From contig JAKALM010000010.1 in assembly GCA_021824145.1 (NCBI GenBank), positions 104,013 to 144,012 on the forward strand: a DNA stretch of 40,000 nucleotides. The letters are read 5' to 3'. Origin of the DNA: Bacteroidota bacterium. Its GTDB lineage: Bacteria; Bacteroidota; Ignavibacteria; Ignavibacteriales; Ignavibacteriaceae. The position numbers and the translations under genes were made by a program. Positions 1 to 40,000 of the stretch are shown here, piece after piece. Numbering within the stretch: position 1 is the first letter of the stretch; each line of letters begins with the position of its first letter. Below the pieces are notes generated by a model. It had not been told where the DNA came from and did no database searches. It saw only the letters and a list, made by a program, of their open reading frames with translations.

Positions 1-2804
1 TAAACATCGTTTACATCTACAATTTTTCCTTCAATATCAGCGATCCAAAAGCCATCATTTGTTGTTGATGTGAGTAAATTAAATTTTTTAGCATTTAATT
101 GTAATAATTCTTCCGCTTCTTTTATTTCAGAAACATCTTCGAATATAGTAGCAAATCGTTTAGGAGAGTGTTTTAATGCACGAACGCGAAAATATTTTTT
201 AAATGATTCTGAAAAATATTCATACTTTAACGGCTCCCCCGTTTGAACCACTTTACCATAAGTTTCGATTTGATGTTTATCTGCATTCGGGATTACCTCA
301 AGAATTGTTCGTCCAATAATATCTTTCGGCTTATGCCCTGTGTGTTCTTCGTAAGCTGAGTTTGCGTCAATGAATCTAAAATCAATAACTTTTCCGGAGC
401 TGTCGGTTATTATCTCGTTAATAGCTACCCCCTCATTCATATTTTCAAACAACAATCTGTATTTATTTTCGTTTTCTTTTATATGCTCTTCAGATTTTTT
501 CCTTTCTGTAATATCCTGAACAACTACCAATCCCGCAGGTTTATCTTTATATGTTGTGCCTATTGCAGAAACTTCAGCAAAAAATACGCTGCCATCCGGA
601 CGAATAAGTTTTTCTTCAAACGGAGGGACATAATTGCCTTTAGCTACAAGCAGCATTCTTTTCATGACTTCATTTTTACTATCCGGATGAACTATGGAAA
701 GCACCGATTTGCCAAGCAGTACATCCTTATTAGTAATATTCATTATTTCTAAGGAAGCATGATTTACAAAAACAAATTCCCCATCTTGATATACTGCAAC
801 GCCGCTAGGAATCGTATTTATAAGTTTAAGGTATCTTTCTTCGCTTTCCTTTAATGCTTCCTCGGCATGTTTGCGTTCTGTTATATCTGTTAATGTACCT
901 CGAACAGTTAATGCATGCCCTTCCTTGCTTCGTTCTACAACATTACCAATAACAGCTAACCAATGAATTGATTTATCTGGATAGGCTACCCGGAAATCAA
1001 ATCCATAGCTATCTGGTCCGCCAGGAACTGCCGAGCCTTGGATAGTATTATTTGATAATTCACGGTCATCAGGATGTGTAGCATTCAGAAAAGTATTTAT
1101 GTCCCAATGTTCCTGCCATTCCAATCCGTATAAGCCGTCATGATTTTTAGAACGCGACATACTATTTGAGTTAAAGTCATATTCCCAGACAGCCACATTA
1201 GCAAATTCAGTAGCAAGCCTTAATCTTTCTTCACTTAAAATAAGCTGTCTTTCATATTCTTTTCGCTCTGATATATCTCGGATAATCATGCTTGTTCTTT
1301 TTTCGCCGCTATTATCAATAAAAACTGAAGAGGAAATTTCCGCTTCGAATTTTATTCCGCCTTTTCTAAACATAGTGATTTCACCAAAGGCTTTTCCGGT
1401 TTGCTCTCTTTGATTAATCATACTTAATAATCTAGGATCGTTTCTATCAGCAATTGCCTCTCTTCCTTTACTACAAATTTCATCCTCTGTCATGTTTAAC
1501 ATTTTACAAGCCGCTGGATTTGCAGAAGATATTGAGCCGTCAGGCTTAGTAAGCATAACGGCGTCTATGCTATTTTCATATAAAAGCCTATACCGCTGCT
1601 CACTTTCATTTATTAATTCATCAGCTTTTTTGCTTTCTGTAATATCTCGAGCCGTTCCAAATTGCCCAATTATATTTTCTTCTTTATCAAATAGAAGCTG
1701 AGGATGGTCTTCGATCCAAATATATTCACCGGATACTTTGTGCTTCATTCTGTAAATTCTTTTAGAGGCTTTTTTACTTTTAAACATCAGCTTTGTTTGT
1801 CTTGCTACTTCTTCAGTATCTTCCGGATGTATTATGCTGAACCATAGCCCCGGCATTTTTTTAAAATCGTTCGGATGATAACCAAGAATATTTTTTACTT
1901 GTTCGCTTACAAAATCCACATTACTTGCATCTTGATTTTTTATAAATGATACAGAATAAATAATTTCATCAATATTATTTATTACCCGGCTTAAAAACTC
2001 TTCACTTTCCCTAAGTTTTTTATCTGATAAAGTACGATCGGTTATATCTACGTTTGTTACTCTTCTCCCAATATAAGCATTATCATCAGAAAAAATCGGA
2101 TTACAGGTGTGCCTTATAAATTTAACACCTCCATTTTTATTAATTATTTTGAGGATTAATGCTTGAACTGTTTCAGTAGAATTTTCGGAGTGATATTTTC
2201 TAAAATGTTCTTCAAACTTACTTTTATCATCCTCGTGGATAATATCGAAAAGCAGTTTAGGATTATTAATAAATTCTTCAGCCTTATAACCAGTTACCCT
2301 TTCACATGAGGGTGAACAGTACTTAAATTGTAAGTCCGGCATAATCCAAAATTCCCACTCATAAGCAAAGTTTGCGACAGTCCTAAATAAGAACTCCTGC
2401 TCTTTAATTTTTTTATCGAAGGAATGCTTATAGAGAGAAGTTTCAATTGAAACAAGAAGCTCGCGGTTTTCAAACGGCTTAATTAAATAACCGAAAGGGC
2501 CAACCTTCTTTGCTCTTTCAATTGTGGAAGGATCTGAATAAGCTGTTACAAAAATTACCGGGATGTCTTCACTTTTTTGAATTTCTTCAGCAGCTGCAAT
2601 CCCATCAATTTCGGAATTAAGATTTACATCCATTAAAATAAGATCGGGTTTTTTTTCAAGAGCCATCTCAATGGCGGTCTTTCCATCGCAGGCAATACCG
2701 GCAGTTTCGTAGCCAGATTTTCTCAACAAAATTTTATTGCTTTCGGAAATAAGAATATCATCGTCAACTAAAAGAATACTAGCTTTTTTACCTGCATCTT
2801 TCAT
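1..2804 (-). CDS. Response-regulator receiver + multi-PAS signalling protein (N-terminus in window, C-terminus beyond the left edge)
   Basis: Absent from the ORF track because it runs off the edge. Reverse-strand ATG at 2804-2802, 1 nt after the upstream kinase stop (2808-2806). Hand translation gives MKDAGKKASILLVDDDILISESNKILLRKSGYETAGIACDGKTAIEMALEKKPDLILMDVNL...IPVIFVTAYSD...GYLIKPF, a CheY-like receiver. In-frame PAS boundary signatures follow: VDITDRTLSDKKLRESEEF (~2000-2051), IIRDISERKEYERQL (~1245-1289), TDITERKHAEEALKESE (~845-890). The frame is still open at nt 3-59 (NDGFWIADIEGKIVDVNDV). I checked the frame arithmetic at four points, not across the full length. Confidence 0.8.
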   Translation of the reverse strand, partial: MKDAGKKASILLVDDDILISESNKILLRKSGYETAGIACDGKTAIEMALEKKPDLILMDVNLNSEIDGIAAAEEIQKSEDIPVIFVTAYSDPSTIERAKKVGPFGYLIKPFENRELLVSIETSLYKHSFDKKIKEQEFLFRTVANFAYEWEFWIMPDLQFKYCSPSCERVTGYKAEEFINNPKLLFDIIHEDDKSKFEEHFRKYHSENSTETVQALILKIINKNGGVKFIRHTCNPIFSDDNAYIGRRVTNVDITDRTLSDKKLRESEEFLSRVINNIDEIIYSVSFIKNQDASNVDFVSEQVKNILGYHPNDFKKMPGLWFSIIHPEDTEEVARQTKLMFKSKKASKRIYRMKHKVSGEYIWIEDHPQLLFDKEENIIGQFGTARDITESKKADELINESEQRYRLLYENSIDAVMLTKPDGSISSANPAACKMLNMTEDEICSKGREAIADRNDPRLLSMINQREQTGKAFGEITMFRKGGIKFEAEISSSVFIDNSGEKRTSMIIRDISERKEYERQLILSEERLRLATEFANVAVWEYDFNSNSMSRSKNHDGLYGLEWQEHWDINTFLNATHPDDRELSNNTIQGSAVPGGPDSYGFDFRVAYPDKSIHWLAVIGNVVERSKEGHALTVRGTLTDITERKHAEEALKESEERYLKLINTIPSGVAVYQDGEFVFVNHASLEIMNITNKDVLLGKSVLSIVHPDSKNEVMKRMLLVAKGNYVPPFEEKLIRPDGSVFFAEVSAIGTTYKDKPAGLVVVQDITERKKSEEHIKENENKYRLLFENMNEGVAINEIITDSSGKVIDFRFIDANSAYEEHTGHKPKDIIGRTILEVIPNADKHQIETYGKVVQTGEPLKYEYFSESFKKYFRVRALKHSPKRFATIFEDVSEIKEAEELLQLNAKKFNLLTSTTNDGFWIADIEGKIVDVNDV

Positions 2805-2805
2805 T

Positions 2806-5800
2806 TCAGTTAATTCCTTTAAATTTTATTTTATAACACAAACCTTTTTCAGGCTGAATAACTTCAACATTGCCTCGCAGCTGCATGGAAAGAAGTTTGA
2901 TTAATCTTAGTCCAAGTGATTGAAGATTTTCAATATCCAAATCTTTTTTTAATCCAACGCCGTCATCAAAAATTGTAAGATGATATTCTCCATTTTGCTT
3001 CTTGAATGAAATATTTACTGAACCGGTAGAATCATTAGGGAATGCATATTTAATAGAGTTGGTTAAAATTTCATTTACAATTAAGCCGCATGGAATTATC
3101 GTATCTAGGCTGAGGCTATGGCTTTCAAGATCAAGATTTAGTTTTATTTTATTTGCCGAAGAATAAGTTTGTACCAAATAATTCGAAAGCCTTTCAATAT
3201 ATTCTTTAATATCTACAGCAACAAAATTTCCCGTACCATACATTAACTCATGAATAAGCGACATTGCAAGCAGCCTATGAGAAAGGTCATCAAAAATATC
3301 CAGAATGGCTTGGTCTTCAATAAACTGGGACTGCAAAGCAATGAGAGCAATAATTTGCTGAAAATTATTTTTAACTCGATGATGAATTTCTTTTAGCAGC
3401 ACCTCTTTTTCTTTTAATGAATTTTCAATAAGAGTTTGTGTTACCATTCGCTCAGTAACATCTTGAATCGTTCCAAACATTTTAATTACATTTCCGTCTT
3501 TATCAAACTCAAGAGAACCCATACCATGAACCCACAAAACAGAATTATCATTTTGCTTACGAATTTTATAAATCTTATCGAAATCCTTTTTCTCTTCAAG
3601 AATATGCTGATTAAGATATGTGCTCATCTCTTCTGAATATTCCTGATCGATTAAATTCAACCAGCCTTCAATATCATGTTTATAATTATTATCGATTCCG
3701 AATATTTCATCCAGCATTTCAGAACTTGTCCAGAAGCCAGTAGTAATATCAAAAATATAATACCCTATTCGAGCAACCTTTTGCGACTGCTTTAGCTGAG
3801 CCTCACTTTCTTCAAGAATTTTTTGCGCTGCTCTTTCTTTTAACTGGTCGCGGAAAACAAGAACAACGCCATCAATTTCACCATTTACATTTCTAATAGG
3901 CGCGCCGCTATCGGCAATAGGAATTTCGACACCGGATTTTGAAATCAATAAAGTATGATTAGCCAAACCTACAATGTGCCCTTCCTTCAAAACTTTGTGA
4001 ACTGGACTTTCAACTGTATTTCTTGTGCCTTCATTTATAATTTTGAATACTTCCTCCAGAGATTTACCGTTAGCATCGGATTCTTTCCAGCCAGTTAAAT
4101 TCTCAGCAACTGGATTCATTCGGTTTACTCTTCCAAATCTATCAGTTGTTATTACGCCATCGCCAATACTATATAAAGTTGTTTTCAACCGTTCTTCACT
4201 TTCTCTTAATGCTTGGCCAATGTTGTGAATTTCAGTTATATCTTTCACAACAGTAATCATATATTTTTTTTGGTCGATTGTAATAACTCTAACAGAAACT
4301 AAAGTGTGTATTATTTTTCCATCCTTCTTCTTAAAATTGATTTCTTTATTATTAGTTAAACCGTTCTTCATCAGTTCATCAATTAGTAATTTGCGATCAT
4401 CATTGTTCACCCAAATACCAATCTCTAAAGATGTTTTTCCTTTAACTTCTTCCTGAGAAAAACCAAATACAGACTTATAAGCATCATTTACTTGAACTAA
4501 TAATCCCGTTTCAATTTCAGAAATTGAAATACCATCTGGTGAGGCATTATAAACAGTTCTAAATCTTTCTTCACTTTCTCGCAATGAAATTTCTGCCTTC
4601 ATCCTGTCTGTAATATCATTATAAATTGAAACAATTTCTCCAGTATTTAGCCTATAAATTATATTCTCGCGCCATCCTTCAATTCTATCATCTTGATAAT
4701 TTAAATTTATATATTCTGTTTTTCCGGTTTGCCAAACTTTTCTAAAAATATCAAGGAAGCCAAGCTTTTCTGCTGAGGGAAATAATTCACTTATTCTTTT
4801 GCCCATCACTAGATCACGATTTATATTATCTATTTTTTGAGCTGTTGAATTAAAATCTGTAAAGATAAAATCATTTCCATTTTCAACAGCTTGATAAATT
4901 GCAATAGCAGCTGGGCTATTGTTAAACAAGCTTTCCCATCTTTCTTTATTTCTTAATATAGCTTCTTCCGCCTGTTTTCGTTCAGTAATATCCCGCATAA
5001 AAACAAAGACTTTTTCATTTTCAGCTTTCAAATAATTTACGCTGGCATCAATATCTATAATTTTACCATCTTTTCTTCTATGCTTAGTTTCAAAACGAAA
5101 AAATCCTTTGGATTTAATTATTTTAAGTTTTTCTTTAACATCATTTTCATTGTCATATAAATCAATATCATTTACCCTCATATTAAGTAATTCTTCACGG
5201 CTGTAGCCAATCATAGAACAATAAGAGTCATTTGTATCTAAAATCTTTCCATTCATATCAACAAGATAAAAGCCATCAATTGTTGTTCGAAGGACAGTTC
5301 TTATTTCTTCTTCAGCTTTTTTACGTTCTGTAATATCCCGCATGAAGACAAAGATTTTTTCGTTTCCTGTTTTCAAATAGTTTACGCTTGACTCAATATC
5401 TATAATTTTACCGTCTTTTCGTTTATGCTTCGATTCGAATCTATAAAATCCTTTCTGCTTAATTTCTCTAATCTTTTCTTTGATTACATCTTCAGTATCT
5501 TGAACTTCAACATCTTTAATGCTCATATTAAGCAATTCATCGCGGCTGTAACCAATCATAGAACAATATGAATCGTTTGTATCTAAAATCCTTCCATTCA
5601 TATCTACAAGATAGAAACCATCTATCGTTGTTTTAAGAATAGTCCTTATTTCCTCTTCTGCTTTCTTTCTATCAGTAATATCTAGCATAGCGCCAATAAT
5701 TCCAGCGTTATTATTTTCGCTATTTGAGTATGTTGCTTTATAAAAAATTACATCGTGGTTAGAACCGTTTATATCTTTAAATTTAGATTCATAGATTTGC

Positions 5801-8172
5801 AAACCGCCAGAATTGATGAGTGTTTTGTCTTGCTCAATATAAATCTGCGCCAATTCCTTTTCATAAAGATCGGTTACTGCTTTTCCTTTTATTTGTTCTT
5901 TAGTAAATCCAAACAAATTGATAAAAGCATTATTAGCGCTGATATATTTTAAGTTATTATCTTTATAGAAAACTGGAATAGGAATTGTTTCGATAAGATT
6001 ATTAAGAAAAGCTTCGTTTTCACGAAGAGCTGCCTCATCTCTTTTCCTTTTAGTTATATCATTAACTATTGCAAAGAAAACACTTCTATCTTCAAATTTA
6101 TGAAGCTGTAAATGGATTTCTACATTATATTTGGTTCCATTTTTTCTTCTATGAATAGTTTCAAAAACAAGTTTTTCATTTTCACCATTTATTAATGGCT
6201 TAATCAATTGTTTAAAAGATTCTTCGGTAAATTCAGGTTTTATATTTAATGGCGTTAAGGATAAAATTTCCTTGGCATTATATCCTAAATTTTCAAGTGC
6301 ACCATTATTTACATATTCAAATTTTAGTGTGTCTGAATTAAATATATAAATTTCATTTAAGCTTTTATCAATAATATTAAGTAATTGGAAACGAGATTGC
6401 TCTAATTTTTTCTGTTCGGTAATATCATGAATAACCCCAAAGAGTATTTTGTTTTCTTTATCATATTCTGCAATGGAATGAATATCTTTAATTTCACCAG
6501 TATCTAAAGCTTTGATTTTATATTCTATATTGTATGGAATATTATCCTCAATTAAGTTTATAATGGCTTTATCCATCACTACCCTATATTCAGGCAACGG
6601 TACTTTTTTTACTAAATCATAGTCAACTTCTGTCCAATCAACGCCATAAATTTTACCAGCGCCCTCAGAAGCAATAATTTTTTTTGAATCTAGATGAAGC
6701 TCCCAATTTCCAGATTTGGATGCAAGCTCAGCGCGCTTTAGCCTTGCTTCATTTTGACGAATAATTTTTTCTGCTTTATGCTCTTCGGATTTATCTCTAA
6801 AAATTAAAACAACACCTTCTATGTTTCCTTCTTCATCACGAATTGGCGCACCACTATCTGCAATTGGAAATTCGCGGCCGTCTTTAGAAATTAAAAGTGT
6901 ATGATTTGCAAGTCCAACTATTATTCCTTTTTCTAATACTTTGAAAATGGGGTTTTCTACAATAGCTCTGGTTGTTCCATTAATAATATTAAAAACAATT
7001 TCTATTGGTTTTCCAACTGCTTCAGCTTCGGTCCATCCTGTTAATTCTTCTGCGACATGATTCATTTTATTTATTTTACCAAGCGTATCAGTTGTAATTA
7101 CACCATCGCCAATGCTGTATAGAATTGTCCTAAATTCCTCATGATATTCTCTAAGCTCTTTTTCTTTAACAAACAATTCCATGTAAATATTTTTTTGGCG
7201 AGACTGATAAATCAAACTTAAAACAAATCCAAATACTAGGATTGATAACAGATTAAATAAAGCTATAAAAAAAACTTTAACATTAAGGCTATAATAAAGT
7301 GTACTTTTATCAACTTTAACTTCCAAAAACCAATTTGTACCTTTTATAGGAGCAACATGAGCAAGCACTTTATTGCCAAGATAATCTACACCATCAGTAA
7401 TTCCTTTAAATCCAAGTATTGCTTTTACAGATGGCATATTTTTTTGATTGAGAGATATTTTAAAATTTAGTTCGGAGTTTGCATGTCCTTCAATATTATT
7501 AAGATAACAAACTTCATTACCTTCTTTTTTTACTAATATAGTTTTATATTGTGAACTGTTAGATCCCTTCGAATTGATTAGAGGATATAAATAAGTTTGC
7601 GGATCTATGCGCAAAACTAATACTGCAATAACTTTTCTATTTTTAGATTTAATTGGCGCTATATAATCAATATTTATTTCTTTTAGAGATTGAGAATAAT
7701 AAATATCTCCCATTATAATTTTCTTACTATCAACAGCTTTATTAATAAAACCAATAGTCTTAGGGTTTACGTGGTTTAAATTGGGGTTAAAAGAAATTAG
7801 TAATTTCCCGTTTGGAGAGGCGAGAATGATATTTCGATAAATTATATTTGATTTTATTAAGGACAGCTGGTCTTTAATTATTTTTTCATTATAAGAACTA
7901 TTTACTTTCAAAAAAGATTCTACACTTTTAGCAAAACTTTCATCATTAACAATTGCGTTTGCATCTGCTAATTTTTCATTATTCCAATTTTGAATTTGAT
8001 TTATTTTTAACTCACTGAAATCTCTTAAATCAATAATTGCATCTTTTCGAATACTCGATTTCTCATAGAAATAATAAAATATCGATGCACAAATTAAAAG
8101 AATACTAAAAGCTGCAATTAAAAAAAATATATAGCGTTTTTGGGATAAAAAATCGAAGGTAGTTTTTGACAT
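2806..8172 (-). CDS. Giant membrane-bound multi-PAS sensor histidine kinase (HisKA_2-type phosphoacceptor + HATPase_c)
   Basis: N-terminal TM (YIFFLIAAFSILLICASIFYYFY), then ~260 aa of extracytoplasmic sensor region (Cache-like by position), then a second TM (VFFIALFNLLSILVFGFVLSLIY). About ten PAS-like modules follow, separated by DIT(E/D)RK + coiled-coil linkers. H-box EIHHRVKNNFQQI (about nt 3365-3400). ATPase motifs NEILTNSIKYAF, DDGVGL, SLGLRLI. Confidence 0.9.
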   Translation of the reverse strand: MSKTTFDFLSQKRYIFFLIAAFSILLICASIFYYFYEKSSIRKDAIIDLRDFSELKINQIQNWNNEKLADANAIVNDESFAKSVESFLKVNSSYNEKIIKDQLSLIKSNIIYRNIILASPNGKLLISFNPNLNHVNPKTIGFINKAVDSKKIIMGDIYYSQSLKEINIDYIAPIKSKNRKVIAVLVLRIDPQTYLYPLINSKGSNSSQYKTILVKKEGNEVCYLNNIEGHANSELNFKISLNQKNMPSVKAILGFKGITDGVDYLGNKVLAHVAPIKGTNWFLEVKVDKSTLYYSLNVKVFFIALFNLLSILVFGFVLSLIYQSRQKNIYMELFVKEKELREYHEEFRTILYSIGDGVITTDTLGKINKMNHVAEELTGWTEAEAVGKPIEIVFNIINGTTRAIVENPIFKVLEKGIIVGLANHTLLISKDGREFPIADSGAPIRDEEGNIEGVVLIFRDKSEEHKAEKIIRQNEARLKRAELASKSGNWELHLDSKKIIASEGAGKIYGVDWTEVDYDLVKKVPLPEYRVVMDKAIINLIEDNIPYNIEYKIKALDTGEIKDIHSIAEYDKENKILFGVIHDITEQKKLEQSRFQLLNIIDKSLNEIYIFNSDTLKFEYVNNGALENLGYNAKEILSLTPLNIKPEFTEESFKQLIKPLINGENEKLVFETIHRRKNGTKYNVEIHLQLHKFEDRSVFFAIVNDITKRKRDEAALRENEAFLNNLIETIPIPVFYKDNNLKYISANNAFINLFGFTKEQIKGKAVTDLYEKELAQIYIEQDKTLINSGGLQIYESKFKDINGSNHDVIFYKATYSNSENNNAGIIGAMLDITDRKKAEEEIRTILKTTIDGFYLVDMNGRILDTNDSYCSMIGYSRDELLNMSIKDVEVQDTEDVIKEKIREIKQKGFYRFESKHKRKDGKIIDIESSVNYLKTGNEKIFVFMRDITERKKAEEEIRTVLRTTIDGFYLVDMNGKILDTNDSYCSMIGYSREELLNMRVNDIDLYDNENDVKEKLKIIKSKGFFRFETKHRRKDGKIIDIDASVNYLKAENEKVFVFMRDITERKQAEEAILRNKERWESLFNNSPAAIAIYQAVENGNDFIFTDFNSTAQKIDNINRDLVMGKRISELFPSAEKLGFLDIFRKVWQTGKTEYINLNYQDDRIEGWRENIIYRLNTGEIVSIYNDITDRMKAEISLRESEERFRTVYNASPDGISISEIETGLLVQVNDAYKSVFGFSQEEVKGKTSLEIGIWVNNDDRKLLIDELMKNGLTNNKEINFKKKDGKIIHTLVSVRVITIDQKKYMITVVKDITEIHNIGQALRESEERLKTTLYSIGDGVITTDRFGRVNRMNPVAENLTGWKESDANGKSLEEVFKIINEGTRNTVESPVHKVLKEGHIVGLANHTLLISKSGVEIPIADSGAPIRNVNGEIDGVVLVFRDQLKERAAQKILEESEAQLKQSQKVARIGYYIFDITTGFWTSSEMLDEIFGIDNNYKHDIEGWLNLIDQEYSEEMSTYLNQHILEEKKDFDKIYKIRKQNDNSVLWVHGMGSLEFDKDGNVIKMFGTIQDVTERMVTQTLIENSLKEKEVLLKEIHHRVKNNFQQIIALIALQSQFIEDQAILDIFDDLSHRLLAMSLIHELMYGTGNFVAVDIKEYIERLSNYLVQTYSSANKIKLNLDLESHSLSLDTIIPCGLIVNEILTNSIKYAFPNDSTGSVNISFKKQNGEYHLTIFDDGVGLKKDLDIENLQSLGLRLIKLLSMQLRGNVEVIQPEKGLCYKIKFKGIN

Positions 8173-8582
8173 GATATGATAAAATTAAATAAATAAAAAA
8201 ATATTTGAATATTTGATATATATAATCGAAAGATAGTTTAAATAATTAAAATTTTGTTGAATCTAATGTTGTAACTCCAAAATAAAATTTTTGATTGTTA
8301 TTTAACAAACAATAAGGTATTCACAATCAGTTTATTTTTAATATGAATTTTGTCTTAAATTTTGCGGGCGTACTTGTTATTATATAAATAATGAAGTTCA
8401 CCCTATTTAAAAAATCTAATAAATAAAAACATTCATTTAATAATGGGTGCATTAAATTAAAAATTTTCTAATTTTAAGCAAATTAAATTTTGACAAACTT
8501 TTCATTTATTTTTAATGATGTTAATCAAATTTCAATTAAGTAATCAGCATTAAGTTTAATAAATAAAAAAAGAGATTAAGCT

Positions 8583-9359
8583 TTGGTTATAGAAATAAAA
8601 GAAGCATCAATAAAAAGAGACGAAAAATTTATTTTAAAAAATATAAATTGGAGTGTGCAAGCAGGCCAGCATTGGGCAATATTCGGATTAAATGGTTCAG
8701 GTAAAACCTCATTATTAAAAATGATTAATGGCTACATTTTTCCTTCAGAAGGTGAAGTAAATGTGCTTGGGAAAAAATTTGGGACTTACGATTTCCGCGA
8801 ATTAAGAAAATCAATAGGCTGGGTAAGTTCATCTTTACAAGAATCACTTTATGTAAATGAAACTGTTGAAGAAATTGTTATTAGCGGAAAATTTGCCAGT
8901 ATAGGTCTTTACGAAAATCCTGTTGCAAATGACTATGAAAAAGCTAAAAATATTTTAGACAAATTTGCATGCAGTAATTTAAAAAATAGATTTTACTATT
9001 CCTTATCACAAGGTGAAAAACAAAAGGTTTTACTTGCACGAGCATTGATGGCTGCCCCAAAGCTTTTAATTTTAGATGAACCTTGCACTGGACTGGATAT
9101 TTTCGCAAAAGAAAGTTTCTTAATGCTTGTCGATAATATTGCCAAGGCTGAAGATTCGCCCACTATTATTTATGTTTCACATCATATTGAAGAAATTCTA
9201 CCATTATTTTCAAATACACTTTTACTGAAAAATGGGAGTGTCCATTCCTCAGGAAAAAATGAAAATGTTTTAACAAATGATAACTTGATTAATTTTTTTG
9301 ATAGAACAATTGAAGTATCACAAAAGAATAACCGTTTTCTTATTCACACACAATTATAA
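8583..9359 (+). CDS. ABC transporter ATP-binding protein (single NBD, orphan; ModF/YlmA-like size)
   Basis: Walker A GLNGSGKTSLLK, ABC signature LSQGEKQKV, Walker B LLILDEP, H-loop VSHH. TTG start in the track. No permease or substrate-binding gene is adjacent. Confidence 0.85.
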   Translation: MVIEIKEASIKRDEKFILKNINWSVQAGQHWAIFGLNGSGKTSLLKMINGYIFPSEGEVNVLGKKFGTYDFRELRKSIGWVSSSLQESLYVNETVEEIVISGKFASIGLYENPVANDYEKAKNILDKFACSNLKNRFYYSLSQGEKQKVLLARALMAAPKLLILDEPCTGLDIFAKESFLMLVDNIAKAEDSPTIIYVSHHIEEILPLFSNTLLLKNGSVHSSGKNENVLTNDNLINFFDRTIEVSQKNNRFLIHTQL

Positions 9360-9372
9360 TTATTAATAGAAT

Positions 9373-9837
9373 TTAATCATTCATTCTTATTACCGACATT
9401 TTACTGTTTAATTCTTTTAGTTTTATTGATTTTGGATCAATTGATCCTAAAGTGTTAATTGCTTTCTTCAGCTCAAAGATATTTTTTTCAGCGCGATTTA
9501 TAATATCTTCATTTACTTTTTGATCTTTCATATCAAAAATTAATAGCTGCATTGAAGATGATGAATTTTGCAGGATGTCTTGAATTGTCCTTATGGTTGC
9601 AGAGTATATTTCAACTCTTTCATTAGTAATTTTTTCTTTAATATTAATATTATGCTGCCAAATAATAATAATCATTATCAAAACTAATGGTACAATCCAG
9701 AATAATTCTTTTTGAACTAAATACTGGAAAAAATCTAATATAGGATGAACGCCTTTTACTAAATTTAGGAACAGGGTTAATAAAACAATAAATGTTAGTA
9801 TTATTAGAATCATTGTTTTGTTATTGGAGATTTTCAT
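9373..9837 (-). CDS. Small hypothetical membrane protein (2 TM + helical tail)
   Basis: Track ORF. Two hydrophobic helices (ILIILTFIVLLTLFLNLV; LFWIVPLVLIMIIIIW) followed by a charged helical tail. Convergent with the ABC gene (13-nt gap). No family recognised. Confidence 0.45.
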   Translation of the reverse strand: MKISNNKTMILIILTFIVLLTLFLNLVKGVHPILDFFQYLVQKELFWIVPLVLIMIIIIWQHNINIKEKITNERVEIYSATIRTIQDILQNSSSSMQLLIFDMKDQKVNEDIINRAEKNIFELKKAINTLGSIDPKSIKLKELNSKMSVIRMND

Positions 9838-10219
9838 TCTTATTCTGATTTTCCCTTCAATATTTATGTTGAATATGTTATGCTGTTAAATTATACGATT
9901 ATCAAATAATAGATATTATATGGATAAAACATAAGTTAGTAATATTTAATTAAACAGTTTCTAATTTATAAAATCTTATTGGAACAGCACACTAAGTTAA
10001 ATAAAATAAATTTATTAATTAAAATTCAACCAATTCATTGGATTTTTATTAGATCACAAAATCATTTTATTAATCATTTACAGATTTACTTTATTAAATC
10101 TTTTAACAATATGCCCTAGTTCACTCAATTTAGGTTTGAATTTACTTTTGAATTATTTAGTTTAATATTTACCTTTAGTATAAGCGGATTTAAGCTGCAA
10201 AAAAAGTCGTAATACAAAA

Positions 10220-10600
10220 ATGCTTTTAAAAAATATTATTTATCGACAAACTTTAATTGAAGATGCTAATCTGATAACAGAATTATGCCTTCAATTGAGT
10301 TATCAAGTAATTGTTAATGAAGTAACAAAACAACTTCAAAAAAAATAATGTATAAAAAGATACCATAATAATTGCAGCAGAAATTGGGAATAATGCAGCC
10401 GGATGGATTCAAGTTAGCGTCAGATATTCAATTGAATTGGGCGATTTTGCTGAAATTACCGGATTGGTTGCGGATGAAAAATTTTGATGAAATAGCATTG
10501 GAAGAAACATTTTGTTAATGTCAGAAGAATAGGCAAAACAAAATGTTTTAAAATAATTGAGTGCGAACAAATGTTATAAGAAAAGAGAAAGGACGCTTAA
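10220..10600 (+). pseudogene. Decayed GNAT-family N-acetyltransferase
   Basis: ATG at 10220 reads MLLKNIIYRQTLIEDANLITELCLQLSYQVIVNEVTKQLQKK then a stop. In a shifted frame the GNAT core continues: DTIIIAAEIGNNAAGWIQVSVRYSIELGDFAEITGLVADEKF-stop-stop-NSIGRNILLMSEE-stop-AKQNVLK-stop-L. A third frame gives VRTNVIRKE just before the pirin start. At least 2 frameshifts and 5 in-frame stops. Confidence 0.6.
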
Positions 10601-11506
10601 ATGTCAATTCGGCCAGTGAAGAAAATTTTAAAAGCACAACCAACAATTGAAGGTTCTGGTGTTAATCTTCGCCGAGCAGTTGGATTTGGCGACCCTTCGG
10701 AGACTGATCCTTTTCTACTGCTTGATGATTTTCGCAGCGATAATCCAGAAGATTATATTGCGGGTTTTCCATGGCATCCACACAGAGGAATAGAAACAAT
10801 AACTTATGTACTTGCCGGCAGTGTTGAACATGGCGACAGCATTGGAAACAAAGGAGTTATTTCTTCAGGCGATATTCAATGGATGACTGCGGGCAGCGGA
10901 ATAATTCATCAAGAAATGCCTAAAGGTGATTCTTACGGCAGAATGCATGGTTTTCAACTTTGGGCAAATTTGCCAGCTGCATTAAAAATGACTGCTCCTC
11001 GATATCAAGAAATAAAGTCCTCTGACATACCAGAAGTAATTGATGATGACGGAACAAAAGTTAGAATCGTCTGCGGAGAATTTTGGGGAAAGAAAGGCCC
11101 AGTTGATGGCATTGCTGCTGATCCAACTTATGTTGATATTTATGTTCCGTCAGGAAAAAGAAAAACATTTTCTATAAATAATATGAATAATGCCTTTGCC
11201 TATGTATTTGCAGGCTCAGGCAAATTTTTACATGCCTCCTCTCCGCTTGCCGTACCGACAGAAAATATTGAGATAATAAACTCAGGGCAAGCTGCTGAGG
11301 CAGATAATCGTTCATTAATTTTATTCGACAGCGGCGATGAGGTTACAGTTCAAGCAGATGACCAAGGAATTAGATTCCTTCTAATTTCGGGCAAACCATT
11401 AAAAGAACCAGTTGCTTGGTATGGTCCAATTGTAATGAATACTCAAGAAGAATTGCAAAAAGCATTTAAAGAACTACAGATGGGAACATTTTTAAAATCG
11501 AGATAA
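10601..11506 (+). CDS. Pirin-family bicupin protein
   Basis: Classic pirin N-terminal cupin block GFPWHPHRGIETITYVLAGSVEHGDSIGNKG...GDIQWMTAGSGIIHQEMP, ~300 aa. SD-like agaaagga upstream. Confidence 0.9.
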   Translation: MSIRPVKKILKAQPTIEGSGVNLRRAVGFGDPSETDPFLLLDDFRSDNPEDYIAGFPWHPHRGIETITYVLAGSVEHGDSIGNKGVISSGDIQWMTAGSGIIHQEMPKGDSYGRMHGFQLWANLPAALKMTAPRYQEIKSSDIPEVIDDDGTKVRIVCGEFWGKKGPVDGIAADPTYVDIYVPSGKRKTFSINNMNNAFAYVFAGSGKFLHASSPLAVPTENIEIINSGQAAEADNRSLILFDSGDEVTVQADDQGIRFLLISGKPLKEPVAWYGPIVMNTQEELQKAFKELQMGTFLKSR

Positions 11507-11705
11507 TACGCATACAAGTAAAATTGATAAGATTATGATATTGATTTAAAATAAAATTTTTCAAAAATATTAATATAGGGGAAAGCATTCCAACATTGTG
11601 GAAAAATAGACTTAATATATTTAAGAAAATTTTTTTATTAATAATCCTTACTGCTTTCAGTTTTTTCTATTATTTTACAATAACAAAATTGGCTGATAAA
11701 TTATT

Positions 11706-12929
11706 ATGAAAAACAAAGATTTTGCAAGAGATGAATTTCAGAAAGAAAAAGAGCTAGCCGAAAGAAATCTGCAATTAGAAGAATTGATTGTAATCCATAA
11801 CAAAATTGAAGCTGAGCTTTTACATAGCAATCAAAAATTGGAAGCCATAATTTCTGCTACTCCAGATGGAATTGGAATGATTTCATTAGATGGGAAACTT
11901 GAATTTCTCTCGGATAAACTAATTGAAATATACGGTTATTTGCCTGAGCAAAGAATGGAACTGATCGGGAAATCTGCATTAGATTTTATAGATCCTTCAG
12001 ATCATGACAAAATAATAGAAAATATTCAAAATATTTTAAAAGAAAAAAAAGATACTCAGCGTACAGAATACCTTGCAATAAAAAAAGACAACAGCCGATT
12101 TTATATTGATGTTAATTCAACAGTTTTATTTGATGCTTCAGGAAACCCTCAAAATATATTATTTGTTGAACGCGATATTACCGAACAGAAAAAGTCCGAA
12201 GAAACAATTCAAAAGCAATTCAAACAACTTGAAGAGCTGAATGCTTCTAAAGATAAATTCTTTTCTATTATTGCACATGACTTGAGAAGCCCTTTCCAAT
12301 CATTATTAAGCGCATCTGATTTAATGGCTAATGATATAGATAATTTGACAAGAGAAGAGATTAAATCATTAAGCCGCGGGTTAAATAACAGTTTACTAAA
12401 TCTATTCGGATTGATGGAAAACCTACTTACATGGTCTAAAGTGCAAAGAAATAAAATAGAGCATAATCCAGTTAATATAAATTTATATTTTGTTGTAACC
12501 AGAATATTTGATCTTGCAGCTCAATCTGCCGATAAGAAAAAGATAAAATTTATCAATAATATTAATAGTGAAAGCGAAGTTTATGCAGACGCCGATATGC
12601 TAAATTCAATTATTCAGAACCTAACAACAAACGCAATAAAATTTACAAATGAAAACGGAGAAATTATTATTTCTTCAATAGAAAAGAATGATTTAATCGA
12701 AGTTTCAGTTCAAGATAATGGAATAGGAATTGAATCTGAAAAATTACAAAACCTCTTCGATCCAAATTCATTCTATTCAACTAAAGGAACCGCTGGAGAA
12801 AAAGGAACAGGACTTGGTTTATCACTTTGTAAAGAATTTGTGGAAAGAAATGGTGGCAAAATTTGGGTAGAAAGTGAAATAGGAAAAGGATCGAAATTTA
12901 CTTTCACTTTGAAAAAAGCAACTACTTAA
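11706..12929 (+). CDS. PAS-domain sensor histidine kinase (HisKA + HATPase_c), no TM in the annotated frame
   Basis: Coiled-coil N-terminus, PAS (ATPDGIGMISLDGKLEFLSDKLIEIYGY), H-box FFSIIAHDLRSPF, N-box TNAIKFT, G1 DNGIGI, G2 GTGLGLSLCKEFV. Confidence 0.9.
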   Translation: MKNKDFARDEFQKEKELAERNLQLEELIVIHNKIEAELLHSNQKLEAIISATPDGIGMISLDGKLEFLSDKLIEIYGYLPEQRMELIGKSALDFIDPSDHDKIIENIQNILKEKKDTQRTEYLAIKKDNSRFYIDVNSTVLFDASGNPQNILFVERDITEQKKSEETIQKQFKQLEELNASKDKFFSIIAHDLRSPFQSLLSASDLMANDIDNLTREEIKSLSRGLNNSLLNLFGLMENLLTWSKVQRNKIEHNPVNINLYFVVTRIFDLAAQSADKKKIKFINNINSESEVYADADMLNSIIQNLTTNAIKFTNENGEIIISSIEKNDLIEVSVQDNGIGIESEKLQNLFDPNSFYSTKGTAGEKGTGLGLSLCKEFVERNGGKIWVESEIGKGSKFTFTLKKATT

Positions 12930-12930
12930 A

Positions 12931-13059
12931 GGGGCTGTCCAAAAAGTAGTGCAGCAGTCATTGCGAGGAATGAAACGACGAAGCAATCTTTTGTTTTTTA
13001 ATTCAAAATTCAGTTCACTTCGCTTCTCTCATGATGACAACATTACTTTTTGAACAGCC
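12931..13059 (+). repeat. Family-A palindromic miniature repeat, copy A1 (solo)
   Basis: Termini ggggctgtccaaaaagta...tactttttgaacagcc are inverted repeats. Internal half-sites gtcattgcgagga...cgacgaagcaatc and gttcacttcgcttctctcatgatgac are imperfectly complementary. Starts 1 nt after the kinase stop codon (12927-12929). About 90% or more identical by eye to copies at 17601, 37119 and 38815. Confidence 0.85.
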
Positions 13060-13168
13060 ACAATCAGAAACTAATTAGATTAAACTTTTTATACAGTTTC
13101 AAATAATACAATTTGTATTTTTTGGATTTTTATTCAGTAGATTTATATAAAAAGTTTGAATCAAATTT

Positions 13169-13708
13169 TTAAGCTGCACTTTTTTGTTTAGATAAAAACG
13201 GTGCTAATCCTAAAATAAAAGCAATTAAAACTACTATTAAAGAACCGGCTAAATCTGGTTTCACCGTCATAATAAATATTGCTCCAAAGCCAACCGTTAA
13301 TCTTGACTGTAATAAATTTAACAGTTTTAGTTTAATTATATGTGAATTAAGATCAGAGGATTTTATATCAGTTGAAGAATTTAAAAACTTGCGAAGCGTG
13401 GTAATTTTTCCTCCAGTAAATACCGATCCTTGAATTACTAAAAACAGCCAAAGTAAAAACGAAACCATCATCCATGGTGCCCAACCCCATTTAGCAGATG
13501 CCATATAAATACCTGTAATTAGCAGCAAAACGCCGCCAATAATAAATGCTGATTTATAAGTTGAGAGGAAGTTTGTCCATTCCAAAGCTTGTTCCAATTT
13601 TACCGATCTATTAAGCTTTGTAACTCCCACCCATTCAAGGCTCATGCCCATAAATAAAATAAACGCGCCGGAGATATGGAAAAATAAAACGACAAAATAA
13701 ATATCCAT
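13169..13708 (-). CDS. Hypothetical integral membrane protein (~5 TM)
   Basis: Track ORF, almost entirely hydrophobic helices (FVVLFFHISGAFILFMGMSL; AFIIGGVLLLITGIYMA; WMMVSFLLWLFLVIQGSVF; FGAIFIMTV; LIVVLIAFILGLAPFL). No family assigned. Confidence 0.55.
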   Translation of the reverse strand: MDIYFVVLFFHISGAFILFMGMSLEWVGVTKLNRSVKLEQALEWTNFLSTYKSAFIIGGVLLLITGIYMASAKWGWAPWMMVSFLLWLFLVIQGSVFTGGKITTLRKFLNSSTDIKSSDLNSHIIKLKLLNLLQSRLTVGFGAIFIMTVKPDLAGSLIVVLIAFILGLAPFLSKQKSAA

Positions 13709-13865
13709 AATGTTCCCTTTGACTATTTTTTAATAAAACTTATTTAGACAAATATTATTTCTAATTACCTGTCTAATATAAAATATTGAACATTAATCTT
13801 GAAAGCTTAAATAAAGAAGTAAAGATTCATGTGGCATATAACAAAGTGCTTATAGAAATTATATA

Positions 13866-14024
13866 CCAGTTGTGTGAATTAGATTGTAAGCCGTTGAAAC
13901 GGCTCTAATAAAGCATGTTTTTCATATTAACTCACGGATTAATCCGTGGGTTAATAAAATCACTCTTTTATTTCGTAACTGTTTCAACAGTTTCCTATGA
14001 TTAATTTTTAATTCACACAACAGG
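13866..14024 (+). mobile_element. Family-B MITE-like element, copy B1 (short form, 20-nt palindromic centre instead of an A insert)
   Basis: Terminal inverted repeats ccagttgtgtgaatt / aattcacacaacagg. Each arm has its own 6-bp hairpin (agccgttgaaacggct; aactgtttcaacagtt). The centre 13931-13950 ctcacggattaatccgtggg is flanked by ttaa on both sides. Flanking near-repeat aattatata / tattatata (8 of 9). Confidence 0.8.
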
Positions 14025-14253
14025 TATTATATAATATAAATATATATAAATATCTAAAAATTTAAGCTATATGTATTTTACGGATTCCATTTGAGAAACA
14101 GTTCTTGATTATTATGGATATGATAAACAAGCTAAAAACCTATTTTGTAGAAACTCTAATTATTATTTATTCTTGTAATTGTTCTTCAAAAATTGTTTGT
14201 ATAATACAAAGTGACAGAAGCAAAATCATATTCAAATTTGCGAAAGTGTGTTA

Positions 14254-15624
14254 ATGAAATCAGTAATAATATTTTTAGGATTCGTGTTTGCTTTATTAAA
14301 TTTTCATTGCGGCAGTTCAACTAAAGTTGAAAAGGAAAAAACTACCAGCAAGATCGAAAAGACAGCCAACGCTAAAGGCACATTTTATTATTCATGTATT
14401 TATGTAGATGAACATGGAGATAATTCTTCCGTTTGGTTTTTTAATTCACAAGACAGCGCCAAACAGTTAATTCTAAAACTGCCTTCCAATTATGGTATAT
14501 CCGCAGATAATTTTAAATTATCGCCTTCGCAAGGATTTCTCGCGTTTTATGATTATGATTCTATAAATAATAAAACAAATGTGTATTCTTTTTACTTAAC
14601 TAGTAAAGAGCTCGCCTGGTTGAAAAGTGACCGCGGCAATAACGGCGTAGATTTAGTTTGGGAAAGTGATTCGCTGCTGTATTGCAATTTAAATTCCGGA
14701 GACAAAGATACATATTCAAAAGAGAAATATACTTCGCTGATAAATGTTTCTTCAAATAAAACAATTAAAAATTTCACTCCGGCTAGAGGTAATCGTCTGG
14801 TTGGTTATGTTAACAACAGATATTTGCTCTATGAATTCGATCCGGGTGGCAGCATTTATCAAAATCATTATTATCTAATTGAAAAGAACAGCAATAAAAT
14901 TTTTAAGGATTTTAAAAAGGAAGATGATTCGCACGGACTTGTCAATTTTGAAGTCTCTCCTTCGGGCAATGATTTTTTTCATATACCTTATAAAATATTT
15001 AAGAATGATAAAGGTAAATCAATTAGAGAAGAAGAGCTCGTTGCGCAAAATATTAAAAGATCTTCGGAAGAATCAATTGCACATACTCAAACCGGATTTA
15101 CAAATACCTTTTGGTCGCCAGATGGAAATGTTATTTCATTCTTGAAAGTCGGATCAATAAATTATAATGCAGCAACTAAAAAATATACGGATATCAGATA
15201 CTTATATTTTTATGATGTTAGGACAAAACAATTATCTAATCTAAAAACCTACCAGATTGAAGGCGAAGATGGTGTACAATCTGAATTTGATATTCCGAAA
15301 GCATTGCCAGATGGTTCTATAATTTTTAATTATTTAAACTACCAATGGTCCCCTTCAGGAAAATATATTTTTATAAACAGACAAGACCTGACAATGAATA
15401 GCGCACTTAATAATTTTATAATTTATGATAACAACTCAAAGGACGAAAGAACCCTGATAAAAAATTACAATGGTAATGTTAAAGTCATTGGCTGGTGGAA
15501 TGATGAATTAATTCTTCTTCAGCAAGATGATAAATATATTTGCTATGATTTGAAAAATGATAAAAACTTTGATATACCTATAACAGGAAAAATTCTTTAT
15601 TTAAAAAGTATGACAGAAAATTGA
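14254..15624 (+). CDS. Exported (possibly lipo-)protein with TolB/PD40-like beta-propeller repeats
   Basis: MKSVIIFLGFVFALLNFHC-GSS signal with a Cys (non-canonical lipobox). Repeated WSPDGNVISF / WSPSGKYIF motifs typical of PD40-type blades. The track ORF begins at GTG 14248; I prefer ATG 14254. Confidence 0.6.
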   Translation: MKSVIIFLGFVFALLNFHCGSSTKVEKEKTTSKIEKTANAKGTFYYSCIYVDEHGDNSSVWFFNSQDSAKQLILKLPSNYGISADNFKLSPSQGFLAFYDYDSINNKTNVYSFYLTSKELAWLKSDRGNNGVDLVWESDSLLYCNLNSGDKDTYSKEKYTSLINVSSNKTIKNFTPARGNRLVGYVNNRYLLYEFDPGGSIYQNHYYLIEKNSNKIFKDFKKEDDSHGLVNFEVSPSGNDFFHIPYKIFKNDKGKSIREEELVAQNIKRSSEESIAHTQTGFTNTFWSPDGNVISFLKVGSINYNAATKKYTDIRYLYFYDVRTKQLSNLKTYQIEGEDGVQSEFDIPKALPDGSIIFNYLNYQWSPSGKYIFINRQDLTMNSALNNFIIYDNNSKDERTLIKNYNGNVKVIGWWNDELILLQQDDKYICYDLKNDKNFDIPITGKILYLKSMTEN

Positions 15625-15728
15625 GTTCCATTTGTTATATAATTTCCAGATTTGTAATTTACTAGAAGAATAAACTATAAAGAAAGTTACTTTAAGCAGA
15701 ATCGACAAACATTATAAAGGAAGTCATT

Positions 15729-16214
15729 ATGAAAAACATTTCGGTTATCTTTGTTACAAGTATCTTAATACTTTTTTTATCAAACATCAGCACTGCTCAG
15801 TCTAAGCCTATCAACATCGCTTTGTTTAATCCTGTTCAAATATTTCCTGAGAGTACATCCATTTCAGGTATTCGTATAAACTTAATATACGGCAAGAATG
15901 TTTCAATGGAAGGATTTGATTGGGGACTTGTAAACAGTGTTGGAAACGGGGGTGTTAAAGGTATTCAGTGGGGATTTATAAATTTAAATGATGGAAACTT
16001 CCTAGGCTGGCAAAGCGGCGCTGTGAATATAAATAATAATAATGTTAAAGGTTTTCAATGGGGCTGGTTTAATAAAGGCAATCATGTAAGCGGTTTGCAG
16101 CTTGGATTAATAAATATGGCGCAAAGCTTATATGGTATTCAGATTGGACTTATAAATTTCATAGAAACCGGCGGACAGTTTCCTGTATTTCCAATTGTCA
16201 ACTGGTCTTTCTAA
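15729..16214 (+). CDS. Secreted repeat protein with ~15-aa G-x-Q-x-G-x-x-N repeats
   Basis: Signal peptide (ILILFLSNISTA-QS), SD aaggaag upstream. About seven tandem repeats, e.g. VKGIQWGFINLNDGN / FLGWQSGAVNINNNN / VKGFQWGWFNKGNH / VSGLQLGLINMAQS / LYGIQIGLINFIE. Ends in an aromatic residue (WSF). Confidence 0.7.
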   Translation: MKNISVIFVTSILILFLSNISTAQSKPINIALFNPVQIFPESTSISGIRINLIYGKNVSMEGFDWGLVNSVGNGGVKGIQWGFINLNDGNFLGWQSGAVNINNNNVKGFQWGWFNKGNHVSGLQLGLINMAQSLYGIQIGLINFIETGGQFPVFPIVNWSF

Positions 16215-16223
16215 AAAATATAT

Positions 16224-16347
16224 AACTGAAGTTACGCAAAGAAATAAATTTGGCAATCCGAATTTGATTCGGAATCTCTTTTTTACGCAGTTTTTAGATG
16301 CTGATAAACTCAGCATGACATTTATAAGCTCTTGCGTAACTTCAGTA
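16224..16347. repeat. Single-copy inverted-repeat element: 15-bp outer stem enclosing two hairpins
   Basis: actgaagttacgcaa (16225-16239) pairs with ttgcgtaacttcagt (16332-16346). Inner hairpins are ccgaat-ttg-attcgg (16258-16272) and atgctga-taaac-tcagcat (16298-16316). Begins 10 nt after the stop of the upstream gene. Confidence 0.5.
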
Positions 16348-16482
16348 AATAATTTGTTTTTAATATATGATCAATATAGGAATATCATTCCCTGTAAGGA
16401 TTTAATCTGATGATGTCTATTTGTTTTCAAATCTCATATTTTATATTTGAAATAAAATATGAGATAATATTGAAACACTTCT

Positions 16483-17100
16483 ATGCAATTTAATAAAGAC
16501 CACTGGTACGATGGAATTTTTTACGAAAAACTAATAGCTCCAAATCAAGATGGGGTTTTCCGGATTATAAAATCTTTAATTAAAGAAAACTCAAAAGTGA
16601 TTGACGCTGGCTGCGGAACTGGTAGGTTACCTTTCCAGCTTGAAGATAAATGCAGCAGAATTGATGCTGTTGATCTTTCGCAAAGAAATATTAACATCGC
16701 AAATAAAAAATTAAACAATAAGCCTTCACAAAAAATATTTTTTCATCATAATGATTTATCAAACTTTTTGAACAATTGCGGAACTCATTATGACTATTCC
16801 GTTATGACTTATGTTATTCACGAGATAAACGAAGATATGAGAGAAAATATCATTAAAACTTTAGCTGATTTTTCAGACCATATTATTATTGCAGATTATT
16901 TATATCCGGTTAAAAGAAGTTTCTGGTCGATCTTAAATAATACAGTCGAGTTTGTGGCAGGGAAAGAACATTACAAAGGTTTTAAATCTTTTATTGCCGC
17001 AAAAGGTTTATCCGGACTTGCAGAAAGAACCGGATTAAAAATAATCAAAGAAATTAAAAATAAACCTTTAACTAGTCATATAGTTATGCTTGAAAAATAA
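16483..17100 (+). CDS. Class I SAM-dependent methyltransferase
   Basis: Motif I VIDAGCGTGRL, acidic residue after beta-2 (IDAVDLS), motif-II-like FHHNDL, ~205 aa. Confidence 0.8.
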   Translation: MQFNKDHWYDGIFYEKLIAPNQDGVFRIIKSLIKENSKVIDAGCGTGRLPFQLEDKCSRIDAVDLSQRNINIANKKLNNKPSQKIFFHHNDLSNFLNNCGTHYDYSVMTYVIHEINEDMRENIIKTLADFSDHIIIADYLYPVKRSFWSILNNTVEFVAGKEHYKGFKSFIAAKGLSGLAERTGLKIIKEIKNKPLTSHIVMLEK

Positions 17101-17118
17101 AATTATAAAGAAACAATT

Positions 17119-17592
17119 ATGGAACAAGAAGCAATACAAAATTACTATCCGGATGAACTGAGCTACTGCTACGGCTGTGGAAGATTGAACGAACATGGAC
17201 ATCAAATCAAGAGCTACTGGAAAGGCGACAAAACGATTGCTCATTTTTCGCCAAAGCCTTACCATATTGCTATTCCAGGATTTGTTTATGGAGGTTTAAT
17301 AGCATCGCTTATTGATTGTCATGGTACTGGAACTGCTGCACTAGCTTCATACAGAAATGAAGGAAGAAATCCCGATACTCTTCCTCCCTTCCGTTTTGTA
17401 ACTGCCTCGCTTCAAGTAGATTATTTAAAACCAACACCGCTCGGTGTTGAATTAGAGATAATTGGTACTATTGTAGAAATTAAAGGGAGAAAAGTAATTT
17501 CTGAAATTACTGTCTCTGCAAACGGCGAAATAACTGCACGCGGAAAAGTTATTGCAGTTCAAATGCCGGATAGTTTTACTATTGCAAAATAA
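17119..17592 (+). CDS. PaaI-family (hotdog-fold) thioesterase
   Basis: N-terminal CYGCG...H.H zinc-ribbon-like stretch, then GFVYGGLIASLIDCHG and a long central-helix/beta-sheet pattern typical of PaaI/YbgC-like hotdog proteins. Starts 18 nt after the methyltransferase. Confidence 0.7.
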   Translation: MEQEAIQNYYPDELSYCYGCGRLNEHGHQIKSYWKGDKTIAHFSPKPYHIAIPGFVYGGLIASLIDCHGTGTAALASYRNEGRNPDTLPPFRFVTASLQVDYLKPTPLGVELEIIGTIVEIKGRKVISEITVSANGEITARGKVIAVQMPDSFTIAK

Positions 17593-17600
17593 AATTTACA

Positions 17601-17729
17601 GGGGCTGTCCCAAATGTAATGTTGTCATCACGAGAGAAGCAAAGTGATCTGAATTTTGAATTAAAACAAAAGATTGCTTCGTCGTTTCACTCCTCGCAAT
17701 GACTTCTACTCTACTTTTTGGACAGCTCC
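17601..17729 (-). repeat. Family-A palindromic miniature repeat, copy A2 (solo, inverted relative to A1)
   Basis: ggggctgtcccaaatgtaatgttgtcatcacgagagaagc...gattgcttcgtcgtttcactcctcgcaatgac...ctactttttggacagctcc. Starts 8 nt after the thioesterase stop. Flanked by a perfect 10-bp inverted repeat aaaatttaca (17591-17600) / tgtaaatttt (17731-17740). Confidence 0.85.
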
Positions 17730-17975
17730 ATGTAAATTTTTGTCCATTTATTTTATAAACTTGTCAATCTTCCTATTTATTTGTAGTTACTTTTTCATAT
17801 TGTAAAAAGGGATCATTAAAAGAAATTTCTAATGTGATTTTATTTATATAAAAGTTCTGTAATATTTGATTAATTGTTTTAGCATTTTAAAAATTCTCTT
17901 AATACTAGTCAAAAATATTAGCACCTATTTTATTTTTTATTAGGAAGAAATTATAAAATAATTTGAGTAATAATA

Positions 17976-18770
17976 ATGAAAAAGACGATATTCAGCATTT
18001 CCAAAATGGATTGTTCAACTGAAGAACAGATTGTTCGCATGAAATTAGATGGTATGTCAAATATTGTGTCTATGAACTTCGATTTAGCTAAACGTAAACT
18101 TGAAATAATTCATTCTGAAGATTACTTAAAAATTTTTGATAGATTAAAGACCTTAAATCTAAATACAAAATTTATTTCATCTGAAAATTTTAATTCTGCA
18201 CCTCTTAATTCGCAAACCGAAATTGATACTAAGATATTGCAGAAGGTTTTGTCCATCAATTTTTTCTTTTTCGCAATTGAAATAATTTTTGGGTTGATAG
18301 CAAATTCCATGGGGTTGGTTGCTGATAGCTTAGATATGCTTGCCGATAGTATTGTATATGGAATTTCTTTATATGCAGTGAAACGTTCTTTACAATCCAA
18401 GAAAAGAGTTGCTTCAATAAGCGGCTACTTTCAGTTGTTGCTTGCATCATTGGGTTTTGTTGAAGTGATAAATCGTTTTATAGATAATATACAGATACCA
18501 TCATTTTATACGATGATAATAGTTTCATTGTTTGCATTAGCCGGAAACTCACTTAGTTTAATCTTGCTTCAAAAAAGTAAAACCAAGGAGGTTCATATAC
18601 AAGCCAGTATGATTTTTACTTCAAATGATGTTATTGTGAATATAGGAGTAATAATTGCCGGATTATTTGTACACTTTACAAATTCAAAATATCCAGATTT
18701 AATAATTGGTTTAATAATATTCTCAATAGTCGCACAAGGAGCCATTCGAATTTTACGACTTTCAAAATAA
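17976..18770 (+). CDS. Metal transporter: variant HMA domain fused to a CDF-like (cation efflux) membrane domain
   Basis: N-terminal FSISKMDCSTEEQIVRMKL matches the M-D-C-x-T-E-E variant of the heavy-metal-associated fold. The membrane part FFFAIEIIFGLIANSMGLVADSLDMLADSIVYGISLY resembles TM1-TM2 of cation diffusion facilitators. No C-terminal cytoplasmic CDF domain is visible. Confidence 0.65.
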   Translation: MKKTIFSISKMDCSTEEQIVRMKLDGMSNIVSMNFDLAKRKLEIIHSEDYLKIFDRLKTLNLNTKFISSENFNSAPLNSQTEIDTKILQKVLSINFFFFAIEIIFGLIANSMGLVADSLDMLADSIVYGISLYAVKRSLQSKKRVASISGYFQLLLASLGFVEVINRFIDNIQIPSFYTMIIVSLFALAGNSLSLILLQKSKTKEVHIQASMIFTSNDVIVNIGVIIAGLFVHFTNSKYPDLIIGLIIFSIVAQGAIRILRLSK

Positions 18771-19202
18771 AATATATTATTCTTTTATTTCAATTATCAT
18801 TATTTAATGGTTCAATATTAATTATTCAACAGTTTATTACTTCATGCGTGTAATATGCAAAACTTTATGCATATTTCTGGTACGAATAATTTTCCTTTAA
18901 TACTTTTATTATTTTGAAAGTTTCTCTTCGATTGTTTTTTTGAATTTGCTGTTTCATTTTTTCATTGCAATCTTTACAAGATTTAATTGAATCGATGAAA
19001 AATATGATACAATTGCTTTCAACGTAGTTTAGGGACATACCAATTTTCTATTTTTATCTAAATGTCTCAATATTTTATTCCTTAACCTTAACTTTGAAAG
19101 TGTCTCATAATTTGGATACGCAGTATAGAAAATAATATAAAGGCATCAACACATTTTCTTATTCTGTAGGATCTCTATAAAAAGATCTAATTTAATTAAT
19201 GA

Positions 19203-20126
19203 CTATTCCTCAATTCCAAGTCTATCAAGCATACTTTTATAAGCAAAATGATATTGCTCTACTTCTGGTTCTTTAGAATTAACTTCACGATAAAGCTTTA
19301 AAGCTTTATCATAGATTTTATGCTGTTCATAAAAATTAGCTAAAATAAATTTACAGGCAATCGTTTCTTCAAAATTATTTTCGGCTAGAATCTGTTGGAC
19401 AGAATCTTTTATCATTTTAGAATTTTCTTTTTGTTCAATATAGAACCAATATTCCCTTGAAATTGTATTCTTCTCTTTATTTAAGGCAACACTCCAATAA
19501 TAATGATTATCTTCTAATAAATTTAAATTAATTACATTTAATTTTATTAATGTATCACTAGTTTCAGTCTCATAAATTAAACGATCGAATTTATCTAATA
19601 AGCTAAAATAATACATTGCATTCTCGCCGTACTTGTACCAGGAAAAAATAATTGTTGTGTCTATAATATTTGAGTTTCTCGGCATATATAATTTTATTTT
19701 ATCTTTTTCAATTCTTTCGCGCATTACTGCACCCTTTTCATCCATTACTTTACCTTCTGAATCTTTTTGACTTACCTCATTAAAAATGAAGTCCGCAAAT
19801 TTATATGTCATTGATGTTGAATTAGGCTGTTTTAAATTATTTGTTAAATCTTTTACTTTATAAATACCTATATTTTTTAGTTCAATTGTTTTACCTGATT
19901 TATATACAAGACCTAAATAAACATTTTTACCCAGTTTAATTATATCATAAGAATTCAATTTTTTTCCAAAGGAAAGTTTATTCCATTCATTTGATTTTAA
20001 ATCTTTCACAAATGCTTCTCCATAAACAGCAATTACCCTAAATAATTCTGATTGTGCAAACCCTTGAGTAATTGAAATCATAAAAAAAATAATAAAAAAT
20101 ATAATTTTAAATTTTCTATTTGTCAT
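19203..20126 (-). CDS. Exported FecR-like beta-sandwich protein with C-terminal TPR-like helices (operon gene 11)
   Basis: Signal peptide (FFIIFFMISITQGFA-QS). FRVIAVYGEAFVKDLKSNEWNKLSFGKKLNSYDIIKLGKNVYLGLVYKSGKTIELKN fits the FecR-domain pattern. C-terminal ILANFYEQHKIYDKALKLYREV is TPR-like. The ATG overlaps the CHASE2 stop as ATGA (20123-20126). SD gggagg lies 8 nt upstream. Confidence 0.55.
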   Translation of the reverse strand: MTNRKFKIIFFIIFFMISITQGFAQSELFRVIAVYGEAFVKDLKSNEWNKLSFGKKLNSYDIIKLGKNVYLGLVYKSGKTIELKNIGIYKVKDLTNNLKQPNSTSMTYKFADFIFNEVSQKDSEGKVMDEKGAVMRERIEKDKIKLYMPRNSNIIDTTIIFSWYKYGENAMYYFSLLDKFDRLIYETETSDTLIKLNVINLNLLEDNHYYWSVALNKEKNTISREYWFYIEQKENSKMIKDSVQQILAENNFEETIACKFILANFYEQHKIYDKALKLYREVNSKEPEVEQYHFAYKSMLDRLGIEE

Positions 20127-21331
20127 AACAAAACCTCCCTTTTTTGGGGTTTTAATTTTTTTATTAATTCATTATATGTATTAATTGAATTAGGGACTAA
20201 AATTAGTGAAAGTATTATTATTGTCGTATCGAATTGATAATTAAATACATTAAAGATGAAGATAGATAGATATAATATAAACAAAATTTCAATTATCGTT
20301 ATTATTGAAGCAATCTCATCGTACCAATTACTACTTATTTTAGATACCCAAGAAAGAAATAAAATGTTCAATAGACATATTGTCATTGAAAGAATGATAT
20401 TTGTTATATAAGGCATTGAATTAATAAAATTACTACTTAATATCATCGAAATGATATTGGCGTGAATAATGACACCATACATGTCGGGAAAAGTTTTGCC
20501 GGCATATCTTTGATTCATTGGAGTAAAAAATTTATCATTAATAAATAAAGAGTCATTAAAATTAATCCCTAAAAATCCTACTAAAACAATTTTATTTTCG
20601 ATCATACTTTTATCAATTGAAGAATCCAACTGATCAATATCGATTCTCATATAATTATTATAGTAAACATTCCTTTCATAATTTATTCTTTCCTCAGTAT
20701 TATTACGTTTTAAAAAATCATTATATTTACCAACATCAAAAAGCTTTATACATTGAACAGCAAAAGCATTTATAGTATCACTCATAATAACATATCTAGG
20801 CATAAAGCTTCTGACGGTCATAAATCCTTTGCTTTCATCTGTTATCAAATTAGCATAACCTTGAGTTGCATTTCTTAAAAAGACTTTATTTGAAGTTTTA
20901 ATAGAATCATACATATCTGATGTATTGTTTTTTTTTATTAGTGCATTTGCCAAAACAATATTTTTCCCATTATTTAAACTCTTAACTAAATAATTATCGT
21001 TCTTAGATCCATCAAAATTTTCAAAAAAAATATCAATCCCAATAACTTTTGGATTAAATTTTTCCAAAATATTTAATCTTTTTGAAATTTCATTTCTCGA
21101 TAAAAATCCGATATTAACAATTACGATATTTGTATCCAATGGAATATCATCATGATTACGAAGTTTAGAAAAAACTATGTCACTGAATTCAAAATCACTA
21201 AATGCTTTTGATAATGGATTAAGGAAATCAAAATCTATTGGAATGATTGACATTCCAAATATGAATAAAAAAATGGATATTGTAATTATTAGTTTATGAA
21301 TAAAACTCATTAACTTAAAGTTAAATTCCAA
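20123..21331 (-). CDS. Stand-alone CHASE2 domain membrane protein, no output domain (operon gene 10)
   Basis: N-terminal TM, then CHASE2 landmarks: IVIVNIGFLSRNEI...PKVIGIDIFFE; GYANLITDESKGFMTVRSF; NKIVLVGFLG...FFTP...MYGVIIHANIISMIL. Three C-terminal TM helices and a stop ~15 aa later. Start is TTG 21331 (11-nt overlap with CHAT) or ATG 21310 (10-nt spacer). Confidence 0.78.
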   Translation of the reverse strand: MEFNFKLMSFIHKLIITISIFLFIFGMSIIPIDFDFLNPLSKAFSDFEFSDIVFSKLRNHDDIPLDTNIVIVNIGFLSRNEISKRLNILEKFNPKVIGIDIFFENFDGSKNDNYLVKSLNNGKNIVLANALIKKNNTSDMYDSIKTSNKVFLRNATQGYANLITDESKGFMTVRSFMPRYVIMSDTINAFAVQCIKLFDVGKYNDFLKRNNTEERINYERNVYYNNYMRIDIDQLDSSIDKSMIENKIVLVGFLGINFNDSLFINDKFFTPMNQRYAGKTFPDMYGVIIHANIISMILSSNFINSMPYITNIILSMTICLLNILFLSWVSKISSNWYDEIASIITIIEILFILYLSIFIFNVFNYQFDTTIIILSLILVPNSINTYNELIKKLKPQKREVLL

Positions 21332-23861
21332 CTATAATAAAACTACCCCAATCATATGGATTTGGGAACTTGGATTTAATTTCTAATTGAGCACTTTTAA
21401 ATGCTTCAAATTTATCATTGTTTACTATCCAATTTTTATAAAATTGAACCATAAGTTTTTGTGTTATTTTATCATCAACTTTCCAAAGACTCATTATAAT
21501 TGTTTTAGCACCAGCAATTTGAAATGCTCTCTGTAATCCGTACACACCTTCTCCATTGACAATTTTGCCTTTTGCGGTTTCACACGCTGATAGTACAACT
21601 ATTTCTGTACTATCTAAACAAAGATTAGTTGCTTCTAAAGCAGTTAATATGCCGTCATCAATATCAAGATTATTTTTACTAAAAAGATTTCTATTTGCTC
21701 CTGCAAAATAAAGTACTGAATTCAGTAATGGGTAATTCTCTCTATAAAATTCATTATTAAGGTTTTCTTTTATATTAGAAAAGCCACCATGAGTTGCAAT
21801 GTGTAAAATGAAAGGATTTTTAATTGATTTTAAAGCTTCTTCTATCGCATTTTCTTTAATAAATTTATCAACTTGCCAATTATTATCTTTTAATATTTTT
21901 TCAATTTCAGTAATCTCAATTTCACTTCCTTTTAATTCTTTTAATCCATTATTATTACTAAATATTTGATTTGAATCTTTATTATCTAACTGTCTCATAT
22001 AGTATTTATTTGCCAGTTCAATATTTTTAGCTTTAGATAAATTATAGTTTGGATTTCCGAATAAACAAGCATATTTTGTTTTATGGTTCTTAACTTCATT
22101 TCTATTTATGATTTCATTTGTATTGGATACAAGTATAATATTATACTTATCAATTAGAAATCTGTTTTCATTATCTCTTAATGTGTTCAAATTTATTTTA
22201 TTATAGACTCCGTCTAATGATAAGTAAATTTTTTTCATGCCTATCAAATTTTCGTCAATTTTCTCCCAAAATTGATCGTATGATAATTGATCATCAAATG
22301 AATCTGTAATTGATTTTATATAATTAGAGTATATAACATTCTCTAGAGAATATCCATTTTTATTTATTACAATCTTTGGATATTCTTTAGTATCCTTATT
22401 TACAATTAGTGCAGCATAAAAAATAGTATCGGTATTCAAATATTGGATACGAATTATTTCTATAGCTGCTTCAGATGGTTTTAATTTAAGTTGAATATCT
22501 TTCCAATTAGTTTTTGGATTTCTCAATTCATAATAAGATTTGCCAGCTTGGGCACTAAGCTTATGTTCCATTGTACCAATTAAAGCGTCTAATGAATCCA
22601 GTTGATTTAGATATTCAATATTTATGTATTCGGAACTAATTGAGATATTAGAATATTCTTGCTTAAGTTTCTGGATTTTAGCATATAAATTAATTAGAGA
22701 GGAATCATTTGTACCTCTAATTCTATTCTTTTCTTTTTGAATTGAGTTCAATAATAATCCTTTAGTAGCAATTTGCTCATCATACATTTCACATAAGATC
22801 TTTGGGTTTGAATAATGTCTTGATATTGCAAAAAAATCAAATTCATTTAAATACTTTTTTAACATCGTCCAAAATTTTTCTCTTTCGTATTCATTTAAAA
22901 CTGGGAAATTTCTATCAATTTGAAAAGACAGACTTTTACAAAGTTCAATGAAATATTTTTCTGCTTTATCCATATTTCCAATTTCGAAATAAAACAAACT
23001 TAAGTTATTGAGCATTTGAATATATTTAGGATGCTTCGTCCCAAAAATCTTTGATGTAAAATTTAGAGTCTCGACATAAAGTGATTCAGCTTTAATATAG
23101 TTATGCTCTTTCTTATATATATAACCTAGATTATTTATAATGTCCAGGAAATAATTCGGGTATTGATTTATGGAAGATATTAATTCAAGAGCTTTATTAT
23201 AGTTATCAATTGCTCTATCAAATTGATCAATCTTCAAACACTCCATAGCATTATTACAAAAATAATTTATTCTATTTCGAGTATCAGAGTGTTGATCCAA
23301 TTCAACCATTTGCAGTAGTGAATCAGCTTTTGAAATTTTGCCGATCGTTCGATATATAAGCGAAAGAATATTGATAGATTTAATATAATCTGAACTTTTT
23401 ATATCCTCATTTTTTTGGTGTAGATTAATTGCATTTATACTAAAATTTTCTGCTTTCTCATATTGTCCTAATTTTAAATATAAGCTAGCTAAATTTTCAC
23501 ATGAAGTAGCTAAATATTCCCAATAGTTTGGATATTTTTCTTTTCTGATCGAATACGCTTGTAATAAAAATTTCTCAGCTTCATCATATTTCCCAAGTTC
23601 TAGATTAAATTGACCAATATAGCTAAGAATTATAGTATAATTTATTCCTTGATCATCTTTTAAGTCCTCTACTAATATTTTAGCTTGCTCCATCGAAAGT
23701 ATTGCTTGATTTAAATTGCCTTTGCTATGTTCTTCAATAGAATTTAAGTATAAATCTTTCCAATTCTGTGCAAAAAGATTATTGGTAAGGAATGCAAAAA
23801 TTATAAATAAGTGAATAATAATTACTTTTATACTTCTATACTTAGTAATATATCTTGACAA
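21321..23861 (-). CDS. Exported TPR-CHAT caspase-like protease (operon gene 9)
   Basis: N-terminal basic + hydrophobic segment (KYRSIKVIIIHLFIIFAFLTNNLFA-QN). About 270 aa of TPR repeats (e.g. GKYDEAEKFLLQAYSI, GQYEKAENFSINAINL, HNYIKAESLYVETLNF, GNMDKAEKYFIEL). C-terminal CHAT: LHIATHGG (His691, nt 21789-21791), VVLSACETAKG (Cys760, nt 21582-21584), terminal YDWGSFIIVG. TTG start. Confidence 0.85.
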   Translation of the reverse strand: MSRYITKYRSIKVIIIHLFIIFAFLTNNLFAQNWKDLYLNSIEEHSKGNLNQAILSMEQAKILVEDLKDDQGINYTIILSYIGQFNLELGKYDEAEKFLLQAYSIRKEKYPNYWEYLATSCENLASLYLKLGQYEKAENFSINAINLHQKNEDIKSSDYIKSINILSLIYRTIGKISKADSLLQMVELDQHSDTRNRINYFCNNAMECLKIDQFDRAIDNYNKALELISSINQYPNYFLDIINNLGYIYKKEHNYIKAESLYVETLNFTSKIFGTKHPKYIQMLNNLSLFYFEIGNMDKAEKYFIELCKSLSFQIDRNFPVLNEYEREKFWTMLKKYLNEFDFFAISRHYSNPKILCEMYDEQIATKGLLLNSIQKEKNRIRGTNDSSLINLYAKIQKLKQEYSNISISSEYINIEYLNQLDSLDALIGTMEHKLSAQAGKSYYELRNPKTNWKDIQLKLKPSEAAIEIIRIQYLNTDTIFYAALIVNKDTKEYPKIVINKNGYSLENVIYSNYIKSITDSFDDQLSYDQFWEKIDENLIGMKKIYLSLDGVYNKINLNTLRDNENRFLIDKYNIILVSNTNEIINRNEVKNHKTKYACLFGNPNYNLSKAKNIELANKYYMRQLDNKDSNQIFSNNNGLKELKGSEIEITEIEKILKDNNWQVDKFIKENAIEEALKSIKNPFILHIATHGGFSNIKENLNNEFYRENYPLLNSVLYFAGANRNLFSKNNLDIDDGILTALEATNLCLDSTEIVVLSACETAKGKIVNGEGVYGLQRAFQIAGAKTIIMSLWKVDDKITQKLMVQFYKNWIVNNDKFEAFKSAQLEIKSKFPNPYDWGSFIIVGI

Positions 23862-23904
23862 AATATTTATTTTTGAATTATTAAAATTTTATAGTTTAAT
23901 TTTG

Positions 23905-25248
23905 TTAAAAGAAAAATGAAATTCCGGCACCAACTGAAAATCCAGTAGTTTTTAAATCAATATTATCATCATTTTTTAGCAGTGGAACAAAATGGTATCC
24001 CCCCTCTCCATATATTCCAAAGCTTCCTAATTTGAAGGTTAAGGATCCAAGAAAATCAACATCTATACCACGGTATGCTTGATTAACAATATTATTTAAA
24101 TTATTATCTTGAAATTCAATGGATGTATACATATAATTAATTCCAAAGATTATTCCTGGATACATAAAATTAAGTATAGAAAATTTCTGTTGTATTCCAC
24201 ACCCTAATTGAAAGAAAAATAATTTACTATGTATTGTTTGATTTGAAGTTAAATATATATTCTCATTAACTTCACTCGTTAATGATAGTCTTCCATTTAT
24301 AAAAAACCGTGTATTAGCTTTAGCAAAATTGATTTGTAAACCAAACACTAAAGGAGTTAATGTGCGTGTGTTAAAAAATTTTTTTAGTGTATCTGAATTA
24401 AATGTAAAATTCTGGACTGTAAAGATTAACCAGTCATTAGATCTATATTTATCAGTTTCGTTTTCAAGTTCAAGTTCTTCTTTATCCCTGATAACTTTCT
24501 CGGCTCTTTCACTTCTTAATTCAGCTAATTTAATCCTAAATTTTTCAGCTTTATCATTATTTCTTTTAGTTCTTAAATAGTAATTACGATATGTCATTTC
24601 ATTAAAGTCAACTTGATCATTTACCAGTTTAAATTCACAATTAGATGAAGTTGAAAATACTTTATTAACTGTTACTTCACCAAGAACTTCATCTTTGACA
24701 GTAGAAATCAACTCTAATACATCGTTTTTAATTGCAGAACGATCTGCACCATAATTGATTGAAATTGTTTCTTTATCAATAAAAGAATTTATTTTATAAA
24801 TTGTGGGTACAATATTCTTTATATATTGGGCAATATATTCAGAAATCAGCTCATTATTCGACTCTGAAAGGTAATTTTGTGTAAGTGTAGAAACATCATT
24901 TGTTTGTAAATTTATAATATCAATCCTTATATCAAACAAAGTAGTAAAATTTTTTGATTGACTTATGTAACCTTTAATTGCATAACTAGCCGGAGTAAAA
25001 TTTACTTCTATAGTTTTTTTAAAATAATTCCTTATATCCTGAACCTTTAATTCATCTTGTGCAATTGAAAAATCTCTAGAAGGGAGAGAGAACGATTTGC
25101 TAAGATCTTCTTTTAGTTGAGATTCTATTTTTTTTGCTATTTGTTTTGTTCCATTTCCCTCTTCTGAATTAAAGGGATATACCACAATTTGTCCAAATAA
25201 AGTTGAACTAAATAACAATAATAAAATGGATAGAAATATTTTTTTCAT
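23905..25248 (-). CDS. Exported protein: TolB-N/FlgO/CsgG-like N-domain + C-terminal small beta-barrel (operon gene 8)
   Basis: I prefer ATG 25248 (MKKIFLSILLLLFSSTLFG-Q, SD aaggaaa upstream) over the track start 25272. N-domain IVVYPFNSEEGNG..IAKKIESQLKEDLSKSF..SRDFSIAQDELKVQ fits the periplasmic scaffold fold seen in LpoB/CsgG/FlgO. A charged coiled coil follows. The last ~170 aa alternate hydrophobic/polar residues and end in GAGISFFF, an OMP-type terminal Phe. Confidence 0.55.
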   Translation of the reverse strand: MKKIFLSILLLLFSSTLFGQIVVYPFNSEEGNGTKQIAKKIESQLKEDLSKSFSLPSRDFSIAQDELKVQDIRNYFKKTIEVNFTPASYAIKGYISQSKNFTTLFDIRIDIINLQTNDVSTLTQNYLSESNNELISEYIAQYIKNIVPTIYKINSFIDKETISINYGADRSAIKNDVLELISTVKDEVLGEVTVNKVFSTSSNCEFKLVNDQVDFNEMTYRNYYLRTKRNNDKAEKFRIKLAELRSERAEKVIRDKEELELENETDKYRSNDWLIFTVQNFTFNSDTLKKFFNTRTLTPLVFGLQINFAKANTRFFINGRLSLTSEVNENIYLTSNQTIHSKLFFFQLGCGIQQKFSILNFMYPGIIFGINYMYTSIEFQDNNLNNIVNQAYRGIDVDFLGSLTFKLGSFGIYGEGGYHFVPLLKNDDNIDLKTTGFSVGAGISFFF

Positions 25249-25258
25249 AAAAATTTCC

Positions 25259-26371
25259 TTAATTAATCTCAAAATTGATTAGTTTGCCTGAAGTGCTTTT
25301 AAGGTTCAATCTTCTAAAATTTGTTTTCCCGCTTAAAGCATCGAATATAGCATCTACAACCTCATCAGGTCGGGGACTTTTATAAGTAATTTCAAACCTA
25401 TAGAAATCTTCCTGTTTACTCATTCTAATATCTCCGGTAAATCCTTCATGTGAGGTTAAAGCATTTTTAAATTCTCTGGCTATTAAGTAGTCCGTTATTC
25501 CAAAGATTCTAATTTCGTAACTTGATCCTCTTGCAGCCATTCTATTAAAGTTTAACAGAATTTGTTCCACTATTTTTTCTGCTGACTTAATTGATGCTTC
25601 TTTTATAGCAGTAATATTAGCTTCGTCTTGATTTGTAATATTACCAACTAAACCGCTTGATTCATTTGCTGTACCTATTCCAGTAGCATTTTCTGTATCA
25701 AATGCTTCAAGATTAATATTTGCAGAAGAATAATAGGCTCCCGTATTTAAATTTTTACCCTTCATATCCAAAGTTATATTTACTGTTATATAATAAGGGG
25801 CATCTGCTTTAATTGCTATATCTCTCATATCTTGACTTCCAGATAATGATGACATCTCTTGCATTATATTACTTACGGCATCCTGAGAAATATATGTAAA
25901 TCCCAGCCTGCCTAAATATTCATTGATTACATTCACTGATAAATCTGTTAGCTTTTTATTAGAATTTTCATTTGAGTAGTATGAAGAAATTACCAAAATT
26001 TTAGGCCTATTAACTCTATCTAACAAATTATCAATTGCACTAATATCTTTTTCTAAATCACTTCGAGATATGTCAGCTTTAATAGTCACTTCCCATTTTT
26101 TTGTATCATCATCAAATTCCTTATTTGTAACAATTTCATTTTTTAAATATGCATCTGGTTTATTAGTTACTTTCCCTTTAATTACCTCCATTTGTTGGGG
26201 TCTTTCTGTGAATAAATCCTCAACTCCCTGTATAACAGCTTTTCTTCTAGCATCTTCCAGAGCATCTCTTTCTGTTTTTCCATATCCAGTAGATTTTTCT
26301 TTTACTGATGTTTGAGAATAGACTATAGAAGGAATAATTATAAAAAACAAAATAAAAATTACTTTATTCAT
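25259..26371 (-). CDS. Exported three-domain protein, LPP20/FlgT-like (operon gene 7)
   Basis: Signal peptide (IIIPSIVYS-QT). N-domain STGYGKTERDALEDARRKAVIQGVEDLF is LPP20/FlgT-N-like. The middle RPKILVISSYYSN...LTDLSVNVINEYLGRLGFTYISQDAVSNIMQE is TolB-N-like. The C-terminus has a small alpha/beta domain. Size (370 aa) and three-part layout resemble Vibrio FlgT. This is inference only. Confidence 0.45.
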   Translation of the reverse strand: MNKVIFILFFIIIPSIVYSQTSVKEKSTGYGKTERDALEDARRKAVIQGVEDLFTERPQQMEVIKGKVTNKPDAYLKNEIVTNKEFDDDTKKWEVTIKADISRSDLEKDISAIDNLLDRVNRPKILVISSYYSNENSNKKLTDLSVNVINEYLGRLGFTYISQDAVSNIMQEMSSLSGSQDMRDIAIKADAPYYITVNITLDMKGKNLNTGAYYSSANINLEAFDTENATGIGTANESSGLVGNITNQDEANITAIKEASIKSAEKIVEQILLNFNRMAARGSSYEIRIFGITDYLIAREFKNALTSHEGFTGDIRMSKQEDFYRFEITYKSPRPDEVVDAIFDALSGKTNFRRLNLKSTSGKLINFEIN

Positions 26372-26403
26372 TTGTTCCTCTTTGAATTAATTTTATCAAT
26401 ATT

Positions 26404-27441
26404 TTATTTACTTCTAATCAAATTTTTCACAGATGCACCTAAAATTTTTTTTGAATCCTTTGAAAAATAATCATTGACATAAACGCCACTACCAAAAGTA
26501 CCTATATATAACTTCCCATTAGGAGAGAGAAACAAAGAGTATATCATTCGACCAAATTCATCACCGCCAATTTTAACCCAATTCCTTCCATTATCTTTAG
26601 AATAATAAACTCCAAATTGATAAGTGCTTGCAAAAAGATTTCCATCATTATCACATACTAAACCGCTAATATATGGATTAGGAATTCCAAATCTTTTGTT
26701 ATTGCTAATGTTAGTCCACTTATTTTTAGTTGAATCAAATAAATATACTCCACCTCCATGCGTAGCCGCATATAACAAACCTTTTTCACTTTTCGTAATT
26801 ATCCTAATATTCCCATTTTGTAATCCATTACTAATTTCTTCCCAATTTTTGCCAGAATCTGTAGATCGAAAGATTCCCGATACAGTACCTGCATAGAAAG
26901 TATTATATTTATCTATATATAAATAATTAATGCAAATATTTTTAAGACCATTATTAATTGTTGATATTGAATCATTATGATTAAGTTCATAAATACCATC
27001 ATTAGTACCAAAAACAACGTTATTATCTTTTGTAAAATCAATCGAATAAATCATCTTATCTTTTGGTTTTTCAGTTAATACTTCCCATTTTTTTTTATCA
27101 TTAGGCTTTGATGGTGTTACAGTTGAATCATTGCCATATCCAGATTTAAGAAATAATTTATAAACATTACCAGCACATCCAGCATAAAGATTATTAGCGC
27201 TATCTATTTTTAAACTATATACATCATTAATAATTTTATTATCATCAATTCTATGCCATGTTGAGTCACCTTCTGAGAAACACCAGATTCCGGAATCAGA
27301 AGTTCCAATAAATAAAGTATCTGATACTTCTGCTAATGAATATATACTTCCTCCAAATGGCCTGACTAATTGCTTCCAAATACTTTGGGCAAAAGTTAAA
27401 CTAGTACAAAAAAATAATATGGATAAGAAACGAAATTTCAT
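26404..27441 (-). CDS. Exported BNR/Asp-box beta-propeller protein (operon gene 6)
   Basis: Signal peptide (LFFCTSLTFA-QS). Asp-box motifs STDSGKNWEEI and SKDNGRNWVKI plus degenerate SEGDSTWHRI and DSTKNKWTNI. Recurrent blade strands (LYAGCAGNVYKL, FYAGTVSGIFRS, LLYAATHGGGVYLF, LYIGTFGSGVYV). Confidence 0.7.
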   Translation of the reverse strand: MKFRFLSILFFCTSLTFAQSIWKQLVRPFGGSIYSLAEVSDTLFIGTSDSGIWCFSEGDSTWHRIDDNKIINDVYSLKIDSANNLYAGCAGNVYKLFLKSGYGNDSTVTPSKPNDKKKWEVLTEKPKDKMIYSIDFTKDNNVVFGTNDGIYELNHNDSISTINNGLKNICINYLYIDKYNTFYAGTVSGIFRSTDSGKNWEEISNGLQNGNIRIITKSEKGLLYAATHGGGVYLFDSTKNKWTNISNNKRFGIPNPYISGLVCDNDGNLFASTYQFGVYYSKDNGRNWVKIGGDEFGRMIYSLFLSPNGKLYIGTFGSGVYVNDYFSKDSKKILGASVKNLIRSK

Positions 27442-27480
27442 TTTTCTCCTTTAATACATAATCTATTACTTAAATAATAA

Positions 27481-27888
27481 TTAATTGTTATTTAATGAAT
27501 TCTTCCTAAAAGAATCTTCAATAAGTTTTAATTGTCTTACCTTATTTCGTATATCGATAATTTTTTCCTTTGATATCTCGACATAAATTATAACTTCATA
27601 TTGTTTTAATATTTCATTAAAACCTTTTTTAATTGTTTTTTTTGAAACAATAAATTCGTCAGGGTCAGAACCAATTTTATTAATTAAACTATCAGGTAGT
27701 TCACCTTTTAAAATTCCATAATCCAATAATGCGTATGTTATTCCCTTTAATTTCGCTTTTTGTTTAGCTTCAAATTCAGTAATTCCAAAACTCTTAACTT
27801 CTTTATAAATATTTTGACCAAACAATTGAATATTATTACAAAGGAAGGTATAGAATAATATTAGAAAAAAAAATTTTATAAATTTCAT
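27481..27888 (-). CDS. Small exported protein, LPP20/FlgP-like helix motif (operon gene 5)
   Basis: Signal peptide. KSFGITEFEAKQKAKLKGITYALLDYG resembles the G-x-G/A...A...A...A motif of LPP20-type proteins and the N-domain of gene 7. Weak call. Confidence 0.4.
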   Translation of the reverse strand: MKFIKFFFLILFYTFLCNNIQLFGQNIYKEVKSFGITEFEAKQKAKLKGITYALLDYGILKGELPDSLINKIGSDPDEFIVSKKTIKKGFNEILKQYEVIIYVEISKEKIIDIRNKVRQLKLIEDSFRKNSLNNN

Positions 27889-27907
27889 TTTTTATTTTAT
27901 GTAACTT

Positions 27908-29143
27908 TTATATTGAAGGAGGTTCATTTAATTTTATTCGTAGATTTATAAAAGCCTTTAATAAACCAAAACCTCCAGGCAGTTTTGAAAAACTAAACGA
28001 AGGTCCAAAAGCAAAATCCTTAGCAAAACTTTCAAATAAATTTGAGAACAATAAATCACAACTTAATTGAGGCTGTCGAATATTATCCATATCTTTTATC
28101 ATATAGTCAAATCTGAAATCAAACTTTGTTTGTATTTTGTAACCCAATGACATTTCATAGAACCGCATTCCGAAATGCCATTCATGCTCGTAATCTGCTA
28201 AATATATTTTGCCAAAAGGAGACGCTAATACAGATATTGGATATCTTATTTCAAAATTTATATAGTGCCCAGTTAAAAATTTAGGTTCGAAAACTGTACC
28301 ATCAGAGCTTATAACTCTTGTTTTATTAAGTATTTCATCTTTAGCTGATTTACTAATTTCATTAATAACTTGCTGATATTGGAACCTAATTATGTCAGAA
28401 AGAGGGAAAGAATAACTAGCTTGAAAACCAAGCGTTGAATAAACATTGTTAAAATTATTTTTAGGATAGAAATCGCCAACATCCCCAAAACTATTAAATG
28501 CACCAATTGCACCACCTAAAATATGAAAATTAGCTTCATAGAAATTTGTTTCTAATGGTCCGCTATAAGGAGAACCAAACCCCAAGGAGAGTCCAATGCC
28601 TAAATTTCTATCAATTGGTAAACCAAGTCTTTCGCCACCAAAAAGTGTAAAATATTCATTGATAAAACTTCCAAATGGTTCATATTTATATTTTGGTTGG
28701 TTCCACTTTATTTTTTGATTATTGCTTAAAACAATCTTTCCTACAACAGAAGTCAATATATAATGCCAAGGTATTTCTGACATATCAATAATTTGATTAT
28801 CTCTAAGATTAATTATTTCATTCACCCAATTAGATATTGAGCTATCCTTCTTTATTTCAGCAAAACTAATACTATTACCCCAGGGTATAACAGTAATAGT
28901 AGATGCAGAATCCATTGTATTTCCTGAAGAATTTCTAACTATTTGAACAATAACATGATTTGATGATAGTGATGGAACCTGATCATATGTTACGGCTAGT
29001 TTTTTTTGAATTTGCATTGATAATGTGGGATCTATAATTTCAAATTTATCAGGTACTTGAGAGAAAGTAAAAGAGTTATAATAAATTAATATAAATACGA
29101 TTATTGCTAATATTCTGTATAATTGTTTCATTGTTCTCTCCAA
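27908..29143 (-). CDS. Exported hypothetical protein with Gly/aromatic-rich beta-barrel-like C-terminal half (operon gene 4)
   Basis: Signal peptide (ILAIIVFILIYYNSFTFS-QV), SD ggagag. The C-terminal half is rich in alternating aromatic/Gly segments (GIGLSLGFGSPYSGP, NFHILGGAIGAFNSFG, YSTLGFQASYSF, FDFRFDYMI). No family recognised. Confidence 0.45.
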   Translation of the reverse strand: MERTMKQLYRILAIIVFILIYYNSFTFSQVPDKFEIIDPTLSMQIQKKLAVTYDQVPSLSSNHVIVQIVRNSSGNTMDSASTITVIPWGNSISFAEIKKDSSISNWVNEIINLRDNQIIDMSEIPWHYILTSVVGKIVLSNNQKIKWNQPKYKYEPFGSFINEYFTLFGGERLGLPIDRNLGIGLSLGFGSPYSGPLETNFYEANFHILGGAIGAFNSFGDVGDFYPKNNFNNVYSTLGFQASYSFPLSDIIRFQYQQVINEISKSAKDEILNKTRVISSDGTVFEPKFLTGHYINFEIRYPISVLASPFGKIYLADYEHEWHFGMRFYEMSLGYKIQTKFDFRFDYMIKDMDNIRQPQLSCDLLFSNLFESFAKDFAFGPSFSFSKLPGGFGLLKAFINLRIKLNEPPSI

Positions 29144-29145
29144 TT

Positions 29146-30165
29146 TTAATTACCGTTAATGTATATGGATTTCGTAATTTCTCTAGTTTTATGAGAAATT
29201 TTATCTGTAACTTTTAATTTTATATTAATTCGATACCCGTCATTATCTTCAGATCCTTGGCTATCACAAATATCTATGAAATTTGAATATTCTTTATCAC
29301 TAACTTTATGAGTCCACTTTATTGAATAAATTTTTCCTATTTTTAATTTATTTTCTACAATATCTTCTTCTTTGTAAAAAAGCCAATTATTTTTTGCCCA
29401 TCCAGTTGGATTAACTACAAAAGCATCAAACTTAAGATCTTCTGGAAAATCATATCTAACCGCAAGAGTAAATAAATTTTGATCATTTAATTGATTAAAA
29501 CTTTTAGCTTTATTAAAATCATTGGAAAGAGAAAATTTTGGAATCTCTGGTTTTTCAAAGACCTCAATAGAATCAATTAATTTAAGTTGGTCACTGCCAG
29601 GGTCTTTGTATTTAATAAATATTTGGTGATTTTTAATGGAATGGGTCAAGTTAAGTTTTCCATCTTTTTCGTTTGCTCTTAAAGACAAAATAATTTTATC
29701 ATCTGCGATAAAAAATAAATCTTGATTGGTAGGATTTGAAACAATATTTACCGCTTGGTTATAAATTTTCTTAACAGGATTTGAAATAATCATGTTCTTA
29801 CTTAAAATCACAAAATCTTTTTTTAAAGGCACATGCGGATTATTATAAGGAATATTAACAGGAGGTTGTGCAGAATTGCTTTCTTCAGTTGAATAATTTC
29901 CAAAATTTGAACTATTCCCTTTTCTTAATTCTTCTTTAAGTTTAGCAATTTCATTTGTTAAAATTGCATTTATTTTTTTTTCATTCTCATAATTTTTTTT
30001 GTAATTATCCATAATAATTTTTGAAGCAACTTCGGGAACATTGGATTCGGCTACTTTTGAAAGAGTAAGTTCTGCACCTTTATATACCATAATAGTCAAA
30101 ATCACTATATACAATATTTGGTAAAGTACAAACTTATTGTCACTGCTAGCTGATCTAATTGACAT
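29146..30165 (-). CDS. Bitopic inner-membrane protein: TM anchor, coiled coil, Pro-rich linker, beta-rich periplasmic domain (operon gene 3)
   Basis: N-terminal FVLYQILYIVILTIMVY anchor, coiled coil (NEKKINAILTNEIAKLKEELRK), linker AQPPVNIPYNNPHVPL, then ~220 aa that are beta-rich. SD gaggt upstream. 2-nt gap to gene 4 and 9-nt gap from gene 2. Confidence 0.5.
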   Translation of the reverse strand: MSIRSASSDNKFVLYQILYIVILTIMVYKGAELTLSKVAESNVPEVASKIIMDNYKKNYENEKKINAILTNEIAKLKEELRKGNSSNFGNYSTEESNSAQPPVNIPYNNPHVPLKKDFVILSKNMIISNPVKKIYNQAVNIVSNPTNQDLFFIADDKIILSLRANEKDGKLNLTHSIKNHQIFIKYKDPGSDQLKLIDSIEVFEKPEIPKFSLSNDFNKAKSFNQLNDQNLFTLAVRYDFPEDLKFDAFVVNPTGWAKNNWLFYKEEDIVENKLKIGKIYSIKWTHKVSDKEYSNFIDICDSQGSEDNDGYRINIKLKVTDKISHKTREITKSIYINGN

Positions 30166-30174
30166 AATTTTACC

Positions 30175-31353
30175 TCAATCCTCTTGCTTAGTATCGTCAA
30201 AAACTTTAATTGGGGCTCTATTATTATTTTCTTCATTAGTATCCATATTCATTTCAGCTTGAGTTTTTTCCAAAATATTAAAAATTTGTTCCTCATTTTG
30301 ATCTAAAACTAATCCATTTTTAATTTTATTATTAATTTTTTGAATAATTCCATAAGCATTATGACATACTTCTTCTTTTTTGTCTTTTAAAACTTTATGT
30401 GCAGGTAATGGAACAATTACATTTTTATCTCTTTTAAAACGTTCGGTAATTCTGTCGACTTTTACATCTATCATTTCGAGAATTTTATTCCCGGTATGTA
30501 ATACCCTTAATCGTGTTTCTTCTTTTATTCTATGTTCATCAGCTATTAATTGATAATATTTAACTCTATATTCATCACCTAAACTGTCTATAACTAGAGA
30601 AAAGGTTTTAGATAGAATCAAAACCAAAATTGCCTTAATTTCAAATGGAATAGAAAAATTTATAAACATCATTGGTCCGACAATTACACTTAATAATAAA
30701 ATTGCCGCTCCTAATAGCGGAACACTGAACCCCATAACATCAATTATATTTAGATATGAATTTTCAACTTCTTCAAATGCATGACTATCAGGTAATTTTC
30801 CTTTTTCATAATCAGATCTCATGACATGATACCCATCGAATGCAACCAAAGTAAAAATGAAAAAGGCTACTAAAGGCATAAGGTTAAATACCCAATAATG
30901 ATGCACATTTTCTTCTCCAAATGGACGAGATTTGCTATATAATGTTTTTAATGCTTCTTTATTCTCAACACTCCAATTTTTATTAGCTTCTAGCAGAGCA
31001 ACCAATTCAGCTTTGTTTAATTTTCCTGATAACTCTAACTCAGGATAAACATTGTCATAAGGAAGTAATTTTAATTTTTCCTTTAATTCTGATATTTCTT
31101 CATTGCTTAATTCCGAAGTAGGATAAGTAAGTACATATGATTGATTTTCTGTCTGCAATGTTGAGTCTGGAGTCAAAGCAACACTTATTTTTTCTTTTGT
31201 AATTCTTTGGTTTAAATTATTGATTACATTATAACTTATTCCAAAAGAAATTAATACTAAAATAAAATTTATTAAAAGACTTTTATATGTAATTCTTAAG
31301 AAATCCTTTATATCGAATAGCAAATTTTGAAAAAAATTATTTTTATCCTTCAT
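30175..31353 (-). CDS. Polytopic (about 4 TM) inner-membrane protein with long coiled-coil cytoplasmic tail (operon gene 2)
   Basis: TM1 LLINFILVLISFGISYNVI, ~110-aa periplasmic loop, TM2 YWVFNLMPLVAFFIFTLVAF, TM3 SVPLLGAAILLLSVIVGPMMFI, TM4 PFEIKAILVLILSKTFSLVI, then a ~130-aa charged helical tail. P-L-L-G in TM3 and a Glu at the start of TM4 are faintly reminiscent of MotA/TolQ/ExbB channels. Unverified. Confidence 0.5.
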   Translation of the reverse strand: MKDKNNFFQNLLFDIKDFLRITYKSLLINFILVLISFGISYNVINNLNQRITKEKISVALTPDSTLQTENQSYVLTYPTSELSNEEISELKEKLKLLPYDNVYPELELSGKLNKAELVALLEANKNWSVENKEALKTLYSKSRPFGEENVHHYWVFNLMPLVAFFIFTLVAFDGYHVMRSDYEKGKLPDSHAFEEVENSYLNIIDVMGFSVPLLGAAILLLSVIVGPMMFINFSIPFEIKAILVLILSKTFSLVIDSLGDEYRVKYYQLIADEHRIKEETRLRVLHTGNKILEMIDVKVDRITERFKRDKNVIVPLPAHKVLKDKKEEVCHNAYGIIQKINNKIKNGLVLDQNEEQIFNILEKTQAEMNMDTNEENNNRAPIKVFDDTKQED

Positions 31354-31397
31354 ATCATCCTCATTTTAAATTTCTTTTCAACTATTTTTCCCTTTGC

Positions 31398-33494
31398 TTA
31401 TTTATTTGTTCCTTCTTTAGTGCCTATTGGTGTTTCAATAATTAGTTGGCAAGTCCTATTATAAAATCTTCCTTCAGGTGTTTCATTATCATATAAAGGG
31501 ACTGATTCACCATATCCTTCGCTTGATAGATCTTTAGTAACTGGTTTTAATAATCTGACGAATTCTTTTAATGCATTAGCTGCTCGAGATTGTGATAATT
31601 TCATATTAGAAATTTCAGTTCCAATACTATCAGTATATCCAATCATTTTTATGCTAGAATTATTAGAAATGTCATCTTTAACTTTAAATAATATATCTTG
31701 ATTCCTTTTATTTAGATAAGAACTATTAAAATCAAATAAAACTAGACTTAACTTTTCAACATATTTATCTGAAATCTTATCAAGTTTCTTTTGCTCAGAG
31801 GATAAATATTTAACTGGCATTTCAAAAAATTTTTTTTGGGTTTCGAGGCCTTTACTATCTTTTAAATGAATGACGAACTCAAATGGCGAATTGTTTACAC
31901 TTTTATTCTTAATTGATTCATTAATATTCCAAGGAATATAAGGCGGAGGATAACTTTTGCCAGCAGAACTGAACATTAACTGATTATTCTGTTTTACAAA
32001 TAATTCCCATGATGTTGGTGGAGAAGTGAATTTTAGATCTAAATGAATTTGTAAATTTCCAGGGTCAGATAATTTACTATTACTCAAAATATCTACAGAA
32101 TTGAATAAATTGGGATCATCAGAAACAATTTCTACTCTCCTGTTTTCTTCTTGCCCTTTAACATTATAAATATTTGAAGGCTTTGAAGGTAAATTTTGAG
32201 CTTTTATAGTTATTCGGTCAGGAGAAATATTCCAAACATTCACTAAATATTCTTTTATTACTTCAGCTCTATCTCTACTTAATTTTAAATTATTTTTTTC
32301 TGAACCTTCATTGTCATTGCACCCAATTAATTTGATTTTTATTCTATCATATTTTTGAAGCCTTTTTCCAATAATGTTAAGTATATTATAGTAAACACTT
32401 AATTGATTTGCATCAAGATTGTTTTCTTCAAATTTTGCAGTATTCTCTTTAGTAATAAGAGAATATTTATTAAGTATTACTGCAGAATTTTTTTCAAAAA
32501 AAACATAGTTTAGTAGCGGATAAAATTCTTTTGATTTAATTTCTTCTATCATTACATGATCAATATTTTTGTATACATTGTCTGCTAAACAAAAAATTCC
32601 AGATTCTGTAATTTCTGGAGGTAAAAATTCATTATAAGTGACTTCATATCCAGAAAAAATAATTTTATTAGCTATTCTATTAAAATAGTTAGCTAATTCT
32701 ACTGCATCTTTTGCTTTGAAATATTCACCATTAGACTTCTCAGCTAGCTCTTCTAAAATATTTCTTCTCGAAGTGATATTTTCTGATCTATTAAAATCAA
32801 CTGAATATATTTTCCCACTCTTATAGCTAGATAATACATCTTCAGTGGATGTTTCACTTGCATTATCTTCTCCATCAGAAAGTAAAATATAAAAAACATC
32901 TTTAGGGGCTAAATTTTTATCTGAATTAAATGCTACATAAATTTGATCTCTTAAATAAGTTCTATCAGTCAAATTATCATATTTATAATACTTTTTACAA
33001 AAATTAATTACTTCACTGTTATTTCCTGCAAATTTATTTAATTGGATGTTTAAAGGTTTTCCTTGGAAATAAAAATTACTTTTATCATTGTCATGACCGA
33101 AGAAAAGAACAGATATCTCTGCTGATTTTGATAAGCTACTAATTAATGTATCTAATATTTTTAATAATTCCTTACTATAATTATTCATTGAAGCAGAGTT
33201 GTCTAAGCATAATACTACTTTATATTTTGAACTTGTCTCTTCAGATAAAGGTACTACTTTAACTATTTCAGTTAAATTTGAACCAATTTTTAAATCAAAA
33301 TCATTTTTATTTAAATTTTCAATTGGCTGATTATCTTTATTTAATACTTTTATTTTAATTTTATTCGAAGAGATTGGTTCGGTTGATATTTTATAATTAT
33401 TTTTTTGATATCCCTTTAAGGAAATATTTACTTCCTGTGAGTAAGTTAAAATAGATATAAAAATAATTAAAACTAAAAAGAAAAAAACCTTCAT
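31398..33494 (-). CDS. Exported vWA domain protein with two OmpA-like peptidoglycan-binding domains (operon gene 1)
   Basis: Signal peptide (FISILTYS-QE). vWA MIDAS VVLCLDNSASM (D98/S100/S102, nt 33189-33203) and LLSDGEDN. OmpA-like 1: IKLIGCNDNEGSEKNNLKLSRDRAEVIKEYL...NRRVEIV (~nt 32124-32522). OmpA-like 2: IKMIGYTDSIGTEISNMKLSQSRAANALKEFV...GRFYNRTCQLIIE (~nt 31434-31748). Confidence 0.8.
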   Translation of the reverse strand: MKVFFFLVLIIFISILTYSQEVNISLKGYQKNNYKISTEPISSNKIKIKVLNKDNQPIENLNKNDFDLKIGSNLTEIVKVVPLSEETSSKYKVVLCLDNSASMNNYSKELLKILDTLISSLSKSAEISVLFFGHDNDKSNFYFQGKPLNIQLNKFAGNNSEVINFCKKYYKYDNLTDRTYLRDQIYVAFNSDKNLAPKDVFYILLSDGEDNASETSTEDVLSSYKSGKIYSVDFNRSENITSRRNILEELAEKSNGEYFKAKDAVELANYFNRIANKIIFSGYEVTYNEFLPPEITESGIFCLADNVYKNIDHVMIEEIKSKEFYPLLNYVFFEKNSAVILNKYSLITKENTAKFEENNLDANQLSVYYNILNIIGKRLQKYDRIKIKLIGCNDNEGSEKNNLKLSRDRAEVIKEYLVNVWNISPDRITIKAQNLPSKPSNIYNVKGQEENRRVEIVSDDPNLFNSVDILSNSKLSDPGNLQIHLDLKFTSPPTSWELFVKQNNQLMFSSAGKSYPPPYIPWNINESIKNKSVNNSPFEFVIHLKDSKGLETQKKFFEMPVKYLSSEQKKLDKISDKYVEKLSLVLFDFNSSYLNKRNQDILFKVKDDISNNSSIKMIGYTDSIGTEISNMKLSQSRAANALKEFVRLLKPVTKDLSSEGYGESVPLYDNETPEGRFYNRTCQLIIETPIGTKEGTNK

Positions 33495-33498
33495 GTGA

Positions 33499-33505
33499 CC
33501 TCCTT
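33499..33505 (-). promoter_or_regulatory. Shine-Dalgarno AAGGAGG of the first operon gene
   Basis: The plus strand reads cctcctt at 33499-33505, i.e. aaggagg on the coding strand, 4 nt before the ATG (33494-33492). Confidence 0.6.
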
Positions 33506-33560
33506 GAATTATAAATTGTTCACTATTATAAATTGGAATACTAATGAATAAAGATTGAAC

Positions 33561-33584
33561 ATATTTATAATCATATTTATAATC
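33561..33584. promoter_or_regulatory. Perfect tandem 12-mer (atatttataatc x2) in the operon leader; possible operator or -10-containing repeat
   Basis: atatttataatc at 33561-33572 and again at 33573-33584, 67-90 nt upstream of the operon start codon. Each unit contains tataat/attata. AT-rich context lowers significance. Confidence 0.25.
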
Positions 33585-33793
33585 ATTTTAATAAGATTAT
33601 TTTTAAATAATTAATTAGCAACTTCATTTTTTTCCAACCATGTTTTTAGTCTAAAAATTATAATAAACTATTTCATGGTTGAGCTATAGATTTTGTAATG
33701 TATCACTTTAGTTTTTCATCATAAATAATATTTAACTCATATTTTAGGGCAATTTAAAGAATTCTATTCTTATTAGTTTTTATTTTTATTATC

Positions 33794-34411
33794 CTAAGAT
33801 TCCCTACTAACCTCTTCACTCCACGGACCTTCACCTGCTGCATTAACTGAACGGACTCGATAAAAATATTTTACCCCATTCTTTACATCATTATCAACGA
33901 ATGAAGTTTTGGTTGTTTTTTTAAAAAATTTCATCTCCGGAATTATATTTGGTTTGGTAGAATCCGTCGCGACTCCTTTTTGCCATTCAAATAAATCTGC
34001 ACTTTTATCATACTGTGTAGTTATTAAATAACCAGAACCTTCAGAATCATCAGAGATTGAAACATGAAGAATTGTTGTGGGAATTGATTTTTTAACTGCC
34101 GGTTTTCTTAATTTTATTCCATAAGGCATAAGTCTTAATTGGTTGTTTCCTTCTAAACCAATTGCAATTGACGTAACTCTTATAGCATATTCATCAAATT
34201 CAGAGCAAAGTTTATGCGCTTCAATTTGTTTTATTGTCAATTGTTCCTTCATACTTTCTATTTCTTTCTCTATAGAATCTAAAATGTCTATTTTTTCCTG
34301 CATCTTTTCGGGAGTATCGGTCTGGTTTTTCCATACAATTGGATTTTTTTCCATCCCATTCTTTAATCCCTTGAATTTAGATGATATTTCTGCAATATAT
34401 TTGATCATCAA
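33794..34411 (-). CDS. Small protein: N-terminal coiled coil + C-terminal fibronectin type III domain, no signal peptide
   Basis: The C-terminus VDNDVKNGVKYFYRVRSVNAAGEGPWSEEV is the canonical Fn3 F-G strand signature (Y-x-Y/F-R-V-x-A-x-N-x-x-G-x-G-x-x-S). N-terminal helical region (EKIDILDSIEKEIESMKEQLTIKQIEAHKL). Confidence 0.6.
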   Translation of the reverse strand: MMIKYIAEISSKFKGLKNGMEKNPIVWKNQTDTPEKMQEKIDILDSIEKEIESMKEQLTIKQIEAHKLCSEFDEYAIRVTSIAIGLEGNNQLRLMPYGIKLRKPAVKKSIPTTILHVSISDDSEGSGYLITTQYDKSADLFEWQKGVATDSTKPNIIPEMKFFKKTTKTSFVDNDVKNGVKYFYRVRSVNAAGEGPWSEEVSRES

Positions 34412-34957
34412 AAAATCTCCATTTATTGATCATTTTTCTTTTTCGAAAAAAATTTATTGGAATTTGAAATTGCATATTTAAAGTCATTATTTATAGTTTC
34501 CCCAAAAGAATTATATCGTAGGCATTTATAAAATCATTTTGAAAGATGAAGTGTATATTTACATGAGCAATAATCTCAATTTTTAAGAATAAATTTGTAT
34601 TTAATCTTTCTTTAAATAAAAATTTCATGAAATAAAATACATTTTGGGGGATAGAAAATATATTCAACAAGAAAACTCTTAGAAATCTTAATTTAAAAAT
34701 TGCATTCGCAGAGAAATGAAACACCATTTGTAAATTAAAACTGCCAATATTTTTTTTTATAGTTATAAATTTATTATTTAGATTACTACATTTTATAAAT
34801 AGAAACATCAATTTTATTAATAAAAATTATTTATTGTTATTATTATATAGAAATAAATTTGTCCATTTGGGAAATTTTTTTAAAAAAAATTAAAAATTTT
34901 TAATTTAATAACTAATATTTAACTATATAAGATGATTTATAATTAAGAATTGAAGAA

Positions 34958-35310
34958 ATGAATGGGTGTAGAGACGAAGTTGAGAATTGCAAAATAATGC
35001 CTTCTATAATAGTAAGTATGAAATATGGCAGAGAAAAAGGGACGAACAAAATCAGAAGTTGATGCAATCATTTGATGGCTTACTGGTTATTGCCAGAAAA
35101 AACTGAACACCCGCTAAATAACACGAACTTTGAAAATTTCTTTGCACTACCTCCTAACCTCAATCTTTCACGAAATCTGATTAAAAGAGTAGTATACGGC
35201 GTACATGTAAAAACATTTAAGTATAGCTTATGCGAGAAGTTCGCTTTTTAGATAAGCTTATCGATGAGTTGGCTAATGGAAATAAAATAGAAAAAATACT
35301 ACGGCAATGA
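34958..35310 (+). pseudogene. Decayed DUF2200-like gene
   Basis: Three frames together spell a DUF2200-type protein as I remember that family: AEKKGRTKSEVDAII-stop-WLTGY, then TNFENFFALPPNLNLSRNLIKRVVYGVHV, then MREVRFLDKLIDELANGNKIEKILRQ-stop (ends 35310). At least 2 frameshifts and 1 in-frame stop. The family assignment is from memory. Confidence 0.5.
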
Positions 35311-35471
35311 AAACTTATTTTTGTATTAAAACATAAAATATTCCTATACCAATCTATTAACGAAAAATTGCAAAAAATAAATGTTAATTATTTTACAGAC
35401 TCAAGAATAAAAGAAAATTATTCTCTTTTTTCGTCCTTGTCACTATCATAAAATTCTAATGACTGAAATTC

Positions 35472-36785
35472 TTATTCAATTAAATGAAGTTGTTTATTTC
35501 TATTTCTTATGCTTTTCTTTTTACGGCTGTTATTTCTATGATTTCTTTTCTTTTTCTTTCGAGCATCATCAAGAAGAAAATCTTTGCCAGTATTGCGTTT
35601 AAATTTGTGCAGTTTATCTGATGAAGATTTACTAACTTCACTATTATCTGTCTGATTAAATGGATGATCTTTAATTACTGGAATAGGAATATTTATAAGT
35701 TTATTGATGCTTTTTAATAAATGTTTTTCTTCATTGTCGCAGAATGAAAGTGCAACTCCGCTTAAGCCGGCTCTACCAGTCCTCCCTATCCGATGAATGT
35801 ATGTTCCGGATTCCTCTGGCATTTCATAATTAATTACATGTGAAAGCTTTGTAACGTCAATTCCGCGAGATGCAATATCTGTTGCTACAAGGACTCTGGT
35901 TCTTTTTGATTTAAAATTACTCAACGCTTTCTGCCTAGCATTTTGGGATTTATTACCGTGTATAGCTTCGGCTGCAATCTTTGCATTGTTCAAAATTTTT
36001 GTTACTTGGTCGGCACCACGTTTTGTACGAGTAAAGACTAATGCAGAGTCTATCGAATTGTCCTTCAACAAATGAATAAGAAGCGATTTCTTTTGAGGCT
36101 TAGTAACAAAATAGACTCCCTGCTTAATTGTTTCAACTGCTGGTGAGTTTGGCGTTACTTCAATTTTTACTGGATTTAATAAAATATTTTTTGAAAGTTT
36201 TATAATTTCAGGAGGCATAGTTGCTGAAAAAAACAGAGTTTGTCTTTTTTCTGGCAGCATTGAAATTATTTTTTTAATATCAACAATAAATCCCATGTCT
36301 AGCATTCTATCAGCTTCATCAAGCACGAATAATTTTATATCTTTCAATGAAATAAACTTTTGATTGATAAGATCAAGCAGCCTGCCAGGAGTTGCAATAA
36401 GTATATCAACTCCTTTCTTTAAAATTTCAGTCTGCTTATTTTGTGAAACGCCGCCGAAAATTACCGCACTTTTTAGTCCAGTATATTTTCCATAAACTGT
36501 AAAGTTTTCTTTTATTTGAAGCGCAAGTTCTCTTGTTGGAGTAAGAATTAAAGAATTAAGAACCTTTTTAGATCTATTCTCATGCCTTTCTGAATGAAGA
36601 ATTTGAAGAATTGGCAAAGCAAAAGCTGCAGTTTTTCCGGTTCCGGTCTGTGCACAGCCAAGAATATCATTCCTTTCTAAAATAACTGGTATTGCTTGCT
36701 TTTGTATCTCAGTAGGATGTTCATAACCTTTTTCTTCCAGCGCCTTATGTAATGGTTTTATAAGATTTAAATTTTCAAATGACAT
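35472..36785 (-). CDS. rhlE: DEAD-box ATP-dependent RNA helicase, RhlE-like
   Basis: Q-motif region GYEHPTEIQ, motif I AQTGTGKTAAF, Ia PTRELA, II DEAD, III SAT, VI HRIGRTGRAG. Lys/Arg-rich C-terminal tail (KKKKRNHRNNSRKKKSIRNRNK). SD aggaaa. Confidence 0.92.
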   Translation of the reverse strand: MSFENLNLIKPLHKALEEKGYEHPTEIQKQAIPVILERNDILGCAQTGTGKTAAFALPILQILHSERHENRSKKVLNSLILTPTRELALQIKENFTVYGKYTGLKSAVIFGGVSQNKQTEILKKGVDILIATPGRLLDLINQKFISLKDIKLFVLDEADRMLDMGFIVDIKKIISMLPEKRQTLFFSATMPPEIIKLSKNILLNPVKIEVTPNSPAVETIKQGVYFVTKPQKKSLLIHLLKDNSIDSALVFTRTKRGADQVTKILNNAKIAAEAIHGNKSQNARQKALSNFKSKRTRVLVATDIASRGIDVTKLSHVINYEMPEESGTYIHRIGRTGRAGLSGVALSFCDNEEKHLLKSINKLINIPIPVIKDHPFNQTDNSEVSKSSSDKLHKFKRNTGKDFLLDDARKKKKRNHRNNSRKKKSIRNRNKQLHLIE

Positions 36786-37043
36786 TGAGTTTTTCCTTTT
36801 TTAGACCAGATGGTAAAAGTTTCTTAGGTTTTTAAAACAACGGTCGGATTATTGATATTTTTTATAGATGGGTAAGCTGCAAGAATTTTCGAAGCAAACT
36901 TTCCATAAATATGTATCAAACATATGATATTTTAACGATATCTCAAAGTGTGAAAGTTAAATATCGAAATCTTGTATAATAGAAATAATTGATTTCTTTG
37001 ATTGATAACCTGGTATTTAGTGGTAATGGATTAATATTAAATA

Positions 37044-37312
37044 CCTGTTGTGTGAATTAAAAATTAATCATAGAAAACTGTTGAAACAGTTACTAAATAA
37101 AAGAGTGATTTTATTAAAGGGCTGTCCCAAAAGTTGAGTAGAAGTCATTGCGAGGAGTGAAACGACGAAGCAATCTTTTGTTTTTAATTCAAAATTCAGA
37201 TCACTTCGCTTCTCTCGTGATGACAACATTACTTTTTGGACAGCCCCTTAATATGAAAAACGTGCTTTATTAGAGCCGTTTCAACGGCTTACAATCTAAT
37301 TCACACAACTGG
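37044..37312 (-). mobile_element. Family-B MITE-like element, copy B2 (composite, carries A3 at its centre)
   Basis: TIRs cctgttgtgtgaatt (37044) / aattcacacaactgg (ends 37312). Both arms are near-identical to B1/B3 in reverse orientation. Lies in the divergent rhlE / MFS intergenic region. Confidence 0.85.
37119..37247 (+). repeat. Family-A palindromic repeat, copy A3 (nested in B2)
   Basis: gggctgtcccaaaagttgagtagaagtcattgcgaggagtgaaacgacgaagcaatc...cacttcgcttctctcgtgatgacaacattactttttggacagcccc. Bounded by ttaa (37114-37117, one a in between) and ttaa (37248-37251). Confidence 0.85.
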
Positions 37313-37408
37313 TTAAATGTAAAAAAGGACTTAATTAATATGACAAGCTTTACTAGATATATCGCAGAAAATTTATAAATTCAATTTCAAAATTTCATTG
37401 GAGTAAAA

Positions 37409-38737
37409 ATGTCAGAAATAAATCCAGAATTACAAATCAACAAAACGGAACCTACACCATTTTATAGGTGGATGATACTTCTGTTTTTAAGCATTGCTAT
37501 GTTCGGCAATTATTATGTCTACGATTCTATTTCACTAGTTGCAGATCAGTTGAAAGCCGGACTTCATTTTACAGACCTTGATATTGGACAGCTTTACTCC
37601 GTTTACAGTCTTGCTGCAATCATTGTTCTGATATTCGGTGGAATATTAGTGGATAAATGGGGAACGAAAAAATCGGCATTAATTTTTGCTTCTATTTGTA
37701 CTGTTTCTGGGTTTTTAGTTGCTTTCTCTTCAAATTTATATTTAATGCTTGCCGGAAGATTTCTGCTAGGAATTGGTTCTGAACCTTTAATTGTTGCAAT
37801 TACTGTTGCAATAGCAAAATGGTATAAAGGAAAAGTGATAAGCTTTGCAATGGGATTAAATTTGTTTTTTGCCAGAAGCGGAACCGTAGCCGTTGATAAT
37901 TCAGCTTCAATCTTCCCAGGTTTATACAGCAAAGGTTTTGCAAGTCCTTTATATGTAGCTGCTTTAATAGGTGTACTTTCGCTAGTTGGTATCTTAGTCT
38001 ATTATATAATTGAATCTGCTGGCGAAAAGAAATTCGTACTTGGCGGCAGCGGTGAGACAGATAAATTAAATCTAAAAACAATTTTTAAGTTCAACAAATC
38101 ATTCTGGTATATTACTTTATTATGTGTCACTTTTTATTCAGCAATATTTCCATTTAGAGCATTTGCTGTTAAATTTTTTATGGAAGCACACCATTTACCG
38201 CGTGAAACAGCCGGTTGGATGATATCGAATTTACCATTAGCAGCAATGTTCGCTACTCCACTTATTGGTTTGTTTGTAGATTATATTGGCAAACGAGCAT
38301 TATTAATGACGATAGGATCCATTTTACTTTTACCAGTTTATTTACTTATGGCATACAGTAATCTTTCACTTTATGTACCAATAATAATGATGGGAGTTGC
38401 ATTTTCTTTAATACCAGCAGTTATGTGGCCTTCGGTAGCTTATATTGTAGAAGAAAAACGCCTTGGGTCTGCTTATGCGCTAATGACTTTAATTCAACAA
38501 ATAGGAATGATGATCTTCCCTCTTCTTATCGGAGTTGCAAACGATTATTCAGGAGCAAGCGCCGCTAACCCAGGAGGATATGCACTTGGTATGTGGATTT
38601 TTTCAGTCCTCGGAATATTAGGACTAATCTTTGCCTACTTATTACGGAAATCAGAAACTGGCCCCAATGGGCATGGACTTGAACTCAGCAAAGCTGAGGC
38701 TGAAAAGTTAAAATTGGCTATGGAACCAATAAGTTAG
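37409..38737 (+). CDS. MFS transporter
   Basis: About 12 hydrophobic helices in a 6+6 layout with a central loop. Motif-A-like GGILVDKWGTKKS between TM2 and TM3. Confidence 0.85.
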   Translation: MSEINPELQINKTEPTPFYRWMILLFLSIAMFGNYYVYDSISLVADQLKAGLHFTDLDIGQLYSVYSLAAIIVLIFGGILVDKWGTKKSALIFASICTVSGFLVAFSSNLYLMLAGRFLLGIGSEPLIVAITVAIAKWYKGKVISFAMGLNLFFARSGTVAVDNSASIFPGLYSKGFASPLYVAALIGVLSLVGILVYYIIESAGEKKFVLGGSGETDKLNLKTIFKFNKSFWYITLLCVTFYSAIFPFRAFAVKFFMEAHHLPRETAGWMISNLPLAAMFATPLIGLFVDYIGKRALLMTIGSILLLPVYLLMAYSNLSLYVPIIMMGVAFSLIPAVMWPSVAYIVEEKRLGSAYALMTLIQQIGMMIFPLLIGVANDYSGASAANPGGYALGMWIFSVLGILGLIFAYLLRKSETGPNGHGLELSKAEAEKLKLAMEPIS

Positions 38738-38749
38738 CATTTATAATAA

Positions 38750-39018
38750 CCAGTTGTGTGAATTAGATTGTAAGCCGTTTAAACGGCTCTAATAAAGCAC
38801 GTTTTTCATATTAACGGGCTGTCCAAAAAGTAATGTTGTTATCACGAGAGAAGCGAAGTGATCTGAATTTTAAATTAAAAACAAAAGATTGCTTCGTCGT
38901 TTCACTCCTCGCAATGACTTCTACTCTACTTTTGGGACAACTCCTTAATAAAATCACTCTTTTATTTAGTAACTGTTTCAACAGTTTTCTATGATTAATT
39001 TTTAATTCACACAACAGG
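38750..39018 (+). mobile_element. Family-B MITE-like element, copy B3 (composite, carries A4), with 10-bp flanking direct repeat
   Basis: TIRs ccagttgtgtgaatt / aattcacacaacagg. Perfect direct repeat tttataataa at 38740-38749 and 39019-39028 immediately outside the TIRs. Starts 12 nt after the MFS stop. Confidence 0.88.
38815..38944 (-). repeat. Family-A palindromic repeat, copy A4 (nested in B3)
   Basis: cgggctgtccaaaaagtaatgttgttatcacgagagaagcgaagtgatc...gattgcttcgtcgtttcactcctcgcaatgac...tacttttgggacaactcc. Bounded by ttaa (38811-38814) and ttaa (38945-38948). Confidence 0.85.
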
Positions 39019-39259
39019 TTTATAATAATATAAAAAGCTTTCACACTTGTGGAGGCTTTTTTTTATAGCAAAGTCTTTCAACTGATTACTTCCAATTTTA
39101 GTTAATCGATCTTTTCCTGCTAAGCTTGAAGAATTCGATTCTAATTTTTAAATGAAAATTTAGTTTGGTTAATGTCACACCTTCGCTTAAAATTATTGTT
39201 AAGTATATGCTTAAGTTATTTATTTGTCGCACTGATTTTTTTTCTTGGGAACTTAGACG

Positions 39260-40000
39260 ATGAAAGTTTTATCAAGCTTATTAATAATATTTCTATTTGC
39301 ATATAATAATAGATCATTTGCAGGCCCGCCATTCAAAACTGATGATCCGATACCAGTTCTTTATTTACATGGTGAACTCTATTTGTTCTCTACAGGAATT
39401 TTTGATGCTTCGGGAGCTAATGGAGTTGGACCTGCATTGGAATTCAACTACGGCATTTTACCAAATACTCAGTTCCATATTGTTTTGCCGTTATCATTTT
39501 CTTCTCCTAAACATGAACCTTCACAGATCGGATATGGCGATACAGAAATAGGAGTAAAATTTAGATTTGTAAAGCAAACAGATATATTGCCGGATATTGC
39601 AGTTTTTCCTTTAGTAGAAATTCCAACAGGTAATGCGGCTAAAGGTTTGGGCAATGGAAAAGCACAAGTATATCTTCCATTATGGCTTCAAAAAGATTTT
39701 GGCAAATGGACAGTTTATGGCGGCGGTGGTTATTGGATAAATCCTGGTCCCGGCAATAAAAATTGGGAATTCACCGGTATTCTAATACAATATAATTTTA
39801 CAGATGATTTCTTTTTAGGAACTGAGTTATTTCATCAAACTCAGTCTTCATTAAATTCACCTAATAATACTGGACTGCATTTCGGCGGCGGTCTGCCGAT
39901 TGTTAAAAACTATCAAATACTTTTTTCCGCTGATCTCGGCAACGGCATTACTTCATACAAACATTTTTCTTATTACCTTGGGCTTTATCATACTTTTTAA
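39260..40000 (+). CDS. Outer-membrane beta-barrel protein (resembles the 'MetA-pathway of phenol degradation' transporter family)
   Basis: Signal peptide (IIFLFAYNNRSFA-GP). Mature N-terminus PFKTDDP, typical of that OMP family. Alternating beta-strand pattern. C-terminal YLGLYHTF ends in Phe. Confidence 0.65.
   Translation: MKVLSSLLIIFLFAYNNRSFAGPPFKTDDPIPVLYLHGELYLFSTGIFDASGANGVGPALEFNYGILPNTQFHIVLPLSFSSPKHEPSQIGYGDTEIGVKFRFVKQTDILPDIAVFPLVEIPTGNAAKGLGNGKAQVYLPLWLQKDFGKWTVYGGGGYWINPGPGNKNWEFTGILIQYNFTDDFFLGTELFHQTQSSLNSPNNTGLHFGGGLPIVKNYQILFSADLGNGITSYKHFSYYLGLYHTF

Follow-up and report, generated by a model that had tools for sequence, protein, structure and literature searches.

A run of eleven consecutive minus-strand genes (g1 to g11; 19203–33494) in the window, by which we mean the whole 40,000-nucleotide stretch of Bacteroidota DNA analysed here, raises the question of whether they encode a single envelope-spanning system built around a periplasmic CHAT protease, as a sequence-only reading had proposed, or a set of separate envelope modules.

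Organisation of the cluster

The open reading frames run from g1 to g11 with the coordinates and lengths first reported (Table 1). They are separated by only 2–44 nt or else overlap, the g10 stop and the g11 start sharing an ATGA sequence (20123–20126). The gene caller starts g4, g8 and g10 within longer ORFs, which reach 29143, 25272 and 21331, respectively; with the gene-caller starts, two TTG-dependent overlaps become 10-nt gaps. An AAGGAGG sequence is positioned 6 nt ahead of the g1 ATG, and ~430 nt of non-coding DNA lie 3′ of the cluster, followed by a convergent cation-efflux gene. The ORFs, their spacing, the AT-rich leader, the AAGGAGG sequence and the non-coding stretch 3′ of the cluster are as initially described. 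No terminator-like sites were found between the cluster genes, those on the minus strand within the cluster being located inside g2, g4 and g10, and nowhere in the window did an Rfam family reach its gathering score. Upstream of the leader lies g12, a doubtful member of the unit, whose product lacks a signal peptide and contains a coiled coil and a weak fn3 match. The eleven genes form a real, operon-like cluster, which is probably co-transcribed.

Table 1. Positions and assignments of the cluster genes, the leader and the upstream neighbour
Feature	Length	Coordinates	Strand	Assignment
g12	205 aa	33794..34411	(-)	Conserved upstream neighbour of leader/g1; 72% identity in the other MAG
Leader	299 nt	33495..33793	(-)	AT-rich, 5′ of g1 (read from sequence)
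g1	698 aa	31398..33494	(-)	Signal peptide, probable vWA, two OmpA-like peptidoglycan-binding domains
g2	392 aa	30175..31353	(-)	Inner-membrane protein, four TM segments and coiled-coil tail (hydropathy); triad gene 1
g3	339 aa	29146..30165	(-)	Bitopic inner-membrane protein; triad gene 2
g4	407 aa from ATG	27908..29131	(-)	Exported, Gly/aromatic-rich, beta-type; triad gene 3
g5	135 aa	27481..27888	(-)	Small exported protein, paralogous to g7 N-domain (LPP20/FlgT-N-like)
g6	345 aa	26404..27441	(-)	Exported beta-propeller, Reg_prop/BNR/Ycf48-like
g7	370 aa	25259..26371	(-)	Exported, predicted FlgT-like, three domains
g8	447 aa from ATG	23905..25248	(-)	Exported; predicted C-terminal 8-stranded outer-membrane barrel; conserved g7 partner
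g9	846 aa	21321..23861	(-)	Signal peptide, TPR array, middle region, CHAT caspase-like protease domain
g10	395 aa from ATG	20123..21310	(-)	CHASE2-only membrane protein
g11	307 aa	19203..20126	(-)	Exported partner of CHASE2 protein g10

An N-terminal hydrophobic segment is present in 11/11 products. Eight of them, as read from the translations, have SPase-I-type signals ending [S/G/A]-Q, which fit the Bacteroidetes Q-rule for signal peptides (PMC5837995), and TM segments number four in g2, one in g3, and one plus a further two to three in g10. The cluster products are all extracytoplasmic or membrane-bound, with g2 the sole protein predicted to possess a cytoplasmic domain, and searches of Pfam and NCBIfam found neither an ATPase nor a transcription factor or mobility domain in the cluster; hydropathy and domain searches thus bear out the claim of an all-exported gene set lacking such functions. 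That eleven exported products should follow one another by chance is extremely unlikely, at a probability that we put roughly at 0.3^11, assuming that ~30% of proteins are exported.

The peptidoglycan-binding protein g1 and the protease g9

The two OmpA-like domains read in g1 are located at residues 359–458 and 583–687 (Pfam OmpA, E 2.5e-24). A vWA domain is probable; the predicted DNSAS MIDAS motif is present (residues 98–102; nt 33189–33203), but the profile scores are all sub-threshold, with VWA_3 at about 1e-4 (1.2e-4) and TIGR03436 VWFA at 4.5e-7 both under their curated cut-offs, and VWA_CoxE and VWA_2 also matching below cut-off.

In g9, whose signal peptide ends NLFA-QN, the TPR array occupies approximately residues 40–310 (Pfam TPR_12, 1.6e-28) and the CHAT domain residues 528–845 (Pfam CHAT, 2.5e-53). 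The His/Cys dyad expected of the TPR-CHAT protein is intact, comprising H691 (nt 21789–21791) and C760 (nt 21582–21584).

CHAT proteases act as effectors in a number of defence systems, and an anti-phage or abortive-infection role, with the protease as effector by comparison with CHAT-gasdermin or Craspase, would be in keeping with the GC content of the cluster (24–30%, below the 30–35% of its flanks) and with the matching of g1 by PADLOC ZorB models. However, the ZorB match is limited to the generic OmpA/MotB peptidoglycan-binding domain of g1, the PADLOC scan (which covered g1–g10) gave no model for g2–g10, and a nucleic-acid sensor, an NTPase, a gasdermin and a Cas gene are all absent. The flanks consist of housekeeping genes, with no mobile elements seen, and the protease is exported, which places cytoplasmic targets out of its reach. 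We consider a defence function very improbable.

The g2-g3-g4 triad

The TM segments of g2 (residues 26–44, 154–172, 213–231 and 237–255) are followed by a cytoplasmic coiled-coil tail of ~135 residues, and g3 combines an N-terminal TM segment (residues 12–30) with a coiled coil, a Pro-rich linker and a beta-rich C-terminal domain. Homologues of g2 fall into 68 clusters, none with a Pfam domain; g4, a candidate outer-membrane barrel protein, although its C-terminus lacks an aromatic residue, has no match in Pfam or the PDB. Family alignment reveals invariant residues in g2 (P212, G215, A216, A217, P236, F237, E238 and K240), and those of the g3 family are D9, K11, F12, Y15, Q16, L18, Y19, I20 and K29. 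Charged, Pro and Tyr residues that are invariant in the TM helices suggest a transducer that is coupled and possibly driven by ions, an idea drawn from motifs only (E238 in g2; D9/K11/Y15/Y19 in g3).

We found 293 relatives of the triad in metagenomes. A g3 homologue follows that of g2 in 69/80 metagenome loci and g4 follows g3 in 56/80, with housekeeping genes as neighbours and other cluster genes in 0/80 of the loci examined, such that g2-g3-g4 is an autonomous, stand-alone triad. The copy in the window is a divergent paralogue, its g2 sharing 30–36% identity with the canonical triads across roughly one-third of the protein, which fits recruitment to a new job.

The order of polytopic inner-membrane protein, bitopic inner-membrane protein and exported protein parallels gldL-gldM-gldN, and the cluster could be viewed as a counterpart of T9SS, serving in secretion or in attachment to the cell surface. 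On what we take to be the composition of T9SS, g2 and g3 would correspond to the PorL/PorM energy transducer, g4, g7 and g5 to the PorK/PorN ring, g8 to the 8-stranded PorG, and g1 together with g6 to PorE (OmpA-like domain and propeller), whilst the clan-CD CHAT protease would stand for the clan-CD sortase PorU in trimming and attaching cargo. T9SS is used by the phylum group of the host, Por_Secre_tail proteins occur in related contigs, and the best hhalign local matches lie exactly on TM helices (g2 TM3 on GldL TM1; the g3 TM on that of GldM). Nonetheless, these matches are not significant, as the probabilities against GldL/M, TolQ/R and MotA/B are all <1%, and no GldK/L/M/N, SprA, PorV or PorU model matches the cluster. 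Moreover, the cluster has neither a large translocon barrel nor cargo bearing a C-terminal domain (CTD), and the triad is usually found without a protease; the analogy is improbable as an account of the locus.

The propeller, the FlgT-like protein and the barrel

The beta-propeller assignment of g6 is secure (Pfam Reg_prop, 1.8e-16, with PSII_BNR, BNR_6 and BNR also matching). For g7, which has no match in Pfam, an AF2 model (pLDDT 76.7) comprises an LPP20-like N-terminal domain, a CsgG/LptE/TolB-N-like middle domain and a small alpha/beta C-terminal domain. Foldseek comparison of this model with the PDB returned FlgT (3w1e, E 1.9e-9) and the LPHT ring (8z5n, E 2.4e-9), followed by CsgG (~2e-5) and LptE (~2e-4); on the basis of its predicted fold, g7 is a FlgT-like three-domain protein, in agreement with the folds first suggested. 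Its relationship to g5 is evident from BLASTP of g7 against the g5 orthologue (E 1.4e-7) and from hhalign of g5 against the g7 family (probability 77%, E 2e-5).

The AF2 model of g8 (pLDDT 82) is arranged as an alpha/beta N-terminal domain, a small beta domain, a helical linker and an 8-stranded barrel ending FFF. Foldseek matches to OmpA, NspA, Ail and OmpX (E 2e-6 to 1e-5; target-normalised TM-score 0.59–0.71) indicate that the modelled C-terminus is an OmpA/OmpX-like barrel, as had been anticipated, but a TolB-N/FlgO/CsgG-like N-terminal domain was not confirmed. The g8 family has only 22 representatives among 1.84 billion. The g7-g8 pair is autonomous and recurs in other contexts, where it has unrelated partners; it is also present in L005, L006 and L013.

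The scaffold that the cluster most closely resembles is the Vibrio H/T ring (FlgT, FlgP, FlgO and MotY), in which FlgT and FlgO form an outer-membrane-associated ring touching the T ring of OmpA-like MotY (PMC6504787). The top structural matches of g7 are components of this kind, and MotY (1e-5) is one among many OmpA-like proteins matched by g1 in the PDB search. The g5 protein is LPP20-like, a fold class that includes FlgP. Taken together, these likenesses could point to an accessory, H/T-ring-like structure for the motor of an Ignavibacteria-type flagellum. However, flagellar genes are absent from the 40 kb, the FlgO, FlgP, MotX and MotY models all score below threshold, and the g7 family is present in only 2/185,579 species genomes, whereas a motor part in a flagellated clade would have to be very much more widespread; the CHAT and CHASE2 proteins would also be left unexplained. 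Such a role has only the slightest probability. Although the earlier reading set the H/T ring aside, by fold it is the nearest known relative of the g5/g7/g8/g1 part.

The CHASE2 protein g10 and its partner g11

As predicted, g10 is an output-less CHASE2 protein, with an N-terminal TM segment, a periplasmic CHASE2 domain (E 5.7e-22) and the C-terminal TM segments. In g11, family alignment shows that the N-terminal beta domain (motif HKSGKTIELK) is conserved; it is followed by an fn3-like module (residues ~147–218) and a helical, TPR-like C-terminus. The FecR-like label given to g11 is not supported, since Pfam FecR is unmatched even at E<=10 in g11 and four family homologues (0/5); weak matches were instead obtained to DUF928 (3/5 family members, best E 0.036) and to a LapA retention-module model (3/6 members, E 0.004–0.025).

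Homologues of g10 occur at three other loci (L009, L010 and L014), where a g11 homologue is always directly downstream of the CHASE2-only gene. CHASE2 and g11 are therefore an autonomous pair, found without CHAT in three other Bacteroidota contexts, and the closest plasmid-borne CHAT homologues have no CHASE2 neighbour. Caspase-fold domains fused to CHASE2 have been described in other bacteria (PMC3501461, PMC8195603).

One unit or a mosaic

Searches of Pfam, NCBIfam and PADLOC (g1–g10), together with sequence and fold searches of the PDB, detected no known machine: nothing matched Tol-Pal/Mot/Exb, GldLMN or curli, nor did a PADLOC defence system, and hhalign against GldL/M/N, TolQ/R and MotA/B was negative. 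The claim that no characterised machine has this composition is upheld; the description of a ‘Tol-Pal/Ton-style’ scaffold is usable as an analogy but as nothing beyond that.

The eleven genes were found together in two genomes only, that of this organism and one related MAG (~65% amino-acid identity); in the latter, the block order is kept at 53–79% identity and the downstream flank differs. The cluster is a mosaic of three independently conserved, uncharacterised envelope modules and a secreted CHAT protease. In the earlier interpretation, the cluster itself, most domain calls and the lack of a known counterpart stand; the idea of a single system built around CHAT is weakened, since the triad, g7-g8 and CHASE2+g11 each recur without the others.

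Three or four unrelated modules (the triad, the FlgT-like/barrel pair, the CHASE2 pair, and the secreted CHAT protease with its vWA-OmpA anchor) may simply have come to lie head-to-tail in one lineage, perhaps under a common promoter, as independent neighbours and not as one machine. Each module occurs alone elsewhere, clustering of envelope genes is common, and only two MAGs, related to each other, carry the combination, such that its conservation could reflect simple shared ancestry. On the other hand, the order of 11 or 12 genes is kept at ~65% identity despite the differing downstream flank, the spacing is very tight, with a single long leader and no intergenic terminator-like site, and the divergence of the triad fits recruitment. 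We regard independent neighbours as rather unlikely, if a serious contender.

A working model

Our preferred reading, to which we assign a probability of roughly 45%, is a lineage-specific composite operon of an Ignavibacteria/Bacteroidota-type bacterium, in which a periplasmic caspase-like protease is both tethered and regulated on a scaffold that is anchored to the outer membrane and to peptidoglycan and has a coupling to the inner membrane. Operon spacing, export, conservation in the second MAG, the domain and fold calls, the caspase–CHASE2 precedent and the exclusion of known systems support it; counted against it are the separate conservation of the modules, the restriction of the full set to two related genomes, the lack of a CHASE2 neighbour beside the closest plasmid-borne CHAT homologues and the reliance of the motor idea on motifs.

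In this composite operon, g7, g5, g8 (through its periplasmic domains and barrel) and g6 would together build a scaffold in the periplasm with its anchor in the outer membrane. The OmpA-like domains of g1 would tie the scaffold to peptidoglycan, with the vWA/MIDAS face as a possible protein-binding surface, and the g2-g3-g4 triad would link it to the inner membrane. The TPR-CHAT protease may dock via its TPR array and cleave periplasmic or outer-membrane targets, whilst the output-less CHASE2 protein and g11 would gate it according to a ligand in the periplasm or the state of the envelope, in a manner likened to control of the periplasmic cysteine protease LapG by the inner-membrane receptor LapD. 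Overall, the cluster would then serve to remodel the envelope or cell surface by regulated proteolysis outside the cytoplasm.

Organisation and export of the cluster

The cluster comprises eleven consecutive minus-strand open reading frames (g1–g11 from 5′ to 3′; 698, 392, 339, 411, 135, 345, 370, 455, 846, 402 and 307 amino acids), exactly as placed and measured in the earlier sequence-only reading. Successive genes are separated by 44, 9, 2, 19, 39, 32, −14, 43, −11 and −4 nt; with the ATG starts chosen by the gene caller for g4 (407 aa), g8 (447 aa) and g10 (395 aa), the two TTG-dependent overlaps become 10-nt gaps and the sole remaining overlap is the ATGA of g10/g11. A 299-nt AT-rich leader lies 5′ of g1, AAGGAGG precedes the ATG, and ~430 nt of non-coding DNA separate the 3′ end of g11 from a convergent cation-efflux gene, such that the tight spacing, leader and flanking features described earlier were all found. 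A sigma-70 promoter scan gave a result no better than that for shuffled sequence, and Rfam returned no match in the leader or the rest of the window.

An N-terminal hydrophobic segment is present in all eleven products, which bears out the proposal that each carries a signal peptide or transmembrane (TM) anchor. Eight have SPase-I-type signal peptides, each ending [S/G/A]-Q, the ‘Q-rule’ pattern of Bacteroidetes (PMC5837995). TM segments number four in g2 and one in g3, whilst g10 has one at its N-terminus and two or three at its C-terminus. Pfam and NCBIfam scans of the cluster revealed no ATPase, transcription factor or mobility domain, again as proposed. The all-exported arrangement of eleven open reading frames is thus confirmed, and is far from chance.

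The flanks are of housekeeping and sensory character (PAS kinases, an ABC ATPase, pirin, an MFS transporter, a DEAD-box helicase, a methyltransferase and a thioesterase), with no flagellar, type IX secretion (T9SS) or mobile-element genes among them. The GC content of the cluster (window 19000–34000) is 24–30%, versus 30–35% in most flanking DNA, a difference that may be due to horizontal acquisition or just to the make-up of exported proteins. A second low-GC patch, two PAS-containing kinases and four open reading frames lacking a Pfam match are listed in the table below, together with g12, which immediately precedes the cluster on its 5′ side. In the one related metagenome-assembled genome (MAG) that holds the full gene set, g12 is likewise directly 5′ of the cluster (72% identity), and the first 50 residues of g12 reappear in an open reading frame of 65 aa downstream of the cluster in locus L004.

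Coordinates of the cluster, of neighbouring features in the window and of related loci
Sequence	Positions	Strand	Feature
Window	2806–8172	−	Cytoplasmic sensor kinase, 1788 aa; seven or more PAS domains, HisKA_2/HWE-type kinase core
Window	8001–10000		Second low-GC patch (24–27%)
Window	9373–9837	−	154-aa ORF, no Pfam match at E ≤ 0.001
Window	11706–12929	+	PAS-HisKA kinase
Window	14248–15624	+	458-aa ORF, no Pfam match at E ≤ 0.001
Window	15729–16214	+	161-aa ORF, no Pfam match at E ≤ 0.001
Window	19203–33494	−	Eleven-gene cluster, g1–g11
Window	33794–34411	−	g12, 205 aa, without signal peptide; coiled coil, weak fn3 match
Window	39260–40000	+	ORF of at least 246 aa, no Pfam match at E ≤ 0.001
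L005 (GCA_041739035.1)	581–13207		g7-g8 pair, Ignavibacteriaceae MAG
L009	7498–10945		Two tandem CHASE2 genes and g11-family gene, Bacteroidota context
L010	1681–3923		CHASE2 and g11-family genes, Bacteroidota context
L014	11926–14467		CHASE2 and g11-family genes, Bacteroidota context
L023	9752–12901		Example of a g2-g3-g4 locus
L071	9710–14005		Example of a g2-g3-g4 locus
L052 (also L054)	2597–4639		681-aa secreted protein with at least four tandem ~95-aa modules (P-x-L-x-x-P...F-W...Y-x-L...Y-Y-W-R-V)
L099 (Nostoc punctiforme pNPUN01)	24247–29019		Filamentous-haemagglutinin N-terminal-domain gene directly 5′ of a CHAT gene

The exported protease and the CHASE2 pair

Residues 528–845 of g9 match the CHAT protease family (PF12770, clan CD; E 2.5e-53, with 181.8 bits where the cut-off is 24), TPR repeats are also present, and the catalytic His/Cys dyad is in place (H691 in ATHG, C760 in SACE), in agreement with its initial description as a TPR-CHAT protein with an intact dyad. 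The description of g10 as an output-less CHASE2 protein likewise holds: CHASE2 (PF05226) is matched at E 5.7e-22, TM segments are predicted at residues 14–32, 312–330 and 342–360, the protein ends ~12 residues past its last predicted hydrophobic stretch (residues ~370–390), and no cytoplasmic output domain (cyclase, kinase or GGDEF) was found by the Pfam and NCBIfam scans.

The assignment of g11 as FecR-like did not survive, as FecR (PF04773) gave no match in g11 at E ≤ 0.1, nor in g11 and four homologues at E ≤ 10. The protein has a strongly conserved N-terminal beta domain (motif HKSGKTIELK), an fn3-like middle module and a TPR-like tail. The N-domain has a weak, sub-threshold similarity to the LapA retention-module model in three of six family members (E 0.004–0.025), and three of five members match DUF928 (PF06051) below the cut-off (E 0.036–0.33; profile positions 47–177 of 184). 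The ~95-aa module repeated in the secreted protein of L052 matches the g11 middle domain and also the g12 C-terminus, and represents a shared fn3-like module.

A neighbourhood of CHAT, CHASE2 and DUF928 genes may already be known from cyanobacteria; our search found no paper joining the three, and no CHASE2 or DUF928 neighbours occur at the nearest CHAT loci on annotated plasmids (Flammeovirga, Tolypothrix and Nostoc punctiforme). On the Nostoc plasmid, two CHAT genes and a caspase-family gene stand in tandem near the haemagglutinin-domain/CHAT gene pair, an adjacency which hints that some CHAT proteases are exported.

Cyanobacterial proteins in which a caspase or metacaspase is fused to CHASE2, and EACC2-caspase proteins, are known (PMC3501461, PMC8195603), and resemble the cluster in linking a caspase-fold protease to CHASE2. 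In these fusions, however, the protease is cytoplasmic and part of the same polypeptide as CHASE2, whereas CHAT here is a separate protein whose signal peptide places it on the same, periplasmic, side as CHASE2; moreover, CHASE2 is here tightly paired with g11, and this pair also exists without a protease. The fusions provide, by analogy, a precedent for a functional protease-CHASE2 link.

Regulated periplasmic proteolysis is exemplified by LapD-LapG-LapA, in which LapG is transglutaminase-like and LapD senses cytoplasmic c-di-GMP. The likeness lies in the combination of a receptor-like inner-membrane protein bearing a periplasmic domain with a periplasmic cysteine protease, and in the faint resemblance of the g11 N-domain to LapA. 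Unlike that system, the protease here is a CHAT protein, g10 has no cytoplasmic domain, and genes for an RTX adhesin or for type I secretion are lacking.

A putative scaffold resembling the flagellar H/T ring

Across the cluster, the Pfam, NCBIfam and PADLOC scans (PADLOC covering g1–g10) recovered only OmpA, vWA, propeller, TPR-CHAT and CHASE2 matches; for g2, g3, g4, g5, g7, g8 and g11, neither Pfam nor NCBIfam gave a significant family match. Sequence and profile searches of the PDB with the g2, g3, g4, g7, g8 and g11 families returned nothing meaningful, and an MS2-coat match of the g8 family was judged spurious. Two OmpA-like domains in g1 (residues 359–458 and 583–687; E 2.5e-24) and a Reg_prop/BNR propeller in g6 (Reg_prop E 1.8e-16), both anticipated from the sequence, were borne out by Pfam. 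The vWA domain likewise proposed for g1 is probable: its DNSAS MIDAS motif is present at residues 98–102, but the profile matches (VWA_3, 1.2e-4; TIGR03436, 4.5e-7) all fall below threshold.

The AF2 model of g7 (pLDDT 76.7) has the three-domain fold of FlgT, matching FlgT (3w1e; E 1.9e-9) and the FlgT chain, chain 0, of the Vibrio LPHT ring (8z5n; E 2.4e-9) over its full length in Foldseek, and so upholds the LPP20/FlgT-like call. Its middle domain also resembles the outer-membrane lipoprotein scaffolds CsgG (E ~2e-5), LptE and GNA1162, by fold only; g7 lacks a lipobox, csgA/B/E/F and lptD are absent, no CsgG Pfam match was found in the cluster nor any curli gene in the window, and FlgT is the better, full-length match. 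Sequence and profile comparison identifies the small exported protein g5 as a paralogue of the g7 N-domain.

The model of g8 (pLDDT 82) places an eight-stranded barrel at residues 280–455, matched by OmpA, NspA, Ail and OmpX at E 2e-6 to 1e-5 with target-normalised TM-scores of 0.59–0.71, and the protein ends in FFF. An outer-membrane-type barrel, suggested earlier for the C-termini of two products, is thus supported for g8; OMP_b-brl matches weakly in 5 of 20 g8-family members. Comparison of the g8 and g7 N-domains by hhalign gave a probability of 45%, to which the signal peptides contribute part.

By its parts, the cluster most closely resembles the flagellar H/T ring. In Vibrio, FlgO is the outer-membrane-contacting partner of FlgT (PMC6504787), much as g7 is paired with the outer-membrane-embedded g8; the LPP20-like g5 corresponds to FlgP and the peptidoglycan-binding g1 to MotY, and a TPR protein is also present. 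These parts would fit a flagellar accessory role, to which we give a smaller weight since g7 shares only ~12% identity with FlgT, flagellar context is lacking, and none of the FlgO, FlgP and MotX/MotY models reach threshold (FlgO in 0 of 20 g8-family members; MotY on g1 far under the cut-off and through the OmpA-like domain only). The g7 family, found in 2 of 185,579 species genomes (a figure which hinges on the collections used and on the sensitivity of the pattern scan), is furthermore far too rare for a motor component. The cluster also departs from the ring in that g8 has its own eight-stranded barrel, and in the addition of vWA, propeller, CHAT and CHASE2 domains.

A three-gene inner-to-outer-membrane module

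Searching metagenomes with a g2-family alignment yielded 293 relatives. Ignavibacteria- and Kapabacteria-type MAGs are the source of g2 homologues. Of the 80 loci examined, 69 have g3 after g2 and 56 have g4 after g3, the remainder being contig ends, and none of the 80 contains a homologue of g1, g5, g6, g7, g8, CHAT or CHASE2. Recurrent neighbours are housekeeping genes, usually a divergent gene of alpha-amylase type and also NADH dehydrogenase subunits; two tandem g4 paralogues are found at some loci (L051, L071 and L087), and in 24 a 257-aa multi-TM protein is encoded 80 nt downstream. The g2 of the window is divergent, with 30–36% identity to stand-alone forms over about a third of its length. 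This triad is a widespread, Pfam-less, three-gene inner-to-outer-membrane module, and is the most robust by-product of the analysis.

Across 27–34 diverse family members, E238, K240, P212 and P236 of g2 and D9, K11, Y15 and Y19 of g3 are invariant; D9, three residues ahead of the TM helix, is invariant in 27 sequences, and its position is analogous to that of the conserved acidic residue of bitopic motor subunits, with no homology to TolR or MotB detected. Such conservation in the TM regions is as expected for a coupled, possibly ion-conducting, helix bundle.

The triad recalls the 5:2 motors (MotAB, TolQR, ExbBD, GldLM/PorLM and ZorAB) in several respects: a polytopic inner-membrane protein adjoins a bitopic partner; the latter has an invariant acidic or basic residue where its TM helix meets the cytoplasm (g3 D9/K11); invariant Pro, Gly and Glu residues (g2 P212, G215, P236 and E238) lie in the final two helices of the polytopic protein; the coiled coil of g3 spans the periplasm; and, as in gldLMN, the next gene encodes a third, exported, protein. 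It differs in that g3 has neither an OmpA-like nor a TolR-like domain, the OmpA-like domains residing instead on the signal-peptide-bearing g1.

Since gene order and TM motifs were suggestive, the triad was compared directly with GldL, GldM and GldN from a P. distasonis plasmid, giving hhalign probabilities of 0.1–0.4% with these low-power single-sequence templates; the best local matches to GldL and GldM do coincide with TM helices. With similarly low-power single-sequence templates from E. coli K-12, g2 scored 0.5% against TolQ and 0.2% against MotA, and g3 below 1% against TolR and MotB. MotA_ExbB (PF01618) is matched neither in g2 nor in 34 family members at E ≤ 10, the Pfam and NCBIfam scans gave no MotA_ExbB, TolR, TolB, PD40, GldL, GldM or GldN match (the g6 propeller included, for TolB and PD40), PADLOC found no ZorA, and the PDB sequence search returned no GldLMN-like match for the triad. 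Homology to the Gld, Tol and Mot motors was rejected on the non-significant hhalign results; the resemblance is architectural only, and we retain it as an analogy. The Gld comparisons also bear on a possible T9SS-like role in secretion or attachment, in which CHAT would serve as a PorU-like sortase, a reading that carries smaller weight as neither profiles nor hhalign link the triad to GldL/M/N.

No model of a characterised system, whether Tol-Pal, GldLMN, curli, Bat or defence, accepted the cluster as a member, which sustains the original view that it matches none of them. PADLOC-DB 2.0, applied to g1–g10, returned only ZorB, through the generic OmpA/MotB domain of g1; this tells against phage defence, which we include with smaller weight. 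As to a vWA-MoxR/Bat operon, AAA and MoxR domains are absent from the cluster and its flanks. Neither the cluster nor its three sub-modules fit a known kind of system, and the unity of the cluster as one system is hypothetical.

One system or several

The window lies on a 55-kb metagenome contig (ENA ERZ27237541), to which a ‘Bacteroidetes bacterium’ MAG (GCA_023475265.1) and a MAG of the Ignavibacteriaceae are most closely related. Synteny in another genome was observed: the order of all eleven genes, together with the upstream g12, is kept at 53–79% identity in the single related MAG.

Parts of the cluster also occur separately, the distribution estimates hinging throughout on the collections used and on how sensitive the pattern-based scans are. 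The g8 family has 22 representatives among 1.84 billion cluster representatives. At L005, a different cluster has only the pair in common with the window (68% identity for g7, 36% for g8) and lacks CHAT and CHASE2; it is a series consisting of a 1282-aa AAA_16-Pkinase-TPR (STAND-like) gene, five Pfam-less genes, g7-g8, a YkuD L,D-transpeptidase and a GT2/chitin-synthase-like gene, and on another contig g7-g8 accompany a PAS kinase and an fn3/Ig protein of 1422 aa; the unassigned companion genes at L005, L006 and L013 have no informative Pfam match. A g11-family gene directly follows one or two output-less CHASE2 genes on two metagenome contigs and on a Bernardetia (Cytophagales) megaplasmid, with no CHAT or other cluster genes near the pairs at L009, L010 and L014, which points to a conserved two-component periplasmic module. 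Independent occurrence was seen for the triad, g7-g8 and CHASE2-g11, and not for g1, g5, g6 or the CHAT gene.

These observations bear in two ways on the notion of one machine centred on CHAT: the gene order is kept in the related MAG, but elsewhere the cluster splits into independent modules. Most domain calls of the sequence-only reading stand and its interpretation is supported in part, but to regard the eleven genes as a single protease-centred machine is an over-reach. That they are merely neighbouring, independent modules would account for the triad, g7-g8 and CHASE2-g11 each being found without the rest; it is nevertheless somewhat unlikely, given the shared order of the eleven genes and g12 in the related MAG.

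Proposed mechanism and implications

From topology, folds, conserved residues and modularity we infer an integrated, composite periplasmic platform, to which we assign a probability of approximately 0.45. On this model g7, g5, g8 and g6 would make up an outer-membrane-anchored scaffold, which g1 would fix to peptidoglycan whilst presenting its MIDAS as a binding face. Through its TPR array, the exported TPR-CHAT protease would dock on the scaffold, and the CHASE2 protein and g11 might gate it on a periplasmic cue, by analogy with the control of LapG by LapD. The triad would couple the assembly to the inner membrane, with g2 providing the sole cytoplasmic domain.

A more specific proposal is that the triad is a new transducer family, perhaps ion-motive-driven, like TolQRA, ExbBD-TonB and GldLMN without sequence kinship and widespread in Ignavibacteria-type bacteria, a divergent paralogue of which here sits on a non-flagellar, FlgT/LPP20/OmpA, H/T-ring-like scaffold and powers or gates an exported caspase-like protease under CHASE2 control. 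Taken jointly, these elements are improbable; if true, they would define a machine of a new type, energised and coupled to a sensor, for extracytoplasmic proteolysis. Whatever the answer for the whole cluster, the invariant charged TM residues single out the triad as a specific candidate for a new family of envelope energy transducers, and the pairing of a CHASE2-only protein with a fixed exported partner, g11, suggests a route of CHASE2 signalling without cytoplasmic output.

If the eleven genes act together, this would be the first CHAT protease on a dedicated periplasmic envelope scaffold under a CHASE2-type sensor, and regulated proteolysis by caspase relatives would extend to the extracytoplasmic space. 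To our knowledge, FlgT/LPP20-type ring proteins have so far been known from high-torque flagellar motors; their use outside flagella, again if the genes act together, would bear on the origins of flagellar accessory rings.

Follow-up and report, generated by a model that had tools for sequence, protein, structure and literature searches.

Known TPR-CHAT and CHASE2 systems

The anti-sigma factor DdvA from Myxococcus xanthus spans the membrane and exposes to the periplasm a TPR-CHAT portion with a His-Cys dyad, solved by cryo-EM in 2024 (PDB 8rot; PMC11506125). DdvA is dimeric, with a CHAT domain that lacks three helices. Besides its single transmembrane helix it has a zinc anti-sigma domain in the cytoplasm, and there is a gene for a cognate ECF sigma factor. 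DdvA is proposed to be latent, to be activated by a periplasmic protein signal and to act as a site-1 protease (PMC11506125). The statement in our initial annotation that the characterized bacterial CHAT proteases are all cytoplasmic is thus outdated. Reports of DdvA-like proteins are confined to Myxococcota and a single Comamonas species, and proteolysis has been reported for no periplasmic CHAT domain, DdvA included (PMC11506125).

Csx29, the TPR-CHAT protein of type III-E CRISPR systems (Craspase), works in the cytoplasm, where it is bound to Cas7-11 and is switched on by RNA. Separase also places a helical-repeat region before a caspase-fold protease domain. Gingipains (family C25) and clostripain-like peptidases (family C11) are exported clan CD cysteine proteases of caspase fold in Bacteroidota. 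These peptidases are T9SS-secreted or lipoproteins, lack a TPR array and function as degradative or virulence enzymes. Bacterial C14 metacaspases and orthocaspases (Pfam accession PF00656) with N-terminal signal peptides likewise have a caspase fold and are predicted to be extracytoplasmic (PMC3501461, PMC2853523).

Trichodesmium carries a metacaspase-CHASE2 fusion in which the metacaspase is predicted to be cytoplasmic, as the CHASE2 output (PMC3501461). A periplasmic FecR-domain protein (COG4254) is paired with a CHASE2 histidine kinase (PMC5192318), and Sinorhizobium meliloti CHASE2 cyclases signal via the outer-membrane barrel protein NsrA (PMC13001267). The signal in both of the latter systems is of protein nature (PMC5192318, PMC13001267), and their outputs are cytoplasmic.

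A TPR-CHAT protein with a predicted signal peptide

We identified a gene for a TPR-CHAT protein of 846 aa (positions 21321-23861, minus strand; TTG start; Pfam TPR and CHAT matches) in a 40,000-nucleotide stretch of DNA from a bacterium of the Ignavibacteriaceae, hereafter the window. Its N-terminus reads MSRYITKYRSIK-VIIIHLFIIFAFL-TNNLFA/QNW, where the slash marks the predicted cleavage point. Sequence, hydropathy and homologues point to a signal peptide at residues 1-31 (23769-23861, minus strand) with an SPase I site at LFA/Q. The leader comprises a basic, K/R-rich n-region, a 13-residue hydrophobic core (VIIIHLFIIFAFL) and a polar c-region; Ala occupies position -1 and Gln position +1. A hydropathy scan detected a single hydrophobic segment in the protein, residues 13-31, which scores 2.21 over 19 residues.

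Homologues retain this leader. In the closest of the 137 homologues that we found (62% identity), the sequence ...IYAQEWKELYL aligns to ...LFAQNWKDLYL of the window protein. The leaders of homologues are short, with A-Q, S-Q or G-Q at their end, and conservation of the +1 Gln (Q32) across homologues is at least 90%. Gln at +1 after signal peptide cleavage is the Q-rule of Bacteroidetes (PMC10653852). A crude heuristic detected signal-peptide-like leaders in 101 of 118 and 96 of 113 full-length homologues (~85%), although it is permissive and of poor specificity, with a background of 52% among neighbouring ORFs.

Export, as initially annotated, here by the Sec route, and a leader that resembles a cleavable signal peptide of the SPase I type are thus both strongly supported by sequence. 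Inspection of the leader detected no lipobox Cys, and searches of Pfam and NCBIfam yielded no match to lipoprotein models or to the C-terminal domain of T9SS cargo. The mature protein (residues 32-846) should therefore be soluble and periplasmic, and it probably begins with an N-terminal pyroglutamate.

Catalytic domain and predicted fold

The initial annotation described about 270 aa of TPRs, and Pfam TPR families indeed cover about 265 aa, residues ~46-310 (22932-23726, minus strand; TPR_12, E 1.6e-28; TPR_10, E 1.5e-19; and others). This array also matches kinesin-light-chain-type TPRs in the PDB and is modelled by AF2 as helical hairpins. The CHAT domain (Pfam accession PF12770, E 2.5e-53) occupies residues 528-845 (21327-22280, minus strand). 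It covers profile positions 8-288 of 289 and is thus full-length, in contrast to the domain of DdvA.

The dyad residues lie exactly where they were first placed: His691 in LHIATHGG (codon 21789-21791, minus strand) and Cys760 in VVLSACETAKG (codon 21582-21584, minus strand). Neither of these residues, nor any of the flanking T690, G692 and A759, varies among 38 full-length homologues (24-62% identity), and the dyad is also invariant across 14 CHAT-domain sequences. A PDB profile search aligns Cys760 with the catalytic Cys of Csx29 (LGACET, C627 in 7x8a numbering); when sequence alone is used, the match to solved CHAT structures is weak (E 0.23), and it is reliable over the Cys half only.

The AF2 model of the protein (pLDDT 84.5, pTM 0.82) presents the CHAT domain as an alpha/beta fold with strands that end at the dyad residues, His691 following strand 685-689. 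The model shows a complete domain, down to the C-terminal helices that follow the Cys strand. The top Foldseek matches were Csx29, separase (E 1e-10 to 1e-7) and DdvA (8rot, E 1.1e-9). Csx29 is the best whole-length structural match (8d9f_A, E 1.4e-12, target-normalized TM 0.51) and has the same TPR-then-CHAT layout and SAC/GAC-ET Cys motif, at a sequence identity of ~12-15%. An overall architecture matching Csx29, separase and DdvA is strongly supported by the model. Sequence and model likewise give strong support to a cysteine protease of caspase fold with an intact His691-Cys760 dyad.

The known systems differ from the window protein in setting. Profile searches of the window detected no cas genes, defence models, or sigma or anti-sigma partner. 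Separase, a much larger eukaryotic protein of the nucleus or cytoplasm, is under the control of securin. The C25 and C11 peptidases are extracytoplasmic, as the window protein is predicted to be, but they belong to other families, and the window protein is likely a regulated switch. DdvA shares a TPR-CHAT region outside the cytoplasm and a His-Cys dyad, whereas the window protein has a cleavable-type leader alone and CHASE2 and p307 proteins as neighbours.

Separately, the mature protein contains several cysteines that are not conserved, an unusual trait for a periplasmic protein when the organism has a Dsb system.

The CHASE2-p307 pair and the surrounding gene cluster

The gene immediately downstream encodes a stand-alone CHASE2 membrane protein (20123-21331, minus strand; Pfam accession PF05226, E 5.7e-22). 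Its true start is likely the ATG at 21310, 10 nt past the CHAT stop, and the database version of the protein has 395 aa. A first transmembrane helix precedes a periplasmic CHASE2 domain, and further transmembrane helices follow at the C-terminus. Hydropathy detected three transmembrane segments; a fourth, C-terminal helix was read by eye from the sequence. The protein has no cytoplasmic output domain and thus no visible signalling route to the cytoplasm, unlike the CHASE2 histidine kinase and the S. meliloti cyclases. We found 1372 homologues, and the 120 listed are ~374-430 aa with CHASE2 as their sole domain.

The CHASE2 gene overlaps by 4 nt with the gene for a secreted partner of 307 aa, p307 (19203-20126, minus strand). 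p307 begins with a signal peptide and a conserved N-terminal beta domain, carries an FN3/Ig-like domain and closes with a TPR-like helical tail. It has no match in Pfam or NCBIfam, and the fold matches of its model (pLDDT 76) are the MtxA C-terminal domain and FN3 pairs. A secreted partner of a CHASE2 protein recalls the COG4254 system; Pfam, fold and PDB profile searches detected no match of p307 to FecR. A p307-like gene adjoins CHASE2 in 70 of 83 loci.

These three genes belong to a cluster of eleven. The first encodes an OmpA peptidoglycan-binding protein with a signal peptide (31398-33494, minus strand; Pfam OmpA, E 2.5e-24), called OmpA-VWA here for a weak VWA_3 match (E 1.2e-4) that falls under the Pfam cut-off. 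Between it and the CHAT gene lie seven packed genes (23905-31353, minus strand; 455, 370, 345, 135, 411, 339 and 392 aa) with spacings of -14 to +44 nt, which are probably co-transcribed with the CHAT gene. Inspection of their N-termini indicates a signal peptide or transmembrane segments in each product. The 345-aa protein is a Reg_prop/BNR propeller, and the other six received no assignment from Pfam, NCBIfam or PADLOC. All eleven genes encode signal peptides or transmembrane segments, and each signal peptide ends before Gln. The closest related locus (L001) keeps the order propeller, 370, ~450, CHAT, CHASE2, ~310.

Distribution and recurrent protease neighbours

Sequence comparison places the TPR-CHAT subfamily at no fewer than 590 loci in reference genomes, mostly in Cytophagales and Ignavibacteria; predicted exported TPR-CHAT proteins with signal peptides are very common in Bacteroidota and Ignavibacteria. 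The commonest neighbour of related CHAT genes is a PD40-OmpA protein, which follows CHAT in 17 of 81 loci, with a 743-aa secreted protein after it. A CHASE2 neighbour occurs in just 4 of 81 CHAT loci, and a CHAT neighbour in just 4 of 83 CHASE2 loci. Most relatives have other neighbours, and the link of CHAT to CHASE2-p307 may thus be facultative or lineage-specific.

The CHAT-CHASE2-p307 trio was seen in L001, L022, L035 and L050 and in L105, L117 and L153. It survives three different gene orders, distant relatives and ~30% sequence identity. Other proteases recur beside the pair. We identified exported C1 peptidases at position +2 in 19 of 83 CHASE2 loci and C14 caspases in 17 of 83, exported C14 genes beside CHASE2-p307 among them; 81 control loci had two C14 matches and no C1 match. 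Some protease is present at 12 of the 26 CHASE2 loci with at least 5 kb on either side. Three loci (L108, L119, L129) carry, directly after CHASE2, fusions of a signal peptide, the p307 N-domain, a C14 caspase and an outer-membrane barrel. From these patterns we infer that CHASE2-p307 is a widespread two-gene envelope module that recurrently recruits exported CHAT, C14 caspase and C1 papain proteases.

The novelty of the window protein is weaker than first claimed, given the number of loci, the 2024 structure of DdvA and the likely signal peptides noted on prokaryotic caspase homologues in 2012 (PMC3501461). What appears to be new is the genomic context, in which the CHASE2-p307 pair recurs beside three families of exported cysteine proteases.

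Proposed function and alternatives

We consider it somewhat probable that the gene encodes a latent periplasmic TPR-CHAT protease that works with a CHASE2-based envelope module. By analogy with known systems, the protein is probably latent, and its TPR/helical part would switch the protease on via a protein partner or ligand. The partner system would be the stand-alone CHASE2 protein in the inner membrane and secreted p307. The N-domain of p307 appears to be an adaptor linking protease to CHASE2, since some genomes carry it in fusion with a C14 caspase domain plus an outer-membrane barrel. A periplasmic or envelope cue would then lead the protease to cut a single envelope protein or a few of them, candidates being p307, CHASE2, and the probably co-transcribed OmpA-VWA and other secreted proteins. 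The initial observation is confirmed and its interpretation partly supported: periplasmic substrates and a TPR array acting as sensor are plausible, and the CHASE2-p307 context gives them concrete form. Precedents are the periplasmic TPR-CHAT of DdvA, the S. meliloti cyclases with their barrel protein NsrA and the Trichodesmium fusion; in contrast to that fusion, protease and CHASE2 domain would both be periplasmic here.

A cytoplasmic protein, arising from a true start downstream (Met57) or a wrong gene call, is extremely improbable. The TTG start lacks a Shine-Dalgarno sequence, and the initial annotation allowed for an internal start past the hydrophobic segment. However, an in-frame TAA lies 10 codons 5' of the TTG, and ATG, GTG and TTG are otherwise absent before codon 57, so the TTG is the sole canonical start 5' of the hydrophobic core. 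This, together with leader conservation that extends to the closest homologue, settles the doubt in favour of the long N-terminus. Moreover, Met57 falls inside the TPR array, other ORFs in the window are likewise listed with TTG and GTG starts, and Shine-Dalgarno use is weak in Bacteroidota. The leader might instead be an uncleaved signal anchor that tethers the protein to the inner membrane, facing the periplasm as DdvA does minus the cytoplasmic anti-sigma domain. DdvA provides a membrane-tethered precedent (PMC11506125), AF2 models residues 2-46 as one continuous helix, and the hydropathy score of residues 13-31 is compatible with an anchor. We regard this as unlikely: the truly hydrophobic core spans just 13 residues before polar TNN and A/Q, homologue leaders are short with the same kind of ending, and the conserved +1 Gln makes sense only with a cleaved leader (PMC10653852).

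A CHAT domain that is mainly a non-catalytic or self-cleaving sensor or scaffold, clipping only itself or a tether in the style of DdvA, seems quite improbable. The resting dyad of DdvA is misaligned and no trans substrate is known (PMC11506125), and the dyad-adjacent loops 699-703 and 767-772 are modelled here at low confidence; yet the dyad and flanking residues do not vary across a very large number of diverged paralogues, and the domain is complete past the Cys strand where that of DdvA is truncated. A less remote, though still doubtful, alternative is that the protease is exported and active but independent of CHASE2-p307, the adjacency being incidental or only regulatory. Its partners or substrates would then be other secreted cluster proteins or envelope proteins at large, reached for instance via peptidoglycan-associated OmpA-type proteins (compare the 1335-aa paralogues). 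The rarity of CHASE2 beside CHAT, the frequency of PD40-OmpA and 743-aa neighbours, and the OmpA-VWA gene heading the window cluster are consistent with such independence. Cooperation with the CHASE2 module is favoured by the persistence of the trio across its arrangements and by the attraction of C14 and C1 proteases to the same pair, even as C14 fusions. Finally, the gene right behind CHASE2-p307 in L099 is an OmpA-VWA orthologue (E 7.5e-168), and the two sets of partners are therefore not independent.

The TPR-CHAT protein and its predicted catalytic dyad

We identified a gene for an 846-aa TPR-CHAT protein at positions 21321..23861 on the minus strand of the window. The gene uses a TTG start, and its translation opens with MSRYITKYRSIKVIIIHLFIIFAFLTNNLFAQNW. 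Pfam assigns TPR families to residues ~46-310 (TPR_12, E 1.6e-28) and a CHAT domain (Pfam accession PF12770) to residues 528-845 (E 2.5e-53, with a score of 181.8 bits where the cut-off is 24). The CHAT match is near full-length, covering profile positions 8-288 of 289, and the domain forms the C-terminal end of the protein. The predicted catalytic residues are His691, within LHIATHGG (nt 21791-21789), and Cys760, within VVLSACETAKG (nt 21584-21582). In coordinates, start codon and residue positions, this matches the initial annotation of the window.

Both residues are invariant in an alignment of 14 homologues and in a second alignment of 38 full-length homologues that have 24-62% identity to the window protein. 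The adjoining residues T690, G692 and A759 are likewise invariant in both. An AlphaFold2 model based on the 38-sequence alignment (mean pLDDT 84.5, pTM 0.82) places His691 right after a strand at 685-689 and Cys760 right after a strand at 754-757, the positions that these residues occupy in a caspase fold. Foldseek searches of the PDB with this model recovered Csx29, the TPR-CHAT protein of type III-E Craspase (8d9f_A, E 1.4e-12), the Myxococcus xanthus anti-sigma factor DdvA (8rot_A, E 1.1e-9), and human and yeast separase, each with probability 1.00. The window protein is thus strongly supported as a complete TPR-CHAT protein and predicted cysteine protease, and the initial description of its dyad as intact agrees with the absence of substitutions across both alignments and with the modeled positions.

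Sequence comparisons with solved structures are weaker. A PDB sequence search with the full-length protein returned TPR proteins only, and a CHAT-domain profile reached Csx29 weakly (E 0.23). The profile alignment sets LSACET on LGACET of Csx29, with the Cys760 column corresponding to C627 (7x8a numbering), and puts Csx29 H585 on YFAG of the window protein rather than on HIATHG. Towards its N-terminal end this alignment has probably slipped out of register, which leaves the Cys column as the one usable part of the sequence-only comparison.

An export-type leader

As judged by inspection and a crude heuristic, the N-terminus has the anatomy of a cleavable SPase I signal peptide, with a basic n-region (MSRYITKYRSIK), a hydrophobic core (VIIIHLFIIFAFL) and a polar c-region (TNNLFA/Q). 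The core is 13 residues long, only 12 residues precede it, and the predicted cleavage site has Leu at -3, Ala at -1 and Gln at +1. This ending fits the Bacteroidetes Q-rule: cleavage by SPase I leaves a Gln exposed, and this Gln is then cyclised to pyroglutamate (PMC10653852). Among the 38 full-length homologues, at least 90% keep the +1 Gln (Q32). The closest homologue, database protein P0002 from a Bacteroidetes MAG (62% identity), starts MIKYLVFLSIISFSLLQKNIYAQEWKELYL, which aligns with ...LFAQNWKDLYL of the window protein.

Leaders were compared across 120 database proteins, 81 genome loci and the best representatives of a 50%-identity-clustered library. Nearly every complete homologue starts with a stretch rich in K and R, continues into a hydrophobic core and closes its leader with A-Q, S-Q or G-Q. 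A signal-peptide heuristic was positive for 101 of 118 and 96 of 113 full-length homologues, and is permissive, with a 52% background among neighboring ORFs; the case for export therefore rests on leader anatomy, conservation of the +1 Gln and the alignment with homologues. Together these strongly support an export-type leader on the window protein, as had been proposed when the gene was initially described.

That description had raised the alternative of a true start downstream of the hydrophobic segment. An in-frame TAA lies ten codons 5' of the TTG, and no ATG, GTG or other TTG occurs between the TTG and Met57, which sits within the TPR array. Homologues keep the leader and settle the TTG as the predicted start and the long form as the predicted N-terminus. 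The c-region contains no lipobox Cys, and the CHAT protein has no match to Por_Secre_tail, a T9SS sorting domain or a lipoprotein model in Pfam and NCBIfam. Because the protein ends with its CHAT domain and lacks T9SS and lipoprotein matches, it is predicted to be a soluble periplasmic protein.

An eleven-gene envelope cluster

The CHAT gene is the ninth of 11 tightly packed minus-strand genes (33494..19203) with spacings of -14 to +44 nt, whose products all contain either transmembrane segments or a signal peptide. The signal peptides of the cluster, eight besides that of the CHAT protein, all stop right before a Gln (FAQ, FGQ, YSQ, FSQ), in what looks like a textbook display of the Q-rule. 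The first gene (31398-33494, minus strand) encodes an OmpA-VWA protein, in which Pfam finds an OmpA peptidoglycan-binding domain and, weakly, VWA, and another encodes a Reg_prop/BNR propeller (Pfam). Six cluster proteins have no family in Pfam, NCBIfam or PADLOC. The 3' end of the cluster consists of CHAT, a CHASE2 gene and a gene for a 307-aa secreted protein (hereafter p307). The order propeller, 370 aa, ~450 aa, CHAT, CHASE2, ~310 aa is also kept in the closest relative. Promoter-like matches in the cluster are as numerous as in shuffled sequence (29% GC DNA) and the scan found no helpful terminator-like site, so it is uninformative on operon limits.

The cluster yielded some further observations. 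The 370-aa protein (25259-26371, minus strand) matches the orthologue, in CHAT-centred locus L001, of the 135-aa protein (27481-27888, minus strand) with E 8e-8, and is thus predicted to share a domain with the family of the 135-aa protein; both proteins are predicted to be secreted and neither has a family assignment. For the 455-aa ORF (23905-25272, minus strand), the ATG at codon 9 yields a typical leader (MKKIFLSILLLLFSSTLFG/Q), and the listed TTG is probably too far upstream. The C-terminus of its product (...GAGISFFF) looks like that of an outer-membrane barrel. A CsgG/FlgO-like N-domain was considered for this protein and set aside: an HMM built from the CsgG-like N-domains of C14 proteins matches no window protein, and Pfam has no such match either.

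A stand-alone CHASE2 protein and its secreted partner

The CHASE2 gene (20123..21331, minus strand; Pfam accession PF05226, E 5.7e-22) has a 395-aa product in the database; with this length, translation would begin at the ATG 10 nt past the CHAT stop. A hydropathy scan indicates TM1 and several C-terminal transmembrane segments. The protein stops ~16 residues past the last of these and has no cytoplasmic output domain, and is thus a stand-alone CHASE2 protein rather than a classical receptor. We found 1372 homologues of this protein, and the 120 listed are ~374-430 aa long and contain CHASE2 only.

Across 25 homologues, the predicted periplasmic domain has invariant D39, D44, N66, R72, D93, D105, N154, R167, R202, E207, N210, K240, D259, D276 and N285, with H283 at least 90% conserved. 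This polar set suggests a ligand, metal or catalytic site. We found no solved structure matching the domain by sequence, and the literature searched defines no direct ligand or mechanism for CHASE2.

The p307 gene (19203..20126, minus strand) overlaps the CHASE2 gene by 4 nt and encodes a 307-aa product that is predicted to be secreted and has no Pfam or NCBIfam match. In a structural model that drew on five database sequences (pLDDT 76), the signal peptide is followed by an N-terminal beta domain, then by an FN3/Ig-like domain and four TPR-like helices. The fold search with this model ranks the MtxA C-terminal domain and FN3 pairs highest. We also considered a FecR-like identity for p307 (FecR, Pfam accession PF04773, or FecR/PupR structures). 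No such match appeared in Pfam at E < 0.01 or in NCBIfam, a PDB profile search gave weak TPR and FN3 matches only, and the fold matches are to MtxA and FN3 pairs and not to FecR, so this assignment is unsupported.

We collected 83 CHASE2 loci, of which a metagenome scan supplied 80 and look-ups the other 3. A p307-like gene lies directly downstream of CHASE2 on the same strand in 66 of these and is adjacent and divergent in another 4, for a total of 70; in 7 of the other 13 loci the contig has no room for it. CHASE2 (~400 aa) and p307 (~310 aa) are a tight, conserved two-gene module.

Exported cysteine proteases accompany the CHASE2-p307 module

The window CHAT gene is co-encoded with CHASE2 and p307. 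CHAT also adjoins CHASE2-p307 in loci L022, L035 and L050 and in L001 (from the CHAT side) and in L105, L117 and L153 (from the CHASE2 side). Three gene orders occur. In one, all genes are co-directional; in the others, CHAT precedes either a convergent p307-CHASE2 pair or a divergent one. The adjacency is found in only 4 of 81 CHAT loci and 4 of 83 CHASE2 loci.

The CHASE2-p307 module recurrently accompanies exported cysteine proteases of three families. A secreted Peptidase_C1 (papain family) protein with a DUF4384 domain is encoded at position +2 after CHASE2 in 19 of 83 loci, following CHASE2-p307 (L082, L084-L086, L090, L093 and 13 others). After the C1 gene there is often a gene for a secreted protein of 168 aa and one for a C14 caspase whose N-domains are Ig-like or CsgG-like; secreted Peptidase_C14 caspases with such N-domains occur in 17 of 83 CHASE2 loci. 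At least one of the three protease families (CHAT, C14, C1) is present in 27 of 83 CHASE2 loci; where 5 kb or more is available on each side, the figure is 12 of 26. As a control, the same HMMs applied to the 81 CHAT-centred loci identified 2 C14 genes and 0 C1 genes.

In three loci, the gene that comes immediately after CHASE2 codes for a fusion of signal peptide, p307 N-domain and C14 caspase (HMM matches; L108:11278-13245, L129:11271-13217 and L119:2551-3597). These fusions match p307 N-domain HMM positions 8-149 (E ~5e-29) and contain the C14 motifs FAGHGH and FDACFSG. The two complete fusions (L108 and L129) end in an outer-membrane beta-barrel. The fusions and the recurrent gene associations connect the p307 N-domain with caspase-fold proteases and locate these proteases in the periplasm. 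In L099 (376-4583), CHASE2 and p307 are followed by an orthologue of the window OmpA-VWA protein (E 7.5e-168), so that genes from the two ends of the window cluster are direct neighbors elsewhere.

CHAT genes also keep other company. Paralogues of 1335 aa have a conserved operon of their own, in which CHAT comes first, followed by a PD40-OmpA protein (PD40 repeats plus OmpA, ~690 aa) and then by a 743-aa secreted protein that has no Pfam match. This arrangement occurs in 17 of 81 loci (including L006, L015, L017, L018, L021, L023, L042, L043, L054 and L068) and points to the envelope, not to CHASE2. This operon and the minority status of the CHAT-CHASE2 adjacency suggest that the CHAT family is broadly periplasmic (predicted) and has several partner sets. 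CHASE2-p307 is one of these, and the one found in the window.

Comparison with known TPR-CHAT systems

CHAT proteases of caspase fold have been studied as cytoplasmic switches, including separase, Craspase and gasdermin activators. In Bacteroidota and Ignavibacteria, a very large, paralogue-rich CHAT set bears export signals, and we know of no member of it with a known substrate. A defined envelope gene set around one CHAT gene offers a concrete place to seek periplasmic substrates and activation logic.

DdvA and Csx29 are among the closest points of comparison. DdvA is a transmembrane anti-sigma factor with a ~900-residue periplasmic TPR-CHAT region, a dyad at H862/C907 and a cryo-EM structure (PMC11506125). 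Its authors propose that signal-induced autoproteolysis in trans provides a site-1 cut ahead of RseP (PMC11506125). DdvA has an N-terminal cytoplasmic zinc anti-sigma domain, a single TM helix and a cognate ECF sigma gene; in contrast, the window protein has only 12 residues before its hydrophobic core. A link between CHAT and ECF sigma factors of the DdvA or Csx29 kind was considered and set aside: sigma-like genes occur in 8 of 81 CHAT loci, at scattered distances and not as adjacent genes, and none of the window ORFs of at least 100 aa contains a sigma-70 family domain. Csx29 is cytoplasmic and encoded with Cas7-11 (gRAMP) and Csx30/31, whereas the window CHAT protein has a predicted signal peptide and no cas or defence model matches its cluster. 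Membership of a known anti-phage system is similarly disfavored, as PADLOC gave no match for ten cluster proteins.

Exported caspase-fold proteins have also been noted outside the CHAT family. A 2012 survey described many prokaryotic metacaspases with N-terminal 'TM helices' that are probably signal peptides, and a Trichodesmium metacaspase fused to CHASE2 (PMC3501461; see also PMC2853523 on metacaspases). With this survey and the periplasmic TPR-CHAT of DdvA (PMC11506125), it is no longer accurate to regard every characterised CHAT protease as cytoplasmic. The initial annotation had started from that premise, and its interpretation is partly supported: export and an intact dyad hold, but the premise, and with it the novelty, is outdated. 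The literature searched contains no characterised soluble exported CHAT protein, and the window protein, predicted to be a soluble periplasmic TPR-CHAT protein, contrasts with the membrane-tethered DdvA and the cytoplasmic Csx29. The association of CHASE2-p307 with proteases, which we did not find described in the literature searched, is the more interesting result. That stand-alone CHASE2 recurs together with one particular secreted partner and with exported cysteine proteases offers a lead on CHASE2 that can be tested.

A possible extracytoplasmic proteolytic switch

By analogy with Csx29, separase and DdvA, the CHAT enzyme is probably latent and switched on through its TPR part. In such a scheme p307 would bridge CHASE2 and the protease, and the substrates would be envelope proteins, possibly products of the module or the cluster itself. 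A role in sensing would fit the abundance of paralogues, whose TPR arrays vary, but PADLOC finds no known defence system. In a parallel case, CHASE2 cyclases of S. meliloti answer a signal of protein nature that reaches them through an outer-membrane barrel protein (PMC13001267).

More speculatively, stand-alone CHASE2, p307 and exported CHAT, C14 or C1 proteases could form an undescribed extracytoplasmic proteolytic switch of FCB-group bacteria, a proposal that we consider unlikely as a whole. A diversified TPR or adaptor domain would detect a protein cue in the periplasm (phage entry, an effector from a competitor or envelope damage, for example), and the caspase-fold protease would cut envelope targets, remodelling or sacrificing the cell. 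If true, this would constitute a periplasmic counterpart to cytoplasmic caspase-like immune systems and provide a first functional handle on CHASE2.

Distribution of exported TPR-CHAT proteins

A scan with one genome per species identified at least 590 loci with close relatives of the window CHAT domain, and a single assembly often contributes several. These loci are mostly from Cytophagales (Cyclobacteriaceae, Roseivirgaceae, Ohtaekwangia and others), with some from Ignavibacteria and Kapaibacteriales; the Cytophagales with an orthologue include isolates of Splendidivirga, Shiella and Chryseosolibacter. A profile search of 1.84 billion cluster representatives identified 126,520 CHAT proteins at E <= 1e-3, of which 33,167 also reach E <= 1e-30, and the best 150 matches all score >408 bits. 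Homologues carry the database name 'CHAT domain-containing (tetratricopeptide repeat) protein'. These counts and names indicate that TPR-CHAT proteins with signal peptides are a large, annotated and unstudied family, and the window CHAT gene taken singly is an ordinary member of it.

Elsewhere in the window, and unrelated to the CHAT finding, a gene at 2806-8172 (minus strand) encodes a sensor histidine kinase of 1788 aa that combines two transmembrane segments and seven or more PAS domains with a kinase core of HisKA_2/HWE type. In L021 (6971-10978), a CHAT homologue is broken into two adjoining ORFs of 913 and 416 aa, which may reflect a frameshift, a pseudogene or an assembly error. Among weaker matches, the cyanobacterial TPR-CHAT proteins P0099 (Vacuolonema) and P0108 (Nostoc) have signal-peptide-like leaders ending in ALAQ, suggesting that predicted exported TPR-CHAT proteins occur beyond the FCB group.
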